DNA of 64,000 nt from an uncultured beta proteobacterium (GTDB lineage Bacteria > Pseudomonadota > Gammaproteobacteria > Burkholderiales > SG8-39). Below the pieces are notes generated by a model. It had not been told where the DNA came from, did no database searches, and worked only from the letters and a program-made list of their open reading frames with translations. The stretch is taken from NCBI GenBank assembly GCA_963716855.1, contig CAVQUV010000011.1:64378-128377 (forward strand), given 5' to 3'. The translations under genes and the position numbers were made by a program. Below, one piece after another: positions 1 to 64,000 of this stretch (the stretch's first letter is position 1; every line of letters starts with the position of its first letter).

Positions 1-1
1 G

Positions 2-416
2 CGGCTGCGGCGGCTGCTCGACGGCCTGACGGGCGTGAACTCCTCCGCGAAAGCGGATGCCTCGAAGACGCGCGAGGACCGCATCCGCTCCGACGGCCGC
101 GCGGACGCCCGCGCGGAACTCGTCGCCGAGCATCCGGTGGTGCGCACGCATCCCGAGACGGGCCGCAAGGCGCTCTACGTCAATCCCGGGTCACACCGTG
201 CGCTTCAGCGGCATGACCGACGAGGAATCGCAACCGCTGCTCGAGTTCCTCTTCCGGCACCAGGTGCGGCCCGAGTTCACGTGCCGATTCGTGTGGCGCC
301 CGGGATCGATCGCGCTCTGGGACAACCGCTGCGCGCAGCACAATCCGGTGAACGACTACCACGGGTTCCGGCGCGTGATGCACCGGATCACGCTGGCGGG
401 GACGCGCCCGGTCTGA
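2..416 (+). pseudogene. TauD/TfdA-family Fe(II)/2-oxoglutarate dioxygenase; 5' end outside window; one frameshift
   Basis: Frame 2 reads ..EHPVVRTHPETGRKALYVNPG. The next frame continues HTVRFSGMTDEESQPLLEFLFRHQVRPEFTCRFVWRPGSIALWDNRCAQHNPVNDYHGFRRVMHRITL, a typical TauD C-terminus. The junction lies in the cccggg run at 185-190. Confidence 0.8.
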
Positions 417-435
417 CGGGCTCCGCGGCACGCCG

Positions 436-1321
436 ATGTTCGAAGGCTTCACGCTGGAGCAGATCGACGCGGGCGGAATCGACATCCGCGTCCGCCACCG
501 CCTGAGCGCGGACAAGCCGCCGCTCCTTCTGCTGCACGGCAATCCCCAGACCCATTACATGTGGCACCGGGTTGCACCGCGGCTCGCCGGGCGTTTCAGC
601 GTCGTCGCCACCGATCTCACCGGCTATGGCGACAGCGCGAAGCCTGCCACGACACCCGACCATGCGCCCTACTCTAAGCGTGCGATGGCGTGCGACCAGA
701 TCGCGGTCATGCGGCGCTTCGGCTTCGAGCGCTTCTTCGTCGCAGGGCACGACCGCGGCGCGCGGGTCGCCTACCGGATGGCGCTCGACCACCCCGAGCG
801 CGTGACGCGGCTTGCGGTGCTCGACATCGTGCCGACGTGGGAGGCGTACAAGCGCGCCGACATGGCGTTCGGCCTGAGCTACTTCCACTGGTTCTTCATG
901 ACCCAGCCGTTCGATCTGCCGGAGCGGCTGATCGGCGCCGACCCGGAGTTCTATTGGCGCCGGCACACGTCGCGCGAGCCGAAGGGTCCCGACTTCTTCG
1001 CCTCCGAAGCGCTCGAGGACTACCTGCGCTGCTTCCGCAACCCGGCGACGATCCATGCGATCTGCGAGGACTACCGCGCCGCGGCGACGATCGACATGGC
1101 GCACGACGAAGCCGATCGCAGCGCCGGCCGGAAGATCGCGCCGCCGGTGCTCGCGCTCTGGGGCGCGAAGGGCCGGCTGGCGGTGTGGTACGACGTGCTC
1201 GCGATCTGGCGCGACTGGGCGCACGACGTGCGCGGCCGCGCGCTCGAATGCGGCCACTACTCTGCCCGAGGAACGACCCGACGACGTTCTCGCGGCGTTC
1301 GAGGCTTTCTTTCGAGAGTGA
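436..1321 (+). pseudogene. alpha/beta hydrolase, haloacetate (fluoroacetate) dehalogenase-like; C-terminal frameshift
   Basis: LLLLHGNPQTHYMWHRVAP..VAGHDRGARVAYRMALDHP..FHWFFM motifs. After ..ECGHY the conserved tail LPEERPDDVLAAFEAFFRE sits in another frame (ORF 1055..1321). Junction at about 1260. Confidence 0.75.
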
Positions 1322-1324
1322 GCG

Positions 1325-2416
1325 TCAGGCCCTTGCCGCGCCGAGGGCGAGATTCCGCCCCGACTCCGGGTCGAAGAGGTGAAGCTTTGCCGGGTCGAAT
1401 GCCACCCGGACGCGCGCACCCGGCTCGACCGGAAGGTCGGCCTTGACCTCCGCGGTCACCCGCGCGCCGCCCCCGAGGTCGAGATCGACGAGCTTCTCGG
1501 AACCGACGAGCTGCACCAGCGTCACCTCGCCCGGCACCGACGCGCCCTCTGCCGCGTCGAGTCGCACGTCCTGCGGACGGACACCGAGACGCACGACGCG
1601 GTCGGCGCCGGACGCAAGGGCCGATGCCGCGACCGCCGACATCCGCTCGCCGGCCGGAATCGACACCTCGCCGCCGCCGATCCGTGCGCCCTCGATGAAG
1701 TTCATCGGCGGACTGCCGATGAACCCGGCGACGAAGGTGTTGGCCGGACGGTTGTAGATCTCCGCCGGCGTCGCGTATTGCTGCACCACCCCGTGCTCCA
1801 TGACGGCGATGAGGTCGGACATCGTCATTGCCTCGAGCTGGTCGTGCGTCACGTAGACGGTGGTCGCCTCGAGCCGGAGGTGAAAGCGCTTGAGCTCGCC
1901 GCGCATGGTCACCCGCAGCTTCGCGTCGAGATTCGAGAGCGGCTCGTCCATGAGGAAGAGCCAGGGCTTGCGCACCATCGCCCGGCCGAGCGCCACGCGC
2001 TGGCGCTGCCCGCCGGAGAGCTGCCGCGGCTTCCGGCCCAGGAGAGGCTCGATCTCCAGCACGCGTGCGACCTCCAGCACGCGGCGGTCGAGCTCGTCGC
2101 GCGGCACGCCCCTCACCTTCAGGCCGTAGCCGATGTTGGCGCGCACGTCCATGTGCGGGTAGAGCGCGTAGCTCTGGAACACCATGGCGACGTCGCGCTT
2201 CCCCGGCGCGAGATCGCTCACCTTCTCGTCGCCATGCCAGATCGCGCCGCGGGTCGCCGACTCGAGCCCGGCGAGAATGCGCAGCAGCGTCGTCTTCCCG
2301 CACCCGCTCGGACCCACCAGCGTGACGAACGCCTTCTCGGGGAACTCGAGGTGGACGTCCTTGAGCACCGGGACCGGGCCGAAGGACTTGTAGATGTGAT
2401 CGAGCCGGATCGTCAC
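1325..2416 (-). CDS. ABC transporter ATP-binding protein (MalK/UgpC type)
   Basis: GTG start (VTIRLDHIYKSF..). Walker A GPSGCGKTT, signature LSGGQRQR, Walker B LFLMDEPLS, and a C-terminal TOBE-like domain. The annotated 1325..3364 ORF is an upstream read-through into the permease shadow. Confidence 0.9.
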   Translation of the reverse strand: MTIRLDHIYKSFGPVPVLKDVHLEFPEKAFVTLVGPSGCGKTTLLRILAGLESATRGAIWHGDEKVSDLAPGKRDVAMVFQSYALYPHMDVRANIGYGLKVRGVPRDELDRRVLEVARVLEIEPLLGRKPRQLSGGQRQRVALGRAMVRKPWLFLMDEPLSNLDAKLRVTMRGELKRFHLRLEATTVYVTHDQLEAMTMSDLIAVMEHGVVQQYATPAEIYNRPANTFVAGFIGSPPMNFIEGARIGGGEVSIPAGERMSAVAASALASGADRVVRLGVRPQDVRLDAAEGASVPGEVTLVQLVGSEKLVDLDLGGGARVTAEVKADLPVEPGARVRVAFDPAKLHLFDPESGRNLALGAARA

Positions 2417-2421
2417 CGCCG

Positions 2422-3309
2422 TCAGCCCTTCACCGCGCCCGCGCCGAAGCCGGCGACGAGATGGCGCTGCATCAGCATGAACAGGATCGCCATCGGCACG
2501 GTCATCAGCACCGCGGAGGCCATCATCAGGCCCCAGTCGACGTGCACGCCCTCGAAGAAGTGCATCACGCCTACGGTGAGGGGAAGATTCTCGATCGAGT
2601 TGATGAACACGCGGGCGAACAGGAAATCGTTCCAGGACACGATCAGGGAGAAGATCGCGGCCGCGATGATGCCGGGGAGCGCCGACGGCAGGACGATGTC
2701 CACGAAGACGCGCAGGCGGCTCGCGCCGTCGATCATCGCCGCCTCCTCGAGCTCGATCGGGATGCCGCGGAAGAACGCCCACAGGAGCCACATGGAGAAC
2801 GGCAGCGTGATCGAGACGTAGCCGAACGTGAGACTCCACAGGCTGTTGGTGAGCGAGAGCTGCGCCATCACCAGGAACAGCGGGAACACCAGGATGATCG
2901 ACGGGATCATGTAGCCGAGCAGGCTGAAGTACGGAACGATGCGCCGCCCCCAGTACCGGAATCGCGTCACGCTGTAGGCGGCGAGCGTGCTGATCACGAT
3001 GCTGATGAGCGCCGATGAGCCGCTCACGATCAGGCTGTTCGTGAACCAGGCGGTGAAGTGCTGCGGGGCCGCGGTCGTCGGCACGTAGGCCTGGTCGGCG
3101 CGGAAGTACTGCTCCTTGCCGGTAATGAGGTTGCGGTAGTTCGCGGCGGTGGCCTCGATCGGGATCAGCCGCGGCGGGGTCGCCATCACCTCTTTCGGTC
3201 CCTTGAGGGATGTCGAGAACGCCCAGATCAGCGGAAAGCAGATCAGGAACGTGACCGTGAGCAGCACCACGTACGCGAGGACCTGCCGCACTGCGCCGAG
3301 CCCGTTCAC
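2422..3309 (-). CDS. carbohydrate-type ABC transporter permease (MalG/UgpE-like)
   Basis: 295-aa polytopic membrane protein. Its ATGA start/stop overlaps the upstream permease, giving an operon with the ATPase. Confidence 0.9.
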   Translation of the reverse strand: MNGLGAVRQVLAYVVLLTVTFLICFPLIWAFSTSLKGPKEVMATPPRLIPIEATAANYRNLITGKEQYFRADQAYVPTTAAPQHFTAWFTNSLIVSGSSALISIVISTLAAYSVTRFRYWGRRIVPYFSLLGYMIPSIILVFPLFLVMAQLSLTNSLWSLTFGYVSITLPFSMWLLWAFFRGIPIELEEAAMIDGASRLRVFVDIVLPSALPGIIAAAIFSLIVSWNDFLFARVFINSIENLPLTVGVMHFFEGVHVDWGLMMASAVLMTVPMAILFMLMQRHLVAGFGAGAVKG

Positions 3310-4209
3310 TCGGATTCCTCACTCGCGAAGCGGAACACCCGCATGTAGACGAGGCTCCCGGCAAACAGCAGGAGCATCATCACCACGCCGGTCGCCGCGC
3401 CCACGCCCATCTTGAGGTTTGCAACCGACTGCTCGAACGAATAGATCGCGAGATTGAACGTGGAGGTTCCCGGCCCGCCCCTGGTAAGGAGGTAGATCTC
3501 CTCGAACTTGTTGAACGTCCAGATGGTGCGGAAGATCACCACGACCACCAGCACCTCGGCGAGCTGCGGCAGCGTGATGTCGACGAAGCGCCGGAGCGGC
3601 CCGGCGCCGTCGACCTTCGCCGCGTCGTAGAGCTCGAGCGGGATGGTCTGCAGCCGCGCGAGCACGCAGATGGTCACGAACGGCGTGTACTTCCACACGT
3701 TCAGAGTGATCGTCGAGAGCATCGCCATGCTCGGCGTCGCGAGCCAGTAGATGCTCTCGTCGATCAGGCCCGCCCCGCGCAGCGACCAGTTCACCACGCC
3801 GATGTCGGGATTCAGCATCCACTGCAGGATGAGCGCGATGACCACCGTCGGCACGATGTACGGGAACAGCAGCAGGCCGCGGAAGATCGAGATCCCCCGC
3901 AGCGGCAGGTGCAGCAGGAGCGCCAGGAGCACGCCGATCATGGTCTGCAGGACGATCGAACACCCGGTCCAGATCGCGGCCTGCCGGAACGACTGCCAGA
4001 ACAGCGGGTCGTCGAAGATGGTGCGGAAGTTCTCGAGCCCGACGAATGCGCTCGGCGTCGGGGTTGAGCGGATTGTGCTGGTAGAACGCGAGGCGCACCG
4101 ACTCGAGCACCGGGTACACCATGAACACCAGCGCCGCCACGACGAACGGCACGATGAACAGGATCCCGATGCGGTTGTCGGCGACGCGCCAGTCGGTCGA
4201 AGGGCTCAT
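3306..4209 (-). pseudogene. carbohydrate-type ABC transporter permease (MalF/UgpA-like), one frameshift
   Basis: N-terminus MSPSTDWRVADNRIGILFIVPFVVAALVFMVYPVLESVRLAFYQHNPLNP (frame of ORF 3319..4209). It continues as AFVGLENFRTIFDDPLFWQSFRQAAIWTGCSIVLQTMIGVLL.. (frame of ORF 3306..3941). Junction at about 4050-4062. Confidence 0.8.
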
Positions 4210-4290
4210 TCTCGGACGCCGAGAAACGCGGACGCGCGAGGCGCACGCCGGACGGCCCTCCGTCCGGCGCGTTCCGCGCGCGGTCGGCGG

Positions 4291-5697
4291 CTACGCGATC
4301 TGCAGCAGGCGCAGGTTGTCCTTGCGCACCTGCTCGAGCTCCCGCGCGCCCCACTTGGCCGCGTCGGGTGCTTTCCAATTGTCGACCACGACCTTCTGCA
4401 CCGTCTGCGCCAGGATCGAGCGTCCGTGGACCACGCCGGCGAGCGGGTTGACCCCCTTCAGCAGTTCGTTGCCGGTCGACGAGGAGTTCGGGAGCGAAGT
4501 CACGTAGTAGTTCATGATGGTCTCCCGCTTCGTCTTGAAGAACGGGTGCTCCTGCAGCCGCGGGTTGCTCAGCACGTCCTTGTACACCGGCGACACGTTG
4601 GGCATGAGCGAATGGCAATAGCGCACCAGCCATTCCGGGCTGGTCTGGTAGTACACGAGCGCGGCCTTCACCTCCTCGACGTACTGGTTGTTCGGCCGCG
4701 GGATGCACCAGCCCTGAAAGTCGTTCCAGTTCGAGCGGCGTCCGGTCTTCGGGTGACGCGCGTGGTTGAACGACTGCAGGTTCGCGAAGACGGCCGGATT
4801 CTCCTCCGCCGCCCGACCATAAGGGCGCCCCCAGTAGAAAGCGATTCCGGCCCGCCCGGTGACGATCGAGTCGACGACCTCGAGGAAGCTGTAGCTCACC
4901 GCCCCCTTCGGCATGTACGGCTGCAGCGACTTGACGTACTCGAGCGCTTCTACCGTCTCGGGCGAGTCGAAGACCACCTGATACTTGTTCTGGACGTCGA
5001 ACATCCGCCCGCCCGCCGAATGCAGCAGCGCCGCGAAGTGGTAATCGGTGCAGAGATTGCGGCCGAGCGCGAGCGAGATGCCGGCCATGTCCTTCTTCTT
5101 CTCGGAGATCGTCCGCGCGGCGTTCCGCAGGTCGTCCCAGTTCCAGGTGTCCGGGTTGCCGAGGCCGAGCTCATTGACCACGTCCATGCGCACGACCAGC
5201 AGATGCGGCTGGTGGTGCGCGGGCAGCACGTACTGCTTGCCCTTCCACGCGCCCCAGTACTCCCACTTGACGCCGTCGATCAGGCGGTTGCGGCCGACCT
5301 TCTGCACGACGTCGTCCATCGGCTCGAGCAGCAGATCGGCCATCAGCTGGTAGGCGATCGGCGACTCGACGCTGATGCAGTGCGCCGGATTGCGCGCGGC
5401 GAGATCGGTCATCAGCTTCACGTACACGCTGTCCCAGGACAGCGTCTCGAGCTTGAAGGCGATCCCCGGCGCGAACTTCTTCGCCCACTCGTTCATCGCA
5501 TCGACCGCCACGCCGGCGTACGGCCCGGGCTCGCCCCACACGCGCACCGTGCCGGTCTTGGTGGATTTCGTCTGCGCCCAGGCGGGCAGCGCACCGGTCG
5601 CCGCCGCGCCGCCGGAGAGCGCCGCAAGGTCGGTGAGGAACTTGCGCCGCGGCGAGGACTCCGGGTCGGGTGCGCCGCTGAGGATCCTGGTCTTCAT
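4291..5697 (-). CDS. ABC transporter extracellular solute-binding protein (Tat signal)
   Basis: 468 aa. N-terminal SPRRKFLTDLAALSGGAAATGALPAWAQ twin-arginine signal. First gene of the transporter operon. Confidence 0.9.
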   Translation of the reverse strand: MKTRILSGAPDPESSPRRKFLTDLAALSGGAAATGALPAWAQTKSTKTGTVRVWGEPGPYAGVAVDAMNEWAKKFAPGIAFKLETLSWDSVYVKLMTDLAARNPAHCISVESPIAYQLMADLLLEPMDDVVQKVGRNRLIDGVKWEYWGAWKGKQYVLPAHHQPHLLVVRMDVVNELGLGNPDTWNWDDLRNAARTISEKKKDMAGISLALGRNLCTDYHFAALLHSAGGRMFDVQNKYQVVFDSPETVEALEYVKSLQPYMPKGAVSYSFLEVVDSIVTGRAGIAFYWGRPYGRAAEENPAVFANLQSFNHARHPKTGRRSNWNDFQGWCIPRPNNQYVEEVKAALVYYQTSPEWLVRYCHSLMPNVSPVYKDVLSNPRLQEHPFFKTKRETIMNYYVTSLPNSSSTGNELLKGVNPLAGVVHGRSILAQTVQKVVVDNWKAPDAAKWGARELEQVRKDNLRLLQIA

Positions 5698-5724
5698 CGT
5701 CTTCTCCCTCGGTAAGGTTTGTCG

Positions 5725-6999
5725 TCAGCCGTAGCGCTTCTCACGGACGTCCGCGGTGATGCCATGCGCGATCATCCCCTCGACGGTGCAGATCCGGCTC
5801 ATCACCGGCGCGATCCGCCGGCTCGCCTCGCGCGAGAGGTATTGATAGGTCACGGTCTTGATGAACTTGCCGACCCACAGGCCGCCGGTATACCGCGCGG
5901 CGCGCGCCGTGGGCAGGGTGTGGTTCGTGCCGATGCCCTTGTCGCCGTAGGCGACCGTCGCCTCCTCGCCGAGGAACAGGCTGCCGTAGTTCTTCAGCCG
6001 GTCGAGGTAGAGCTTGCGCTTGCCGGACTCGACCATGACCTCGAGGTGCTCCGGTGCGTACTCGTCCGACGCAGCGATCGCTTCATCGTCGGAGTCGACG
6101 ACGACCACTTCGCCGTGATCGCGCCAGGCCGGTCCCGCCGTCTTCGCGGTCGCGAGCGTCTCGAGCTGGCGATCGACCTCCCGCAGCACCGCCTCGCCCA
6201 GCCTGCGCGAGGTGGTGACGAGCCACGCCGGGCTGTCGGGACCGTGCTCCGCCTGTCCGAGGAGGTCGGTCGCGACGAGGGCCGGATCGGCCGAGCCGTC
6301 GGCGATGATCAAGATCTCGGTCGGCCCGGCCAGCAGGTCGATGCCCACCTGTCCGAAGAGCTGCCGCTTGGATTCCGCGACGAATGGATTGCCCGCGCCG
6401 GTGACCATGTCCACCGGCTTCATGCCGACGCATCCGTACGCCATCGCGGCCATCGCCTGCACGCCGCCGAGGTTGTAGATCTCGTTCGCGCCCGAGGCGT
6501 GCAGGGCGTAGAGCGTGTAGGGATACATGCCGTTCGCGTCCCGCGGCGGCGCGCAGGCGACGATGGATTCGCAGCCGGCGACCCGCGCGGTGCCGACGCT
6601 CATGATGGCCGAGGCGACCAGCGGAAACTTCCCGCCCGGGACGTAGCACCCCACCCGCGAGATCGGGATCATCTTCTGGCCGATGAAGATGCCCGGCTCG
6701 ATCTCGGCTTCGAAGCTCCTGAGCGTCTCCAGCTGGCGCTTCGCGAACTCGGACACCTGCTTGAGCGCATAGGCGAAATCGGCCTTGAAGGTTTCGGGTA
6801 GCGTGCGCTCGACCTTGCGGATCTCGTCCTGGCCGACCCGGAACTCGCCCGACTCCCACTTGTCGAGCTCGCGCGCGTAACGCCGCACGGCGTCGTCGCG
6901 ATCGCGCGCGATGTCGGCGAGCATCCGGCGCACCGTGTCCTCGAGCTTGGTCCGGTCCTGCGGCGCCGGGGGCGGGGCTTGCTTCAGGTAGGTTCGCAT
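5725..6999 (-). CDS. histidinol dehydrogenase-family NAD-dependent dehydrogenase (HisD paralogue, HpsN-like)
   Basis: 424 aa with HisD-family blocks (GCYVPGGKFPLVAS, GAGNPFVAESKRQLFG, GQAEHGPDS, YAPEHLEV). Its context is a catabolic cluster, not a his operon. Confidence 0.85.
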   Translation of the reverse strand: MRTYLKQAPPPAPQDRTKLEDTVRRMLADIARDRDDAVRRYARELDKWESGEFRVGQDEIRKVERTLPETFKADFAYALKQVSEFAKRQLETLRSFEAEIEPGIFIGQKMIPISRVGCYVPGGKFPLVASAIMSVGTARVAGCESIVACAPPRDANGMYPYTLYALHASGANEIYNLGGVQAMAAMAYGCVGMKPVDMVTGAGNPFVAESKRQLFGQVGIDLLAGPTEILIIADGSADPALVATDLLGQAEHGPDSPAWLVTTSRRLGEAVLREVDRQLETLATAKTAGPAWRDHGEVVVVDSDDEAIAASDEYAPEHLEVMVESGKRKLYLDRLKNYGSLFLGEEATVAYGDKGIGTNHTLPTARAARYTGGLWVGKFIKTVTYQYLSREASRRIAPVMSRICTVEGMIAHGITADVREKRYG

Positions 7000-7154
7000 C
7001 GGTCTTGGCCTCGCGAAAGGGTTGGGAGCTTATACGCCGACGATGCAGAGCCCGTGCGCAGTCGGTCAAGCTGCGACGCACAAACGAGGCGATGCAGTTA
7101 TCCTCGCGCCCACGGGCGGTCGGCCCGCCGCCGACAATACACGGAGAACGGTAC

Positions 7155-8849
7155 GTGCCTCAGGTCAGTGGCGCCGAAGCGCTGGTCCGGATGCTGGAGC
7201 TGCACGACGTCGAGGTGCTTTTCGGGCTGTGCGGCGACACGAGCCTTCCTTTCTACGACGCGCTGCGCCAGTTCGACCACCGCATCAAACACGTGCTGTG
7301 CCGCGACGAGCGCTCGGCGGGCTACATGGCGGACGGCTATGCCCGGGTGACGGGCAAGGTCGGCGTGTGCGAGGGGCCGAGCGGCGGCGGCGCGACCTAC
7401 ATCCTCCCCGGGATCGTCGAGGCCAACGAGTCCTCCGTCCCGGTGCTGGCGCTGACCACCGACGTGTCGGTGTCATCGCGCGGCCGCTTCACCCTCACCG
7501 AGCTCGATCAGGAGAGCCTGTTCCGTCCCGTCACGAAGTGGAACAGGAGGCTCGATCGAGCGGAAGACATTCCGCGGTTCATGCGCACGGCGTTCGTGCA
7601 GATGACGACGGGCCGTCCCGGGGCAGCCCAGATCGGCGTGCCCTACGACACGCAGCTCGGCCCGGTCGACGCCGCCGATCTGTGGGCGGACAAGATCTTC
7701 GCGCGCTATCCGGCGCACCGCTCTGCGCCCGACTCCGGTTCGGTGACCGCGCTCGCGCGGCTGATCGCGCGGGCCGAGCGGCCGCTGCTGATCTGCGGCG
7801 GTGGCGTCGTGATCTCGTCCGCCGAGACGGAGCTCGCGCGGCTCGCCGAGCTCATCGGCGCACCGGTGGCGACCACCATCAGCGGCCAGGGGAGCATCGG
7901 CGACGATCATCCGCTCGCGGTCGGCGTCGTGGGGACCAACGGCGGTACGCCGCAGACGCGCGCGATCGTCGCCGAGGCGGACCTGGTCGTCTTCATCGGC
8001 TGCCGCGCCGGATCGGTCACGACGGAGCGCCGCCGCTTCCCTGCGCCGGGCCGCGCGCGCATCGGCCACATCGACGTCGACCCCGGCGTCGTGGGCGCGA
8101 ACTACCAGACCGATGCGGCGGTCGTCGGCGACGCGAGAGTGAGCCTCGCCGCCCTAAACGCCGAGCTCGCCGGGACCGGCGCGCGTCGCGATCGCATCGA
8201 GGCTGCGACGCGCGCGACGGCGCAGGCAAAGGTCGAGAAGTTCGCGGCCTTCCGGCACCTCGCGGAATCGCTCGAGACCCCGATCAAGCCGGAGCGCCTC
8301 GTCGCGGACCTGCAGGCGGCGGCGCCGCCGGATGCGATTCTCGTGGCGGATCCAGGCACGCCCTGTCCGTACTTCTCGGCCTACTTCACGCAGAAGCAGC
8401 CGGGCCGACAGTTCATTTCGAACCGCGCCCACGGCGCGCTCGGCTATGCCCTGTCCGCAGCCGTCGGCGCGCAGTTCGGGCGCCCGGGCACCAAGTGCAT
8501 CGCCGTGATGGGCGACGGCAGCTTCGGGTTCACCGTCGGCGAGCTCGAGACGGTGATGCGCCACAAGCTGCCGATCACGTTCGTCGTCGTCTCGAACGCG
8601 ACCTACGGCTGGATCAAGGCGGGTCAGCGCGCCGGCTTCGACCGGCGCTACTTCTCGGTCGACTTCGAGCGCACCGATCATGCGCGCGTCGCGGCCGCTT
8701 ACGGGCTCAAGTCGTGGAGCGTGAGCGATCCGGCCCGGCTCCGCGGTGCGCTCGCCGAGGCGGTCGCGTCTGGCGGTCCGACGCTCGTCGACGTCATCAC
8801 GCAGCCGCTGCACGAAGCGAACGCGCCCGTGAGCGAATGGGTGGCCTAG
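7155..8849 (+). CDS. thiamine-diphosphate enzyme, acetolactate synthase-like
   Basis: GAEALVRMLELHDVEVLFGLCGD N-terminal Pyr domain and GDGSFGFTVGELETVMRHKLPITFVVVSNATYGW ThDP motif. GTG at 7155 is preceded by GGAGA at 7143-7147. An in-frame ATG at 7092 is an alternative start. Confidence 0.85.
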   Translation: MPQVSGAEALVRMLELHDVEVLFGLCGDTSLPFYDALRQFDHRIKHVLCRDERSAGYMADGYARVTGKVGVCEGPSGGGATYILPGIVEANESSVPVLALTTDVSVSSRGRFTLTELDQESLFRPVTKWNRRLDRAEDIPRFMRTAFVQMTTGRPGAAQIGVPYDTQLGPVDAADLWADKIFARYPAHRSAPDSGSVTALARLIARAERPLLICGGGVVISSAETELARLAELIGAPVATTISGQGSIGDDHPLAVGVVGTNGGTPQTRAIVAEADLVVFIGCRAGSVTTERRRFPAPGRARIGHIDVDPGVVGANYQTDAAVVGDARVSLAALNAELAGTGARRDRIEAATRATAQAKVEKFAAFRHLAESLETPIKPERLVADLQAAAPPDAILVADPGTPCPYFSAYFTQKQPGRQFISNRAHGALGYALSAAVGAQFGRPGTKCIAVMGDGSFGFTVGELETVMRHKLPITFVVVSNATYGWIKAGQRAGFDRRYFSVDFERTDHARVAAAYGLKSWSVSDPARLRGALAEAVASGGPTLVDVITQPLHEANAPVSEWVA

Positions 8850-8888
8850 GCGCACGCACAATCTCGGGGTCCATCACAGGAGGCAGTC

Positions 8889-9359
8889 ATGAGCGGCAAG
8901 ATCGACGCACGGATCAAAGAACTGGGCATCACCCTCCCCGCACCGGGCGAGCCCGCCGGCAACTATGTCGGATTCGTCGTGACGGGGAACCTGGCGTTCC
9001 TCGCCGGACAGGTGCCGCAGGAGAACGGGGTCAAGAAGTTCATCGGCAAGCTGGGGCGCGAGTTCTCCGTCGAGGAGGGCCAGAAGGCCGCGGAGCTCGC
9101 GGGGCTCAACATGCTCGCGCGGCTGAAGGCCGCGTGCAACGGCGACCTAGATCGCGTCATCCGCTGCGTGAAGATCGTGGGATTCGTAAATGCGACACCG
9201 GACTTCGGCGATCATCCGAAGGTCGTCAACGGCGCCTCGGACCTCGTCGTCAAAGTATTCGGGGAGGCCGGCCGGCATGCGCGCTCGGCGGTCGGCATGG
9301 GCTCCCTGCCTTTCGGCGTCGCCGTCGAGGTCGAGGGCGTCTTCGAGATCCGGGTCTGA
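8889..9359 (+). CDS. RidA/YjgF/UK114 family protein
   Basis: 156 aa. Family pattern ..GNLAFLAGQVP..ARSAVGMGSLPFGVAVEVEGVFEI. Confidence 0.9.
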   Translation: MSGKIDARIKELGITLPAPGEPAGNYVGFVVTGNLAFLAGQVPQENGVKKFIGKLGREFSVEEGQKAAELAGLNMLARLKAACNGDLDRVIRCVKIVGFVNATPDFGDHPKVVNGASDLVVKVFGEAGRHARSAVGMGSLPFGVAVEVEGVFEIRV

Positions 9360-9379
9360 GGCGCAGTGGCAGCGCGCGT

Positions 9380-9886
9380 CAGCGCTTGTACCACCACTTG
9401 GTCTCGCTGACGTCCACCTCCCAGGGGCGGATCGGCGTGGCGAGCCCGAACTGCGCAGCGTGCAGGCGCGCCACTTCCATGATCGCCCACAGCGACTCCA
9501 TCGGGAACCCCTGCCGGCCGCCGCGCTCGTCGATCACGAGCTTGGAGAAGTAGTCGTCCAGCGCGCGCTTGCCCCAGTGCGTCGCGAATGTGCGCCGCGA
9601 TCCGCGGATAGCCGCGCTCGACGATCGGCCACGGGTCGGGGCGATCCTTCTGCCGCTCGGCTTCGCGGAGCGACTTCCACCGCTCGCTGACCTCCCGGGT
9701 CAGCGTCGCGTCGCCCATGAGCGGCGGGAACTCGGTCTCCGCGGCCTCGGCGCTCTCCGGCGGCAGGTTCAGGCGCTTGCGGAGGGCTTCCTCGCCGGCG
9801 TCGGGGTCGAAGACGGCGAACGCGTCCAGATCCGGGGCGGCGTTCTCGCCCGGCGGAGGGTCGGTCGGCTTCTTCGGCTGGCTCAT
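9380..9886 (-). pseudogene. conserved hypothetical protein, one frameshift
   Basis: N-terminus MSQPKKPTDPPPGEN..WPIVERGYPRIAAHIR. A coherent tail follows in another frame: THWGKRALDDYFSKLVIDERGGRQGFPMESLWAIMEVARLHAAQFGLATPIRPWEVDVSETKWWYKR. Junction at about 9575-9590. Confidence 0.5.
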
Positions 9887-9961
9887 CGCAACGCGGGCCT
9901 CGTTGCGGCGGAATCATAGTCGGACGCAGCAGTTCCGGGAAGGAACTGTTCCTTAAGGGCT

Positions 9962-10517
9962 TTACCGTCCCGACCCGGCAAACTCGATGAACCCGCGGAC
10001 ATAGTTGCGCAGGCGCGTGCGGATGGCGTCGTCCACCAGCTTGCCGGCCGGATCGAACACCTTCGACGCGCCACCGACATAGAGCAGCTGGCCGAACCAC
10101 GGTCGCATCCCCAGCGTCCGGAGCACGGGCAGCCAGGCCGTCTGGGACTGGATGGTGCCGAACGCGCCGGGTGACGCGCCGATCAACCCCACGGGCCGGC
10201 CGCCGAAGACCCGCTTGATGTCCGACGCCGGCCGGGTCATCCAGTCGATCGCGTTCTTGAAGACGCCGGGGATCGAGTTGTTGTACTCCGGCGTCACGAG
10301 CAGCAGCGCGTCCGCCGCAGCGATGCGATCCTTCAGTTCGGCCACGCGCGGCGGAATCCCCTCGGTCGCCTCGACGTCGCCGTCGTAGAGCGGAATGCCG
10401 CGGATGGATTCGACTCTCGATCGTCGCCTCCGGCGGACATTCCTCCACCGCGGCGCGCAGCAGCGCCGCGTTGAAGGACCCGCTGCGCAGACTCCCGGCG
10501 ATGCCGATGATGCGCAC
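9962..10517 (-). pseudogene. NADPH-dependent FMN reductase, one frameshift
   Basis: MRIIGIAGSLRSGSFNAALLRAAVEECPPEATIE. Another frame continues ESIRGIPLYDGDVEATEGIPPRVAELKDRIAAADALLLVTPEYNNSIPGVFKNAIDW. Junction at about 10410-10415. Confidence 0.8.
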
Positions 10518-10538
10518 CTGTGCCGTCCGCGCCCGCGC

Positions 10539-11396
10539 TCAGGCCGCTGCCTGGGTCAGCGCGCCGCTCTGATAGTCGCGGATGGCCTGCTCGATCTCGG
10601 CGCGCGTGTTCATCACGAACGGACCGTACTGCACGATCGGCTCGCCGATCGGCCGGCCGGCCAGCAGGATGAAGCGCGCGCCTTCGGGCCCCGCGGTCGC
10701 CTCGATCCGCTCTCCCGGTGACAGGAACCCCGCGCTGTGCGTCTTCAGCGTGCGACCTGCGACGACCAGGCTGCCCTCGAAGGGGTAGATGAACGCGTTG
10801 TAGTCGCCCCGGATCGGCTGCGCGAACACTCCGCCCGCGGGCAGCTCGATGTCGAGGTACAGCGGATCGGTCGAGAGCCCCTGGATCGGACCCGACGTCG
10901 TCCCGCCGTCGGCCTCGAGCGCACCGGCGATCACCTTCGCCCGCCCGCCGCCCGGCAGCGCGACCACCGGGATCTGGTCGGGCTGGATGTCGCGGTAGCC
11001 GGCAGCCTTCATCTTCTCGCGCGCGGGCAGGTTGATCCAGAGCTGGAAGCCGCGCATGCGCCCGCGCTCCTGCTGCGGCATCTCCGAGTGGATGATGCCG
11101 CGGCCGGCGGTCATCCATTGCACGCCACCGGAGCGCAGCTCGCCCGTGTTGCCGAGATGGTCCTGGTGCTGCAAGTGACCGTCGAGCATGTAGGTGACCG
11201 TCTCGAAGCCGCGATGCGGGTGCGCCGGAAAGCCCGCGACGTAATCGTCGGGATTCTCCGATGAGAACTCGTCGAGCATGAGGAACGGGTCGAGCCGCGC
11301 GCGGTCCGACTGGCCCAGGCTGCGGCGCAATTTGACGCCGGCGCCGTCCGACGCGGGAACCGACTCGACGATGTCCCGCACTGTTCGTGTGGTCAT
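10539..11396 (-). CDS. pirin family protein
   Basis: 285 aa. Cupin metal motif FPAHPHRGFETVTYML and GGVQWMTAGRGIIHSE. Confidence 0.9.
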   Translation of the reverse strand: MTTRTVRDIVESVPASDGAGVKLRRSLGQSDRARLDPFLMLDEFSSENPDDYVAGFPAHPHRGFETVTYMLDGHLQHQDHLGNTGELRSGGVQWMTAGRGIIHSEMPQQERGRMRGFQLWINLPAREKMKAAGYRDIQPDQIPVVALPGGGRAKVIAGALEADGGTTSGPIQGLSTDPLYLDIELPAGGVFAQPIRGDYNAFIYPFEGSLVVAGRTLKTHSAGFLSPGERIEATAGPEGARFILLAGRPIGEPIVQYGPFVMNTRAEIEQAIRDYQSGALTQAAA

Positions 11397-11499
11397 TGGC
11401 GTGCTCCTGGAAAGAACCGGATCGGGAAACCGCTAAGCTGCGGCCAGATCCGGATCGTTCAATCTCTGCATGGCGCGGGCGGCCGCGGGTGAGGTCGCA

Positions 11500-12651
11500 T
11501 CAATCGAAGCTGACGATCTCGACCCAGTTCGAGCCCTTCCCCGTCGGGTACTTCTTGAGCAACCGGAGCGCGCCGCTCGCCGGGTCGATCGCGTACACCG
11601 AGATCGTTTCCGACTTCTCCCCGGTCGCGACGAGGAATCGCCCCTTCGGGTCGATCGCGAAGCCCCGCGGCTGCCGCTCGGTCGGCGTGCTCCCGAGATA
11701 GGTCAGAGCGCCCGTCTCCGCGTTGACGCTGAAGGCGGCCAGCGTATTGCTGGTGCGTTCCGACGCGTACAGGAACTTGCCGTTCGGGGTCATGTGGAGG
11801 TCCGCGGCCCAGATGTCGTTGTCGGTGTTGCGCGGCGGGGCGCCCGCCACGCCGACTGCACCGCGCGGCGCACCGGGCACCAGCTTCGAGTCGGGCGGCA
11901 GCGCGGAGGCGGCGCTGACTTCCTTCAGCACGCCGGTCTTGGGATCGAGCGAGAGCGTCGTGACCGTCGCGACCAGCTCGTTCAGCAGGTACACGAACCG
12001 GTTGTCCGGGGAGACGATCAGGTGCCGCGGACCGGTCATCGGCTTCATCTGCGCGACCGCCGGGGTGTTCGACGACAGGCGCCCGGAATTCTCGTCGAAC
12101 ACGAACTGGAAGATCTGATCGGTCCCGAGATGGGGCACGTAGACGAACCGGTTGGTGTTGTCGACGCGGATTGCGTGCGCATTCCGGCCGGTCGGAATCA
12201 CCTGCAGGGGCTCGGCGGCCACGCGTCCGTCGGCGCCGACCGCGTTGACGCTGACCAGATGGCCCCCGTAGGAGGCACCGAACAGGAAGCGCCCTTTCCG
12301 GTCGAGCGAGATGTACGGAAAACTCTCCGCCAGGGGCGCCGTCGACAGCGGTTTCAGTGCGCCGGTACCGGCATCGATGGCGTAGGTGTGTACGGTAAAC
12401 GGCTTGGACCGCGACGCGGCGTAGAGAAAGCGCCGGTCCGGGCTCACAGCCATCGGCATAACGACCTTCGCCGCCTGGGTCCGCGCGCCGGGCTCCAGCT
12501 CGCCTGAATCGAGCAACCGATAGGTGCCGATGTCGCCATCCTCGGCATTGGAGACGTAGACGAATGTCGCTGCCACCGCCGGCGCGTTGCCGGCAATTGC
12601 CACAATTGCGGTCACGGTCAGCCCCTTGATCCAGCCTGCGAAACGAGTCAT
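11500..12651 (-). CDS. secreted lactonase, 7-bladed beta-propeller (6-phosphogluconolactonase-like)
   Basis: 383 aa with a signal peptide. Repeated blades carry FVYVSN / PRHLIVSPDNRFVYLLNE / PRGFAIDPKGRFLV patterns. Confidence 0.8.
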   Translation of the reverse strand: MTRFAGWIKGLTVTAIVAIAGNAPAVAATFVYVSNAEDGDIGTYRLLDSGELEPGARTQAAKVVMPMAVSPDRRFLYAASRSKPFTVHTYAIDAGTGALKPLSTAPLAESFPYISLDRKGRFLFGASYGGHLVSVNAVGADGRVAAEPLQVIPTGRNAHAIRVDNTNRFVYVPHLGTDQIFQFVFDENSGRLSSNTPAVAQMKPMTGPRHLIVSPDNRFVYLLNELVATVTTLSLDPKTGVLKEVSAASALPPDSKLVPGAPRGAVGVAGAPPRNTDNDIWAADLHMTPNGKFLYASERTSNTLAAFSVNAETGALTYLGSTPTERQPRGFAIDPKGRFLVATGEKSETISVYAIDPASGALRLLKKYPTGKGSNWVEIVSFD

Positions 12652-12899
12652 GGACTTGCCTCCTGGTCGTTCTTGTTGAGATGCCGGACGAGCCCGGCAC
12701 CCGCGGGGCGGAGTTTAGCGCCGCGGGCGTCACGGCCGGGTCGCGGGAGCGACCCGGCCCGGCAGGCCGCTCCGCCACGCCCTCCTCCGGCGGAACCGGG
12801 CCGGAATTATCGACCCGCGGAAAGTGTTAACGTGCCCGCCGCAGCCCTACACGGTCCCACGTGCCCAAGAAGCGATCCCCCCACTCCAGGAGACACCCG

Positions 12900-13691
12900 A
12901 TGAAAAAAGTGCTCGGATTGTCCGTCGTTCTGGCCATCGCCCCCGTTTCGCATGCCGCAGACATCGAGGCCGGCAAGGCGAAAGTCGCCACCGTGTGCGC
13001 CGCCTGCCACGGCGCGAACGGGGTCAGCGTGAGCGATACGATCCCGAACCTCGCGGCGCAGCGGGCGGGCTACCTCGAAGCGCAGCTGAAGGTGCTCAAG
13101 GACGGCACGCGCAAGAACCCCGTCATGAACGCGATCGCGGCCCAGCTCAGCCCCGCGGACATCGCCAACGTCGCCGCGTATTTCGCCGCGCAGCCCGGCC
13201 CCGCGTCGAACGCCAAGTCGACCTTCCTTCCGAACCTGGCGACGACCCGCGTGACGTTCCCGGAGGGCTACAAGGACACCTTCACGAAGTACCACACGAT
13301 CAATTTCCCCGCGACCGGGCAGGTGCGCTACTACTTTGCCAACAAGGCGGCGGTGCAGGCGGCGAAGGACGGCAAGCCGCTGCCCGACGGCTCGGTGCTG
13401 TTCGCCGAGGTCTACGCCGCAAAGCTCGACGCCGACAAGAAGCCGGTCATGGGCAGCGACGGGTTCTTCGTGGCGGAGAAGCTTCTCTTCTACACGGCGA
13501 TGGCGCGCGGCGCAGGCTGGGGTGCGGACATCCCCGAGATGCTGCGCAACGAGAACTGGAACTACGCCGTGTTCACCCTCGACAAGCAGCAGCGGCCCGG
13601 GGTGAACCAGGCCGAGTGCCTCGCCTGCCACAAGCCGCTCGACAAGGTGAGCTATACCTTCACGCTGAAGCAGATCGCGGAAGCGAAATAG
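12900..13691 (+). CDS. di-haem protein: class I cytochrome c domain fused to a cytochrome P460-like domain
   Basis: ATG at 12900 follows GGAGA. Signal peptide, CAACH haem site with a later Met, and a C-terminal CLACHKP haem site in a P460-like context ([13 protein letters not shown]). Confidence 0.65.
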
Positions 13692-13749
13692 GCTGGGCGG
13701 CGCGGGCGTGCCCGCGCGGCGACAGCCGGAGACCGGCAAGGAGGATGTC

Positions 13750-15919
13750 ATGGCGAAGAGTGGACGCCTTGGAATCCTTGCTCGCGCCGCCGCCATTGCC
13801 GCGCTACTGCTGCCTGGGGCGCCGCAGTCGATCGCGCAGCAGCCGGGCACACCAGCGATCGACAGCGACGACATCGGCGGCGTGGTCCGCGGACCGGGCG
13901 GGCCGGAAGCCGGTGTCTGGGTCATCGCGGAGACAACCGATCTGCCGACCAAGTTCGCCAGGATCGTCGTCACGGACGACCAGGGCCGCTACGTCGTCCC
14001 CGACCTGCCGAAGGCGAAGTACAGCGTCTGGGTACGCGGCTACGGCCTCGTCGACTCGCCCAAGGTGCAGGGCGAGCCCGGGCAAGGTCCTCAACCTGAC
14101 CGCCGTCCCGGCGCCCGACGAGCGGCCGCGGCGCAATACTATCCGGCCATCTACTGGTATTCGATGCTGAAGATTCCGGACGCGAGCCAGTTCGGCGGCA
14201 AGACGCAGCATTCCCGCGAACGTCACGCAGACCGACTGGCTCATCGTGATGAAGAACACCGGCTGCATCGGCTGCCATCAGCTCGGCCAGCGCGTCCACC
14301 CGCACGATTCCCCGCTGCGCTCGGCGAGTTCAAGTCGCTCGGAAGAAGCATGGATGCGCCGCATGCAATCGGGCCAGGCCGGCGCAGCTGATGATCAACC
14401 CGCTGGCCGGCGATCTCGGCGGCGCGCCGTTCAAGTATCTCGCCGACTGGACCGATCGCATCGCGAACGGCGAGCTGCCCGCGCAGCAAGCCGCAGCGGC
14501 CGCAAGGCGTCGAGCGCAACATCGTCGTCACGACCTGCGGACTGGGGCGACCGAAAGCAGTACCTGCACGACCTGATCGCGAGCGGACCGGCGCAATCCG
14601 ACGGTCAACGCCTATGGCCCGCTGTACGGCTCGCCCGAACACAGCACCGACGTGATCCCGATCCTCGATCCCAGTGACGAACACCGCGACCACGTTCAAG
14701 GCGCCGGTGCGCGACGCGGACACGCCCGAGCGCTCGGACCGGACATGCCGCGATCCCGATGCCGATGCAGCCGTCGCCCTACTGGGGCGACGAGACGATC
14801 TGGGACAGCAAGGCGAACAACCACAATTCGATGCTCGACAAGCAGGGCCGGGTCTGGCTGGCGGCCGCGGTTCGCGGCCGCCGACAATCCGGACTTCTGC
14901 AAGACAGGGCTCCGATCATCCGTCGGCGAAGCTGTTCCCGATGGAGCGCTGCGAGCCGCCAGCTCGCGATGTTCGATCCGAAGACGAAGAAGTACACGTT
15001 CGTCGACACCTGCTTCGGCGACCCATCACCTGCAGTTCGGCTACGACGCAACGACACGCTGTGGACCAGCGGCGGCGGCCCGGTGGTCGGCTGGCTCAAC
15101 ACCAAGATGTTCGACGAGACCGGCGACGCGGCGCAGTCGCAGGGCTGGACGGCGCTCGTGCTCGACACCAACGGCAACGGCAAGCGCGACGACTACGTCG
15201 AGCCCAACCAGCCGGTCGATCCGACGCAAGGACAAGCGCATCACCGCCGGCTTCTATGCGGTGATGCCGAACCCGGTGGACGGCTCGGTCTGGGGCTCGC
15301 GTCGGCGTATTCCGGATCGGCGGTCGTGCGGCTCGATCCGCGGTCCGAATCCGCCGGCGACCGCGCTCGCCGAAATCTACAACGTGCCGATGCCCGGCTT
15401 CGGCATGCGCGGCGCCGACATCGACAAGCAGGGCGTCGTGTGGGTGTCGCTCGCCAGCGGCCACCTCGGCAGCTTCGACCGGCGCAAGTGCAAGGGCCCG
15501 CTCAACGGACCGAAGGCGACCGGCGATCATTGTCCGGAGGGCTGGACGTTCTACCAGTATCCCGGGCCCGGCTTCAGGGCATCGGCGAGAACAGCGCCGA
15601 GTCGAGCTACTACACCTGGGTCGACCAGCACAACACGTTCGGCCTCGGCGACGAACGTGCCGATGTCGACCGGCAACCTGAACGACGGCCTGCATCGCGC
15701 TCAAGGACGGCAAGATGATCGTGCTGCGCGTGCCCTATCCGCTGGGCTTCTACGCCAAGGGCTTCGACGGCCGCATCGACGATCCGAACGCCGGCTGGAA
15801 GGGCCGCGGGCTGTGGGCCACCAGCGGCGACCGCACGCCGTGGCTGATGGAAGGCGGCAAGGGAACGCAAGCCCTGGGCGGTGCACTTCCAGCTGCGGCC
15901 GGATCCGCTGGCGAAATAG
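13750..15919 (+). pseudogene. large periplasmic CarboxypepD_reg-like / mono-haem (CIGCH) protein of unknown function, about 20 or more frame changes
   Basis: AAGGAGG precedes the ATG at 13750. A readable protein can be traced only by hopping frames: ..VWVIAETTDLPTKFARIVVTDDQGRYVVPDLPKAKYSVWVRGYGLVDSPKV / GKVLNLTAVPAPDE / AAAQYYPAIYWYSMLKIPD / VMKNTGCIGCHQLGQR / MINPLAGDLGGAPFKYLADWTDRIANGELP / MPMQPSPYWGDETIWDSKANNHNSMLDKQGRVWLAAAVRG / ..GPNPPATALAEIYNVPMPGFGMRGADIDKQGVVWVSLASGHLGSFDRRKCKGP.. / KMIVLRVPYPLGFYAKGFDGRIDDPNAGWKGRGLW / KPWAVHFQLRPDPLAK stop at 15917-15919. Confidence 0.75.
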
Positions 15920-15998
15920 CGATCGCCGCGCGGGGCCGACGGGGTCGAACGCCGCGACGGCGTGCGCACGCGCTTTTCTGAGCCGGCACGCTGAAGCG

Positions 15999-17699
15999 AT
16001 GGCTACCCGCCGAACTGTCCTCAAGTCGCTGCTCGCCGCGCCGCTCGTTCTGACGCCGCTCGGCCCGAGGCCGGTCGCCGCGCAGGCGCAGGTCGCGCTG
16101 CTCGACCTGCGCCGTCAGCCGCAGTTCGTGAACCGGCTGCCGCGCCCGCCCCTTGCGACGCCGGTTGCTGGAACGCGGCACTACGAGATCGCCGCACGGC
16201 AGTTCCGCGGCTGGGTCGGGCTCGTCGATCCGCGGACGCGTCGCCCGCTCGAGACGACGCTCTGGGGCTACGACGGCGCCTATCCCGGGCCGACGTTCGT
16301 CGTGCGTCGCGGCGAGCCGGTGACCGTGCGCTGGACGAATGCGCTCGTCGCGGACGGGCGGATGCTGCCGCACCTGCTCCCCGTCGACCGCACCATTCAC
16401 ATGGCGCACACGCATTCGGGACCGCCGGGCGGCACGCCGATCGTCACCCATCTGCACGGCGGTCACGTGGAGTCGGAGAGCGACGGTGAGCCGGAGGCCT
16501 GGTTCACGCCCGCGTTCGCGGAGCGCGGGCCGACCTTCGCGAAGGAGGTCTATCGGTACGACAACGACCAGGAAGCCGCCACGCTCTGGTATCACGATCA
16601 CGCGCTCGGGCTGACGCGGCTCAACGTCGGCGCCGGGCTCGCGGGCTTCTATCTGATCGGCGACGAGAACGAGGACCGGCTCGGGCTTCCGGCCGGCGAA
16701 AGCGACATTCCGCTTCTCATCCAGGATCGGACTTTCACGGCGCGCGGGGACCTTTTCATCGCCTCGCACCCCGTGCACGCGGGCGCCCCCGACCCGAGCA
16801 TTCAGCCGGAGGAGTTCGGCGCCGGCATCCTCGTGAACGGAATGCTCTGGCCGTACGAGGCGGTCGAGCCGCGGCGCTACCGGTTGCGCTTCCTGAACGG
16901 CTCGGACTCGCGGTTCTATGCGCTCGCGTTCGAGCCGCGCCTGCCGTTCGTGATGATCGGCACGGACGCGGGCTTGCTCGAGTCACCCGTCGTCCTCGAT
17001 CGGGTCGTCCTCGCGCCCGCCGAGCGCGCGGACGTGATCGTCGATTTCTCGCACGCGAGCGTGCGCGGTAGAACGGCAATGCTGGTCAACAGCGCGCCGA
17101 CGCCGTTCCCCAAGGGGGGCCCGCCGCACCCGCGCACGACCGGTCGCGTGATGGCGTTTCGCATCGCCGCGAGCGCAGCGAAGGACGAGACCCGCATCCC
17201 CGATCGGCTGCGCCGCGAGCCGCTCCCCGACCTCCGCCCCACCGCGCCAATCCGCGAGCTCGTGCTGTTCGAAAGCAAGGATCCGCACGGACGCCCCAAG
17301 ACGCTGCTCGGCACCCTGCGCGAGGGCGCGAAGACCTGGCACGACCCGGTCACCGAGGACCCGCTGCTCGGCGCCGTGGAGGCGTGGGATATCTACAACA
17401 CGACTGCCGACGCGCACCCCATCCACGTGCACCTCGTGCACTTCCGCGTCGTCGGCCATCGACGCTTCGAGGGCGAGACGAACGAAAGCGGCGTGCTCGG
17501 GAAGATCCGCTGGATCGAGGACGATCGGCCGCCCGGCGCCGACGAGCACGGCCCGAAAGACACCGTCCGCGTTCCACCCGGCACGCGCACGCGCATCGTC
17601 GCGCGCTTCGACCGGCCCGGCCGGTTCGTCTGGCACTGCCACATCCTCTCGCACGAGGATCACGAAATGATGCGACCGTTCGTCGTAAGGGAGACGTGA
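15999..17699 (+). CDS. Tat-exported multicopper oxidase (CotA/bilirubin-oxidase-like)
   Basis: MATRRTVLKSLLAAPL twin-arginine signal. Copper motifs HLHGGH, WYHDHA, HPIHVHL and HCHILSHEDHEMM. The listed 14652..17699 ORF is a chimera with the upstream pseudogene frame. Confidence 0.9.
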   Translation: MATRRTVLKSLLAAPLVLTPLGPRPVAAQAQVALLDLRRQPQFVNRLPRPPLATPVAGTRHYEIAARQFRGWVGLVDPRTRRPLETTLWGYDGAYPGPTFVVRRGEPVTVRWTNALVADGRMLPHLLPVDRTIHMAHTHSGPPGGTPIVTHLHGGHVESESDGEPEAWFTPAFAERGPTFAKEVYRYDNDQEAATLWYHDHALGLTRLNVGAGLAGFYLIGDENEDRLGLPAGESDIPLLIQDRTFTARGDLFIASHPVHAGAPDPSIQPEEFGAGILVNGMLWPYEAVEPRRYRLRFLNGSDSRFYALAFEPRLPFVMIGTDAGLLESPVVLDRVVLAPAERADVIVDFSHASVRGRTAMLVNSAPTPFPKGGPPHPRTTGRVMAFRIAASAAKDETRIPDRLRREPLPDLRPTAPIRELVLFESKDPHGRPKTLLGTLREGAKTWHDPVTEDPLLGAVEAWDIYNTTADAHPIHVHLVHFRVVGHRRFEGETNESGVLGKIRWIEDDRPPGADEHGPKDTVRVPPGTRTRIVARFDRPGRFVWHCHILSHEDHEMMRPFVVRET

Positions 17700-17722
17700 G
17701 CGCCGGTCCGCTCGCCGGCACG

Positions 17723-18418
17723 TCACGCCACCGTTCCGAACAGGGTCCCGACGCCTGCCGTCAGCCCCATGGCAAGTGCGCCCCAGAACGTGACGCGCAT
17801 TGCGCCCACCGTCACTCGTGCGCCGCCCACGCGCGCAGCCAACCCGCCCAGGATCGCGAGGAACACGAGCGAAGTTCCGGAGACGACGGGGATCAGACTC
17901 GACTCAGGGCCGATGGCAACGGCCAGCAGCGGCATGGCTGCGCCGACGGCGAAGCTGGCCGCTGATGTAAGCGCAGCCTGAATCGGCCGCGCACTGAGCG
18001 TCTCGGAGATGCCGAGTTCGTCGCGGGCATGCGCGCCCAGCGCGTCGTGGGCCATGAGCTGCTCGGCAACCTGCTTCGCGAGCGCGGGATCGAGGCCGCG
18101 GCCGACGTAGATCGCTGTCAGTTCCCGGCGCTCGCCTTGGTCGTCTGCTTCGAGTTCCGCGCGTTCCAGGTTGAGCGCGGCCTGTTCGGAATCGGCCTGC
18201 GAGCGGACCGACACGTACTCACCGGCAGCCATCGACATGGCGCCCGCGACCAGGCCGGCGATCCCCGCGACCATCACGTTGCTGTGAGTCGCATTCGCGG
18301 CTGCGACCCCGAGCACCAGGCTCGCAGTCGAAACGATGCCGTCGTTGGCGCCCAATACCGCCGCGCGCAACCAGCCGATGCGGTCCGTGCGGTGCCGTTC
18401 CATGTGGCGTACTGCCAT
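17723..18418 (-). CDS. VIT1/CCC1-family iron/manganese transporter
   Basis: MAVRHMERHRTDRIGWLRAAVLGANDGIVSTASLVLGVAAA.. followed by a C-terminal TM bundle. Start chosen at the ATG ending at 18418. Confidence 0.85.
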   Translation of the reverse strand: MAVRHMERHRTDRIGWLRAAVLGANDGIVSTASLVLGVAAANATHSNVMVAGIAGLVAGAMSMAAGEYVSVRSQADSEQAALNLERAELEADDQGERRELTAIYVGRGLDPALAKQVAEQLMAHDALGAHARDELGISETLSARPIQAALTSAASFAVGAAMPLLAVAIGPESSLIPVVSGTSLVFLAILGGLAARVGGARVTVGAMRVTFWGALAMGLTAGVGTLFGTVA

Positions 18419-18498
18419 TCTCGGGCGTCTCTTCGATGCGGGAACCGGTGGACCCTCGTAACCGGTAGCGTCAGGTCCATTCAGGGCGGGCGGGGTCT

Positions 18499-19336
18499 TC
18501 ACCAACCTGCGCGGTACTGGTGGCACGTGCCGTGCACACCAGCGTAGCCAAAGGTGTTTTCCGGGCGGAGCAAACGATCATACTCCCGTTTGACGACCGC
18601 ATAGCACTCGCACACCCGCGCTTCGAGCTGGGGACGATCGAGTACGGCAATGTGGCCGCGGCCGTGATGGATCAGTCCCGCCTCTTGCAGCTTTCCAGCG
18701 GCCTCCGTGACGCTTTCGCGGCGCACGCCCAGCATATTGGCGATCTGCTCCTGCGTCATCGTCAGTTCGTTCGAGGGCAACCGGTCCAGACAGGACAAGA
18801 TCCAGCGGCACATTTGCTGTTCCAGCGAATGGTGCCGATTGCACACCGCGATCTGCGCGGTTTGCGCGATCAGCGCCTGGATGTAGCGCAGCAGCAAGTG
18901 TGGCATCGGGCCGTCGTGCTCGAACTCGTTTCTTAGCAGATCCGCCCCCAGCCGATAAGCGTAGCCGGCGCTCAGCACCACCGCGTGGCTCGGCGTGCTA
19001 TTCGCCACCCAGGAACGATGCGACGCCGATCACGCCCTCGCTGCCGGTGACCGCGAATTCTGTCGACGCCCCGTTCGCCGTCAAGTAGAACCGGGAAACG
19101 ATGCCCGCGGTGAGGAAATAGAGATACGCATGCCGGTCGCCGGCGCCGTAAACGGTCCAACCCAGCGGCAAGGGCACGGGCTCGAGATCGGGCCGCAGAC
19201 GCTCGTAGTCCTCCTGCGGCAGCGCTGCAAGAAGTTGGTTTCGCCGGGGCGTTTGCGGTACGGATATGGCACAAGTCCCTTCTCTGGAGGCGAAGCCCGT
19301 CTCCAGATACGGCCGAACGCCATGTCGACCTGACAT
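18499..19336 (-). pseudogene. Crp/Fnr-family transcriptional regulator (paralogue 1), one frameshift
   Basis: The cNMP-binding half (ORF 18998..19354, ..YLYFLTAGIVSRFYLTANGASTEFAVTGSEGVIGVASFLGGE) is joined to the HTH half (ORF 18499..19008, ..NMLGVRRESVTEAAGKLQEAGLI..). A 1-nt indel at about 18998-19000 separates them. Strongly similar to the gene at 44434..45168. Confidence 0.8.
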
Positions 19337-19412
19337 CAGTAGGGCCTTCCCCAATACAAGAAATCACCCCCCTATTGGCGTTCAAACTCAATATATTGCA
19401 GCCCATTCGTCA

Positions 19413-19455
19413 CAGCTACTGATCTGAATCAAATCCTTATGTTCGCTAGCGTACG
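19413..19455 (-). promoter_or_regulatory. box TGTTCGCTAGCGTACG (19440-19455), then 21 nt, then TAGCTG hexamer (19413-19418, minus strand): predicted promoter of Crp paralogue 1
   Basis: One of nine copies of the TGTGCGCT-AGCGCACA box. The spacing puts the box centre at about -41.5. Confidence 0.55.
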
Positions 19456-19495
19456 GAGCAACCCAGGGAAAGGTATTTAATAGGTGTTAGCTGAG

Positions 19496-19570
19496 ATGAA
19501 CAAGGCGATCGAGGTTGCACGTGGCATCAAGGGCGTGACCTTCGCCAAGAAGGACATGCGCGCGGGGTGA
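19496..19570 (+). other. BON-domain C-terminal remnant (24 codons)
   Basis: MNKAIEVARGIKGVTFAKKDMRAG resembles the last strand and helix of BON domains. There is no SD and no upstream domain. A similar remnant lies at 38037-38141. Confidence 0.35.
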
Positions 19571-19633
19571 CGGTGGATCGGACATTAGGCGGGACAACGC
19601 CCAAATGACTGACTGTCAATGAAAGGAAAGCAA

Positions 19634-19798
19634 ATGCTCTATTACGCCGCCATATTTCTTGTCATCGCGCTGATCGCTGCGCTACTCGGCTTTACCGGCA
19701 TCGCGGCCGGCGCCGTCGGGATCGCCAAGATCCTGTTCGTCGTATTTCTTCTCCTGTTCGTCGCCTCGCTTATCGTGGGACTGATACGTCGCGGGTGA
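19634..19798 (+). CDS. DUF1328 / UPF0391 small membrane protein (54 aa)
   Basis: [63 protein letters not shown] upstream. Below the ORF-track cutoff. Confidence 0.8.
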
Positions 19799-19839
19799 CG
19801 GCGGTACCGCGCGGGCGGCTGGCTCGGGGGGCACGTTAC

Positions 19840-21042
19840 CTACGCACGGGGGATTTCTCGAATGCTGCACCGGGCGGGGCCCGCTCTGAGGTTGGGGGCT
19901 GTCAGTCGGGCGCGAGCGGGCGAACGGTTTCTCGCGATCGCCGCCGCGACCGCCTCCCAGGTGGCGTTGAACGCTTCAGGCGTGAAGCCCGCGCCCGACG
20001 GCAGCCAGTTGCCGGTTTTCCCGCTCGCCAGCGTGTAGTGCCCGACCACATCGAGGTGATCGGCGCGCACGACGTGCAGCACCCGACCGTGCAACTGGCT
20101 CAGCGTCGGCACGATGCCGTCGCTGATGCCCGGAGTCGCCTTGAAGCCGAGCCCTCGATCGAGCACCCGCTGGGTCGCCTTGGTCGGTTTCGGATATGGG
20201 TAATGCGGGTGCGGCCGCGCCGTCAGTGCGTGCAGCAGCCTGAACAGCGCGCGCAGTGCGATGTACTCCGGATCCAGGAGCGTCTTCATCTCGAACCCCT
20301 CGCGGGGTTCCGGCACACCCGCGACGACGCAGCCGTAGTCGATCCCGGCACGATCCGAAACGGCTGCATCGAACAGCTCGATGCCCTCGGGCGTGAGCTG
20401 CAGCACCGCCCCCTGGTCCCGCTCGATCTCGCCGAGGTAGTTCCACACGGGGTCGCGGCGGTCGAACCGGATCTTGCGCAACAGGCTCTCGGCGATGCGA
20501 TCGAGCGGGGTATCCGTTCGCCCCAGCCAGTCGTCGACCCGTGCGACCAGCGCGATTGCCTTCGCCGCGGCGAGGATGGCGCCGCGTCCCTGCCCCGACG
20601 TCGCCAGGGCGCTGAGTATCAGCAGCAGTGTCTGGCCGTGGACGGTGATGAAGTGATTGGCGAGCGGCGTGCCGTGGTGCGGCGTGGTCACCGTGATGGC
20701 CGTCCTCGTCAGACGGGCAATGCGCTCTTCCGAGTCGCCGCTCGCGATCTTCACCCCGGGCGTCAGCAGCATGCGCACGTCGAGGCCGCCCGTCGAGTGG
20801 CCGACGAAGTGCAGGTCCCGGGCCTTAAGACCACCGCTGCCCAGCACCTGGCGCCGTAGCGCGTCGGCGCGCCGTGGGATCGAGGCCGTCGGCTGCGCCA
20901 TGCACCGCACGATGCGGGCCTCTACGCCGCGCCGGCGGAGCGCGCGGCCCAGTGCCTGCTCCACGTCCTCGAAATAGCTCACCGCCCCGAGGGACGTGAA
21001 GCCGAAGAAGCCCGGCACCAAGAACACGAGTCGTGTCGTCAT
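19840..21042 (-). CDS. alpha/beta hydrolase, lipase/esterase-like
   Basis: 400 aa. N-terminal LVFLVPGFFGF and nucleophile elbow GHSTGG. Confidence 0.7.
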   Translation of the reverse strand: MTTRLVFLVPGFFGFTSLGAVSYFEDVEQALGRALRRRGVEARIVRCMAQPTASIPRRADALRRQVLGSGGLKARDLHFVGHSTGGLDVRMLLTPGVKIASGDSEERIARLTRTAITVTTPHHGTPLANHFITVHGQTLLLILSALATSGQGRGAILAAAKAIALVARVDDWLGRTDTPLDRIAESLLRKIRFDRRDPVWNYLGEIERDQGAVLQLTPEGIELFDAAVSDRAGIDYGCVVAGVPEPREGFEMKTLLDPEYIALRALFRLLHALTARPHPHYPYPKPTKATQRVLDRGLGFKATPGISDGIVPTLSQLHGRVLHVVRADHLDVVGHYTLASGKTGNWLPSGAGFTPEAFNATWEAVAAAIARNRSPARARLTAPNLRAGPARCSIREIPRA

Positions 21043-21083
21043 GGCCGGATTATGCCGGCGAGCGCGAACCTCGCGGGTGGACC

Positions 21084-21533
21084 TTAGTAGTTCAGGCCGA
21101 TCGTCAGATCCAGGCTGCGCCCGTCGTACGCGAAGCTGGCGGCAGAGAACGACGGCGCGCCGAGGGAGGCCGTTGCGTCGTTCGAAAAACCGTAGCCTTC
21201 CGTCGGGACCCCCAGCCAGTTTGTGTCGAGTTTGCCGTTCATGTTTTCATCATGAATGACGGCGAGCGCATACGTTCCCGGCGCGATGTCCTCGAAGTCG
21301 CAACGCGCCTGCGTATCCCGAATCTTTATCACCATGATATTAGTTGCGGAGTGCAGAAACTCAGTGGGGAAGCCCTCTGGCGATTCGAAAAGCGCGCAAG
21401 CAACGGCTCCGGTGCTGTTTCTGATGTCCAAAATTTTCACGTGAATTCCGGGGCATGGTGATTGGGCAAGCGCGATGGCGGGAAGACTCGCAAACACCAG
21501 CACTGCAAATACCGCTATGCATCGAACTTCCAT
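21084..21533 (-). CDS. DUF2141 domain secreted protein
   Basis: Start at MEVRCIAVFAVLVFASLPAIALAQ (signal peptide). ..NSTGAVACALFESPEGFP..AVIHDENMNGKLDTNWLGVPTEGYGFSN is typical DUF2141. GC is visibly lower than in the flanks. Confidence 0.75.
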   Translation of the reverse strand: MEVRCIAVFAVLVFASLPAIALAQSPCPGIHVKILDIRNSTGAVACALFESPEGFPTEFLHSATNIMVIKIRDTQARCDFEDIAPGTYALAVIHDENMNGKLDTNWLGVPTEGYGFSNDATASLGAPSFSAASFAYDGRSLDLTIGLNY

Positions 21534-21885
21534 GCGGACCCGCATCGCCGAATCCTTGACTGTGGAGGCCACCGCCGACTTCCGAGTGGTCGATGCATTC
21601 ATGTTCGTCCTCACAGCTGCGTTCTGCTTGGCCCGAGTGGATCACAGCGCAACCCGCGATCACTTCCTGCGATCAGGCGCCTAACTTGTCGGGCTCCGCG
21701 CGCTCGCCCTGTCCAAGCGGTTGCCGCCGCGATTCTGATGATAGCGGCCGAAGCGACCACACCCACAGCAGGTCGGTCGAGGGCCAAAGGCGTATAGTGA
21801 TCACCCTATAGAGGCGCTAGTGGTTCCCACCTCTCCCGCCCCCGACTAGCAACCCCGGGCCGTCGTCCCACTGCGGGAGTTTGCT

Positions 21886-22188
21886 ATGCGTGTCATCGAA
21901 CGAATCACCGGCACCGCCGAGGGCTACGTCCTCGCGGGCACCGTCTCGCGCGACGAAGGCGGCCGGTACGTCGCCGACGCGAAAACCTACCTGCTGACGG
22001 CCGGTCGTCTCAGCCGCCCGCTTCGATCGGTCGCCACGAGTCGAGCGAACGGGCCCGACATTCAGGCCGCGGGGGCTTCGGCCCCGGAGGCGAGGACGCG
22101 GTTATGCACCGAGGCGAAAGAGCGGCTCGGCGCGGCCGTAACCAGCTTCGTGTGGCGCCCGGTGCTGGCTCTGGTGCCGGCCCAGTGA
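21886..22188 (+). CDS. orphan 100-aa protein, paralogue of 60905..61207
   Basis: MRVIERITGTAEGYVLAGTVSRDEGGRYVA...GASAPEARTRLC..AAVTSFVWRPVL. Same length as, and about 60 percent identical to, the second copy. The upstream leader is conserved. Confidence 0.6.
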   Translation: MRVIERITGTAEGYVLAGTVSRDEGGRYVADAKTYLLTAGRLSRPLRSVATSRANGPDIQAAGASAPEARTRLCTEAKERLGAAVTSFVWRPVLALVPAQ

Positions 22189-22345
22189 GATCCGGTGAGC
22201 CCACCGGAGCGCTCGCGCCGTCGGTCGTCCGCCGCCGAAATCCGGGGCGCTTCTGATCCCGACCACTCGATCGTCATCGCACCGCAGCCTCCGCCGCGCA
22301 AGCCGAAGACCGCATTCCGCCCAGACGTGGGGTAGAAGAGCCCGG

Positions 22346-25300
22346 CTGAGATCGGCCGTTCTGCGCGCATTCGGGCGCGCGTCGCCGGACGCCCCGTGGG
22401 ATAACGACCGGTCCATCCGCGAGGAGCTCTTCGGTGTCGAGCGCCTCGAGCAGCATGCCGAGAGCCTTGCGGCGGCCCAGCCCGTCACCCCGATGCCGAC
22501 GACCGGGCGATCCCTCGCCGCGCGGCTGAAGGACAACGAGTCGGTTCTCCTCGAAGCGTATCGCGCCATCGCAAAGGCGGTCGGCGAAAGTCGCGCAATC
22601 ACGCCGGCCGCCGAGTGGCTGCTCGACAACTACCACCTCGTCGAAGAACAGATCCGCGAAATTCGCGACGATCTGCCGCCCGGCTACTACCGGCAATTGC
22701 CGAAGCTGGCCGCCGGACCGTTCGCCGGCTATCCGCGGGTGTTCGGCGTGGCGTGGGCCTTCGTCGCTCATACGGACAGCCGCTTCGACCCCGAGATGCT
22801 GCGCCGGTTCGTGCGCGCCTACCAGCGCGTTCAGCCGCTGACGATCGGGGAGCTGTGGGCGGTCGCGATCACGCTGCGAATCGTGCTCGTCGAGAACCTT
22901 CGCCGCAGCGCGCGCCGCATCGTGACGAGCCGCGCCGCGCGCCAGGAAGCAGACGCCTTGGCCGACCGGCTCCTGGGCGTGAACGCGCATGCGGCCGACG
23001 CGGCCGACCCGGTCGCCCTGCTCTGCTCTGCGCGATTACGAGCAGGCCCCCCTGCCGGAAGCGTTTGCCGTCCAGCTCGTGCAGCGGCTGCGGGACCAGG
23101 ATCCGCGGGTGACGCCGGCCCTGACGTGGCTCGAGGCTCGCCTCGCCGCGCAGGGAACGACCGCGGACGAGATGGTGCGCGACGAGCACCAGCGACAGGG
23201 CGCGACGAACGTGACGGTCCGCAACGTCATCACGAGCATGCGGCTGATCTCCGACGTCGACTGGCCGGCGCTCGTCGAGAGCGTCAGTCTCGTCGACGAC
23301 GCGCTGCGTTCCGGCAGCGACTTCGCGGCGATGGATTTTCCGACGCGCAACCTTTATCGGAGCGCAATCGAGGAGCTTGCGCGTGGTTCGGCGCTGAGCG
23401 AACTCGAGATTGCGCGTGCGGCGCTGTCGACCGCAAGCGCTCGCGGCGGCCGCGAGCGGGACCCGGGCTATCACCTGATTGCGGGGGGTCGCCGGGCGTT
23501 CGAGGGGACGGTCGGATTTCGTCCTCCCATTGGGAACTGGCTGGGTCGCTTCAATGCGACGATCGGTATCGGCGGCTATATCGGCGCCGTCATCGTCGTC
23601 GCCGCGGCCGTTCTCCTCCTGCCGTTGTTCGCGTTGTCCGGTGCGAATATCGGCGGCGAGTGGCTCGGTCTGCTCGCGCTCCTCGGGCTGATCCCCTCCA
23701 TCGATGCCGCGATGGCGCTCGTGAACCGCGGCGTCACGAAAGGGTTCGGTGCGTCGATCCTGCCGGGCCTCGAGCTGCGCGACGGCGTCCCTGCGCCGCT
23801 GCGCACCGTCGTGGCCGTTCCGATCCTGCTCACGACGCAGGCCGCAATCGAAGAGCAGATCGAGCGGCTGGAAATTCATTACCTCGCCAGCCCGGAGGGC
23901 GAGTTCTACTTCGCACTGCTGTCGGACTGGACGGACGCCGCGACCGAGACCGTCGAGGGTGATGCGGCGCTCGTCAGCGCGGTGGCCGCGGGCATCGAAG
24001 GCCTCAATCGCCGCTATGGACCTGCACCCGGCGGGCCGCGCTTCTTCCTGTTGCATCGCCGGCGGATCTGGAATCCAGGGCAGTCGCGGTGGATCGGATG
24101 GGAACGCAAGCGCGGCAAGCTGCATGAGCTGAACCGGCTGCTCCGCGGCGCGACCGATACGACCTTCGTCGGTAACGGCGCCGCGCCCTTTGCCCCGCCT
24201 CCCGCTCCGCCCGCCGGCGTCCGCTACGTCATCACGCTCGACGCCGATACCCGGATGCCGCGGGAAACGGCCCGGCGGCTGGTCGGCAAGATGGCGCACC
24301 CGCTGAACCAACCGCGGTTCGATGCCGGCACGCGACGGGTCGTCGAGGGCTACGGCGTGCTGCAGCCGCGCGTCACGCCGTCGCTGCCGATCGGCCGCGA
24401 GGGGTCGCTCTTCCAGCGCATCTTCTCCAGCACGAACGGCATCGATCCCTACGCCGCCGCCGTCTCCGACGTGTATCAGGATCTCTGCGGCGAGGGCTCC
24501 TACACCGGCAAGGGCATCTACGACGTGGATGCCTTCGAAGCGGCGCTCGAGGGCCGCGTGCCCGATAGCACGCTGCTCAGTCACGACCTGTTCGAAGGCA
24601 CCTTCGCCCGCGCCGGCCTTGCGTCCGATATCGAGGTCGTGGAGGAGTTTCCGTCACGCTACGACGTCGCGGCGGCGCGCCAGCACCGCTGGGTGCGCGG
24701 CGACTGGCAGCTGTTGTCATGGATTCTCGGCCGCGGCGATGCCGCGACCGGCGCACGGGGCAAGCGTGCGCTGCCGCTGATCGGCCGCTGGAAAATGCTG
24801 GATAACCTGCGCCGCTCGCTGTCCGCGCCGGCGAGCGTCGCCGCCTTGATCGCGGGATGGACACTGCCCCTGCAGGCGGCCGTCGTCTGGACCGGCTTCA
24901 TCCTGTCGACGATCGCGCTGTCGACGCTGATCCCCGTGCTCTCCGCGATCGTGCCGCGCCGCACCCGGATCACGGCACGCAGCCACCTGCGCGCCCTCGC
25001 CGCCGATGTCCGGCTCGCCCTGTCCCTGACCGCACTGCTGGTCGTATTCCTGGCTCACCAGGCCTGGTTGATGACGGATGCGATCGGGAGGACGCTGTTT
25101 CGTCTCCTCGTGAGCCACCGGCACCTGCTCGACTGGGTCACGGCCGCTCAGGCGACCATCGGCCCCCGGCTCGACCTCGCGGGGTTCTATCGCCAGATGA
25201 GCGGTGGCGTCGCCATCGCGGTCGTTGCCGCAATCGTCGTCGGCTGGGTCGGGAGCGACGCCTGGCTCGTGGCGGCGCCGTTCGTGATCGCCTGGCTCGC

Positions 25301-28300
25301 AGCGCCGGCCATCGCGCGCTGGACGAGCCTTTCGCCGCTCGTGGCGGGGCGCGTGTCGGTCTCGGCCGCGGACGCCCGCGCGCTGCGGCGGATCGCGCGC
25401 CGCACCTGGCGCTTCTTCGAGACCTTCGTGACGGCGGCGGACCACATGTTGCCGCCGGACAATTTCCAGGAAGAGCCGAAGCCGGCCGTCGCGCACCGCA
25501 CCTCCCCCACCAACCTCGGCCTCTACCTCCTCGCCGCCGTCAGCGCCCGCGATTTCGGATGGGCCGGGACCACCGAAACCGTCGACCGGCTGGAGGCGAC
25601 TCTCGCGACGATGGGTGGCCTGCAGCGGTTCCGCGGGCACTTCTACAACTGGTACGACACGCGGGATCTTCGCCCCCTGGATCCGCGCTACGTCTCGTCG
25701 GTGGACAGCGGCAATCTGGCCGGACACCTCATCGCGCTTGCGAACGCCTGCCGGGAGTGGATCGGCCGACCCGTAGCGAGCGCCGACCTCGTCGCCGGCG
25801 TCGACGACGCCCTGCAGCTCGCGCGCGAATCCCTGGAAGGACTGCCCGACGACCGGCGAACGCAGACGATCACCCGGCAGCAACTTGGCGATGCGCTCGA
25901 TGCGCTCGCTGCCGCGCTGTGGCAGGCACCGATCCCCGCCGCGGACATGGGTGCACGACTGGCGGAGATCGCGCCGCACGCCGCGACGATGGCGGACATC
26001 GCCCGCACGCTCGCCAGCGAACGCGGCGACGACGCCGGCGCCGAACTGCTGTTCTGGGCGGAGGCGACGCTGGGATCGATCGAGAGTCACCGCCGCGACG
26101 TTGCCGCCGCCGGCGACGCCGCGCGCGCCCTGGAACGCCGTCTCGCGACGCTCGCGGCGACGGCCCGATCGATGGCGGTCGCAATGGAGTTCGGGTTTCT
26201 CGTCGACCCGGATCGCAAGCTCCTCTCGATCGGCTACCGGGTCGCGGAGGGCGATCTCGATCCGAGCTGCTACGACCTGCTCGCCTCGGAGGCCCGTCTC
26301 GCGAGCTTCGTCGCGATCGCCAAGGGCGACGTGGCCTCGCGGCACTGGTTCCGGCTCGGTCGCGCCGTCACCCCGGTCGGACGCGGCGCCGCGCTGATCT
26401 CCTGGTCGGGATCGATGTTCGAGTACCTGATGCCCTCGCTCGTCATGCGCGCGCCGGCCGGCAGTCTGCTCGAGCAGACGAGCCGCCTCGTCGTTCGGCG
26501 GCAGATCGCCTATGGCGACGCGCTCGGTGTGCCCTGGGGGGTTTCGGAATCCGCGTACAACGTCCGCGACCTGGAGTTCACCTATCAGTATTCGAACTTC
26601 GGCGTCCCGGGGCTGGGCTTGAAACGCGGTCTCGGCGAGAACGCCGTCGTCGCGCCTTACGCGACGGCGCTCGCGGCCATGGTCGATCCGGGCGCCGCGG
26701 CGCGGAACTTCGACCGGCTCGCGGCCGTCGGCGCGCGCGGCCGTTACGGCTTCTACGAGGCCCTCGACTACACGCCCACGCGTCTGCCCGAGGGGAAGGA
26801 CGTCGCGATCGTCCGTGCCTTCATGGCGCACCATCAGGGCATGACGGTCGTCGCCCTCGCGAACGGTCTCCTGGACGGGGCGATGCGGGCGCGGTTTCAT
26901 GCCGAGCCGATCGTGCAGGCGACGGAGCTGCTGCTGCAGGAACGCACGCCGCGCGATGTCGCGGTGGCACATCCCCGGGCGGAAGAAGTCGCGACGGCCG
27001 CGACGGTCCGCGACCTGGAGCTGCCGGCGGTGCGACGGCTCCACTCCGCGCACGACGCCACGCCGCAGGCGCACCTGCTTTCGAACGGCCGGTACGCGGT
27101 GATGCTGACGGGCGCCGGCTCCGGGTACAGTCGCTGGGGCGACATCGGGATCACGCGCTGGCGCGAGGACGTCACCCGGGACGACTGGGGCGCCTACGTC
27201 TTCCTGCGCGACGTGCAGAGCGGTGACGTGTGGTCCGCGGGCTACCAGCCGAGCGGCGTCGAACCGGACCGCTACGACGTCACGTTCACCGAGGATCGTG
27301 CCGAGTTCATCCGGCGCGACGGATCGATCACCACGACGCTCGAGGTCGTCGTCTCGCCGGAGGACAACGCGGAGGTGCGCCGCGTCTCCGTCGCGAACTC
27401 GAGCAGCCGGGCGCGGGACATCGAGCTGACTTCGTACGCCGAACTCGTGCTGGCGCCGAGCGCGGCGGACGCGTCGCATCCGGCCTTTTCCAAGCTCTTC
27501 GTGCAAACCGAGTATCTCGCCAGGCTCGGCGCCATCCTGGCGACGCGGCGGCGTCGCTCCCCCGACGAGCCGGAGATCTGGGCCGCGCATCTCGCCGTCG
27601 TCGAAGGCGAAGCGGTGGGCGAGCCCGAGATCGAAACCGACCGGGCGCGCTTCCTCGGCCGCGGGCGCGAGGTCCGCGCGCCGATCGCCGTCATGGACGG
27701 ACGGCCGCTTTCCAACACCGTCGGCACGGTGCTCGATCCGATCTTCGCGCTGCGCCGCCGCGTGCGGGTGCCGCCGGGCAGGACGGTGCGCATTGCATTC
27801 TGGACGGTCGCCGCGACGTCCCGCGCTGAGGTACTGGACCTGATCGACAAGCATCACGACGCAACGGCCTTTGAGCGCGCCGCCACGCTGGCGTGGACCC
27901 AGGCGCAGGTGCAATTGAGTCACCTCGGCATCGACGCGGAGGAAGCGGGCCTCTTTCAGCGTCTCGCGGGCCACGTGCTGTACGCCGATCCGTCGCTGCG
28001 CCCTTCGTCCGACGCCATCCGCCGTGGCGGCGCCGGGCCGGAGGCGCTGTGGGCGCAGGGCATCTCCGGCGACCTGCCGATCGTGCTGGTGCGGATCGAC
28101 AGCACCGAGGACATCGCCATCGTCCGCCAGTTGCTGTGCGCCCACGAGTACTGGCGGATGAAGCAGCTCGCCGTCGATCTCGTGATCCTGAACGAGCGCG
28201 GATCGTCCTATATCCAGGATCTTCAGACCGCCCTGGAGACGCTCGTCCGGACGAGCCGTTCCCGACCGCAGATGGCGGTGGACCCCGCGCACGGCGGCGT

Positions 28301-30913
28301 ATTCGTACTGCGTGCCGATCTCGTTCCGGCCGAGACACGCGCCCTTCTGCTCTCCATGGCCCGCGCGGTGCTCGTGGCACGGCGCGGCACGCTCTCCGAG
28401 CAGCTCGAGAGTCCCCGGCAAGACGATTCGGCGCGACGCGCCCTCCCGGGCGCGTACCGTCCGAAGGCCTTCCGCAGACCGTTCCGGTGCCGCCGGACCT
28501 GGAGTTCTTCAACGGGCTCGGCGGATTCGCCGGGGACGGCCGCGAGTACGTGACGATCCTTGGCGCCGGGCGGTCGATCGCCGGCGCCGTGGATCAACGT
28601 CGTCGCCAACCCCGGTTTCGGGTTTCAGGTCGCGGTCGAGGGCAGCGGCTACACGTGGTCGCTCGGCAGTCGCGAGAATCAGCTCACGCCCTGGTCGAAC
28701 GACCCGGTCACCGATCGGCCGGGCGAGGCGCTCTATGTGCGCGACGAGGACTCGGGCGCGCTGTGGGGGCCGACGGCCCTGCCGATTCGTCACGAGGCCG
28801 CACCCTACGTCGCCCGGCACGGCCAGGGCTACAGCCGCTTCGAGCACACCGCGCACGGCATCGCGCTCGATCTCCTCCAGTTCGTGCCGCTCGAGGATCC
28901 GATCAAGATCTCGCGGCTGACGATCCGGAACCTGTCGGCGCGCACCCGTCGACTCTCGGTCACGGCCTATGTCGAGTGGGTGCTCGGCCCGTCCCGCAGC
29001 GCGTCCGCACTCTCGGTCGTGACGGAGATCGATCCGGAGACCGGCGCGATGTTCGCGCGCAATCCCTGGAACACGACGTTCGGCGCGCGTGTCGCGTTCG
29101 CGGATCTGGGCGGACGCCAGACCGCCTGGACGGGCGACCGGCGCGAATTCCTGGGGCGCAACGGCACGCTCGACAACCCGGCCGCGCTTGCCGGAGACAC
29201 GGCCCTCTCGCAGCGGGTCGGCGCGGGCCTCGATCCGTGCGGTGCGCTGCAGGCCCCGGTCGAGCTCAAGCCGGGCCGCACGGTGGAGATCGTCTTCCTC
29301 CTCGGCGAGGCGGCGACGGCCGCCGATGCGCAAGCCCTGATCGCTCGCTACCGGGTCGCCGATCTCGATGCGGTGCTGCGCGAGGTCGTCGCGCATTGGG
29401 ACGATGTGCTCGGCACGGTGCAGGTGAAAACGCCGGACCGGTCGATGGACCTCATGCTGAATCGGTGGCTGCTCTATCAGACGCTCGCCTGCCGCGTGTG
29501 GGCGCGCGTCGGCGTTCTACCAGGCGAGCGGCGCGTACGGTTTCCGCGACCAGCTCCAGGACGGCATGGCGCTCGCGCTGTCGCGACCGGCGCTGACGCG
29601 CGCGCATCTCCTGCGCGCCGCGGCCCGCCAGTTCGTCGAAGGCGATGTCCAGCACTGGTGGCTGCCGCCGTCCGGACAGGGCGTGCGCACCCGGATCTCA
29701 GACGATCGGGTCTGGCTCGCCTATGCCGCCGCGCACTACGTCGAGACCGACCGGCGACGCTCGCGGTGCTGGACGAGCCGGTTCCGTTCCTCGAAGGCCA
29801 GGCGCTGCGGCCGGGCGAGCACGACGCCTACTTCCAGCCCATGGTCGCCGACGAGAGCGCGCGCTCTTCGAGCACTGCGCGCGCGGGCTCGATCAGAGTC
29901 TCGGCCGTCGGCGCGCACGGCCTGCCGCTGATCGGCACGGGCGACTGGAACGACGGCATGAACCGCGTCGGTGAGCACGGCAAAGGCGAAAGCGTCTGGC
30001 TCGGCTGGTTCCTGCACGCGACGCTGACGGCGTTTGCGCCGCTCGCGAAGGCGCGCGGCGAAGAGGCGCGCGGCCGCAGTGGCTCGCGCACGCGGCCGCA
30101 CTGCGAACCGCGCTCGAGCAAGACGGCTGGGACGGCGACTGGTACCGGCGCGGCTACTTCGACGACGGCACGCCGCTCGGTTCGGCCACGAGCGAGGAAT
30201 GCCGGATCGACTCGATCGCGCAATCGTGGAGCGTGCTCTCGGGGGCGGCGCGAGCCGACGCGTGCCGTGCGTGCGATGGCTGCCATGGACGAGCAGCTCA
30301 TTCGTCGCGACGAAGGTCTGGCGCTGCTGTTCACGCCGCCGTTCGATCGCACGCCGCTCGATCCGGGTTACATCAAGGGCTATCCGCCGGGCATCCGCGA
30401 GAACGGCGGCCAGTACACGCACGCCGCCGATCTGGTCGGTGATCGCCTTCGCGCGCTGGGCAACGGCGACAAGGCGCGAGCTATTCTGCGATGCTGAATC
30501 CGATCAATCGCACGAGCACGCGCGGCGGCGTCGCAACGCTACAAGGTCGAGCCATACGTAGTCGCCGCCGACGTCTACTCGGTCGCCCCGCACGTTGGGC
30601 GCGGCGGCTGGACGTGGTACACGGGCTCGGCCGGTTGGCTGTATCGCGCCGGCCTCGAAGCCATTCTCGGTTTTCGCTTGCAGGGCGCGGTGCTGTCCCT
30701 GGCGCCCTGCATCCCGAAGGCGTGGCCGCGCTTCGAAATTACGTCTTCATGTACCGCTCGGCGCGCTACGAGATCGCGGTCGAGAATCCCAACGGGGTCA
30801 ACCGTGGTGTCGCGCACGCGGAGTTGGACGGCACGACGCTGACCGATGGCGCGACGCGAGTTCCGCTCGCGGATGACGGTCAGGTCCACACGGTACGCGT
30901 GATTCTCGGGTAG
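22346..30913 (+). pseudogene. ndvB: cyclic beta-1,2-glucan synthase (NdvB/ChvB/Cgs type: GT84 glycosyltransferase plus GH94 phosphorylase), multiple frameshifts, start unresolved
   Basis: Readable from ..WDNDRSIREELFGVERLEQHAESLAAAQ (22397 onward), through 6 TM segments and the GT domain, to the GH94 end ..GGWTWYTGSAGWLYRAGLEAILGF...YEIAVENPNG..VHTVRVILG stop at 30913. There is one frame change near 23025-23040, none from 23040 to 28430, and about 15 between 28430 and 30745. No ATG/GTG/TTG lies in frame upstream of 22493 (only CTG at 22346). Confidence 0.85.
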
Positions 30914-31071
30914 GACCTGCTCGTCCAGCGATCGGCCTTCCCGCCATGCCTTGCCCCGGCGGCGCGTCGCGCGGAACATAGGGCACTACGCCCGAATGAA
31001 AGGCGAGGCGCGTGCCTGCAGGGGCAACCGGATTTCCCGCCGCGCCCGCGTCCGACATTGAGGACTACGCG

Positions 31072-31944
31072 ATGAAGACCTTTCACATCGACTGCGAACT
31101 CGACTATGACGTCCCTCAGCAGTCGCTATTCGTGTTCAATCTCGGCGTCCCGTCCACGCCCGCTCAACGCGTCGTTGCCGAGACGGTCTCGACCACGCCG
31201 GCCAACCCGCTGGACGAGTTTCGCGACGAGAGCGGGCGCAACCGCTTCTTCCGGGTCGATGTTCCCCCGGGGCAATTCAATATCCGCTATCTCGCGACGG
31301 TTGAGGTGCAGGCGCCCGACTGCGACACGTCTGCGCGCGAGACGCCGCTCGCGAAGGTGCCGGGCGAGGTGCTCTCCTACGTTCAGGGAAGTCGCTATTG
31401 CGAAGTCGAAGCGCTCTACGACTTCGCCGTCCGGACGTTCGGGAACATGCCGCCCGGATATCAGCGCGTGCAATCGATCTGCCACTGGGTCAAGGAAAAC
31501 GTCGATTACCGGCTAGGATCGTCGACGACGACCTACAGCGCGCGCGACGTGCTGGCCAACCGCGCCGGGGTCTGTCGCGACTTCGCCCATCTCGTCATTG
31601 CACTGTGCCGTGCACTGAACATCCCCGCAAGATTCGTCACTGCGTATACCAAGTACGAGGAGCCGCCCCAGGACTTTCATGCGGTGGTCGAGGCATTCCT
31701 CGGCGATCGATGGTGCCTCTTCGACCCGACTGAACTGGCTTCGATCTCCGATCTGGTCCGGCTCGGAACCGGGCGCGATGCTTCGGACGTGCCCTTTGCA
31801 ACGTTCTTCGGGGCCGCCCGCCTCAGGCGTCTCAGCCCTCTGGTGGAGCCGGCGAGCGGAGACGAGACGCTCGTCTCCCTGCAAACCGCGAATTCTGGAA
31901 TCCTGCTGACACCGGAAGCGTTGCGCACCGAACGCGCACTTTAG
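31072..31944 (+). CDS. transglutaminase-like cysteine peptidase family protein
   Basis: Start MKTFHIDCELDY after GAGGA. Catalytic core GVCRDFAHLVIALCRALNIPARFV..H..VEAFL..W..FDPT. Confidence 0.85.
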   Translation: MKTFHIDCELDYDVPQQSLFVFNLGVPSTPAQRVVAETVSTTPANPLDEFRDESGRNRFFRVDVPPGQFNIRYLATVEVQAPDCDTSARETPLAKVPGEVLSYVQGSRYCEVEALYDFAVRTFGNMPPGYQRVQSICHWVKENVDYRLGSSTTTYSARDVLANRAGVCRDFAHLVIALCRALNIPARFVTAYTKYEEPPQDFHAVVEAFLGDRWCLFDPTELASISDLVRLGTGRDASDVPFATFFGAARLRRLSPLVEPASGDETLVSLQTANSGILLTPEALRTERAL

Positions 31945-32042
31945 GCGCTCTCTGCACAAGTCCCCGATGGGCGGGACTGCTGCGCGAGCGAGGCGTCGTG
32001 GCATTGCCGTCGGATCGAGGTAGCCGCCTGTTCAACACCCCC

Positions 32043-32717
32043 CTAGATCACGCTCGCAATGATGTTGATGCTGAGCGCGAGCACGGCGATGTTGAACATG
32101 AACGCAAGGACGCCGTGGATCGTCGTCAGCCGGCGCATGCTGCGCGAGGCCACCGCGACATCCGACACCTGCGAGGTCATCCCGACCACGAACGCGTAGT
32201 ACGCGAAATCGAGGTAGTCGGGCTCGCGGCCGCCCGGAAACTGAAGGGAGGCGGTGGCTGCGGGCTGACCGTGCGGGCCGGCGTAGTAGCGGTGGGCGTA
32301 GTGGAACGCGAACACCGTCTGGATCAGCAGCCACGACGAGACCAGCGCGGTGATGGTCAGCATGAGGTGCCAGGCGCGAGCCCAGAACGGGAGGTCCCGG
32401 ATGGTGCCGGCGACGAACCCGATGGCGACGATGCTGGCGCATGCCGCACCCACCACGAACAGAAATATGACGTAGCCGCTCTGATCCTGGCTCAGCGCAT
32501 GGTCGCGCGTGGCCCGCGCGTCGGTCCGCCCGATGAGCATCCACGCGAGACCGAGGTAGGCCAGCGCGCCGAGATCCCAGCTCGCGACGGCGCGCGTGTG
32601 CCACGAGATCGAGTCCGGCTGCACGACGAACGCGACGACGGCCACGACCAACGCCATTCCCAGGCGTCCCTTTGCCCCGAAACGGGCGATCCACGACGAA
32701 TTGCTCAGATCACCCAT
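32043..32717 (-). CDS. DUF1345 membrane protein
   Basis: 224 aa with 5-6 TM segments. FHYAHRYY and LDFAYYAFVVGMTSQVSDV blocks are typical of DUF1345. Confidence 0.8.
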   Translation of the reverse strand: MGDLSNSSWIARFGAKGRLGMALVVAVVAFVVQPDSISWHTRAVASWDLGALAYLGLAWMLIGRTDARATRDHALSQDQSGYVIFLFVVGAACASIVAIGFVAGTIRDLPFWARAWHLMLTITALVSSWLLIQTVFAFHYAHRYYAGPHGQPAATASLQFPGGREPDYLDFAYYAFVVGMTSQVSDVAVASRSMRRLTTIHGVLAFMFNIAVLALSINIIASVI

Positions 32718-32886
32718 GCGTGCTCCCGATCCAGGGTGCGATAGCGTACAGACAGACCTCGACTAGAGAGAGGAAATTGACGGTGGCGCGCACACGGCGT
32801 GTCGGTGTTGGGTTTCCGGTCGTGATTGGCGCCGATGCCGATTCGAGGTCTGCCACGTTGTTGCCTTTACCTTAAGGAAGATGATC

Positions 32887-33018
32887 ATGATCCACAAGTT
32901 TCTTGCCATAGCTGTCGCCGCATTAATCGCGCTGCTTGCTGGCTGCCACACGATGGACGGTTTTGGACAGGACGTGGAGCGCGGTGGCCAAAAGATTCAG
33001 GACAAGGCCAACAAGTAG
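32887..33018 (+). CDS. entericidin EcnA/B-family lipoprotein (43 aa)
   Basis: MIHKFLAIAVAALIALLAGCHTMDGFGQDVERGGQKIQDKANK with lipobox LAGC. AAGGAAG SD upstream (an alternative ATG at 32881 is too close to the SD). Below the ORF-track cutoff. Confidence 0.75.
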   Translation: MIHKFLAIAVAALIALLAGCHTMDGFGQDVERGGQKIQDKANK

Positions 33019-33399
33019 CCGCGTCACCGCCGATATCCATTCCGTCGATCCGCACGTCGGGCGCGGCGGATCGATCCGGTATGCCGGCTCGTCCGGTGGA
33101 TTATGCGGGATCGGCATAGAACCGATCCTCGGCTCTTGCCTACAGGGAGCGTTCGTACCCCTGCCTCCCTGCATCCGCAAGGCGTGACCTCGGATCGCGA
33201 TTATCGCTGCGCGCTACGAGATCGCGATGGCGAAGCCGTAAAGCGGAAAGCCGACCGTTGCAGCAAGCCGGTGTTCGCTGCCGCACAGACGTCGGCAGCA
33301 TGTCCGCGTAGATTCGCTTCAAAGCTACGGATCCGGAAGACATCTTCTGCCCGTTGCCAAAGTGGTCCCCCAGATTCATCGCTTCGATAGGGAAAGTTC

Positions 33400-33603
33400 A
33401 TGAAGACCTTGCTAGCTATGGTTGTCGGTACGGTGCCTCTGTTCGCCACCGGCGTCTCTTTGGCGCAGAGCGGACACATGATGGATGGCAACTCGTGGGG
33501 CGTCGGCTGGATGGGTGGATACGGCGGAATATGGGTGCCGATCTTCCTTGTCATCGTGGCCGTCGCCCTCCTGGTATGGGTCGTCCAGCGAAAGGGCAAG
33601 TGA
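33400..33603 (+). CDS. small secreted/membrane Gly-Trp-rich protein (67 aa)
   Basis: Signal peptide, then GHMMDGNSWGVGWMGGYGGIWVPIFLVIVAVALLVWVV and a basic tail. Confidence 0.5.
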   Translation: MKTLLAMVVGTVPLFATGVSLAQSGHMMDGNSWGVGWMGGYGGIWVPIFLVIVAVALLVWVVQRKGK

Positions 33604-33651
33604 TCGCGGTCGAGACGATACACTTGCGGTCACGTCTCAAGTCGCGCCGGT

Positions 33652-33804
33652 ATGTCGACACAGGATAGGAACACGGTCATCGGCGCCGGCGTCGGTTCAG
33701 CCGTCGGCGGTCTCATCGGCCACGAAATTGACAAACCAAGTGAAAATCGACGTGCGATGCGTCTGGCCCATCCGGCCGGAGCCTCGCAGCCGCTCATCGC
33801 CTGA
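33652..33804 (+). CDS. possible glycine-zipper peptide (50 aa), may be a truncated remnant
   Basis: MSTQDRNTVIGAGVGSAVGGLIGHEIDKP.. has an OsmB-like glycine zipper. No signal peptide and a weak SD. Confidence 0.3.
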   Translation: MSTQDRNTVIGAGVGSAVGGLIGHEIDKPSENRRAMRLAHPAGASQPLIA

Positions 33805-33871
33805 TCCCGCAGCGGGAACGACCGACGCGGTCGCTCCCGCTCGGCGTGCGGACCGTTAGGAGGTATGAAAG

Positions 33872-34066
33872 ATGAAACCCGGCAAGATTCTCAGCACGGC
33901 CCTGATAACGAGCGCGCTCCTTGCGGCCCTATTCGGCTGCCAGAAGCAGGAAGGCCCGGCGGAGAAAGCGGGCAGGCAAGTCGACAAAGCGGTCGAGAAG
34001 GTCGGACAACAAATCGAAAAAGCCGGTGACGCCATCCAGGACGCGGCAAAGGGCGAGAAGAAGTAA
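33872..34066 (+). CDS. small lipoprotein (64 aa)
   Basis: AGGAGG lies 8 nt upstream. MKPGKILSTALITSALLAALFGC lipobox, then a charged helical part KAGRQVDKAVEKVGQQIEKAGDAIQDAAKGEKK. Confidence 0.6.
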   Translation: MKPGKILSTALITSALLAALFGCQKQEGPAEKAGRQVDKAVEKVGQQIEKAGDAIQDAAKGEKK

Positions 34067-34233
34067 TCGTCGCCCAGAGCACCATGGCGACGACGAGAAC
34101 CGCGCGTGACGCATTCAGCGCCATCGAGGTCCCCCCAGACCGGCTGTGGAGCACGCAATCCCAGCGCTCGCTCGATCCTTTGTCTGAGTAGTATCCGAAC
34201 GGTGCGATCGCGAGCTCGCGCCGTTCGCTCTTT
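34060..34233 (+). repeat. copy 1 of an approximately 175-nt structured intergenic element (possible 3'UTR / sRNA with terminator-like end)
   Basis: About 80 percent identical to 35191-35362. 5' stem GTCGCC(34069-74)/GGCGAC(34086-91). 3' 10-bp stem GAACGGTGCG(34197-206)/CGCGCCGTTC(34217-26), followed by GCTCTTT. Confidence 0.6.
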
Positions 34234-34337
34234 GGGGCTGCGCCGTGTCTCGTTGCTTCCAGCGATGCGCTGCGGCGAAACGACCGATTCCCATGCCACG
34301 GGCGTCGACTGGCGCGCACCGCCCCGCTGAACGTCGA

Positions 34338-34583
34338 TCACTGCTTCTGCACGACGACCCGGCCCTCGGCGTTCACGAAGACCCGGTAGCGATTGCTGTC
34401 CTTGCAGGTCGCGACGTAGTCATTGTCTCCTTTCACCTCATAGCCGACCACCTCACCGCAAGGCAGGCCCTGGAGCGCGATGACGGCCGCGAGGTCCTTG
34501 CGCTGCTTCGGGTCGTCCGCCGCGTGAACCGTACTGACGGCGCACATCATGATGACCAGCAACCCGGAGGCATTTCGTTTCAT
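34338..34583 (-). CDS. small periplasmic protein (81 aa)
   Basis: GAGGAAG SD. MKRNASGLLVIMMCAVSTVHA signal, then a mature part with two Cys residues (..LQGLPCGEVVGYEVKGDNDYVATCKDSNRYRVFVNAEGRVVVQKQ). Confidence 0.55.
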   Translation of the reverse strand: MKRNASGLLVIMMCAVSTVHAADDPKQRKDLAAVIALQGLPCGEVVGYEVKGDNDYVATCKDSNRYRVFVNAEGRVVVQKQ

Positions 34584-34593
34584 CGCTTCCTCT

Positions 34594-35178
34594 TCAGGGC
34601 AGTTTCGAGAACTTGTCGCGGTCGGAAAGAATCGCCCAGATCGCCCCGCGCGACGCGTGGATCGCCTTGGCGAGCGCCGGGTCGCCATCCTGCAGGAGGG
34701 ATAGGGCCTTCATGAGCAGGAGTTCATACGCCTGCCGCAACTCGGCGAGCGTGGTCTTGATTGTCCCCTGGTAATAGTCGCGGAATTGCTCCAGCAGGTC
34801 ATCCACCTGGTTCTTGAGCGACAGCTTCGTCAGCACGCCGATGGCGTTCGTTTCCTTCAGCCGTTGCTCGAGCGATTTTAGGTCGAGCGGCGGCGGACCT
34901 TCCGGCTTGGCGGCGACCGGCGGCGCGGCTTCGGATTTGCGCGCCGCGACTACGGGCTCCCGCGGTACGGCCGCCGGCGCAGCGGGCGCTTTCGACGCTG
35001 CGGGCGCCGTTGCGGTGGGCGGCGCCTTGGGCTCCGATTTTCCAGGCGCGGACGTTGGCGGAACAGGAGGAGCCGATGGAGCAGCCTCCCGGACAGGCGG
35101 ACCGGGCGGCGTGCTCGGCACTCCCGCGCATCCCGTCATCAAGCCGGCCAGGAGAAATACCGCGATTCGAGCCGCCAT
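34594..35178 (-). CDS. proline/alanine-rich lipoprotein (194 aa)
   Basis: MAARIAVFLLAGLMTGC lipobox, a long P/A-rich linker and a helical C-terminal domain (..LKNQVDDLLEQFRDYYQGTIKTTLAELRQAYELLLMKAL..). GGGAG SD. Confidence 0.65.
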   Translation of the reverse strand: MAARIAVFLLAGLMTGCAGVPSTPPGPPVREAAPSAPPVPPTSAPGKSEPKAPPTATAPAASKAPAAPAAVPREPVVAARKSEAAPPVAAKPEGPPPLDLKSLEQRLKETNAIGVLTKLSLKNQVDDLLEQFRDYYQGTIKTTLAELRQAYELLLMKALSLLQDGDPALAKAIHASRGAIWAILSDRDKFSKLP

Positions 35179-35190
35179 GCAACGCTCCCG

Positions 35191-35362
35191 GAAGTAATCG
35201 TTGCTCAGAGCGCCAGAGCGACGACCAGAACTGAGCGTGACGCGTTCAGCGCCACCCAGCCGCCGCTGACCGGCTGTGGAGCGCGCAAATCCGGCGCTCG
35301 CTCGATCCTCCGTCTGAGTAGTAGCCGACCGGCGCGATCGCGAGCTCGCGCGGTTCCCATTT
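35191..35362 (+). repeat. copy 2 of the approximately 175-nt structured intergenic element
   Basis: Same order of blocks as copy 1, starting at GAAGTAATCGT. 5' stem GTTGCT(35200-05)/AGCGAC(35217-22) with compensated changes. Confidence 0.6.
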
Positions 35363-35392
35363 CGCGTGAACCGGGCGGTCGCCCGACGCCGG

Positions 35393-36007
35393 TCAAGCCA
35401 ACGCGTCGGCAAATCGATGATTGACATCGCGGTGATGAATCTCGTCTGCGCGAACGGCGATGATGACGTCGCGCAACCGCGCCTCAGGCGCAAGCTTCCA
35501 GTAATCGATGGCGATTCCGGGCGCCGGGACGTTGGCGTGAGTGCCGTTCTCCACGCCAGCGAGATATTCGGTGTAGCTGTGGACTGCTTCCTCTTCGAAG
35601 TAACCGGTTACGCGATGCGCGGTCTTGGCTGACAACAGGTAAAGCAGAAAGAAAGAATTGTAGAACACGCCTTGAGCCACCAGAATCAGCAGGCGCTCGA
35701 GTCCCGAGGGGCGGGCGATGTGCATGAAGGTCATCAAGTGCATGCGTTCGTTCTCCGCTTCTTCCAGGAGCGTGCGGATCCGGCCGTGATCGTCTTCCAT
35801 GCGACGCAGGGAGTGCAGATGTTGCAGGGTGCCGCCCACCATGCCCGGCACGGCAGCGATCGTTTCCAGTACGACCGCGCGATGGCCATACCGGCGGGCG
35901 AAAAAAGCATCGGCGAAGAACCGGAGAAACCTCGTGAAAGCATAGGCAATCCGGTCGGAAGAATTCTTTGGAGCGTAGTGTCGCTCGATCGGTGTCGTAA
36001 CAGACAT
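35393..36007 (-). CDS. aox: alternative oxidase (di-iron ubiquinol oxidase)
   Basis: 204 aa. Di-iron ligand motifs LEEAENERMHL, FEEEAVHSY and RADEIHHRDVNH. Confidence 0.85.
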   Translation of the reverse strand: MSVTTPIERHYAPKNSSDRIAYAFTRFLRFFADAFFARRYGHRAVVLETIAAVPGMVGGTLQHLHSLRRMEDDHGRIRTLLEEAENERMHLMTFMHIARPSGLERLLILVAQGVFYNSFFLLYLLSAKTAHRVTGYFEEEAVHSYTEYLAGVENGTHANVPAPGIAIDYWKLAPEARLRDVIIAVRADEIHHRDVNHRFADALA

Positions 36008-36086
36008 ACCTATGCCCCTTTGGAATGGCAAAGGCCCTTGATGGGGCCACCGTTGCGCGAGCCCGAGTTCGGAAGGTGCGGATGCA

Positions 36087-37289
36087 TCAATCCCCCAGCA
36101 GCTCGGCCACCGGGTGCAGCGGCTCCACATGCTGTGACACGACTTTGACGATGACGATGATGGGAATGCCGAGCAGCAATCCCCAGACGCCCCACAGCCA
36201 TCCCCAGAACAGGAGCGAAACGAACACGGCCGCTGAATTCATGCTGGCGATTCGTCCGGTCATCCAGGTAGCGATGAACGTTCCGACTAGCGTAGCGATA
36301 GCGAGCGCTGCGCCGGCAACCAGCAGCGCCATTGCGAACGACTCGAACTGCATGAAGGCGGCCACTCCCGTTGCGACGGCCGCGACGCCGGGGCCCAGGT
36401 AGGGGACGATGTGCAGCAGTCCCGCGGCGACGGCCCAAGCTCCGGCGTTCTCGAGGCCGATCGAGCGAAATGCGATCCAGCTGAGTAACGCGACCAGCAA
36501 GTTTGTCGTCAGCAGCATGAACATGTATTTCTGGATCGACCCATTGATGTTGTCGAGAAGACGCACGGTGATCTTTCTTTCCGACAGCGATGGTCCGGTC
36601 AGCCGCACCAGCTTCCGCTTATACATATCGCCACCGAGCAGCAGAAAGAAAACCAGGAAAACAACCATCGCCGCCTGAACCACGGCTCCGACGGCACCCA
36701 TCGAACTCTCCCACAAGAAGCTACCCAGCTTGAACGTGGGCTGGTCCACGATGACATGCGTGGCAGACTGGCGCGGCGCAGCGGAGCCACTGGCCGCCTG
36801 AGTCGTCGCCCTTTCCACCTCGGTCGCGGCGTTTTGCATTTTCTCCATTGTGCCGATCTGGCCCCCGCGCAGGCGCGCAAGCCCGGTGGCGAACTTGGTC
36901 GCCGCTGCGGGCAACTGTTCGACAATGGTCTGCATCTCGTCACGCAACGCATACGCGCCGAGAACGAGCGCACCGATCACGCTCGCCATCACGACGACGG
37001 TTCCCACAAGGCGCGGGATCCTGATCGCTTCAAGCCAAGCGACGAGCGGATTCAACGTGTAGGCAATGACGATGCCCAGCAATAGCGGCACTACAAAGGC
37101 CTGCGCCCACGACAGGGCGAAAACCACTGCGAGCACCGCCAGAACTCCGAGCGCCAGGCCCCGCGCATCAACCGGCATCCGGCCTTCGGCGCGGGTGACG
37201 AGCGACGCGTCGTCGGCAGAGCCTCGCGGCTCCCCAGCCCGCGCGGGGTCAGCGGTGCCGAGGGAGGCCAAAATGGCGGCGAGGCTCAT
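36087..37289 (-). CDS. AI-2E family transporter (PerM/YhhT-like)
   Basis: 400-aa polytopic membrane protein with the family-typical C-terminal GLLLGIPIIVIVKVV. Confidence 0.85.
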   Translation of the reverse strand: MSLAAILASLGTADPARAGEPRGSADDASLVTRAEGRMPVDARGLALGVLAVLAVVFALSWAQAFVVPLLLGIVIAYTLNPLVAWLEAIRIPRLVGTVVVMASVIGALVLGAYALRDEMQTIVEQLPAAATKFATGLARLRGGQIGTMEKMQNAATEVERATTQAASGSAAPRQSATHVIVDQPTFKLGSFLWESSMGAVGAVVQAAMVVFLVFFLLLGGDMYKRKLVRLTGPSLSERKITVRLLDNINGSIQKYMFMLLTTNLLVALLSWIAFRSIGLENAGAWAVAAGLLHIVPYLGPGVAAVATGVAAFMQFESFAMALLVAGAALAIATLVGTFIATWMTGRIASMNSAAVFVSLLFWGWLWGVWGLLLGIPIIVIVKVVSQHVEPLHPVAELLGD

Positions 37290-37349
37290 AGCGCACAGAC
37301 GATCAACGATTTCGGTGGGTGTATTTCCGCGCGTTCGTGGCGCGCGAGG

Positions 37350-37919
37350 TCACTTCGATTTTGTGGAGCGGCTCTTTTTCTCAGAATCTTCGGGGAAAGC
37401 CACCAGCAGATCGGCCAACTCGTCGGCGTGCTCCTCTTCCACGGCCAGGATCTCCTCCATCATGCGGCGCGTGGTCGGGTGCTGATCACCGAGGTACTGG
37501 ACGATGTCGCGGTAGCTTTCGATGGTGATTCGTTCCGCCGCCAGGTCTTCCTGGATCACGCTCGCCAGCGTATTGCCCTCGACATACTCGGCGTGGCTGC
37601 GGCTTACCAGTCCCTCAGGGGCGAAATCAGGCACCCCGCCCAACTGCACGATGCGCTCCGCGATCCGGTCGGCATGCTCCAATTCCTCGTTCGAATGGTC
37701 GAGAAACTGCTGGGCCACGCTCTGCGAATGAATACCTCGCGCCATGAAGTGATGGCGCCGGTAGCGCAGCACGCACACGAGTTCCGTCGCCAGAGAATCA
37801 TTCAGGAGCTCGAGCACTCTCTCGCGGTCCGCGGAATAGCCCGCGGTGGCAGAGCCTTCATCGATGTGCTGCCCGGCGTGCAACGTCTGAACGTCGGTAA
37901 GAAGCGAGGTCTCGAGCAT
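37350..37919 (-). CDS. ferritin-like (bacterioferritin-type four-helix bundle) protein
   Basis: 189 aa. LNDSLATELVCVLRYRRH, NEELEHADRIAERIVQLGG and EEILAVEEEHADELADLL di-iron ligand patterns. Confidence 0.8.
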   Translation of the reverse strand: MLETSLLTDVQTLHAGQHIDEGSATAGYSADRERVLELLNDSLATELVCVLRYRRHHFMARGIHSQSVAQQFLDHSNEELEHADRIAERIVQLGGVPDFAPEGLVSRSHAEYVEGNTLASVIQEDLAAERITIESYRDIVQYLGDQHPTTRRMMEEILAVEEEHADELADLLVAFPEDSEKKSRSTKSK

Positions 37920-38036
37920 GATGCGGTTTCCAATTCGTGATCGATGCTGATCGGGAGCGCAAGCCCTGCGGTAGGACCGGGAGTCCAGGCCGGCAGGGCA
38001 CTGTCTTGCCGGCCCGACTTCCGGCAGGTTTCTCTC

Positions 38037-38141
38037 TTACTTGAGTCGCATGTCGTTCTTGACCGACTTCACGCCGGCGACGCCGTGAGCGACTTCGATC
38101 GCCTTGCTTGCCGCGGCCGCCGAGCTCGCGAAAACAGTTGC
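38037..38141 (-). other. BON-domain C-terminal remnant (no start codon)
   Basis: Minus-strand frame reads ..ERATVFASSAAAASKAIEVAHGVAGVKSVKNDMRLK stop. It begins immediately after the DUF3309 stop codon with no start or SD. Confidence 0.35.
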
Positions 38142-38158
38142 GCGCTCGAGGCACGGAA

Positions 38159-38317
38159 TTAGATGCGTCCCATCAGAAACAGAACGAGGAGGATCACCAG
38201 AATCACGCCCACGATGCCGCTTGGCGCGTAGCCCCAGCTACGCGCGTGTGGCCATACCGGTAAGACGCCCAAAAGCATCAGGATTAGGATGATCAAGAGA
38301 ATGGTGCCGATACTCAT
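38159..38317 (-). CDS. DUF3309 small membrane protein (52 aa), copy 1
   Basis: GAAGGAG SD. MSIGTILLIILILMLLGVLPVWPHARSWGYAPSGIVGVILVILLVLFLMGRI. Confidence 0.85.
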   Translation of the reverse strand: MSIGTILLIILILMLLGVLPVWPHARSWGYAPSGIVGVILVILLVLFLMGRI

Positions 38318-38383
38318 GGTTCGCTCCTTCGCTGGTTCCCCTCCACTGCCTTCGTCAGTGGATTCAGGATGCTTCTGTGACAC

Positions 38384-38426
38384 AGGGTAACGCCGGCGAC
38401 GGGTATGGTCAGTACGCTAGCGCACA
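38384..38426 (-). promoter_or_regulatory. box TGTGCGCTAGCGTACT (rc of 38411-38426), then 21 nt, then TACCCT (rc of 38384-38389): predicted promoter of DUF3309 copy 1
   Basis: Identical 16-mer to the box at 57000-57015. Box centre at about -41.5. Confidence 0.6.
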
Positions 38427-38827
38427 AAAGGAAGCGGCACGGCCGCTTGTGCGGTTGCGAAGCCTGAGCCGTACGACCGGGAGGTGAACGCTTCAACCGC
38501 GCAGGGTTGCCGGTGGAGCGGTCGCCAGAGAATGTCGCCGCGGTGAACTGACGGTGATCGACCGCAGCGGGCTCGAAGCTGGGGCGTGCGGCGACTACGC
38601 CGCCGACCGGCAGGCTTTCGCCGACTCGATATTTTGAGCTGGCCCGTGTTGTCCAGTCGTCACGCTGCTTGCAAAGGTCTCCACCAAACGAGTCAACGCA
38701 GCGGCTTCAGGCGACCGCACCGAACAGTGCACCTGCCCCCGCCGGCCGATTGCCGTTCGCAATCGGCGATCGACCCGCCCGAACCACCGGCCGATGCGCG
38801 GGGTCGTGTGGTTGAAGCTCGTCTGCT

Positions 38828-38869
38828 CTGATTTTCGTCAACGCTTCAGTGCGGGGCGAGTGTTAGCTT
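38828..38869 (+). promoter_or_regulatory. FNR/Anr-like box CTGATTTTCGTCAA (38828-38841), then 22 nt, then TAGCTT (38864-38869): predicted promoter of DUF3309 copy 2
   Basis: 8/10 match to TTGAT-N4-ATCAA. Centred at -41.5 relative to the hexamer. Confidence 0.5.
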
Positions 38870-38906
38870 GGTCTCAGCGGTCGGAGACTCGACAAGGAGA
38901 GATCAA

Positions 38907-39065
38907 ATGACATTAGGAACGATTCTGCTGATCATTCTGGTTCTGCTGCTGGTCGGGGCGATTCCAAGCTGGCCCTACAGCCGGGGATGGGGCTACTGGC
39001 CCAGCGGTGGTCTTGGGCTGGTGCTGTTGATTCTTCTTGTTCTCTTGCTGTTGGGCAAGATCTAG
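38907..39065 (+). CDS. DUF3309 small membrane protein (52 aa), copy 2
   Basis: AAGGAGA SD. MTLGTILLIILVLLLVGAIPSWPYSRGWGYWPSGGLGLVLLILLVLLLLGKI. Confidence 0.85.
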   Translation: MTLGTILLIILVLLLVGAIPSWPYSRGWGYWPSGGLGLVLLILLVLLLLGKI

Positions 39066-39164
39066 CGCGTTGCCCTGATTTTGGATTCACGCGGGCACTC
39101 AGCGAACAGCGAAGCGCGAGGTGCCGTATCAACAACGCAACGAAGCTTGCGGATAGGAGAATCG

Positions 39165-39695
39165 ATGATGCGCAAGAAAAGAAGGGGCTTTTTCACCAAG
39201 ATCGGCGACGCCATGGAAGCGGCCAAGGACAAGGCGCAGGAAATGGGCGGCTCGCTTTTGAAGAGGGCGAAAGTCACGGCCTCGGACGCCAAGCGCGGAG
39301 CGGGGAAGGCACGAACGTTGATGGAGAAGAGAGCGCGGGCCGCCACAGCAAGCGTGAAGCGCCGAGCGAAGACCACCGAAGCGGGTGCGAAGAGAGCCCT
39401 GGGCAAGGCGAAGCGTACGGTGAGGCGCAAGCTGAAGGTCGCGGCCGCAGGCGCGAGAAAGGCTGCCGGCAAGGTCGAGCGCACCATGAGCCCGAAGAGA
39501 CGTCCCGCCAAACGCAGGTCCGGCAGGGCAAGGAAGGTCGCGGGACGCAGGACGACCTCCGCCAGGTCCGCGCTGAAGAAAGGCGTGGCCAAGGTCGGGA
39601 CGGCCGCACGGAAGGCCGGCGCAGCGGTCGACAGGGCCGCCAAGGGGGCAGCGAGGAAGCTCGCAAAAAAGACGGCGAAGAGAAGCAGGGCTTAG
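39165..39695 (+). CDS. highly basic Lys/Arg/Ala-rich protein (histone H1-like)
   Basis: AGGAGA SD. 176 aa: MMRKKRRGFFTKIGDAMEAAKDKAQE.. then continuous K/R/A repeats (AKRGAGKARTLMEKRARAATASVKRRAKTTEAGAKRALGKAKR...). Confidence 0.65.
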   Translation: MMRKKRRGFFTKIGDAMEAAKDKAQEMGGSLLKRAKVTASDAKRGAGKARTLMEKRARAATASVKRRAKTTEAGAKRALGKAKRTVRRKLKVAAAGARKAAGKVERTMSPKRRPAKRRSGRARKVAGRRTTSARSALKKGVAKVGTAARKAGAAVDRAAKGAARKLAKKTAKRSRA

Positions 39696-39769
39696 CCTGC
39701 CGCGCACGCCGGGGTACTACCCCGAATTGCTCCGGCTAACGCTTGCGCCAGCGATCGTCGAAGCCTCGA

Positions 39770-40444
39770 TCACTTCGTCGCCTCGAGGACCAGGCCACCG
39801 TCGGTCTCCCAGTCCTGCTCGGCGGAATGGTCGGTACGCTCGAACCGGCGGGCAGCCTCCTGCCAGTTCACAACCGACCACCAGCCCTTCAGATAGTCGG
39901 CGCGTCGGTTCTCATGCTTCAGGTAGTAGGCATGCTCCCAGACGTCGTTCACCAGCAGCGGAAAGTGGCCCTGCATCAGGGGATTGTCGTGGCCGGGGGT
40001 GGTGACCACCTGGAGTCCGCCGCCGTCCTGCTGCGCCCTCACGAGCCAAACCCACCCCGACCCGAACACTTTCTCGCCCGCTGCGTCGAACTGCGCCTTG
40101 AACTGCTCAAGACCGCCAAAGGCAAGCTTGATCGCGTCGGCAAGCGGGCCCGCCGGCGTGCCGCCCCCTTCCGGAGACATGGCCCGCCAGAACAGTCTGT
40201 GGTTCACGTGTCCCCCCGCGTTGTTGCGGACGGTTGTTCGGATCTTCTCCGGCACCTTGTTCAGGTTCAGCAACAGCCATGACGCTGTGCGCTCGTGCAG
40301 TTCCGGAAATGATTCCAACGCTGCATTCAAGTTCCTCACATACGACGCATGATGCTGGTCGTGATGCAGCGTCATGGTGTGCGCGTCGATGTGCGGCTCC
40401 AGTGCCGCATAGCCATACGGCAAGGGTGGAAGTAGGTGTTTCAT
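39770..40444 (-). CDS. Fe/Mn superoxide dismutase with acidic C-terminal extension
   Basis: LPPLPYGYAALEPHIDAHTMTLHHDQHH and DVWEHAYYL motifs. 224 aa. Confidence 0.9.
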   Translation of the reverse strand: MKHLLPPLPYGYAALEPHIDAHTMTLHHDQHHASYVRNLNAALESFPELHERTASWLLLNLNKVPEKIRTTVRNNAGGHVNHRLFWRAMSPEGGGTPAGPLADAIKLAFGGLEQFKAQFDAAGEKVFGSGWVWLVRAQQDGGGLQVVTTPGHDNPLMQGHFPLLVNDVWEHAYYLKHENRRADYLKGWWSVVNWQEAARRFERTDHSAEQDWETDGGLVLEATK

Positions 40445-40491
40445 CGGATTGCCCTCCTGGCTCTACGCCGCGCTAGTCGTCGTGCGCGTCG

Positions 40492-40914
40492 TCAATCAAT
40501 GACCATGACCCGCGCCCCGGATCGCCACGTCCGCGGGGTTGCCTCGTTGAATACACGTATCGACCCGTCCTGAAAGCGAATGGTGAGCTCGTAGCTCCTG
40601 ATCGATTCCGCCGCTTGTTCACCGCGCGTCTCGATCTCCCGCACCAACTCAACCACGCCGCACCCGGCGCACGTTGTTCTGGTTGGCGTGTCGCTCGCCA
40701 CACCCGCCGCGGCCATCTCCCCTTTTGCGCTGGCAGGCTGTGCCGACATCGGCGATAGATCACCAAGCCCGACGTCGTCATTGGGATTCCCGATTGCGGC
40801 CGGTAGCCACGCCATGAACGCCGCAATGCCGGCGGCGCACAATAAAGTTGTCGCGACACTCGCGATCCAGATCGGCAAGTGCGGAGATCGATCGACTTGA
40901 GTTCGCTTGTTCAT
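40492..40914 (-). CDS. membrane-anchored hypothetical protein (140 aa)
   Basis: MNKRTQVDRSPHLPIWIASVATTLLCAAGIAAFMAWL anchor. C-terminal CAGCGVVELVREIE..YELTIRFQDGSIRVF..W..GARVMV beta domain. Confidence 0.55.
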   Translation of the reverse strand: MNKRTQVDRSPHLPIWIASVATTLLCAAGIAAFMAWLPAAIGNPNDDVGLGDLSPMSAQPASAKGEMAAAGVASDTPTRTTCAGCGVVELVREIETRGEQAAESIRSYELTIRFQDGSIRVFNEATPRTWRSGARVMVID

Positions 40915-41335
40915 GTCCTTTCGGCCTGGCGGTTTCGAACGAAGCGCTTGCCGATGACGCGTCATCGCAGGCCGACCCGCGCCGCACGCGATCTGCGCGC
41001 CACGTCGAAAACTCCAAAGCAGCGTAGCCACAAGACCTGCCGCCGTCGGTGCGGTGGCGCACATCAGGTCGCGTCGATGCGACCAGTCGCGTCAGACCGT
41101 GCTGCATAGACAGGGGCATGCACACGCGATTGCGCTGTCAGCCAAGAAGCGCCGCGGCACCTATGGCTCTCACGATCTCCATGAGCGCTGGCGCACAGAC
41201 GAGCCGCGACGTTCTGATCCCGTATCCTGTCGATCTCAGGGCAAATGGTGACTCGCCGTGGGCATCCGTCCGGGAAAGGTCATTCCCTGACGGACACCGC
41301 GATCCCATCTCTTATCTCACGTGAAGGAGAAAGAC

Positions 41336-41410
41336 ATGAGCAGCATCGTCTACATCGTAGGCTTGGTCGTCATCATCGTCGCTCTCTTGTCGTTTTTCGG
41401 GCTCCGCTGA
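41336..41410 (+). CDS. 24-aa hydrophobic peptide
   Basis: GAAGGAGA SD lies 5 nt upstream. MSSIVYIVGLVVIIVALLSFFGLR is a single TM helix. Confidence 0.45.
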   Translation: MSSIVYIVGLVVIIVALLSFFGLR

Positions 41411-41930
41411 AGCGCTAAGGACTACCTCGATCGGGGTACGCCCAGCCGCAGCCCCGCTGATGGGGCGGGTGACCGCCGTGCTGCCCCAACCGGGCGGCAC
41501 GGGAATGGCGTAGAGCTCGCGGCCACCGCTGGAATTGCGCCGGCGGTGCTGACTGGCGGCACTGTCGGGGTCGGCTGGCGACCCGCTCGCCGAGTACTCG
41601 TTAGTGAACAGGACTTAGGAGGACCTTGATGCGGTGTGCCGGCGCATCATCGCGCGGCAATGTGCGTTTCGTCGGCACCCCCGTGTCGAGCGGATAGACT
41701 CAGCGTCGAAGGGTCGACGATCCCGCAGATCGCGCGGCAAGCCGGTAGGGTTCGGAAGAACGTGCGCCGGTGCATTCGCAAGGCGCAGCAGGCCGTCGCT
41801 ACGAGCGCGGGGCTCCGTGATCCTCACCGGCGATTGCCGGTTGGCCTGGAGCGCGCCCCTGGACGGCATGCAGATTGGATCCCACGAGACGTTCCTCGGT
41901 CCGCTGCACGCCGCCGCATGCTGCTCACAA

Positions 41931-42752
41931 TCAGCGCGGACGGTTTGCGGCCTGATAGAGCGGCGTGACGGTCGGCAACAGCGACTCGATCTCCTGAACT
42001 CGAGCGGCGTCTGCCGGGTGGCTGCTCAGGAACACAGGCGGATTCCCGCCCGTGTTGGCAGCGATCATCTTCTTCCACAGCGAAACCCCGGCTCGCGGGT
42101 CATAGCCCGCCCGTGCCGCGAGCTCCAGACCGATGCGGTCGGCTTCGCTCTCGTCGCTGCGGCTGAACCGGGTTGCGATCAAGGTCTCGTAACCGACATT
42201 CGCAAGCCCGGCCGAGCCTTCGCCGAGGCCGAGCAGTGCGGCACCGACGCCGATCGCGGTCTGCGCGGCGATCGCTTGCGATAGGTGTTCACGCGAATGC
42301 TCGCGCAGGGCATGCGCGATTTCGTGGCCCATCACGATCGCAATCTCGTCGTCGGTCAGATGGAGCTGGTTGATCAGCCCGCTATAAAACATGATCTTCC
42401 CGCCGGGCATGCAGAACGCATTGAGCTGGTCACTGGTCAGCACGTTCACGTCCCACTTCCAGCCTGGCGCGTCGGGACGGAATACCTTGGTCTGCGGTTC
42501 GATGCGGCTGGCCACCGCGCGGACGCGTTGCACCATCGCGGGATCCCCGTTCAACGCGCCTTGGCGTGCTGCGTCTGACTTCAGCTTGGCGTAGCCTTCC
42601 GCGGCCATCTCCTCGAGCTGCTGCGAGGAGACGAGCATCAGTTGAGAGCGGTCGGCGCCGACCGCGCCACCCGTCGTGGTGGTCGCGCATCCGCCGAGCG
42701 CCCCTAGGCACGAGCCGAGCAGTATCGCCGCGAAGGTTCGAGAGGTAGACAT
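41931..42752 (-). CDS. M48-family zinc metalloprotease lipoprotein
   Basis: AGGAGA SD. MSTSRTFAAILLGSCLGALGGC lipobox and HEIAHALREH zinc motif. Confidence 0.85.
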   Translation of the reverse strand: MSTSRTFAAILLGSCLGALGGCATTTTGGAVGADRSQLMLVSSQQLEEMAAEGYAKLKSDAARQGALNGDPAMVQRVRAVASRIEPQTKVFRPDAPGWKWDVNVLTSDQLNAFCMPGGKIMFYSGLINQLHLTDDEIAIVMGHEIAHALREHSREHLSQAIAAQTAIGVGAALLGLGEGSAGLANVGYETLIATRFSRSDESEADRIGLELAARAGYDPRAGVSLWKKMIAANTGGNPPVFLSSHPADAARVQEIESLLPTVTPLYQAANRPR

Positions 42753-42870
42753 GATGATCTCCTGCTGTAGCCGGTTACTCGAGCCGCGTCTCACTCATGA
42801 CCGTTCTCACGCCCTTCCTGTATCGAGAGGGAGGTGCGACCCGACCGCGCTCCCCGGCCAGAAGGCCGCG

Positions 42871-43029
42871 TCACATATGGCCGGTGGCCAGCATGACGAC
42901 CACCACGACCGCCAGGAGCCCGACAATTCCGCTCGGTCCGTATCCCCATCCCTTGCTGTGTGGCCAGTTCGGAATTACGCCGAGCAGAGCGAGAATCAGA
43001 ACAATCAAGAGCACCGTTCCTAATGTCAT
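42871..43029 (-). CDS. DUF3309 small membrane protein (52 aa), copy 3
   Basis: AAGGAGA SD. MTLGTVLLIVLILALLGVIPNWPHSKGWGYGPSGIVGLLAVVVVVMLATGHM. Confidence 0.85.
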   Translation of the reverse strand: MTLGTVLLIVLILALLGVIPNWPHSKGWGYGPSGIVGLLAVVVVVMLATGHM

Positions 43030-43101
43030 TTCGTTTCTCCTTGTATCGCCGTTCACGACCCTGTCAAATCACACCCCTGTGAGCGGCGGATCGTTACGTC
43101 G

Positions 43102-43144
43102 ATTGTGCTCGCGCTCAGTGAGCCCCTCTGTGCGCTGTCGAACA
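43102..43144 (-). promoter_or_regulatory. box TGTGCGCTGTCGAACA (43129-43144), then 21 nt, then CACAAT (rc of 43102-43107): predicted promoter of DUF3309 copy 3
   Basis: 13/16 match to the palindromic consensus, with the same spacing rule. Confidence 0.5.
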
Positions 43145-43321
43145 CATGGCGGAAAAACTTTCCGGACCGGCAGGACTGCGCGCTCGAAATCGCGTCTATG
43201 TGTTCGAGTCGCGTAAGCGCTTCTTCGGGTACCTGATTGCGGTCGGCGGTACCGCCGCGCCGCTTTCCCCCGCTGTCATTCTCGTTCTCGATGCTGGTGA
43301 ACGGCTTTCCGTTCGGCGGAT

Positions 43322-43471
43322 CTACTTCAGGCGAATGTCCCCGAACAGTCCAAGTACCCCGACGATGATCAGGTAAGCGGCGACAATGTAGTTCAGCAAC
43401 CGGGGCGTGATCAGAATGAGAATGCCGGCGAGAAGCGATACCAGGGGGGCAAGGCTCAAGGTAATGTTCAT
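43322..43471 (-). CDS. DUF3096 small membrane protein (49 aa)
   Basis: MNITLSLAPLVSLLAGILILITPRLLNYIVAAYLIIVGVLGLFGDIRLK. AAGGAAG SD. Below the ORF-track cutoff. Confidence 0.8.
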   Translation of the reverse strand: MNITLSLAPLVSLLAGILILITPRLLNYIVAAYLIIVGVLGLFGDIRLK

Positions 43472-43510
43472 GGTGACTTCCTTTGCGCGCTAGAGTGAAT
43501 CGTGGCGCCG

Positions 43511-43554
43511 ATTGTCCCCCGGCCTTCCCGGGATGCTCTGTGCGCTCCCGTACG
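43511..43554 (-). promoter_or_regulatory. box TGTGCGCTCCCGTACG (43539-43554), then 22 nt, then GACAAT (rc of 43511-43516): predicted promoter of the DUF3096 gene
   Basis: The left half TCTGTGCGCT is identical to the boxes at 44390 and 57000. Confidence 0.45.
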
Positions 43555-43682
43555 CACCACGAGGAATCTTCGCCGTAGTCTTGACGCTCTCTCTCAGCGG
43601 CACCCCTAGGGCTCCCTTCAACGCGCCCTGCGATCGCGTCGAGTCTCTTAACCCGGCCGGCGATCTGCCCGGGCACGCACTA

Positions 43683-43725
43683 TGTGCGCTGACAGACAGA
43701 CCGTGGAAAACCTTCCCGGTATCGT
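43683..43725 (+). promoter_or_regulatory. box TGTGCGCTGACAGACA (43683-43698), then 21 nt, then TATCGT (43720-43725): predicted promoter of the lmo0937-family gene
   Basis: Conserved TGTGCGCT half-site and exact 21-nt spacing. Confidence 0.5.
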
Positions 43726-43800
43726 TGAGCCATTCGAGCCGACAACAGGCTTGCAACGCGCGCGCCGGGTCGATGCTCGAACAGAATTAGGATCATTGCC

Positions 43801-43950
43801 ATGCTCTATACGATCGTCGCTGTCCTGCTTATCCTGTGGCTCCTGGGGTTAATCACCTCGTTCACCATGGGCGGTTTCATTCACGCCCTTCTGGTAATCG
43901 CCATCGTGGTCGTCCTGTTCAGAGTCATTAGCGGACGAAGTCCCGTGTAG
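43801..43950 (+). CDS. lmo0937-family small membrane protein (49 aa)
   Basis: MLYTIVAVLLILWLLGLITSFTMGGFIHALLVIAIVVVLFRVISGRSPV. Below the ORF-track cutoff. Confidence 0.8.
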   Translation: MLYTIVAVLLILWLLGLITSFTMGGFIHALLVIAIVVVLFRVISGRSPV

Positions 43951-43987
43951 CGATTTCGCGGCCCCAGCAAGAGGATCGGAAAGAAGG

Positions 43988-44215
43988 GTGACTTCCGTGT
44001 CGGTCAGCGGCAGAGGATCCCATCGGCAACGCGCCATCGAGCTCCTGGCTCGGGAATCGCGCGTGCCGATCAGTGAGGTGGCACAACTCTTCGAAGACGA
44101 ACGGGCGGGGCTTGCGGTTGATGCGCGCATCACCCGCTTTCTTCCCATTCTTGCCCTCCGAAAAGTCCGGGCATTGCTGCGTCAGCGCAGCATCGGCATA
44201 CGGGCACCTGCGTAG
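43988..44215 (+). CDS. small hypothetical protein (75 aa), tentatively DUF3562-like
   Basis: GTG start. ..IELLARESRVPISEVAQLFEDERAGLAVDARITRFLPILALRKVRALLRQ. Family assignment is from memory only. Confidence 0.4.
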   Translation: MTSVSVSGRGSHRQRAIELLARESRVPISEVAQLFEDERAGLAVDARITRFLPILALRKVRALLRQRSIGIRAPA

Positions 44216-44389
44216 GAAGCCGGAGCGGCTCGCCGAGTCGCGACGGTCACCGCGGGGTCCCGCTAGGCATTGGATTGCGCCGGGCGCGCCGGTAACCTTC
44301 CGAACGGCCATCGTCCGATCGACAGCGGTCGCCGTATCGCGGCCGAATCACGCCGAACAGCCCACTCGCCAGCCCTCTCTGTGCGCTTG

Positions 44390-44405
44390 CGCACTGAGAG
44401 TGTTA
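44390..44405 (+). promoter_or_regulatory. box TGTGCGCTTGCGCACT, 29 nt upstream of the Crp paralogue 2 start and only 8 nt from a TACCCT hexamer (likely autoregulatory operator)
   Basis: 14/16 match to the consensus. Its geometry differs from the other eight boxes. Confidence 0.5.
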
Positions 44406-44433
44406 CCCTGCCTCTGGCGGTTTCGAACATCGA

Positions 44434-45168
44434 ATGGATATGGCAGCAGCGGCTGCGCCGAGAACTCCCGAAACGAACAGGCTCCTAGCGGTCCTGCCGT
44501 CGGCCGCCCGCGAACACCTCTATCCCCACCTCGAGCCGGTCTCGATGGCGCTCGGGGAGGTCGTCTACGAATCGGGTAGCCGGCAGGACTACGTCTACTT
44601 CCCCACGACCTCGATCGTGTCCCTGCTCTACGTCATGGAGGACGGGTCGTCCGCCGAAATTGCCGTGGTGGGCAACGAGGGAATGGTCGGTGTTTCACTC
44701 TTCATGGGAGGTGAGACCACCCCGAGCCGCGCCATCGTGCAGAGCGCCGGCGCGGCGTTCCGGCTTTCGGGGAAGCTGCTGAAGCGCGAATTCACTCGCG
44801 CCGGACCGATGCAGCATCTGTTGCTGCGCTATACCCAGGCATTGCTGACGCAGATGGCGCAGACGGCGGTCTGCAACCGGCATCATTCGGTGGATCAACA
44901 GCTCTGCCGGTGGCTGCTGCTGAGTCTCGATCGACTGCCCTCCAACAAGCTGACCATGACGCAGGAATTGATCGCCAATATGCTCGGGGTCCGCCGCGAA
45001 GGGGTCACGGAAGCCGCCGGGAAGTTGCAGGGCGCCGGCTTGATCCGCTACAGCCGTGGCCGCATCACGGTGCTGGATCGGCCGGGACTGGAGGCCCGGG
45101 CTTGCGAGTGCTACGACGTGGTCAAGCGGGAGTCCGATCGCCTGCTCCCCAATATGCTCGCGACGTGA
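44434..45168 (+). CDS. Crp/Fnr-family transcriptional regulator (paralogue 2)
   Basis: 244 aa. cNMP-binding fold (..YVYFPTTSIVSLLYVMEDGSSAEIAVVGNEGMVG..) and C-terminal HTH NMLGVRREGVTEAAGKLQGAGLI. Confidence 0.9.
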   Translation: MDMAAAAAPRTPETNRLLAVLPSAAREHLYPHLEPVSMALGEVVYESGSRQDYVYFPTTSIVSLLYVMEDGSSAEIAVVGNEGMVGVSLFMGGETTPSRAIVQSAGAAFRLSGKLLKREFTRAGPMQHLLLRYTQALLTQMAQTAVCNRHHSVDQQLCRWLLLSLDRLPSNKLTMTQELIANMLGVRREGVTEAAGKLQGAGLIRYSRGRITVLDRPGLEARACECYDVVKRESDRLLPNMLAT

Positions 45169-45302
45169 TCCCTGCGGAGGCGCCCCTCCGCGCCCCCGCT
45201 CAGTCCAACGCGTTGTGCTCGGGCGGAAAGAAATGCCGCCGCTCGACCCACTTGAAGCCTCGTGCTTCGTGATCGCCGCAATCTCGATCGGTCCACCCAC
45301 CT

Positions 45303-45512
45303 AAACCGCCGTCGCAGGTCCTTCAGTAAGGTGTCGATCGACTCGTTGCCGATGCCGCCGGCGCCCGTCACCATCGCGCCGATGGGCAGCCCCTTCCTGA
45401 GGTTCACGATCTTCTGGGCGTGGTGATAGATCATGCCACTGGCGAAGGAGCTGGCGCTGTCCGCGGCCATGACGACACCGTCGTTGATCTTCACCGACAC
45501 GAGTACGGTCAT
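45303..45512 (-). pseudogene. proteasome-beta/HslV-like Ntn hydrolase, N-terminal 70 codons only (truncated or frameshifted)
   Basis: MTVLVSVKINDGVVMAADSASSFASGMIYHHAQKIVNLRKGLPIGAMVTGAGGIGNESIDTLLKDLRRRF. Compare the HslV N-terminus (M)TTIVSVRRNGHVVIAGDGQ. Starts 7 nt after the stop of Crp paralogue 3. The sequence loses coherence after about 45300. Confidence 0.5.
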
Positions 45513-45519
45513 CGCTGCG

Positions 45520-46200
45520 CTAGCAGAGGATGCGGTCGTACACGTTTTCCGCCGACCGATAGCACCCGCAGGCGGCCGCTTCCAGGCCGCGGCGAGCAAG
45601 GACCGTGATGTTGCCGCGGCGGTAGCGAATCAGCTTTCGCCTCTGCAGCGCCCCTGCCGCCTTGGTGACACCGACCCGGCGCACCCCGAGCATGTCGGCG
45701 AGGAGCTCGTGGGTCAGATGGAACTCGTCCGCGTGGGCCCGGTCGTGCGTCATCAGCAGCCAGCGGGCGAGGCGCGCCTCCAGTAGGTGGAAGCGCGTAC
45801 ACGCGGCCGTCTGCGCGAGCTGCGCCATCGTCACGTAGAGGTAGCGATTCAGTTCGCGCTGCAGGGCAGCGCTGATGGCGAGCTCGCGCAGGAACGGCGC
45901 AGCATCCATTCGCATCGCGGCGCCCGAGCCCTGGACCAGCGCGCGGAGGGGTGAGACGTCGACGCCTAGCATGAACGTGATCCCGAGCATGCCTTCACTG
46001 CCAACGAGCCCCACTTCCAGGCTCGTGCAGCCGTCGCGCGGCGTCAGCAGCGAGATGAAGCCCTCGGTGGGGAAGTAGACGTGCCGGATCCGGTCGCCGG
46101 GCTCGCAGAGCACATCGGCGAACGCGAGCTCGACCCGCTCGCAGCCCGCAAGCAAATGCTCGCGGTCCTTGCGGGGCAACGCCGCAATCAGAGCATTCAT
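45520..46200 (-). CDS. Crp/Fnr-family transcriptional regulator (paralogue 3)
   Basis: Start [17 protein letters not shown]. ..[34 protein letters not shown].. and [26 protein letters not shown]. 226 aa. Confidence 0.85.
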
Positions 46201-46276
46201 GGCGGGGACGCGCCGCGTGGACGACACTGAAGACTCTCCCGAAGGCTTGAGGGAACTCGTCAGAGGGCAGGAGAAG

Positions 46277-46319
46277 AACGTACAGGAGAATCGAGCTCCA
46301 GTACGTTCGCTAGCGCACG
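46277..46319 (-). promoter_or_regulatory. box CGTGCGCTAGCGAACG (rc of 46304-46319), then 21 nt, then TACGTT (rc of 46277-46282): predicted promoter of Crp paralogue 3
   Basis: Nearly identical to the box in front of paralogue 1 (GTTCGCTAGCGYACGGAGC shared). Confidence 0.55.
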
Positions 46320-46481
46320 GAGCGGAGAAGCATTTCGGCGTATCAATGCAACACTGGTAGCGCGGCTCAAGGACCTCAACCCCGAGACGATCATGGCCGT
46401 CGGCCACACCGACCGCCTCGGTTCACAGCTACAACCAGCGCAGCAACTCCGGACTCTTATTCCGGAAGAGGAAGAGAAGAC

Positions 46482-46727
46482 ATGGAATTTCTCTGGTTCA
46501 TACTGATTGGCATGGCTGCCGGATGGCTGGCGGGACAGTACATGGGTGACGGCGGCTTCGGCGTTGTCGGCGACATCGTAATGGGCGTAGCGGGCGCCAT
46601 GGTCGGCGGGTATCTATTCCATCAGCTCGGCCTGTCTGCCGGGGGCGGGCTGATCGGCGCCTTGATCGTTGCGACGATCGGCGCGGTGGTCCTGCTATTC
46701 ATGGGCCGCATGGTCAAGCGCGCCTAG
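46482..46727 (+). CDS. GlsB/YeaQ/YmgE-family stress membrane protein
   Basis: MEFLWFILIGMAAGWLAGQYMGDGGFGVVGDIVMGVAGAMVGGYLF.., 81 aa. Confidence 0.85.
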   Translation: MEFLWFILIGMAAGWLAGQYMGDGGFGVVGDIVMGVAGAMVGGYLFHQLGLSAGGGLIGALIVATIGAVVLLFMGRMVKRA

Positions 46728-49700
46728 CACCGGTCGATCGCAGCCGCGCCTCGAGTCCCGATGATCCGAGGCTCGCAGTGATCGCCTCCACGATCGCGTG
46801 CGCCTGGGCTTCGTGGTGCTGCGCGGCGTCGCGCCTGCCCTGGGCGGCGCAGGCTCGAGCCAGCGCGATCGCCGTATCCCACTGAAGCCGCGTTCGGCCG
46901 ATGCCCTCGGCAAGGGCTGCCGCCCGCGACAATTCGGCGTGCGCCGCCGCGCTGTCGTTCTCGGCGAGCAGCGCCTCGCCCCGCCAGCGCCGCGCACTCG
47001 CCTCGAGTTCGCGCAGGCCATTTGCCTCGGCGAGCGCGAGCAGCTCGTCCCCGAACGCCCGGCAGCGACGCGGGTCGCCCTGGGCGAGCGCGACCTCCGC
47101 CAGCCCTTCGAGGCACCGGGTCATCATGTAGCGCTCGCAGGCGCGCCGCGACTGGTCGAGCGCGGCCTCCAAGGCGGGCGCAACGTTCCCCTGTCCGAGC
47201 CGCGCCCGTGCGATCGCGAGGTTCGCGTCGATGCCTGTGCGCCAGAACATGATGCCGGCGTCGCGCCCGAGCGCGAGCCCGCGCTCCATGTACTCCGCCG
47301 CCTGCTCGTGCAGATCGAGGTCGAGCAGCAGATGCCCCAGAAAATCGTAGGCGATGAGCTGATAGCGCACGTGCTTCAGGCTCTGCAGCCAGCGCAGCGT
47401 CTTCACCATGCCGGCCCACGCTTCGCCGTAATGCCCGGTGCAAGCCCGCACGTGGTCGAGCCCGAGCAGCGTCGGACCCATGTGCCACTGCAAGTCCGCA
47501 GCCCGCGCGATCTCGAGCGCCGCCTCCAAATTCACCAGCGCGCGCGGATAGTCGCCGAGTCCCTTGGCCCCGGTGCAGGCGTGCCCGATCATCATCAGGT
47601 TCTCGGACTCGTAGCTCTTGTCGCCGATGCCGCGGGCGAGCTCGAGCGACCGCGTGTAGCACCGGATTGCCGCGGCGGGCTCCGCGTTCGCGAAGTGCGC
47701 CTCGCCACGGCCGTGATAGGCCTGCACCGCCACGAGATCCGTGAGCGCGGTGCGCTCGCAGATCTCGACCGCCTCCTGGTGAAACCCGATTGCCTGCTCG
47801 TTCCGCCCGGTACTCCACGTAACGGTGCCAAGGTGATACAGGGTATCGGCCGCATGGCGCTCGTCGTTCATGGCGCGCGATTCCTTCAGCGCATCGGTCA
47901 GGCAGGCCGTCGCCTCCTCGTATGCGTCGGCGCGCCGATACGCCATGCCGAGCTGGATCAGCGCCTCGCGCGCCTTCTCGCGCTCGCCGCTCGCGCGGGC
48001 GGCGTCGATGACGCGGCGAATGTCGGCGACGGCGCCTTCGGTCTGTCCGGCTTGCGCGCGCGCCGCGCCGCGCCGCTCGTAGAGCGCGAGCCGCGAACGC
48101 TCGTCCAGCGCTTCCGCATGCGCCGCGGACAGCGCGACCGCGCGATCGAACCAGTGCAGCGCGTCGCGCATCGCGAAGAGCGCCTGGGAGCGCTCGCCGG
48201 CGAGGACAAGGTACTCGAGCGCTTTTGACCAGACGTGAGCCCGCTCGTAGTGCTCCGCCAGCCGGGCATCGCGCTCGTGCGCTTCGCCTTCGCCGCGGCG
48301 CTCCAGGGCTTCCGCCACCGACCGATGCAGCAGCCTGCGCCGAGCCCCGCCGATGTCCCGATAGACCACTTCGCGCACCTTGTCGTGGCTGAAGTCGTAC
48401 ACCCCGCCTTCGCCTTCCTCGCGCAACAGGCGGCGCTTCACGAGCGCCTCCACCGCGTCGAGCAGCTCCCCTTCCGGCGCGCGCGTCACGGCGAGCAGGG
48501 TGTCGAAGTCGAAGCGCCGGCCGAGGACCGCCGCGGTTTCGAGCGTCGGCCGAAATTCGTTGGGCACGTGCGCGAGCCGCGCGCGCACGGCGGCGCGCAA
48601 TGCGCCCGGGAGCAATCCGGGGTCGTCGCTCGTGCGCGGTTCCAGTTGTGTCTCGCCCTCGCCAAGCGATTGCAGGATCGACATCAAGAAGAAGGGATTT
48701 CCTTCGGTTTCGCGATGCAGGCGCGCGGCCAGTCCCGGCGCAACGAGCGTCGCATCGCCGAGTGCCGCCACCAGGGCCTCGGCATCGGCGAGGTCGAATC
48801 GCGCGAGCGGCACGCGGCGGGCGCCGGCCTCGCGGCGCAGGCTCTCGACGAGGCGCGCGAGCCGCTCGTCGCTGTCGAGCTCATCGTCGCGATACGCGTA
48901 GATCACGAGCGCCGGTCGTTCGGCGACGTGTCGCGCGAGGTAGTGGAGCACCTGGGCGCTCGCCTCGTCGGCCCACTGAATATCGTCCACCATCAGAATG
49001 AGCGGCCGACCCTCTCTCGACGCCTCGAGGACCTGGCCCACCGCGCGCGACAGGCGAGCCTGGCGTGCCTCGGGAAAATCGCGCGACAGCTGCGGCAGAT
49101 CCGGAAATCGCTCGGCCACCGCGGGAACCAGTGCAGCGAGCTCCGCGAGCGAGACGGGCGCGATATTGCGCAGCGCGGCCGGGGACGCGCGGTCGAGCGC
49201 CCGCGTGACGAGGTCGACCACGGGCTGATAGGGGATCGCCCGCTCGATCTCGTAGCAGTTGGTCGCGAGCGTGGGCAGGCCCTGGGCTTCCGCATAGCGT
49301 GCGACCTCGCGCATCAACCGGCTCTTGCCGATACCCGGCTCGCCTTCGAGCAGGACGGTGTGCCCGGCGCCGGCGGTGAGGCGCGCGATGAGCCCGATGA
49401 GCAGGCCGTACTCGTTGCTTCGGCCGACAAAGGGTGCGGAATCGCTCGCGGCGCCCATCGCAGGATCGGGCGGGGCGTTGATCGAAGCGGCGGCGCTCGC
49501 GTCGGTGCCGACCGGCAGGGCGTCAAGGTGCAGGCGGTTCGCGGCCCGCACCGCACGTGCCGCATCGAGGAAGTCGCGCCGCTCCTCCGCCGGTATGGCG
49601 AGCGCCGCGGCGAGCCGTTCGGCGAGCGGGCGAGAGGGCCTGCGCTCGTCGGCTTCGATCTTCCGGATCGCGAAGCCCGAGCAGCTGACCCGCTGGGCAA

Positions 49701-49776
49701 GCGCCTCCTGGGTGAGATCCAGCGCCTTGCGGCGACGCCGCAGCCAATAGCCGAAGGAAACCGCCCGATCCTGCAC
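46714..49776 (-). CDS. XRE-type HTH, STAND/AAA_16 ATPase and TPR signal-transduction regulator (1020 aa)
   Basis: GTG start. N-terminal FGYWLRRRRKALDLTQEALAQRVSCSGFAIRKIEADERRPS HTH, Walker A GEPGIGKS, Walker B LILMVDDIQWAD, and long C-terminal TPR-like helical repeats. Confidence 0.85.
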   Translation of the reverse strand: MQDRAVSFGYWLRRRRKALDLTQEALAQRVSCSGFAIRKIEADERRPSRPLAERLAAALAIPAEERRDFLDAARAVRAANRLHLDALPVGTDASAAASINAPPDPAMGAASDSAPFVGRSNEYGLLIGLIARLTAGAGHTVLLEGEPGIGKSRLMREVARYAEAQGLPTLATNCYEIERAIPYQPVVDLVTRALDRASPAALRNIAPVSLAELAALVPAVAERFPDLPQLSRDFPEARQARLSRAVGQVLEASREGRPLILMVDDIQWADEASAQVLHYLARHVAERPALVIYAYRDDELDSDERLARLVESLRREAGARRVPLARFDLADAEALVAALGDATLVAPGLAARLHRETEGNPFFLMSILQSLGEGETQLEPRTSDDPGLLPGALRAAVRARLAHVPNEFRPTLETAAVLGRRFDFDTLLAVTRAPEGELLDAVEALVKRRLLREEGEGGVYDFSHDKVREVVYRDIGGARRRLLHRSVAEALERRGEGEAHERDARLAEHYERAHVWSKALEYLVLAGERSQALFAMRDALHWFDRAVALSAAHAEALDERSRLALYERRGAARAQAGQTEGAVADIRRVIDAARASGEREKAREALIQLGMAYRRADAYEEATACLTDALKESRAMNDERHAADTLYHLGTVTWSTGRNEQAIGFHQEAVEICERTALTDLVAVQAYHGRGEAHFANAEPAAAIRCYTRSLELARGIGDKSYESENLMMIGHACTGAKGLGDYPRALVNLEAALEIARAADLQWHMGPTLLGLDHVRACTGHYGEAWAGMVKTLRWLQSLKHVRYQLIAYDFLGHLLLDLDLHEQAAEYMERGLALGRDAGIMFWRTGIDANLAIARARLGQGNVAPALEAALDQSRRACERYMMTRCLEGLAEVALAQGDPRRCRAFGDELLALAEANGLRELEASARRWRGEALLAENDSAAAHAELSRAAALAEGIGRTRLQWDTAIALARACAAQGRRDAAQHHEAQAHAIVEAITASLGSSGLEARLRSTGARRA

Positions 49777-49821
49777 GCCCTCTGAACCCCCGTAGCCTCA
49801 ATGCGCCTGACGCAGGCGGCA

Positions 49822-49882
49822 TTGTCCCCGCTATTGTCCCGCCCTTTGTCCCGCTTTGCGGGACCCTGTCCCCGTCTCCCGT
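49822..49882. promoter_or_regulatory. iteron-like array: TTGTCCCCGC (49822), TTGTCCCGCC (49834), TTGTCCCGC (49846) with inverted partner GCGGGAC (49858-49864), CTGTCCCCG (49866), GTCTCCCG (49873)
   Basis: The first three direct repeats are phased 12 bp apart. The array lies in the divergent intergenic region between the STAND regulator and the methyltransferase gene. Confidence 0.55.
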
Positions 49883-49997
49883 GCCGTGAAATGGCGGCAC
49901 GTCGATCGGCGACTCCAAACCCGAATCCGACGCTGAGCAACAGGACCACGCTACCGCACTGAAACAAACCTCCATCCAACTCACCAGGAGAACAGTC

Positions 49998-50831
49998 ATG
50001 TCCGCAGTCCTTTCCGCCAGCCCGCCGGCCGTCGACCTCGCGGCCGTCAAGGGCCGGCAACAAGCCGCCTGGTCCGCCGGCGACTACGCCGTCGTCGGCA
50101 CCACGCTGCAGATCGTCGGCGAGTCCCTTTGCGAGGCGCTCGATCTGCGTCCCGGGGAGCGGGTGCTCGACGTCGCCGCCGGAAACGGCAATGCGACCCT
50201 CGCCGCGGCGCGGCGCTGGACCGATGTCACCTCGACCGATTACGTCCCGGCGCTGCTCGAGCGTGGGCGCGCCCGGGCGAGCGCCGAAGGCCTGCCGGTC
50301 CAGTTCGAGCAGGCGGACGCCGAAAATCTGCCGTATGGCGATGCGAATTTCGATGTCGTGCTGTCCACCTTCGGCGTGATGTTCACGCCCGACCAGGAGA
50401 AAGCCGCCTCCGAAATGGCGCGAGTCTGCAAACCGGGCGGCAAGATCGGCCTCGCCAACTGGACCCCGGCGAGCTTCATCGGCCAGCTCTTCAAGCAGAT
50501 GGGCCAGTACCTGCCCCCGCCGGCCGGCGTGAAGTCGCCCGCGCTCTGGGGCACCGAAGAGCGGCTGCGCGAGCTGTTCGGCAACCGGCTCGACGCCATC
50601 GCGATCGAGCGGAAGAATTTCGTCTTCCGCTATCGCAGCCCGGCTCACTGGCTCGAGGTCTTCCGCACCTTCTACGGGCCGATGCAGAAGGCGTTCGGTG
50701 CGCTGGATTCGACCAAGCAGGAATCGCTCGCCGCAGACCTGATTGCCCTGGCCGGACGCTTCAACCGCGCGACCGACGGCTCGCTGGTCGCCCCGGGCGA
50801 GTACCTCGAGGTCGTCGTCAAGCGCAAATAG
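49998..50831 (+). CDS. class I SAM-dependent methyltransferase
   Basis: AGGAGA SD. Motif I VLDVAAGNGN. 277 aa. Confidence 0.85.
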   Translation: MSAVLSASPPAVDLAAVKGRQQAAWSAGDYAVVGTTLQIVGESLCEALDLRPGERVLDVAAGNGNATLAAARRWTDVTSTDYVPALLERGRARASAEGLPVQFEQADAENLPYGDANFDVVLSTFGVMFTPDQEKAASEMARVCKPGGKIGLANWTPASFIGQLFKQMGQYLPPPAGVKSPALWGTEERLRELFGNRLDAIAIERKNFVFRYRSPAHWLEVFRTFYGPMQKAFGALDSTKQESLAADLIALAGRFNRATDGSLVAPGEYLEVVVKRK

Positions 50832-50979
50832 TCGGACATCGGCCGCGAGGCGTTCGGAAGAAACGCGGCCGATGCGAGACCGTTTGAGATCACATCCCGT
50901 TCCGGACAGGGGATGTTGGTTTCCTGAGAGTCGAAGGAAAGCAGAACAATTTCATGGCCCACAAGAGGAGTGAACGACT

Positions 50980-51342
50980 ATGACGACTACCCTATACCAG
51001 CGACTGGGCGGCGCCAACGGCATTGCCAGACTCGTGGACGATGTTGTCGCGGCCCACTTGGCAAATCCCGTCGTGAAGACCCGATTCGAGAACATTAAGG
51101 ACCTGGACAACCTCAAGAAGATGGCACGGCAGTTTTTCGGCGCCGGGTCCGGCGGCCCGGAAACCTACACGGGCAAGGACATGCCCACCGCGCACAAGGG
51201 CATGAACATCAGCGAACAGGAGTACCTGGCGGTGACCGATGACATCGTGGGTGCGATGGAGAAGAATGGCCTGGGCGAGGACACGAAGAAGGACGTGATT
51301 GCGATTCTCTATTCGCTCAAGGGCGGGATCATCCGCGTCTGA
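50980..51342 (+). CDS. glbN: group 1 truncated haemoglobin
   Basis: MTTTLYQRLGGANGIARLVDDVVAAHLANP...MPTAHKGMNISEQEYLAV. 120 aa, 2-on-2 globin pattern. Confidence 0.85.
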   Translation: MTTTLYQRLGGANGIARLVDDVVAAHLANPVVKTRFENIKDLDNLKKMARQFFGAGSGGPETYTGKDMPTAHKGMNISEQEYLAVTDDIVGAMEKNGLGEDTKKDVIAILYSLKGGIIRV

Positions 51343-51470
51343 GTAGCCAAGTCGTTGAAAGCTCGCGTCCAGCAACTGCTTATGGCCGTCCGGCTGCGCC
51401 GGCGGCTGTAAGCAGGCTGTCAAGCCACGGACTCCTGATCTGCCGGTTCGCGCTACAGTACGCGCCCGCT

Positions 51471-52246
51471 ATGGAGTCCCGCCCCATGAAGTCTCGCGCC
51501 ATCCCGTCGTCCCTGGCGGTTGCATTGCTCGTCGTCGGCGCGCTCGCCGGCTGCGCGGGCCTGTCGGACCCGAAGCCGGCGGCCGATTACGCCGCGATCG
51601 TCGCCGCGCCCGATCGCAGCGACGCCGACCGGAAGACCGACGGGCGGCGCGATCCGGTAAAGCTCTTCGCGTTCACCGGCGTAGGCCCGGGCATGACGGT
51701 GCTCGAGATGGGCGCGGGCGGCGGGTACACGGCGGAGATGCTCGCGCGGGCCGTCGCACCGAACGGCAAGGTGTATGCGCAGGATCAGCCGCCGGTGATG
51801 CAGCGCGCGAGCGACGCATTCGCGAACCGCGCGAAAGAGCGCCGGCGATGAAGAACGTCGACTACGTGCTGCGCCCGTTCGAGGATCCGCTCCCGCCGGG
51901 GGTGGGCAATCTCGATGCGATCACGTTCTTCTTCGCGTATCACGACACGGTGCACATGGGCGTCGACCGCGCGAAGATGAATCGGCGTCTCTACGAGCTG
52001 CTGAAGCCCGGCGGCGTGCTCATCGTCGCGGACCACGCCGCGCGCGCCGGCGACGGCATCGGGGTCACGAAGAGCCTGCACCGGATCGAGGAGGCGTCGC
52101 TCACCAAGGAGATCGAAGCGGCCGGGTTCAAGCTGGTCGCGACCGGCGAGTTCCTGCGCCATCCGGAGGACCAGCGCGACGTGATCGTGTTCCGCGCGCC
52201 GACGCCGGTGGACGAGTTCGTGCTGAAGTTCCAGAAGCCCCGGTAA
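51471..52246 (+). pseudogene. lipoprotein-type class I SAM-dependent methyltransferase, one frameshift
   Basis: ORF 51471..51851 (signal/lipobox LAGC, motif I VLEMGAGGGYT) and ORF 51848..52246 (..LKPGGVLIVADH..) are two halves of one family protein. Junction at about 51835-51845. Confidence 0.75.
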
Positions 52247-52356
52247 CTACCCGGGGCCGTCGGCCGCGCTACGCGGGCGACCGAAACACCGCGCCGGCGC
52301 CAGCCACCGGGCTCTGCGCGCGACGGGGAGAACGGGGGTAAAGTCCGGCGCATCCG

Positions 52357-54030
52357 ATGGCCTGCGATCTCCTCATCCGGAACGGCACGCTGATCGACGG
52401 CACCGGCGCGCCGGCGCGCCGCGCCGACGTGGCCATCGCGGGCGGGCGGATCGTCGAAATCGGCGACCTGTCGGGGCCCGCTGGCAGGGTGATCGACGCC
52501 GCCGGCCTTGCCGTCGCGCCCGGATTCATCGACCCGCACACGCACTACGACGCGCAGATCTGCTGGGACGGCGCGGTGACGCCTTCGTCCTGGCACGGCG
52601 TGACCTCGGTCGTGATGGGCAACTGCGGCGTCGGCATCGCACCCTGCCGCCCCGAAGCGCGCGAGATCGCGATGCGGGACCTCGTCAACGTGGAAGCGAT
52701 CCCCTTCGAGGTGCTCGACAAGGGCATCACGTGGGACTGGGAGAGCTTCCCGCAGTATCTGGACGCCGCCGCCGCGCGCAGGCCATCGCTCAACCTCGCC
52801 TTCCTCGCGCCGCTCACGCCCTTCCGCCATTACGTCATGGGCGAGGCCTCGATGGAGCGGGCCGCATCGCCGGAGGAAACGGCGCAGATCAAGGCGCTGC
52901 TTGGCGCGGCGATCGACGCCGGCGCCTTCGGCTTTTCCAGCACCATCCTCAATCAGCACCTCGGCTTCCAGGGCCGGCCGCTCGCCTGCCGCAACGCGAG
53001 CCGCGGGGAATTGAAGGCCTACGCCAACGCGCTCCGGGAACGGGGCAAGGGCGCGATCGAGATCGCGCTCACGCGCCAGATCGCCGTGCTGGAGGACGAC
53101 GGGCTGGAGCTGCTCGACCTGCTGCTCCGCGAGAGCGCGCGCCCGGTCACCTTCATCGCCATGTTCGACCGCGACGACCTGCCCGACGCGGTGCGCGAGA
53201 CGCTGCGCAAGGCGGCGCCGATGATCGCGCGCGGCGCGCGGCCGCAGACCTCGCCGCTGCCGCTCACGCGCGAGATCAACATGCGCAGTCCCTTCTCGTT
53301 CGCCGCCTTCCCGTCGTGGAAGCGCGTGTTCGAGGACAAGTCGAAGGCGGCGCAGGCGGCGGTCTACCGCGATCCCGCCTTCCGCAACCAGTTCCGCGAG
53401 GAGCTCAAGCGCCCCGCGGCCTTCGGCAACTGGGCGCGCATCACGGTGCACGAGGTGAAGTCCGAGGCGCTGAAGCAGCTGGAAGGGCAGACGGTCGCCG
53501 AGATCGCGGCCGCGCAGGGCAAGGACGGCGTCGACGCCTTCCTCGACCTTACGCTGGCGGATGATCTCGACAACGAGTTCACGATGGCCTCGTTCAACAC
53601 GCGCGTCGACCGCGTGAGCGAGCTGCTGAACGATCCGAGCGTGCTGATCGGTCTCGGCGACGGCGGCGCCCACCTCGACATGCTGTGCGACTCGGGCTAT
53701 CCCACCTACGTGCTCGGGACCTGGGTGCGCGAGCGCAAGGTGCTGACGCTCGAAGAGGCGGTGCGCCGCATGACCTCGGACCCCGCCGATTTCTACGGCA
53801 TCACGGACCGCGGGCGCCTGAAGCCGGGCCTTGCCGCGGACATCGCCATCTTCGATCCGGCAACGGTCGGCTCGGTCGGCCGTCCCGAGCGGCGCTACGA
53901 CCTTCCGGGCGGCGCGAAGCGGATGGTGATGCGCTCGCAAGGCATCGAGTACACCGTCGTGAACGGCGCGGTCACCTGGGAGCGGGGTGCGCTCACCGGC
54001 GCTGCGGCGGGACGCGTGCTGCGGTCCTGA
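52357..54030 (+). CDS. N-acyl-D-amino-acid deacylase (D-aminoacylase) family amidohydrolase
   Basis: MACDLLIRNGTLIDGTGAP...GFIDPHTHYD metal site. 557 aa. Confidence 0.85.
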   Translation: MACDLLIRNGTLIDGTGAPARRADVAIAGGRIVEIGDLSGPAGRVIDAAGLAVAPGFIDPHTHYDAQICWDGAVTPSSWHGVTSVVMGNCGVGIAPCRPEAREIAMRDLVNVEAIPFEVLDKGITWDWESFPQYLDAAAARRPSLNLAFLAPLTPFRHYVMGEASMERAASPEETAQIKALLGAAIDAGAFGFSSTILNQHLGFQGRPLACRNASRGELKAYANALRERGKGAIEIALTRQIAVLEDDGLELLDLLLRESARPVTFIAMFDRDDLPDAVRETLRKAAPMIARGARPQTSPLPLTREINMRSPFSFAAFPSWKRVFEDKSKAAQAAVYRDPAFRNQFREELKRPAAFGNWARITVHEVKSEALKQLEGQTVAEIAAAQGKDGVDAFLDLTLADDLDNEFTMASFNTRVDRVSELLNDPSVLIGLGDGGAHLDMLCDSGYPTYVLGTWVRERKVLTLEEAVRRMTSDPADFYGITDRGRLKPGLAADIAIFDPATVGSVGRPERRYDLPGGAKRMVMRSQGIEYTVVNGAVTWERGALTGAAAGRVLRS

Positions 54031-54079
54031 ATACGCGCGCTGCGGCGTCTTGCTTGTCCACCTGAGGAGGGGGGTACGT

Positions 54080-55060
54080 ATGCGCCAGAACATCGTTGTG
54101 CTCGCAGCCGCCGCGCTCGCCCTGAGCGCAGGCTTGATCCCCGGAAATACCGCGCATGCGCAGAGCTTCCCCACGCGGCCGGTCACCATCGTCGTGCCCT
54201 ATCCGCCCGGCGGACTGATCGACCTGGTGGCGCGCATCATTCAGCCGCGGTTGCAGGCCGAGCTCGGCCAGTCGGTGGTCATCGACAACCGCTCGGGCGC
54301 CGGAGGCAACGTCGGCGCCGAGGCGGTCGTGCGCGCAGCGCCGGACGGGCACACCCTGCTGCTCGCCAATCCGTCGCTCGGCATCAGCCCGCACATCTAT
54401 CCCAACCTGAGCTACCGGCCGCTCACCGACTTCGCCTACGTCGGGCAGTACGGCACGGTGCCCAACGTGCTGGTCGTGCATCCCTCGCTGCCGGTGAAGT
54501 CGGTGCAGGAGCTGATCGCGTACGCGCGCAAGAATCCCGGCAAGCTCAACTACGCTTCGAACGGCTTCGGCACTTCGCCGCAGATGTCGATGGAGCTGTT
54601 CAAGGGCATGACCGAGACCTTCATCGTGCACATTCCGTTCCGGGGCAGCGGCCCGGCCACCGCCTCGATCCTTGCCAACGAGACGCAGCTGATGTTCGAC
54701 AACGTCCCGCCGCAGCTGCCGCACATCAAGGCGGGCAAGGTGCGCCCGCTGGCGGTCACCAGCCTGGAGCGCTCCAAAGCGCTGCCCGAGATTCCGACGC
54801 TCGACGAGGTCGGCCTGAAGGGCTATCAGGTCACGGCCTGGTTCGGACTGGTCGCGCCGGCGAAGACGCCGCGCGAGGTGGTGATGCGGCTCAACCAGGC
54901 CCTGAACCGCACGACGCAGGACCCCCAGGTGAACGAGAGCCTCGTGTCGCGCGGCGCCACGGTGATCCAGGGTACCCCCGAGGACTTCTACAACTTCGTG
55001 AAGGCCGAGATCGAGAAGTGGGGCCCGGTGGTGAAGCGCGCCGGCGTGGTCGCCGAATAG
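54080..55060 (+). CDS. Bug-family (TctC-like) tripartite tricarboxylate transporter substrate-binding protein
   Basis: GAGGAGG SD. Signal peptide, then FPTRPVTIVVPYPPGGLIDLVARI..DNRSGAGGNVG, typical of Bug receptors. Confidence 0.9.
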   Translation: MRQNIVVLAAAALALSAGLIPGNTAHAQSFPTRPVTIVVPYPPGGLIDLVARIIQPRLQAELGQSVVIDNRSGAGGNVGAEAVVRAAPDGHTLLLANPSLGISPHIYPNLSYRPLTDFAYVGQYGTVPNVLVVHPSLPVKSVQELIAYARKNPGKLNYASNGFGTSPQMSMELFKGMTETFIVHIPFRGSGPATASILANETQLMFDNVPPQLPHIKAGKVRPLAVTSLERSKALPEIPTLDEVGLKGYQVTAWFGLVAPAKTPREVVMRLNQALNRTTQDPQVNESLVSRGATVIQGTPEDFYNFVKAEIEKWGPVVKRAGVVAE

Positions 55061-55066
55061 GGGCGC

Positions 55067-55843
55067 TCAACCGGTCCCGTCGCGACGACGGTTGGCCGGG
55101 TCGATCGCGTCGTCCTGCGTCAGCGCGAGAAGCGCGTCGGCGTACCAGGCGCAGTTGAGGTCCAGGCGTTCATCCTGCTGCACGTCCCGATCGGCGACGT
55201 CCATCCGGGCGGCGTGGACGCCGAGCAGCATCCACGGGAGTTCCGCTCGACCGGCGCCTTGGGTCGCATCGCGCGCCACCACCGGTGCGCCGCTCGTGCC
55301 GCGGTGCATCCGTGCATCGGTCAGGAAATAGCCGTTGCCCTGAAACCGGATCCCGAACGCCGAGGCGATGACCGCCTGCCGCGCGACCGGCAGGCGATGC
55401 AGGGTGTCGTGAAAGCCCAGCGGGAAGCCGACGATCAGCACCGATGTTCCGACTTCGATCTGATCGAGCTGCTTCACCAGGTGAGCGGGCGTAAACGGGT
55501 GAGAGAGCAGCGATTCCGGCAGGGCCTGACGTTCGAGCTCTACGGCGACCACGTCGATCGTGCCGGCCGAGTCCCGCACCTCCCGCCAGACCGGAGTCCG
55601 GTTCCGGTAGAGCGGGATCGAGAACTGCGTCGTCAGCGCCACGTTCTCCGGCGCCACGTGCAGCTCGATCTCCAGCCGGTCCGGGCGATGACCGCTCGCC
55701 TCGTCGAGCACTACGTGCCGGTTCGTCACGAGGAACAGCCGGTGATCCCGCTCGAAGAAGAAGCCGGTCGCGTTCGTCAGGCGCTGCTGTCCGAACAGCG
55801 TCGTGACCCGAGTCACGGCGAGCAGCAGCGATTCGATCATCAT
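55067..55843 (-). CDS. cytoplasmic trypsin-like (S1) serine protease
   Basis: No signal peptide. Triad contexts TNRHVV (His), IDVVAVEL (Asp) and HRGTSGAPVV (Ser). Its start overlaps the upstream methyltransferase stop by 4 nt. Confidence 0.7.
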   Translation of the reverse strand: MMIESLLLAVTRVTTLFGQQRLTNATGFFFERDHRLFLVTNRHVVLDEASGHRPDRLEIELHVAPENVALTTQFSIPLYRNRTPVWREVRDSAGTIDVVAVELERQALPESLLSHPFTPAHLVKQLDQIEVGTSVLIVGFPLGFHDTLHRLPVARQAVIASAFGIRFQGNGYFLTDARMHRGTSGAPVVARDATQGAGRAELPWMLLGVHAARMDVADRDVQQDERLDLNCAWYADALLALTQDDAIDPANRRRDGTG

Positions 55844-56469
55844 GCGCGCCTCCGCCAGACGCTCGCCAGCCAGGGCTGCCGTTCGCGCGGCAGGCCGGCG
55901 GGACGGTAGTAGTGAGCGAGCTCGACGAACCCCGCGGCCGACAGGTAGCGGCGCCAATTCTCGAGATCGTGGTACGCCCCGTAGCGTCCGCCGCTCCAGC
56001 CTTCTGCATTGTGGCCGTGAGGGTTCGAGCTGAAGAGCACCCCGCCCGGCTTCAGCGTTGCGTGCAATTCCAGCAACACGCGCGGCAATTCCTGGCTGGG
56101 GACGTGAAACAGTGCGGCGTTCGCGAACACGCCGTCGAACCGCCCCTGCGGCAGGTCGAGCTTGAGGAAGTCCTGCTGCCATACCTCGCAGCCGCTGTCG
56201 GCACGCGCCATCTCGGCGAAGCGCGCGGCGCCCTCCAGGCCGACCGCGGTGTGGCCGAGGTCGGTAAACACTTTGAGATCGCGCCCCGGTCCGCAGCCGA
56301 GGTCGAGGATCGTGAACGGCGGCGCGCCCTCGATGTATCGCAGCAGCGCGGCGATATTCTGGCTGACGTCGTGATCCTGCGTGCCTTGCCGGAAATCCTC
56401 GGCACGCTGGTTGTAATGCTCGAGCGTGAGATCGGCGATCTCGTCCAGGTCTCGCCCACTCAGCTTCAT
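55840..56469 (-). CDS. class I SAM-dependent methyltransferase
   Basis: Start MKLSGRDLDEI. Motif I ILDLGCGPGRD and LKPGGVLF. 209 aa. Confidence 0.8.
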   Translation of the reverse strand: MKLSGRDLDEIADLTLEHYNQRAEDFRQGTQDHDVSQNIAALLRYIEGAPPFTILDLGCGPGRDLKVFTDLGHTAVGLEGAARFAEMARADSGCEVWQQDFLKLDLPQGRFDGVFANAALFHVPSQELPRVLLELHATLKPGGVLFSSNPHGHNAEGWSGGRYGAYHDLENWRRYLSAAGFVELAHYYRPAGLPRERQPWLASVWRRRA

Positions 56470-56661
56470 GTCGCATTCACCGCCGCGCGGCCCTTCCGCT
56501 CGGCCCGATTCCAATTGCCCTTGTGGCGTACGACGAGCGCCTTCATGGCGACGATGATACGGGACCGCCAGCGAGCGGGGCGTCAGCCGCTCTTGGTCGA
56601 CGCAGGCCCCTAAAGCGGCCACCTACCCAGGAAGGTAGAGTTGCTCAGCGAGTGGCGCCGC

Positions 56662-56964
56662 TCACTGCGGGACTCCCCTCACAAGCGGAATGCGCTCAAC
56701 AGGAAAATTCCCTTCCCAACCGCAGCCCATCGACCGGCAGCGATAACGGTGTCGCGGCCGGATCAGGCTGATCACGCGGTCGATAAGCCGGCGCTTCACG
56801 CGGATGAGATCGGCAGACCACCCGGAGCCACGACATCGCGGGCACTTAAGTTGGAGAGATGCTTCCACTGCTTCCTCGCGATCGTAGTTAAAGAAAAGGC
56901 CCGGAACGGGGAGACCGAAACCGGGCCAAGTAATGCAGGTGTTCATCAGGGAGGAGCTAAACAC
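56662..56964 (-). CDS. small zinc-ribbon protein
   Basis: CPRCRGS ... YRCRSMGCGWEG forms a CxxC...CxxxC pair. Start is either GTG at 56964 or ATG at 56943. Confidence 0.5.
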   Translation of the reverse strand: MFSSSLMNTCITWPGFGLPVPGLFFNYDREEAVEASLQLKCPRCRGSGWSADLIRVKRRLIDRVISLIRPRHRYRCRSMGCGWEGNFPVERIPLVRGVPQ

Positions 56965-56972
56965 CTGTCGCT

Positions 56973-57015
56973 ATCATCCCCGCGCTCCCCCAGAGAGTCT
57001 GTGCGCTAGCGTACT
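56973..57015 (-). promoter_or_regulatory. box TGTGCGCTAGCGTACT (57000-57015), then 21 nt, then GATGAT (rc of 56973-56978): predicted promoter of the zinc-ribbon gene
   Basis: 16-mer identical to the one at 38411-38426. Confidence 0.5.
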
Positions 57016-57164
57016 TAGGGCGCAGTGGGGTCTCCCGCAACGTAGCTCACCTTCGCCCGCCGCAGGGCCTGCACGCCGAAATCGGACGGGTTGCCGCCAA
57101 CGGCCGTGCCGGCGAAGCACGCCAGACAACCGATCGCCAGCCGCATCAGGGTCGCGCGTCTCAT
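57015..57164 (-). CDS. possible small secreted/lipoprotein (49 aa)
   Basis: MRRATLMRLAIGCLACFAGTAVGGNPSDFGVQALRRAKVSYVAGDPTAP. No clear SD. Confidence 0.3.
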   Translation of the reverse strand: MRRATLMRLAIGCLACFAGTAVGGNPSDFGVQALRRAKVSYVAGDPTAP

Positions 57165-57652
57165 GTCTAGACGATCATCGGCGCGCGGCGACCGTAGGTC
57201 TGTACGCCGACGTACAGACCCCTCCTCTACCCCGGAGCAGGCTCGACGCGGGTTGGCCGATGCGGCGCTTCGGGCGCCGCTTGACCCGGTCGCTCGAGAG
57301 AGACTTTGCCCTGCGCTTCCTTGACGATGTGCTGGCTGGTGCGCTCCCATTTCCGGCGGCGTGCTTCATCCGACATGGCGGACGCGAGCGCAGCGTTGGG
57401 CTGAGCCGTAAGGTCGAGCGCTGACAGCAGTCGGTCGAGTTTCATGCGCTACACCACCCACCCATTCGCCCCGGTTCGGAGCACCCCCATCATAGGCCCT
57501 GGGTGGTCGGCATCCCGCGTTTGTTTTGGTGCAGGCTGAGGCGCGCGTTGCCCGCTGGCTGTTGATGGCGCGCGATCGGTTGCGCTCCAGCGAGTTCCGC
57601 GTCACGCGCAAATCACTCGCCTTCATGTATGGGAGGCATTCCTCCGACCCAA

Positions 57653-57695
57653 TGTGCGCTGCCGCACCGAGCGCTGTCGGCGCTTGAGCTAGCTT
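57653..57695 (+). promoter_or_regulatory. box TGTGCGCTGCCGCACC (57653-57668), then 21 nt, then TAGCTT (57690-57695): predicted promoter of the YeaQ-like gene
   Basis: 13/16 match to the consensus and exact 21-nt spacing. Confidence 0.5.
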
Positions 57696-57760
57696 CGCGG
57701 ATCGCGCGCCGACCCCGGCGCTGCCTCGCTCGATCTCCCAACTCGCAGCGGAGCGAATAG

Positions 57761-58075
57761 TTGTCAAGACAGGAGACCGTCATACCCACATCAACTTGGA
57801 TCATCGTAGGGCTGGCCGTGGGGTTCCTTGCCAGCACGTCCGTCATCCGGTCGAGCCACGGTCTCGTCATGGATCTGGGTCTCGGCATCGCTGGCGCGGT
57901 CAGCGCTGGCTTGCTCTTCAGCGCCCTTGACGCGTCGGGAGCGACCGGGCTCGACGTGCTCGGTCTGGTGGTGACCGTCAGCGGTGCGGGCGCGGCGCTC
58001 GTCGCGTTCCACGCCGTGTTTCCCAATGCCCCGCAGGACTCGTGGCAAGCCCGTGAGCGGAGCCCCCGCCACTAG
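57761..58075 (+). CDS. GlsB/YeaQ/YmgE-family membrane protein, start codon uncertain
   Basis: ..TWIIVGLAVGFLASTSVIRSSHGLVMDLGLGIAGAVSAGLLF.. is homologous to 61313..61573. The ORF opens with TTG at 57761, but AGGAG (57771-75) is positioned for ATA at 57782, which aligns with the ATG of the paralogue. Confidence 0.65.
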   Translation: MSRQETVIPTSTWIIVGLAVGFLASTSVIRSSHGLVMDLGLGIAGAVSAGLLFSALDASGATGLDVLGLVVTVSGAGAALVAFHAVFPNAPQDSWQARERSPRH

Positions 58076-58274
58076 CGTGCGCCTGACGCTCGGTGGCGAC
58101 CGAGCGCGGAAGTATGCGAAAGCGCTCGAAAAATCGCGGAGTTTCGCGTAAAGTGCGGGGCTGTGCTGCAATGCAGCACCTCGCCCCCGACCCTTTTCCA
58201 GGTTCCGTCGAAAGATTTCCTTTCGGTTTGGCATCGCGGCTTCAGGTTGGTGCCGATTACATGAAAGGACGTCC

Positions 58275-59543
58275 ATGAGCTTCGCGACGCTCGGCCTGAA
58301 TTCGTCTCTGCTCGAAACCCTCGCCGCCCTCGGCTACAGCACGCCCACGCCGGTGCAACGCGCCGCGATTCCCGCGGCGCTCGCCGGCACCGATCTGCTG
58401 GTCTCGTCGCAGACCGGTAGCGGCAAGACCGCCGCCTTCCTGCTGCCCGCCCTGCAGCGCCTCGCTCCGGGCTCGCCCACGGGGCGCGGCACCGGCCCCC
58501 GCATCCTGGTGCTGGCGCCGACGCGCGAGCTCGCGCTGCAGGTGGACAAGGCCGCGCACACGTACGGCGACGGCCAGCGCCTGCGCACCGCGTGCCTGGT
58601 CGGCGGCATGCCCTACGGATTGCAGCTGAAGCAGCTCGGCAAGCCGGTGGACATCGTGATCGCCACACCCGGCCGGCTGAAGGACCATCTCGACCGCGGC
58701 CGCGTCGACCTCGCGCGCGTCGAAGTGCTCGTGCTCGACGAAGCCGACCGCATGCTCGACATGGGGTTCGTCGAGGATATCGAGGCGATCGTCGCCCGCG
58801 TCCCCGCCGCGCGCCAGACGCTGCTCTTCTCGGCGACGCTCGACGGCGTGGTCGGCCGGCTGGCGCAGCGCGTGACGCGCGCCGCGCAGCGGATCGACAT
58901 CGCGGCGAGCGCCGTGCACGACGCGAAGATCGACCAGCGCGCGCTGTTCGCCGACGACCTGCCGCACAAGACGCGCCTGCTCGACGCCCTCCTCCGCGAC
59001 ACCGGCATCCGCCAGGCGCTCGTGTTCACCGCGACCAAGCAGTCGGCGGAAGACCTCTCCGGCGCGCTGCGCGAGCAGGGCTTCTCGGCCGGCGCCCTGC
59101 ACGGCGACATGCGCCAGCGCGAGCGCAACTTCACGCTCCAGCAACTGCGCGACGGCCGCATGCGCGTGCTCGTCGCCACCGACGTGGCCGCACGCGGGCT
59201 CGACGTTCCCGGCATCAGCCACGTCATCAACTTCGACGCGCCGCGCCAGGCCGAGGACTACGTCCACCGCATCGGCCGTACCGGCCGTGCGGGCCGCGCG
59301 GGCGTTGCCGTCACGCTGCTCGCGCACCGCGAGAAGCACCTCGTGCACAGCATCGAGCGCTATACCGGCAACGCGCTGCGCGTTGCGGTCATCCCGGGCC
59401 TGGAGCCCGCGGCACGTACCGAGCGCACCTCGCGTCCGCGCAACGAAAGCGGCCGGCGCAATAGCGGCGGCGGCTGGAAAGTGTCGCCGGAGTGGAAGAG
59501 CAGCGCGCGGCCGGCGAACCATCGGCGGCGCGCCGGGAACTGA
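58275..59543 (+). CDS. rhlE: DEAD-box ATP-dependent RNA helicase (RhlE-like)
   Basis: Q-motif region, SQTGSGKT, VLDEADRM, SAT and HRIGRTGRAG, with a basic C-terminal tail. Confidence 0.9.
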   Translation: MSFATLGLNSSLLETLAALGYSTPTPVQRAAIPAALAGTDLLVSSQTGSGKTAAFLLPALQRLAPGSPTGRGTGPRILVLAPTRELALQVDKAAHTYGDGQRLRTACLVGGMPYGLQLKQLGKPVDIVIATPGRLKDHLDRGRVDLARVEVLVLDEADRMLDMGFVEDIEAIVARVPAARQTLLFSATLDGVVGRLAQRVTRAAQRIDIAASAVHDAKIDQRALFADDLPHKTRLLDALLRDTGIRQALVFTATKQSAEDLSGALREQGFSAGALHGDMRQRERNFTLQQLRDGRMRVLVATDVAARGLDVPGISHVINFDAPRQAEDYVHRIGRTGRAGRAGVAVTLLAHREKHLVHSIERYTGNALRVAVIPGLEPAARTERTSRPRNESGRRNSGGGWKVSPEWKSSARPANHRRRAGN

Positions 59544-59636
59544 GCCGGCACCGCGCTCGATCCGGCGTCCCGGCTCGCGGACGCCCGGCACGGCCCGCAG
59601 CCCGCCGAAACTGCCTCAGTTCGCGCGGGCCGCCCG

Positions 59637-59771
59637 TCAGCCCTTCTTGCCGGGGAAGGAACCGATCGGCTTGCCCTGCGTTGGCATGAACGGCGCTGCC
59701 GGACCGGCAGGCTTCTTCGGCTGCTTGGGCTTCTTGGCTTCACGATTGCTGCGTTGCTGACCTTTCGGCAT
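59637..59771 (-). CDS. small basic protein (44 aa)
   Basis: AGGAGA SD. MPKGQQRSNREAKKPKQPKKPAGPAAPFMPTQGKPIGSFPGKKG. Below the ORF-track cutoff. Confidence 0.6.
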   Translation of the reverse strand: MPKGQQRSNREAKKPKQPKKPAGPAAPFMPTQGKPIGSFPGKKG

Positions 59772-60090
59772 TCGGGATCTCCTGAAAAGGGATGCATCCT
59801 GGGATTACGGTTCGATTATCCGCGTTTGTGACCGGACCGCGGGACGCGCGCCCGGGGCGGTTCGTTCCGATTCGGGATGGAGCCCCCGCGGTCGACGCGC
59901 GCTCGCTCCCGGAATTGTTCGATCTCCTCTTGCATACCGCGCCGACGGCCCCATCTTGCTCTGGTCGAATTCGCTTTGGGTCGGCCCGCAGTATCCCCTC
60001 CAGGGTGCCACTTCCGGACTATTCCCTCGGTGATTTGATGCCCCGCGCACTCTGGCGCGGGTCAACGTCACACCTCTACTGGAGGGTTTC

Positions 60091-60297
60091 ATGTCTACAG
60101 GCATCGTCAAGTTTTTCAACACAGCGAAGGGTTTCGGCTTCATTCGTCCCGACGACGGCTCGAAGGATGTCTTCGTGCACGTATCGGCCGTCGAGCGCGC
60201 CGGCATCGGCACTCTCAACGAAGGGCAGAAGCTCTCCTACGAGCTCGAGCAGGGCAAGGACGGCAAGTCGTCCGCCGGCGAGCTGAAAGCGCTCTAA
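60091..60297 (+). CDS. cspA: cold-shock protein (CspA family)
   Basis: [34 protein letters not shown] with RNP1/RNP2 motifs. Preceded by a roughly 300-nt gene-free region that could contain a long leader. Confidence 0.9.
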
Positions 60298-60306
60298 GAC
60301 GCTGTC

Positions 60307-60337
60307 GCGGGGGCGGCACTCGCCGTCCCCGCGTTTC
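60307..60337 (+). terminator. hairpin terminator candidate downstream of cspA
   Basis: GCGGGGGCGGC-ACTC-GCCGTCCCCGC (11 bp including one G.U), followed by GTTTCG (weak U tract). Confidence 0.5.
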
Positions 60338-60563
60338 GCCGCAGCGAGCATTTTCCGGCCTTCACTACAGTCTCGACCGGCTTCACGGTCCGACGCGCCG
60401 GTTCGTTCGCGGACCCGTCGCGCGGATCCCCGCACTGCCCCTCCCTCGGCTACGTCGCCTCCCTCCGAGCGCTCGTCATCCGTGACGCGGCCAACGGCCG
60501 GACGCGAAGGGCTTTATTCTTGTAACGTTCGTCAAATGCAGAGCCCATCGTAAAGGATCCCGT

Positions 60564-60719
60564 ATGGCCAAACCGAACTACGCGTTCGCCAAGCGACAGA
60601 GAGATCTCGCCAAGAAGCAGAAGAAGGAGGAGAAACGGCAGCGGAAAGCCGGCGCCCAGCCCGAGCGGACCGCGGAGACCCCGCCTCAAACGCCCGGCGA
60701 GGAAGCGACCAAGTCCTGA
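60564..60719 (+). CDS. small basic protein (51 aa)
   Basis: AAGGA SD. MAKPNYAFAKRQRDLAKKQKKEEKRQRKAGAQPERTAETPPQTPGEEATKS. Below the ORF-track cutoff. Confidence 0.6.
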   Translation: MAKPNYAFAKRQRDLAKKQKKEEKRQRKAGAQPERTAETPPQTPGEEATKS

Positions 60720-60904
60720 CCCGGGCGGAGTCCGACTCCGCGCCATCCGGCCTTAGATCACGAACGCTCTGGAATGCCGGAGGCAGCCGACGAACAGGGC
60801 GCTGCCATGAGCGTATAGTCATTCGTCTGTAGAGGCGCTAGCACTTCCCACCTCCTCGCCCCCGATTGGCGACCCCGGGCCATTTTCCCGTTGCGGGGCT
60901 CGCA

Positions 60905-61207
60905 ATGCGCGTGGTCGAAAGAATCTCCGGCACCGCCGGACGCTACGTGCTCACCGGCACGGTTTCGCTCGACGAACGCGGCCAGTACGTCGCCCGCGCC
61001 ACGACCTGCATTCTCACGCTCAGTCCGCGCCGGCGCGCGTCCCAGTCGGTCGCGACGGCGAACGCAAGCGGCCCCGATCTCGAGGCGACCGGCGCTTCGG
61101 CGCCGGAAGCGAGGACGCGACTGTGCGTCGCGGCCCGCGAACAGCTCGACGCCGCCGTCACGAGCTTCGTGTGGCGCCCGGTCCTGGTCCTGGTGGCCAC
61201 CCATTGA
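60905..61207 (+). CDS. orphan 100-aa protein, paralogue of 21886..22188
   Basis: MRVVERISGTAGRYVLTGTVSLDERGQYVA...GASAPEARTRLC..AAVTSFVWRPVL. The leader is conserved from TATAGT (60814-60819). Confidence 0.6.
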   Translation: MRVVERISGTAGRYVLTGTVSLDERGQYVARATTCILTLSPRRRASQSVATANASGPDLEATGASAPEARTRLCVAAREQLDAAVTSFVWRPVLVLVATH

Positions 61208-61312
61208 TGTCGGGAGCGTGAGGGCGCCCGAGAAGCGACAGGGCGGCAGTGCGCCGCCGCGGAACCCGCTGCCCCGTTCGGGGCCGGGAACAGTGAATAG
61301 AGGGAAATAACA

Positions 61313-61573
61313 ATGGCAATCGGAACCTGGTTCATCGCCGGCCTGATCGTAGGTTTTCTGGCGAACAAGCTGATCGTGCGGACCGGCGAAGGCCTCATGC
61401 GGGACTTCGGCCTCGGCGTCGCGGGTGCCGCCCTCGCCGGCGCGCTCTTCGGCGCCGTCAGCACGCCCGACGCGAGCGTGATCAACGTGTTCGGCCTCGT
61501 CGTGACGCTGGCCGGCGCGAGCGCGGCGCTGGTCGTGTACCACACGATGTACCCCCACGTACGCGCGGGTTAG
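61313..61573 (+). CDS. GlsB/YeaQ/YmgE-family stress membrane protein
   Basis: MAIGTWFIAGLIVGFLANKLIVRTGEGLMRDFGLGVAGAALAGALF.., 86 aa. Confidence 0.85.
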   Translation: MAIGTWFIAGLIVGFLANKLIVRTGEGLMRDFGLGVAGAALAGALFGAVSTPDASVINVFGLVVTLAGASAALVVYHTMYPHVRAG

Positions 61574-61618
61574 ACGGTACGCGCGAGACGATCACCCTCG
61601 CGCCCCGACGCGGAATAG

Positions 61619-62329
61619 CTAGAGCTCGATCGGCTCGATCAGCTTCGGCGTGTCGGCCACCCGGCCGTTGATGACCGTGCTCACCGGGACGTAGACGAAC
61701 GACGACTGCGCGCGCTCGTCGATGAGCGCGGCAACCCGGACGGGATCCGCGAGCTCGCCGCTGAGCCACTCGGCGTGCGCGTCGTCCGACAGGATGACGG
61801 GCATCCGATCGTGGATCTCGGCCACCGGTCCGGCCGCCGCTCGGGTCAGGATCGCGCAGCTCAACCCGCTCGCGCTCGCGTCCGGGGCCTGCCAGAAGGA
61901 CATCAGTCCGGCAAAGCAGAACGGGGCGCCGTCGGGACGGCGCATGAAGTACGGCTGCCTGTAGCGCTTCACCTCGCCCGTCCCGCGATCGAGCCGCTCC
62001 ATCTCGCGCCATTCGTACCAGCCGTCCGCCGGCATCAGGCAACGCGCCTGCCGATAGGCGTGCCGCCACATCGGTTTCGCGGCCGCCTCCTCGGAGCGCG
62101 CGTTGATCGTCGACTGCGGCGGTCTTGCGTTCTTCCACCAGTGCGGGACGAAGCCCCAGCGCGCCGTCTTGAGCACGAGCGCGCTCGACTCGGGGTCGAT
62201 GCGGATCAGCGGGACGTTCGTGGTCGGGAGCACGTTGTAGCGCCGCCCGAACGGATTGCTGTTGTCCCGGCCGACGTGCCACGCGCGCTCGATCGCGGCG
62301 GCGTCGGGATGAACGTAGCGTCCACACAT
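61619..62329 (-). CDS. SOS response-associated peptidase (SRAP/YedK family)
   Basis: Starts MCGRY (Cys2 nucleophile). ..RWGFVPHWW..INARSEE..ADGWYEW... 236 aa. The listed ORF extends artificially upstream. Confidence 0.85.
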   Translation of the reverse strand: MCGRYVHPDAAAIERAWHVGRDNSNPFGRRYNVLPTTNVPLIRIDPESSALVLKTARWGFVPHWWKNARPPQSTINARSEEAAAKPMWRHAYRQARCLMPADGWYEWREMERLDRGTGEVKRYRQPYFMRRPDGAPFCFAGLMSFWQAPDASASGLSCAILTRAAAGPVAEIHDRMPVILSDDAHAEWLSGELADPVRVAALIDERAQSSFVYVPVSTVINGRVADTPKLIEPIEL

Positions 62330-62692
62330 CTGCTGATTTCCCTCGCTATCGCCCGTCCCACGGCGGCACCGGCTTCGGATCTTTCCACAACCCGGCCCGT
62401 CGCGTCCGCGGGCTCGCGAGTGTGCGCACGAGCCACGCGCCTCACCGTGCTCGCGCAGCCGCCGACGCTCGGCATTACGCCATCCGGATGACCTGCGAGG
62501 CAGCGATCGCGTGACGTTTGTGGCGCTTGCGCCCGCTCCCGGTGAATAGGTCACCGGACCGCGGCCAATAGCACCCAGACGCAGGGCCGGTGCGAGGGCA
62601 AAGTGGCATCCATCGAGATACGGAGCTTTTCCCGGCTCGATGGGCTCCGAAAAGCGCCCCTAACCCTCAACCACTTTGAAAGGAGTACCACC

Positions 62693-62881
62693 ATGAAACG
62701 CAATCTGATCGGCCTCGCCGCTGTCGCCCTCGCGCTTGTCGCCAACGCCGCCCTGGCGGACAACAACTACGTGTTCGACGACGCCTACTGGAAGCAGGCC
62801 CCGAGCGTCCAGGCCCTGCCGTCGATTCAGGCGACGGAGTCGCGCGGCAAGTACAGCCTCGTCGACGACTTCAACCCGTAA
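62693..62881 (+). CDS. small secreted protein (62 aa)
   Basis: AAAGGAG SD. MKRNLIGLAAVALALVANAALA signal peptide. Confidence 0.55.
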   Translation: MKRNLIGLAAVALALVANAALADNNYVFDDAYWKQAPSVQALPSIQATESRGKYSLVDDFNP

Positions 62882-62948
62882 CCGTGCAGGCAAGGGTGCC
62901 GGAGCGGACACGCTCCGGCCACCCCCGGCCTCTGCACAGGAGGCTCAG

Positions 62949-63116
62949 ATGGACACGCTGTCGATTCGCATCACCGCACTTGCAATTCCGACTGCCCTCG
63001 CCGTAGCGCTGCTCCTCATGCCGGTCCGCGCGCACGCGGGGGACGGCGCGACCGACTGCCACGAGATCCCGAAATTCGTGCTTGATCGCATGGAGATCGT
63101 GACCGGCGTGGATTGA
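62949..63116 (+). CDS. small secreted protein (55 aa)
   Basis: AGGAGG SD. MDTLSIRITALAIPTALAVALLLMPVRAHA signal peptide. Below the ORF-track cutoff. Confidence 0.45.
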   Translation: MDTLSIRITALAIPTALAVALLLMPVRAHAGDGATDCHEIPKFVLDRMEIVTGVD

Positions 63117-63177
63117 TGCGTCGGGCGACTTCCGAGGCGGGCGAGCAGCGCCCTCCCAACGCCGCCCAGGCCGGCAG

Positions 63178-63606
63178 CTATGCCGCTAGCGGCTGTGCTC
63201 TGCGTTCCCAAGGCAAGGCCGGCACGCGCACCGCATAGGCGCCATCGCCCAGCAGAACCTGCGTGATCAGCATCATCAACCATGCCAATACGAATTCCAG
63301 TCCTCCGTCGGTAAACCAGAATCCCTTTCGGATCGCCCAGTGGTAGACGAGCGCGATCATCACCGGCATCGCGAGGAGGCTTACATACCTCGTGTAGATG
63401 CCCAGCAGCAGCAGGATAGCTCCGGCGAACTCGACCACGAGCGTATAAGAAAGCACCCAGTCGGCGTATCCGGCCTTCTGCAATCCGCTCCACCACGAAT
63501 CAAAGCCGATGATGGCGAACTTTCTGTAGAGGTGAGCGAAGAACAGGAACGACAGACTCAGCCGGAGAAACAGTGCGGCATACGGCGCGGTGCGACGATC
63601 GATCAT
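63178..63606 (-). CDS. DoxX-family membrane protein
   Basis: GGAGG SD. MIDRRTAPYAALFLRLSLSFLFFAHLYRKF..VVEFAGAILLLLGIYTRYVSLLAMPVMI. Confidence 0.8.
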   Translation of the reverse strand: MIDRRTAPYAALFLRLSLSFLFFAHLYRKFAIIGFDSWWSGLQKAGYADWVLSYTLVVEFAGAILLLLGIYTRYVSLLAMPVMIALVYHWAIRKGFWFTDGGLEFVLAWLMMLITQVLLGDGAYAVRVPALPWERRAQPLAA

Positions 63607-64000
63607 TGGCTCCTCCCGGACCGGACGTAGGGACTGCACTATCAAGAGCGCTTGGCAAGCCCACCCGCGCAAGGTCGCGCTTGCTGACGCATACAACTCT
63701 GCGCGTGCCTCCCGCGGTTGGCAAGTCGCCGTCAAAGCCTCGCGCGCGCGAAGGCCGCAATGCGCTAGCCGTCGCGGCAGGATGAATACTCTGGGACCCA
63801 AGCTTCGCTGCACCCTTGTGCGCGTGGCGGGTTCCCCGATTCCGGCGCGATCCTCAACATTTCCCGATGAGCGTATGCTGAATGCACCCCGGCTGTAGAA
63901 AGCAATCGGGTGTTACCCTTGCGCCCAAGCGAACGCTTCCTTCCATTGGCGCAAGGCCAGTTGTGGCCGAATTGCTTCGAAAGCCCGCCCATGGAAAGCC

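What the first reader, a model, noticed from the sequence alone, without database searches (positions are those of the whole stretch)
19413..57695. Nine-copy TGTGCGCT-AGCGCACA box at a fixed 21-nt distance from -10-like hexamers: candidate regulon of the three Crp/Fnr paralogues driving tiny stress-protein genes
Nine intergenic 16-mers fit a (pseudo)palindrome TGTGCGCT|AGCGCACA. This is TGTG-N8-CACA, the half-site spacing of CRP sites. The copies are:
- 19440-55 TGTTCGCTAGCGTACG
- 38411-26 (rc) TGTGCGCTAGCGTACT
- 43129-44 TGTGCGCTGTCGAACA
- 43539-54 TGTGCGCTCCCGTACG
- 43683-98 TGTGCGCTGACAGACA
- 44390-405 TGTGCGCTTGCGCACT
- 46304-19 (rc) CGTGCGCTAGCGAACG
- 57000-15 TGTGCGCTAGCGTACT
- 57653-68 TGTGCGCTGCCGCACC

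The exact 8-mer TGTGCGCT occurs in seven of them. I did not see it elsewhere by eye.

Reading toward the adjacent gene, eight of the nine boxes are followed by exactly 21 nt (22 nt in one case) and then an NANNNT hexamer: TACCCT, TATCGT, TAGCTT, TAGCTG, TACGTT, CACAAT, GACAAT, GATGAT. This puts the box centre near -41.5, the classical class II CRP/FNR activation geometry.

Downstream genes are Crp paralogues 1 and 3, two DUF3309 copies, DUF3096, the lmo0937-family peptide, a zinc-ribbon protein and a YeaQ-like protein. The ninth box, in front of Crp paralogue 2, sits 8 nt from a TACCCT hexamer, which looks more like an operator.

Paralogues 1 and 2 carry V-R-R-E-x-V-T in the recognition helix. 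This keeps the Arg-Glu pair that CRP uses for the G:C pairs of TGTGA. Paralogue 3 has R-R-V instead.

I know of no described regulon with this box.
Basis: partly seen in the sequence, partly recalled or inferred. Interest (0 to 1): 0.78.

Follow-up and report, generated by a model that had tools for sequence, protein, structure and literature searches.

The report
Conserved CRP-type stress regulon box
A 16-20 bp palindrome sits exactly where an activator of the CRP/FNR family docks on RNA polymerase, in front of about a dozen tiny stress-protein genes and of the regulator genes themselves; the same arrangement recurs in hundreds of soil Beta- and Gammaproteobacteria, and I found no description of this widespread stress regulon in the literature I could search.

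Summary
The window holds 14 copies of the palindrome T-n-TGTRCGCT·AGCGYACA-n-A, not nine. All 14 are intergenic; about 0.1 oriented matches are expected by chance.

The box ends 21 (±1) nt before a TANNNT hexamer. That puts its centre at -41.5, the class II CRP/FNR geometry.

- **Conservation.** In 80 loci from other genomes that encode the same Crp subfamily (73-90 % identical), the box is enriched about 45-fold. The 21-nt rule holds there, and the box precedes the same gene families: DUF3309, DUF3096, CsbD, DUF1328, YeaQ/GlsB, BON, the second Crp type and sensor kinases.
- **Reverse test.** Of 120 metagenome contigs found by the box alone, 40 carry the regulator.
- **Covariation.** The recognition-helix residue equivalent to CRP Glu181 covaries with the fourth base of TGTG.

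Best explanation: the "Crp2-type" regulator activates a stress regulon and a second regulator (Crp3-type). In this clade it probably represses its own gene.

Nothing was tested experimentally, and the signal is unknown. I found no published description. This is a new member of a known kind.

The parts
44434..45168 (+). Crp2-type regulator (244 aa), the proposed binder of the box; recognition helix GVRREGVTEAAGK
   Evidence: Pfam HTH_Crp_2 and cNMP_binding are both above threshold. The AlphaFold model has a CRP/GlxR fold, TM about 0.7. Homologues 73-90 % identical occur in 80 genomes. At least 8000 protein clusters match at E<=1e-20.
45520..46227 (-). Crp3-type regulator (235 aa), helix [13 protein letters not shown]; a box-driven target and probable second tier of the cascade
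   Evidence: It pairs with a Crp2-type gene in 36-45 of about 82 loci. 27 of 47 such genes have a box in class II geometry.
18499..19354 (-). Crp1, a Crp2-like paralogue split by a 1-nt insertion near 19005 (pseudogene or assembly error)
   Evidence: tblastn matches it in two frames.
19440..19455 (.). Box 1, TGTTCGCTAGCGTACG. On the + side, TTTAAT lies at 19476-81 before a BON relic and DUF1328 (19619-19798). On the - side, TAGCTG lies at 19413-18 before Crp1.
   Evidence: PWM 25.9/23.9 bits; hexamers; DUF1328; BON relic.
32735..32750 (+). Box 2 (new), GGTGCGATAGCGTACA; GAAATT at 32773-78; target is an entericidin-type lipoprotein gene, 32887-33018
   Evidence: Pfam Entericidin.
33272..33287 (+). 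Box 3 (new), TGTTCGCTGCCGCACA; TAGATT at 33309-14; target is a 67-aa membrane protein, 33400-33603
38411..38426 (-). Box 4; TACCCT at 38384-89; target is DUF3309 copy a, 38159-38317. Terminator-like hairpins flank the unit. Dps and the AI-2E transporter follow on the same strand.
   Evidence: PWM 27.7 bits; Pfam DUF3309; hairpins at 38448-32 and 38155-41.
41048..41063 (-). Box 5 (new); TACGCT at 41021-26; target is a 157-aa membrane protein, 40492-40965. Fe/Mn superoxide dismutase (39770-40423) follows on the same strand.
   Evidence: SOD.
41182..41197 (+). Box 6 (new); irregular, with TATCCT 25 nt away; target is a 24-aa hydrophobic peptide, 41336-41410
   Evidence: The peptide has homologues in 4 loci, 3 of them with a box upstream.
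43129..43144 (-). Box 7; CACAAT at 43102-07; target is DUF3309 copy b, 42871-43029. An M48 peptidase gene follows on the same strand.
   Evidence: M48.
43539..43554 (.). Box 8. On the - side, GACAAT lies at 43511-16 (22 nt) before DUF3096, 43322-43471. On the + side, TAGTCT lies at 43576-81, reading toward DUF5670.
43683..43698 (+). Box 9; TATCGT at 43720-25; target is DUF5670 (lmo0937 family), 43801-43950
44380..44395 (+). Box 10, before Crp2. It is followed by 8 nt and TACCCT (44404-09), so the box centre is near -28.5: an operator-like position suggesting autorepression.
   Evidence: The same layout occurs in the closest relatives L001 (TAGACT) and L002 (TAAAGT).
46304..46319 (.). Box 11. 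On the - side, TACGTT lies at 46277-82 before Crp3. On the + side, a weaker TATCAA lies at 46341-46 before a Transgly_assoc (YeaQ/GlsB) gene, 46482-46727.
57000..57015 (-). Box 12; GATGAT at 56973-78; target is a 68-aa zinc-ribbon protein, 56662-56868
   Evidence: PWM 28.6 bits. Homologues occur in 6 loci, 3 with a box.
57201..57216 (-). Box 13 (new), TGTACGCCGACGTACA; GATGAT at 57174-79; target is a 49-aa ORF with high GC3 and a signal-peptide-like N-terminus, 57015-57164, possibly leaderless
57653..57668 (+). Box 14; TAGCTT at 57690-95; target is a YeaQ-like membrane protein, 57761 (or 57818) to 58075

Best explanation
The box is the DNA site of a distinct, uncharacterised subfamily of CRP/FNR transcription factors, here called the "Crp2 type" (helix GVRREGVTE).

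**Proposed mechanism.** A dimer binds the 20-bp palindrome TaTGTGCGCT·AGCGCACAtA. This site has the CRP register with C-G in place of A-T at positions 8 and 9. At most targets the site is centred at -41.5 and overlaps a weak -35 (only ..GAC..), 21 nt upstream of a TAnnnT -10. The regulator is therefore proposed to act as a class II activator that recruits sigma-70-type RNA polymerase.

**Targets.** They form a general-stress-like set:
- tiny membrane or secreted proteins: DUF3309, DUF3096, DUF1328, DUF5670, CsbD, YeaQ/GlsB, entericidin, glycine-zipper lipoprotein, BON/OsmY, DUF883;
- a zinc-ribbon protein, fatty-acid desaturases and GAF/PAS sensor kinases;
- a second regulator, the Crp3 type, which gives a two-tier cascade.

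In this window's clade the box before crp2 itself sits about 13 bp closer to the -10. That predicts negative autoregulation.

**Shown here:** sequence conservation, spacing, gene association and protein-DNA covariation.

**Inferred:** binding, activation, the direction of autoregulation and the stress signal. The canonical cAMP contacts are not aligned, and invariant Cys/His residues suggest a redox or metal input.
For: 1. **Chance excluded.** 14 sites against about 0.1 expected, all intergenic.
2. **Conserved near the regulator in 80 other genomes.** 652 oriented PWM hits of at least 12 bits in 1.36 Mb, against 14 in reversed-sequence controls.
3. **Spacing.** TANNNT peaks sharply at 21 nt: 34 of 194 orientations, against 0-4 at most other offsets and 8 at 22 nt. 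When sites are oriented only by the GA flank, A reaches 74 % at +38 and T 68 % at +42. In box-seeded metagenome contigs, 98 of 140 have NANNNT at 20-22 nt.
4. **Same target families across taxa**.
5. **Reverse association.** 40 of 120 contigs found by the box alone carry a Crp2- or Crp3-type gene.
6. **Covariation.** In loci whose regulator has RRE, the half-site fourth base is G 45 % and C 8 %. In loci with only RRS or RRP it is C 37 %, A 31 % and G 17 % (Fisher P 1.4e-5 and 3.5e-9). This residue aligns with CRP Glu181, which reads that base pair (established CRP biochemistry, recalled from memory).
7. **Weak -35.** None of the box promoters passes a sigma-70 consensus scan, as expected for activator-dependent promoters.
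8. **Crp3 is not required.** Loci without a Crp3-type gene still carry boxes, 63 sites in 599 kb. This points to the Crp2 type as the binder.
9. **Fold.** The regulator has a CRP/GlxR fold.
Against: - There is no experimental binding, start-site or expression data.
- The -10 and -35 assignments rest on sequence only.
- A site overlapping -35 could also repress.
- About 13-18 of the 80 loci have no good box within ±10 kb.
- Only about a third to a half of DUF3309 and DUF3096 homologues in the loci have a strong box within 300 nt.
- Site 41182 breaks the spacing rule.
- Which paralogue binds cannot be resolved. The fourth-base spectrum does not differ with the presence of Crp3.
- The covariation rests on only 11 loci with Ser/Pro variants and on a relaxed pattern.
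Confidence: 0.78

Rival explanations
1. The same Crp-subfamily protein binds the box but acts as a repressor. The site overlaps the -35 region of stress promoters that some other factor drives (for example sigma-S). The regulon would then be de-repressed when the protein leaves the DNA.
For: The box covers -49 to -34 and so overlaps -35. At crp2 of this clade it sits in a clearly operator-like position. In enterobacteria the same target families belong to the sigma-S regulon (PMC5437024).
Against: A spacing fixed to ±1 bp in hundreds of promoters from different genera is the hallmark of an activator that touches RNA polymerase. Repressor sites usually vary in position. The -35 elements are poor, so these promoters should need help.
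Confidence: 0.12
2. The box is bound by the Crp3-type paralogue, or by heterodimers, rather than by the Crp2 type.
For: Loci that carry Crp3 have 2.4 times more boxes per kb. The two genes are usually adjacent.
Against: Boxes and the 21-nt rule persist in loci without a Crp3-type gene. Crp3 lacks the Glu that covaries with the box. The Crp3 gene is itself the commonest box target.
Confidence: 0.07
3. The box is not a transcription-factor site. It would instead be a promoter element of an alternative (ECF-type) sigma factor, or the terminal repeat of a small mobile element or REP-like repeat.
For: It is repeated many times in one island that shows gene decay and a lower G+C content. It is carried on the mobile element pKLC102.
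Against: Both half-sites are conserved as a perfect palindrome, while the flanks beyond ±10 bp carry no information. Sigma elements are not palindromic. Mobile repeats would share flanks and would not keep 21 nt to a -10 hexamer in front of orthologous genes in distant taxa. The box also covaries with a regulator residue.
Confidence: 0.03

Closest known systems
Escherichia coli CRP (CAP) at class II promoters such as galP1
   Same: It has the same two-domain fold family. The palindrome has TGTG and CACA in the same register around a CT|AG centre. The Arg-Glu pair in the recognition helix is kept. The site is centred at -41.5 and overlaps a weak -35.
   Different: The half-site is TGTGCG instead of TGTGAT. 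The Arg185 equivalent is Glu. The cAMP-contact Glu72 and Arg82 are not aligned (alignment). Sequence identity to solved CRPs is only 14-23 %. The targets are stress peptides, not catabolic operons.
FNR/Anr/Dnr-type regulators, including the Anr-like lxa motif of Burkholderia cenocepacia
   Same: Same superfamily. They act mostly as class II activators at -41.5, occur as several paralogues per genome, and control survival under stress (PMC3721108).
   Different: Their box is TTGAT-N4-ATCAA, reported as TGA-N6-TCA for lxa. The proteins here have no N-terminal Cys cluster. The B. cenocepacia homologue locus L082 has no FNR-like boxes.
Actinobacterial CRP/GlxR and Sinorhizobium Clr (closest solved structures)
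   Same: They are the best Foldseek matches (TM 0.65-0.72). Clr binds TGTT-N8-AACA, the same spacing (from memory).
   Different: They bind cAMP or cGMP, share about 20 % identity, and have different boxes and regulons.
General stress regulons driven by sigma factors (sigma-S in enterobacteria, sigma-B in Listeria and Bacillus)
   Same: The target families are the same. ecnB, yjbJ (CsbD) and ytjA (DUF1328) are tightly sigma-S-controlled in Salmonella (PMC5437024). lmo0937 (DUF5670) is 54-fold sigma-B-dependent in Listeria (PMC2813243).
   Different: Here the common promoter signal is an activator site plus an ordinary -10, not an alternative-sigma promoter.

Membership tests
CRP/FNR superfamily of transcription factors | C-terminal Crp-type helix-turn-helix domain | tested here: met
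   PF13545 scores 58.1 bits for Crp2, 56.4 for Crp3 and 61.8 for Crp1, against a cutoff of 27.
CRP/FNR superfamily of transcription factors | N-terminal cNMP-binding-like beta-barrel followed by a long dimerisation helix | tested here: met
   PF00027 scores 32.8 bits for Crp2 (cutoff 27.5). Crp3 reaches only 17.7 bits. The AlphaFold model shows a barrel plus helix 124-150, and its Foldseek top hits are GlxR, Mtb CRP and FNR.
CRP/FNR superfamily of transcription factors | Palindromic DNA site with 5-bp half-sites about 6 bp apart, commonly centred at -41.5 for activation | tested here: met
   The site reads TGTGC-N6-GCACA. It lies 21 nt from the -10 in the window and in about 200 other loci. 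The position relative to the true start site is inferred, not measured.
CRP proper (cAMP receptor protein) | cAMP-binding residues (E72, R82, S83 in E. coli numbering) | tested here: not met
   In the HMMER alignment to GlxR the Glu position is a gap and the Arg aligns with Thr. The segment 87-93 has pLDDT below 50. This is alignment-level evidence only.
CRP proper (cAMP receptor protein) | Consensus site TGTGA-N6-TCACA | tested here: not met
   Position 5 of the half-site is C in 172 of 183 sites and position 6 is G in 178 of 183.
FNR/Anr | N-terminal Cys cluster for a [4Fe-4S] centre, and a TTGAT-N4-ATCAA box | tested here: not met
   There are no Cys residues in the first 140 residues of Crp2. 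The box is different.
Sigma-factor general stress regulons (sigma-S, sigma-B, EcfG) | A shared alternative-sigma promoter (for example GGAAC-N16-17-CGTT for EcfG, recalled from memory) | tested here: not met
   The shared upstream element is a palindrome. The only other conserved elements are GAC and TAnnnT with a 17-bp spacer.

The most novel reading that the evidence does not exclude
A very widespread and horizontally mobile CRP-family master regulator could be a third architecture for a bacterial general stress or dormancy response in Beta- and Gammaproteobacteria. It would use an activator rather than a sigma factor.

- The family has at least 8000 protein clusters and is also cargo of the P. 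aeruginosa element pKLC102.
- It would have its own DNA code (TGTGCG).
- It would run a two-tier Crp2-to-Crp3 cascade.
- It would use a non-nucleotide sensor built from the invariant Cys147/His151/Cys224/Cys226.
- It would co-ordinate dozens of tiny membrane proteins of unknown function.
Probability: 0.3. Interest if true: 0.78.

Novelty: new member of a known kind. Interest (0 to 1): 0.6.

Why it matters
If correct, this gives a precise and testable regulatory code for a large group of "domain of unknown function" mini-proteins: DUF3309, DUF3096, DUF1328, DUF5670, CsbD and YeaQ/GlsB.

- It names their probable master regulator in many soil, plant-associated and clinical Proteobacteria, including Cupriavidus, Paraburkholderia, Burkholderia, Ralstonia, Variovorax, Dyella and Rhodanobacter, and Pseudomonas aeruginosa clone C through pKLC102.
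- It shows that the same stress gene set that sigma-S or sigma-B controls elsewhere can be wired through a CRP-type activator.
- The Glu-to-Ser/Pro covariation with the fourth base of TGTG is a natural specificity-swap experiment for the CRP recognition code.

The mechanism itself, a CRP/FNR protein acting at -41.5, is textbook. The advance is a new regulon and subfamily, not a new principle.

Tried and rejected
- **Low-oxygen lxa regulon of B. cenocepacia.** I asked whether this is the same regulon. Its motif is the Anr-like TGA-N6-TCA (PMC3721108). The B. cenocepacia homologue locus has no FNR-like boxes. Rejected.
- **EcfG-type promoter (GGAAC..CGTT).** I considered it because of GGAAA..CGTT near 43683. 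The spacing is wrong and it is not conserved. Rejected.
- **Paralogue-specific box variants.** I tested whether the fourth base (G, A or T) depends on the presence of Crp3. There is no difference.
- **Rfam.** A scan of the whole window found no RNA family, so box-driven sRNAs are neither supported nor excluded.
- **Exact-protein lookup of Crp2.** The protein is not on record.
- **NCBIfam.** Only far-below-threshold NtcA/CRP hits.
- **Sequence search of the PDB.** Only distant CRP-family relatives.
- **Cys/His geometry.** I could not measure distances between the invariant residues because the model coordinates are not exposed.
- **Literature.** Searches for the box strings, the DUF names with Crp/Fnr, BerA/Bcam1349, BCAM1351 and pKLC102 found no description of this regulon. 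The library lacks most subscription journals, so absence is not proof.
- **L060 as a reference for the GH94 gene.** It appears frameshifted itself, so I used the C. necator locus L040 instead.

Full report

The window is G+C-rich: 63-71 % overall, with a lower-G+C stretch at 32-44 kb. The 8-mer TGTGCGCT occurs nine times against 2.9 expected. The 16-mer TGTGCGCTAGCGCACA with up to three mismatches occurs 11 times against 0.44 expected, and no shuffle reaches 11.

One coordinate is off by ten: 44380-44395, not 44390-405.

A 20-nt weight matrix derived from related genomes finds 14 sites of at least 14 bits in the window and none between 10 and 14 bits. Markov simulations give 0.12 oriented hits. 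The five additional sites are at 32735, 33272, 41048, 41182 and 57201.

All 14 sites lie in the roughly 28 % of the window that a crude codon-usage gene map leaves non-coding (P about 2e-8). Two further TGTGCGCT 8-mers, at 37290 and 40286, are not boxes.

**2. Anatomy in the window.**

Read toward the adjacent gene, the box is followed by 21 nt (22 in two cases) and then a TAnnnT-like hexamer at eleven sites. The hexamers include TACCCT, TATCGT, TAGCTT, TACGTT, TAGATT, TACGCT, CACAAT, GACAAT, GATGAT (twice) and GAAATT. Site 41182 has TATCCT at 25 nt.

The downstream genes are:
- DUF3309, two copies (38159-38317 and 42871-43029);
- DUF3096 (43322-43471);
- DUF5670, the lmo0937 family (43801-43950);
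- DUF1328 (19619-19798);
- an entericidin-type lipoprotein (32887-33018);
- a 67-aa membrane protein (33400-33603);
- a 24-aa hydrophobic peptide (41336-41410);
- a 157-aa membrane protein (40492-40965);
- a 68-aa zinc-ribbon protein (56662-56868);
- a 49-aa secreted-type peptide (57015-57164);
- two YeaQ/GlsB-like proteins (46482-46727 and 57761-58075);
- the regulators Crp3 and Crp1.

Larger stress genes lie downstream on the same strand as some of these units and may be co-transcribed. They are Dps, an AI-2E transporter, Fe/Mn superoxide dismutase and an M48 peptidase. Co-transcription is inference only.

None of the box promoters passes a sigma-70 consensus scan. Terminator-like hairpins bracket the DUF3309a unit.

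**3. The regulators.**

Crp2 (44434-45168) and Crp3 (45520-46227) both have the Crp-type HTH domain, and Crp2 has the cNMP-binding-like domain above threshold. Crp1 (18499-19354) is a Crp2-like gene interrupted by a one-base insertion.

- The recognition helices read GVRREGVTE in Crp1 and Crp2 and GVRRVGVTK in Crp3.
- No specific NCBIfam model matches, and no close solved structure exists.
- An AlphaFold model (pLDDT 77) has the CRP fold. Its best structural matches are GlxR, M. tuberculosis CRP and FNR, at 15-23 % identity.
- The family is very large: at least 8000 90 %-identity clusters at E<=1e-20, all with generic names.

**4. Comparative test starting from the regulator.**

A scan of one genome per species returned 80 loci (±10 kb) that encode Crp2 homologues 73-90 % identical. 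Most are Burkholderiales and other Betaproteobacteria, Xanthomonadales/Lysobacterales, Chromatiales and methylotrophs. A few are Spirochaetota or Terriglobales MAGs.

- **Enrichment.** In these 1.3 Mb the box occurs 160 times at up to 3 mismatches. The PWM gives 652 oriented hits of at least 12 bits, against 14 in reversed-sequence controls.
- **Full motif.** It is a 20-bp palindrome, T-n-TGTRCGCT·AGCGYACA-n-A. The promoter-proximal flank is almost always GA(C). With a 17-bp spacer, that GAC aligns with the GAC of a TTGACA -35.
- **Spacing.** TANNNT hexamers downstream of the box peak at offset 21: 34 of 194 orientations, 8 at offset 22 and 0-4 at most other offsets. When sites are oriented only by the GA flank, which avoids circularity, position +38 is A in 74 % and +42 is T in 68 %.

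With the -10 at -12 to -7, the box spans -49 to -34 and is centred at -41.5. This is the class II geometry.

**5. Conserved targets.**

Proteins encoded downstream of oriented boxes in the 80 loci were clustered:

| Family | Promoters | Loci |
|---|---|---|
| Crp family itself | 39 | 35 |
| GAF/PAS histidine kinases | 17 | 12 |
| CsbD | 12 | 12 |
| DUF3309 | 8 | 7 |
| BON/OsmY-like | 7 | 7 |
| Secreted repeat protein | 5 | 4 |
| DUF3096 | 5 | 5 |
| Glycine-zipper lipoprotein | 5 | 4 |
| YeaQ/GlsB | 4 | 4 |
| Fatty-acid desaturase | 4 | 4 |

Smaller clusters include DUF4398, the zinc-ribbon protein, DUF883, DUF1328, DUF5670 and a roughly 2900-aa GH94 glucan synthase.

Homologues of the window's tiny proteins carry an oriented box within 300 nt in a third to three quarters of cases.

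In other lineages these families are known members of sigma-factor general-stress regulons. In Salmonella, sigma-S tightly controls ecnB, yjbJ (CsbD) and ytjA (DUF1328) (PMC5437024). In Listeria, lmo0937 is 54-fold sigma-B-dependent (PMC2813243).

**6. Reverse test starting from the box.**

These contigs are mostly short, yet the results were clear:
- 40 carry a Crp2- or Crp3-type gene (about 40 % of contigs longer than 2 kb);
- 50 carry at least one of the window's regulon families;
- together they hold 273 distinct sites of at least 16 bits;
- 98 of 140 oriented seeds have NANNNT at 20-22 nt.

**7. Protein-DNA covariation.**

The box has the CRP register. Compare TGTGATCT|AGATCACA for CRP with TGTGCGCT|AGCGCACA here. 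Crp2 Arg188 and Glu189 align with CRP Arg180 and Glu181. CRP Arg185 is Glu193 here (my alignment of the helices; the roles of the CRP residues are established knowledge recalled from memory).

| Regulator helix in the locus | Loci | Sites per 10 kb | Half-site 4th base |
|---|---|---|---|
| RRE | 68 | 1.8-2.7 | G 45 %, C 8 % |
| only RRS or RRP | 11 | about 0.6 | C 37 %, A 31 %, G 17 % |

The 11 Ser/Pro loci are from Paraburkholderia, Cupriavidus, Caballeronia, Pandoraea, a Bordetella MAG, Rhodanobacter and B. cenocepacia. With a pattern blind to the fourth base, the differences give P = 1.4e-5 for G and 3.5e-9 for C.

CRP Glu181 reads exactly this base pair. The covariation therefore ties the box to this protein family, and to the Crp2 type rather than Crp3.

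Boxes persist in loci without a Crp3-type gene, and their fourth-base spectrum does not depend on Crp3.

**8. Circuit logic.**

A Crp3-type gene accompanies Crp2 in 36-45 of about 82 loci. It usually lies about 200 nt downstream, with a box between the two genes. Of 47 Crp3-type genes, 27 have a class II box.

Crp2-type genes vary: 20 have class II geometry, 11 have a box followed by 7-9 nt and a hexamer, and 35 have no box. In the window and its two closest relatives (L001 and L002) the crp2 box is followed by 7-8 nt and then TACCCT, TAGACT or TAAAGT.

I therefore propose negative autoregulation of crp2 in this clade and feed-forward activation of crp3. Both are inference.

**9. Signal.**

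- The canonical cAMP contacts are not aligned, and the corresponding loop is modelled with low confidence.
- Cys147, His151, Cys224 and Cys226 are invariant across 42 family members, including Crp3. They lie at the hinge after the dimerisation helix and at the start of an extra C-terminal helix. A redox or metal input is plausible. I could not measure distances in the model.

**10. Known or new?**

- The lxa low-oxygen regulon of B. cenocepacia uses an Anr-type TGA-N6-TCA motif (PMC3721108). The B. cenocepacia homologue locus lacks FNR boxes. These are different regulons.
- No paper in the searchable library contains the box or links these DUF families to a Crp/Fnr regulator. The library is incomplete, so this is absence of evidence only.
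- The regulator, several boxes, a GH94 glucan synthase and a desaturase are cargo of the P. aeruginosa element pKLC102 (NC_019202.1). Homologues also sit on plasmids and chromids of Ralstonia, Burkholderia, Cupriavidus, Acidovorax and Variovorax. There they are annotated only as "Crp/Fnr family transcriptional regulator".

**11. Verdict.**

The interpretation, a class II CRP/FNR-type regulon of tiny stress proteins, is supported by four independent kinds of comparative evidence, but not by experiment.

It is a new member of a known kind: an ordinary mechanism, but an apparently undescribed, very widespread subfamily with its own DNA code and a conserved set of targets of unknown function.

- Confidence in the binding-site and activator reading: about 0.78.
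- Interest: 0.6.

Noticed in passing
window 18499-19354 (-), break near 19005: Crp paralogue 1 is split into two frames by a single inserted base (GGC GAA T AGC, which creates a TAG stop). It is either a pseudogene or an assembly error.
   Followed up: partly
window about 22400-30900 (+): There is a roughly 2800-aa GH94 cyclic-glucan-synthase-like gene, the same gene that accompanies the regulator in pKLC102 and in several loci. Relative to the Cupriavidus necator homologue it has an in-frame stop at 28551 and frame changes near 29508, 29750 and 30750. No box lies upstream of it in this window.
   Followed up: partly
window 38509-38619 (+) and 57538-57633 (+): Two short relics of further Crp3-type genes: a C-terminal fragment and a fragment of the helix before the HTH. 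Each lies next to a box. This indicates rearrangement and decay of the island.
   Followed up: partly
window 19484-19570 (+): The 24-28-aa ORF directly behind box 19440 (MNKAIEVARGIKGVTFAKKDMRAG) matches the C-terminal end of BON-domain (OsmY-like) proteins, which are box targets in other loci. It is probably the remnant of a deleted BON gene upstream of DUF1328.
   Followed up: partly
Crp2 residues C147, H151, C224, C226 (window 44434-45168): Four Cys/His residues are invariant across 42 family members, including Crp3. They lie at the hinge and in an extra C-terminal helix, while the canonical cAMP-contact residues are not aligned. They may form a redox or metal sensor. Distances could not be measured.
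   Followed up: partly
L081 = NC_019202.1 (P. aeruginosa pKLC102) 93.0-99.8 kb: The regulator (WP_009875850.1), at least five boxes, the GH94 gene, a methyltransferase and a fatty-acid desaturase form a cargo module next to the MobH relaxase and the integrase of this conjugative element.
   Followed up: partly
window 57015-57164 (-): A 49-aa ORF with high GC3 and a signal-peptide-like N-terminus starts only 9 nt after the -10 hexamer of box 57201. It is a candidate leaderless mRNA. No homologue was found in the fetched loci.
   Followed up: partly
window 32000-44000: This stretch has lower G+C (about 63 % against 67-71 % elsewhere). It is dense in stress genes (alternative oxidase, Dps, Fe/Mn SOD, AI-2E transporter, M48 peptidase, DUF1345) and holds eight of the 14 boxes. 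No tRNA gene or integrase was seen in the window.
   Followed up: no
L060 (MAG MFD05580.bin.2.20), about 10900-19400: The GH94 homologue in this related MAG locus hops between reading frames relative to the window. Some related MAG assemblies therefore carry indel errors, so frameshift calls should be treated with caution.
   Followed up: no
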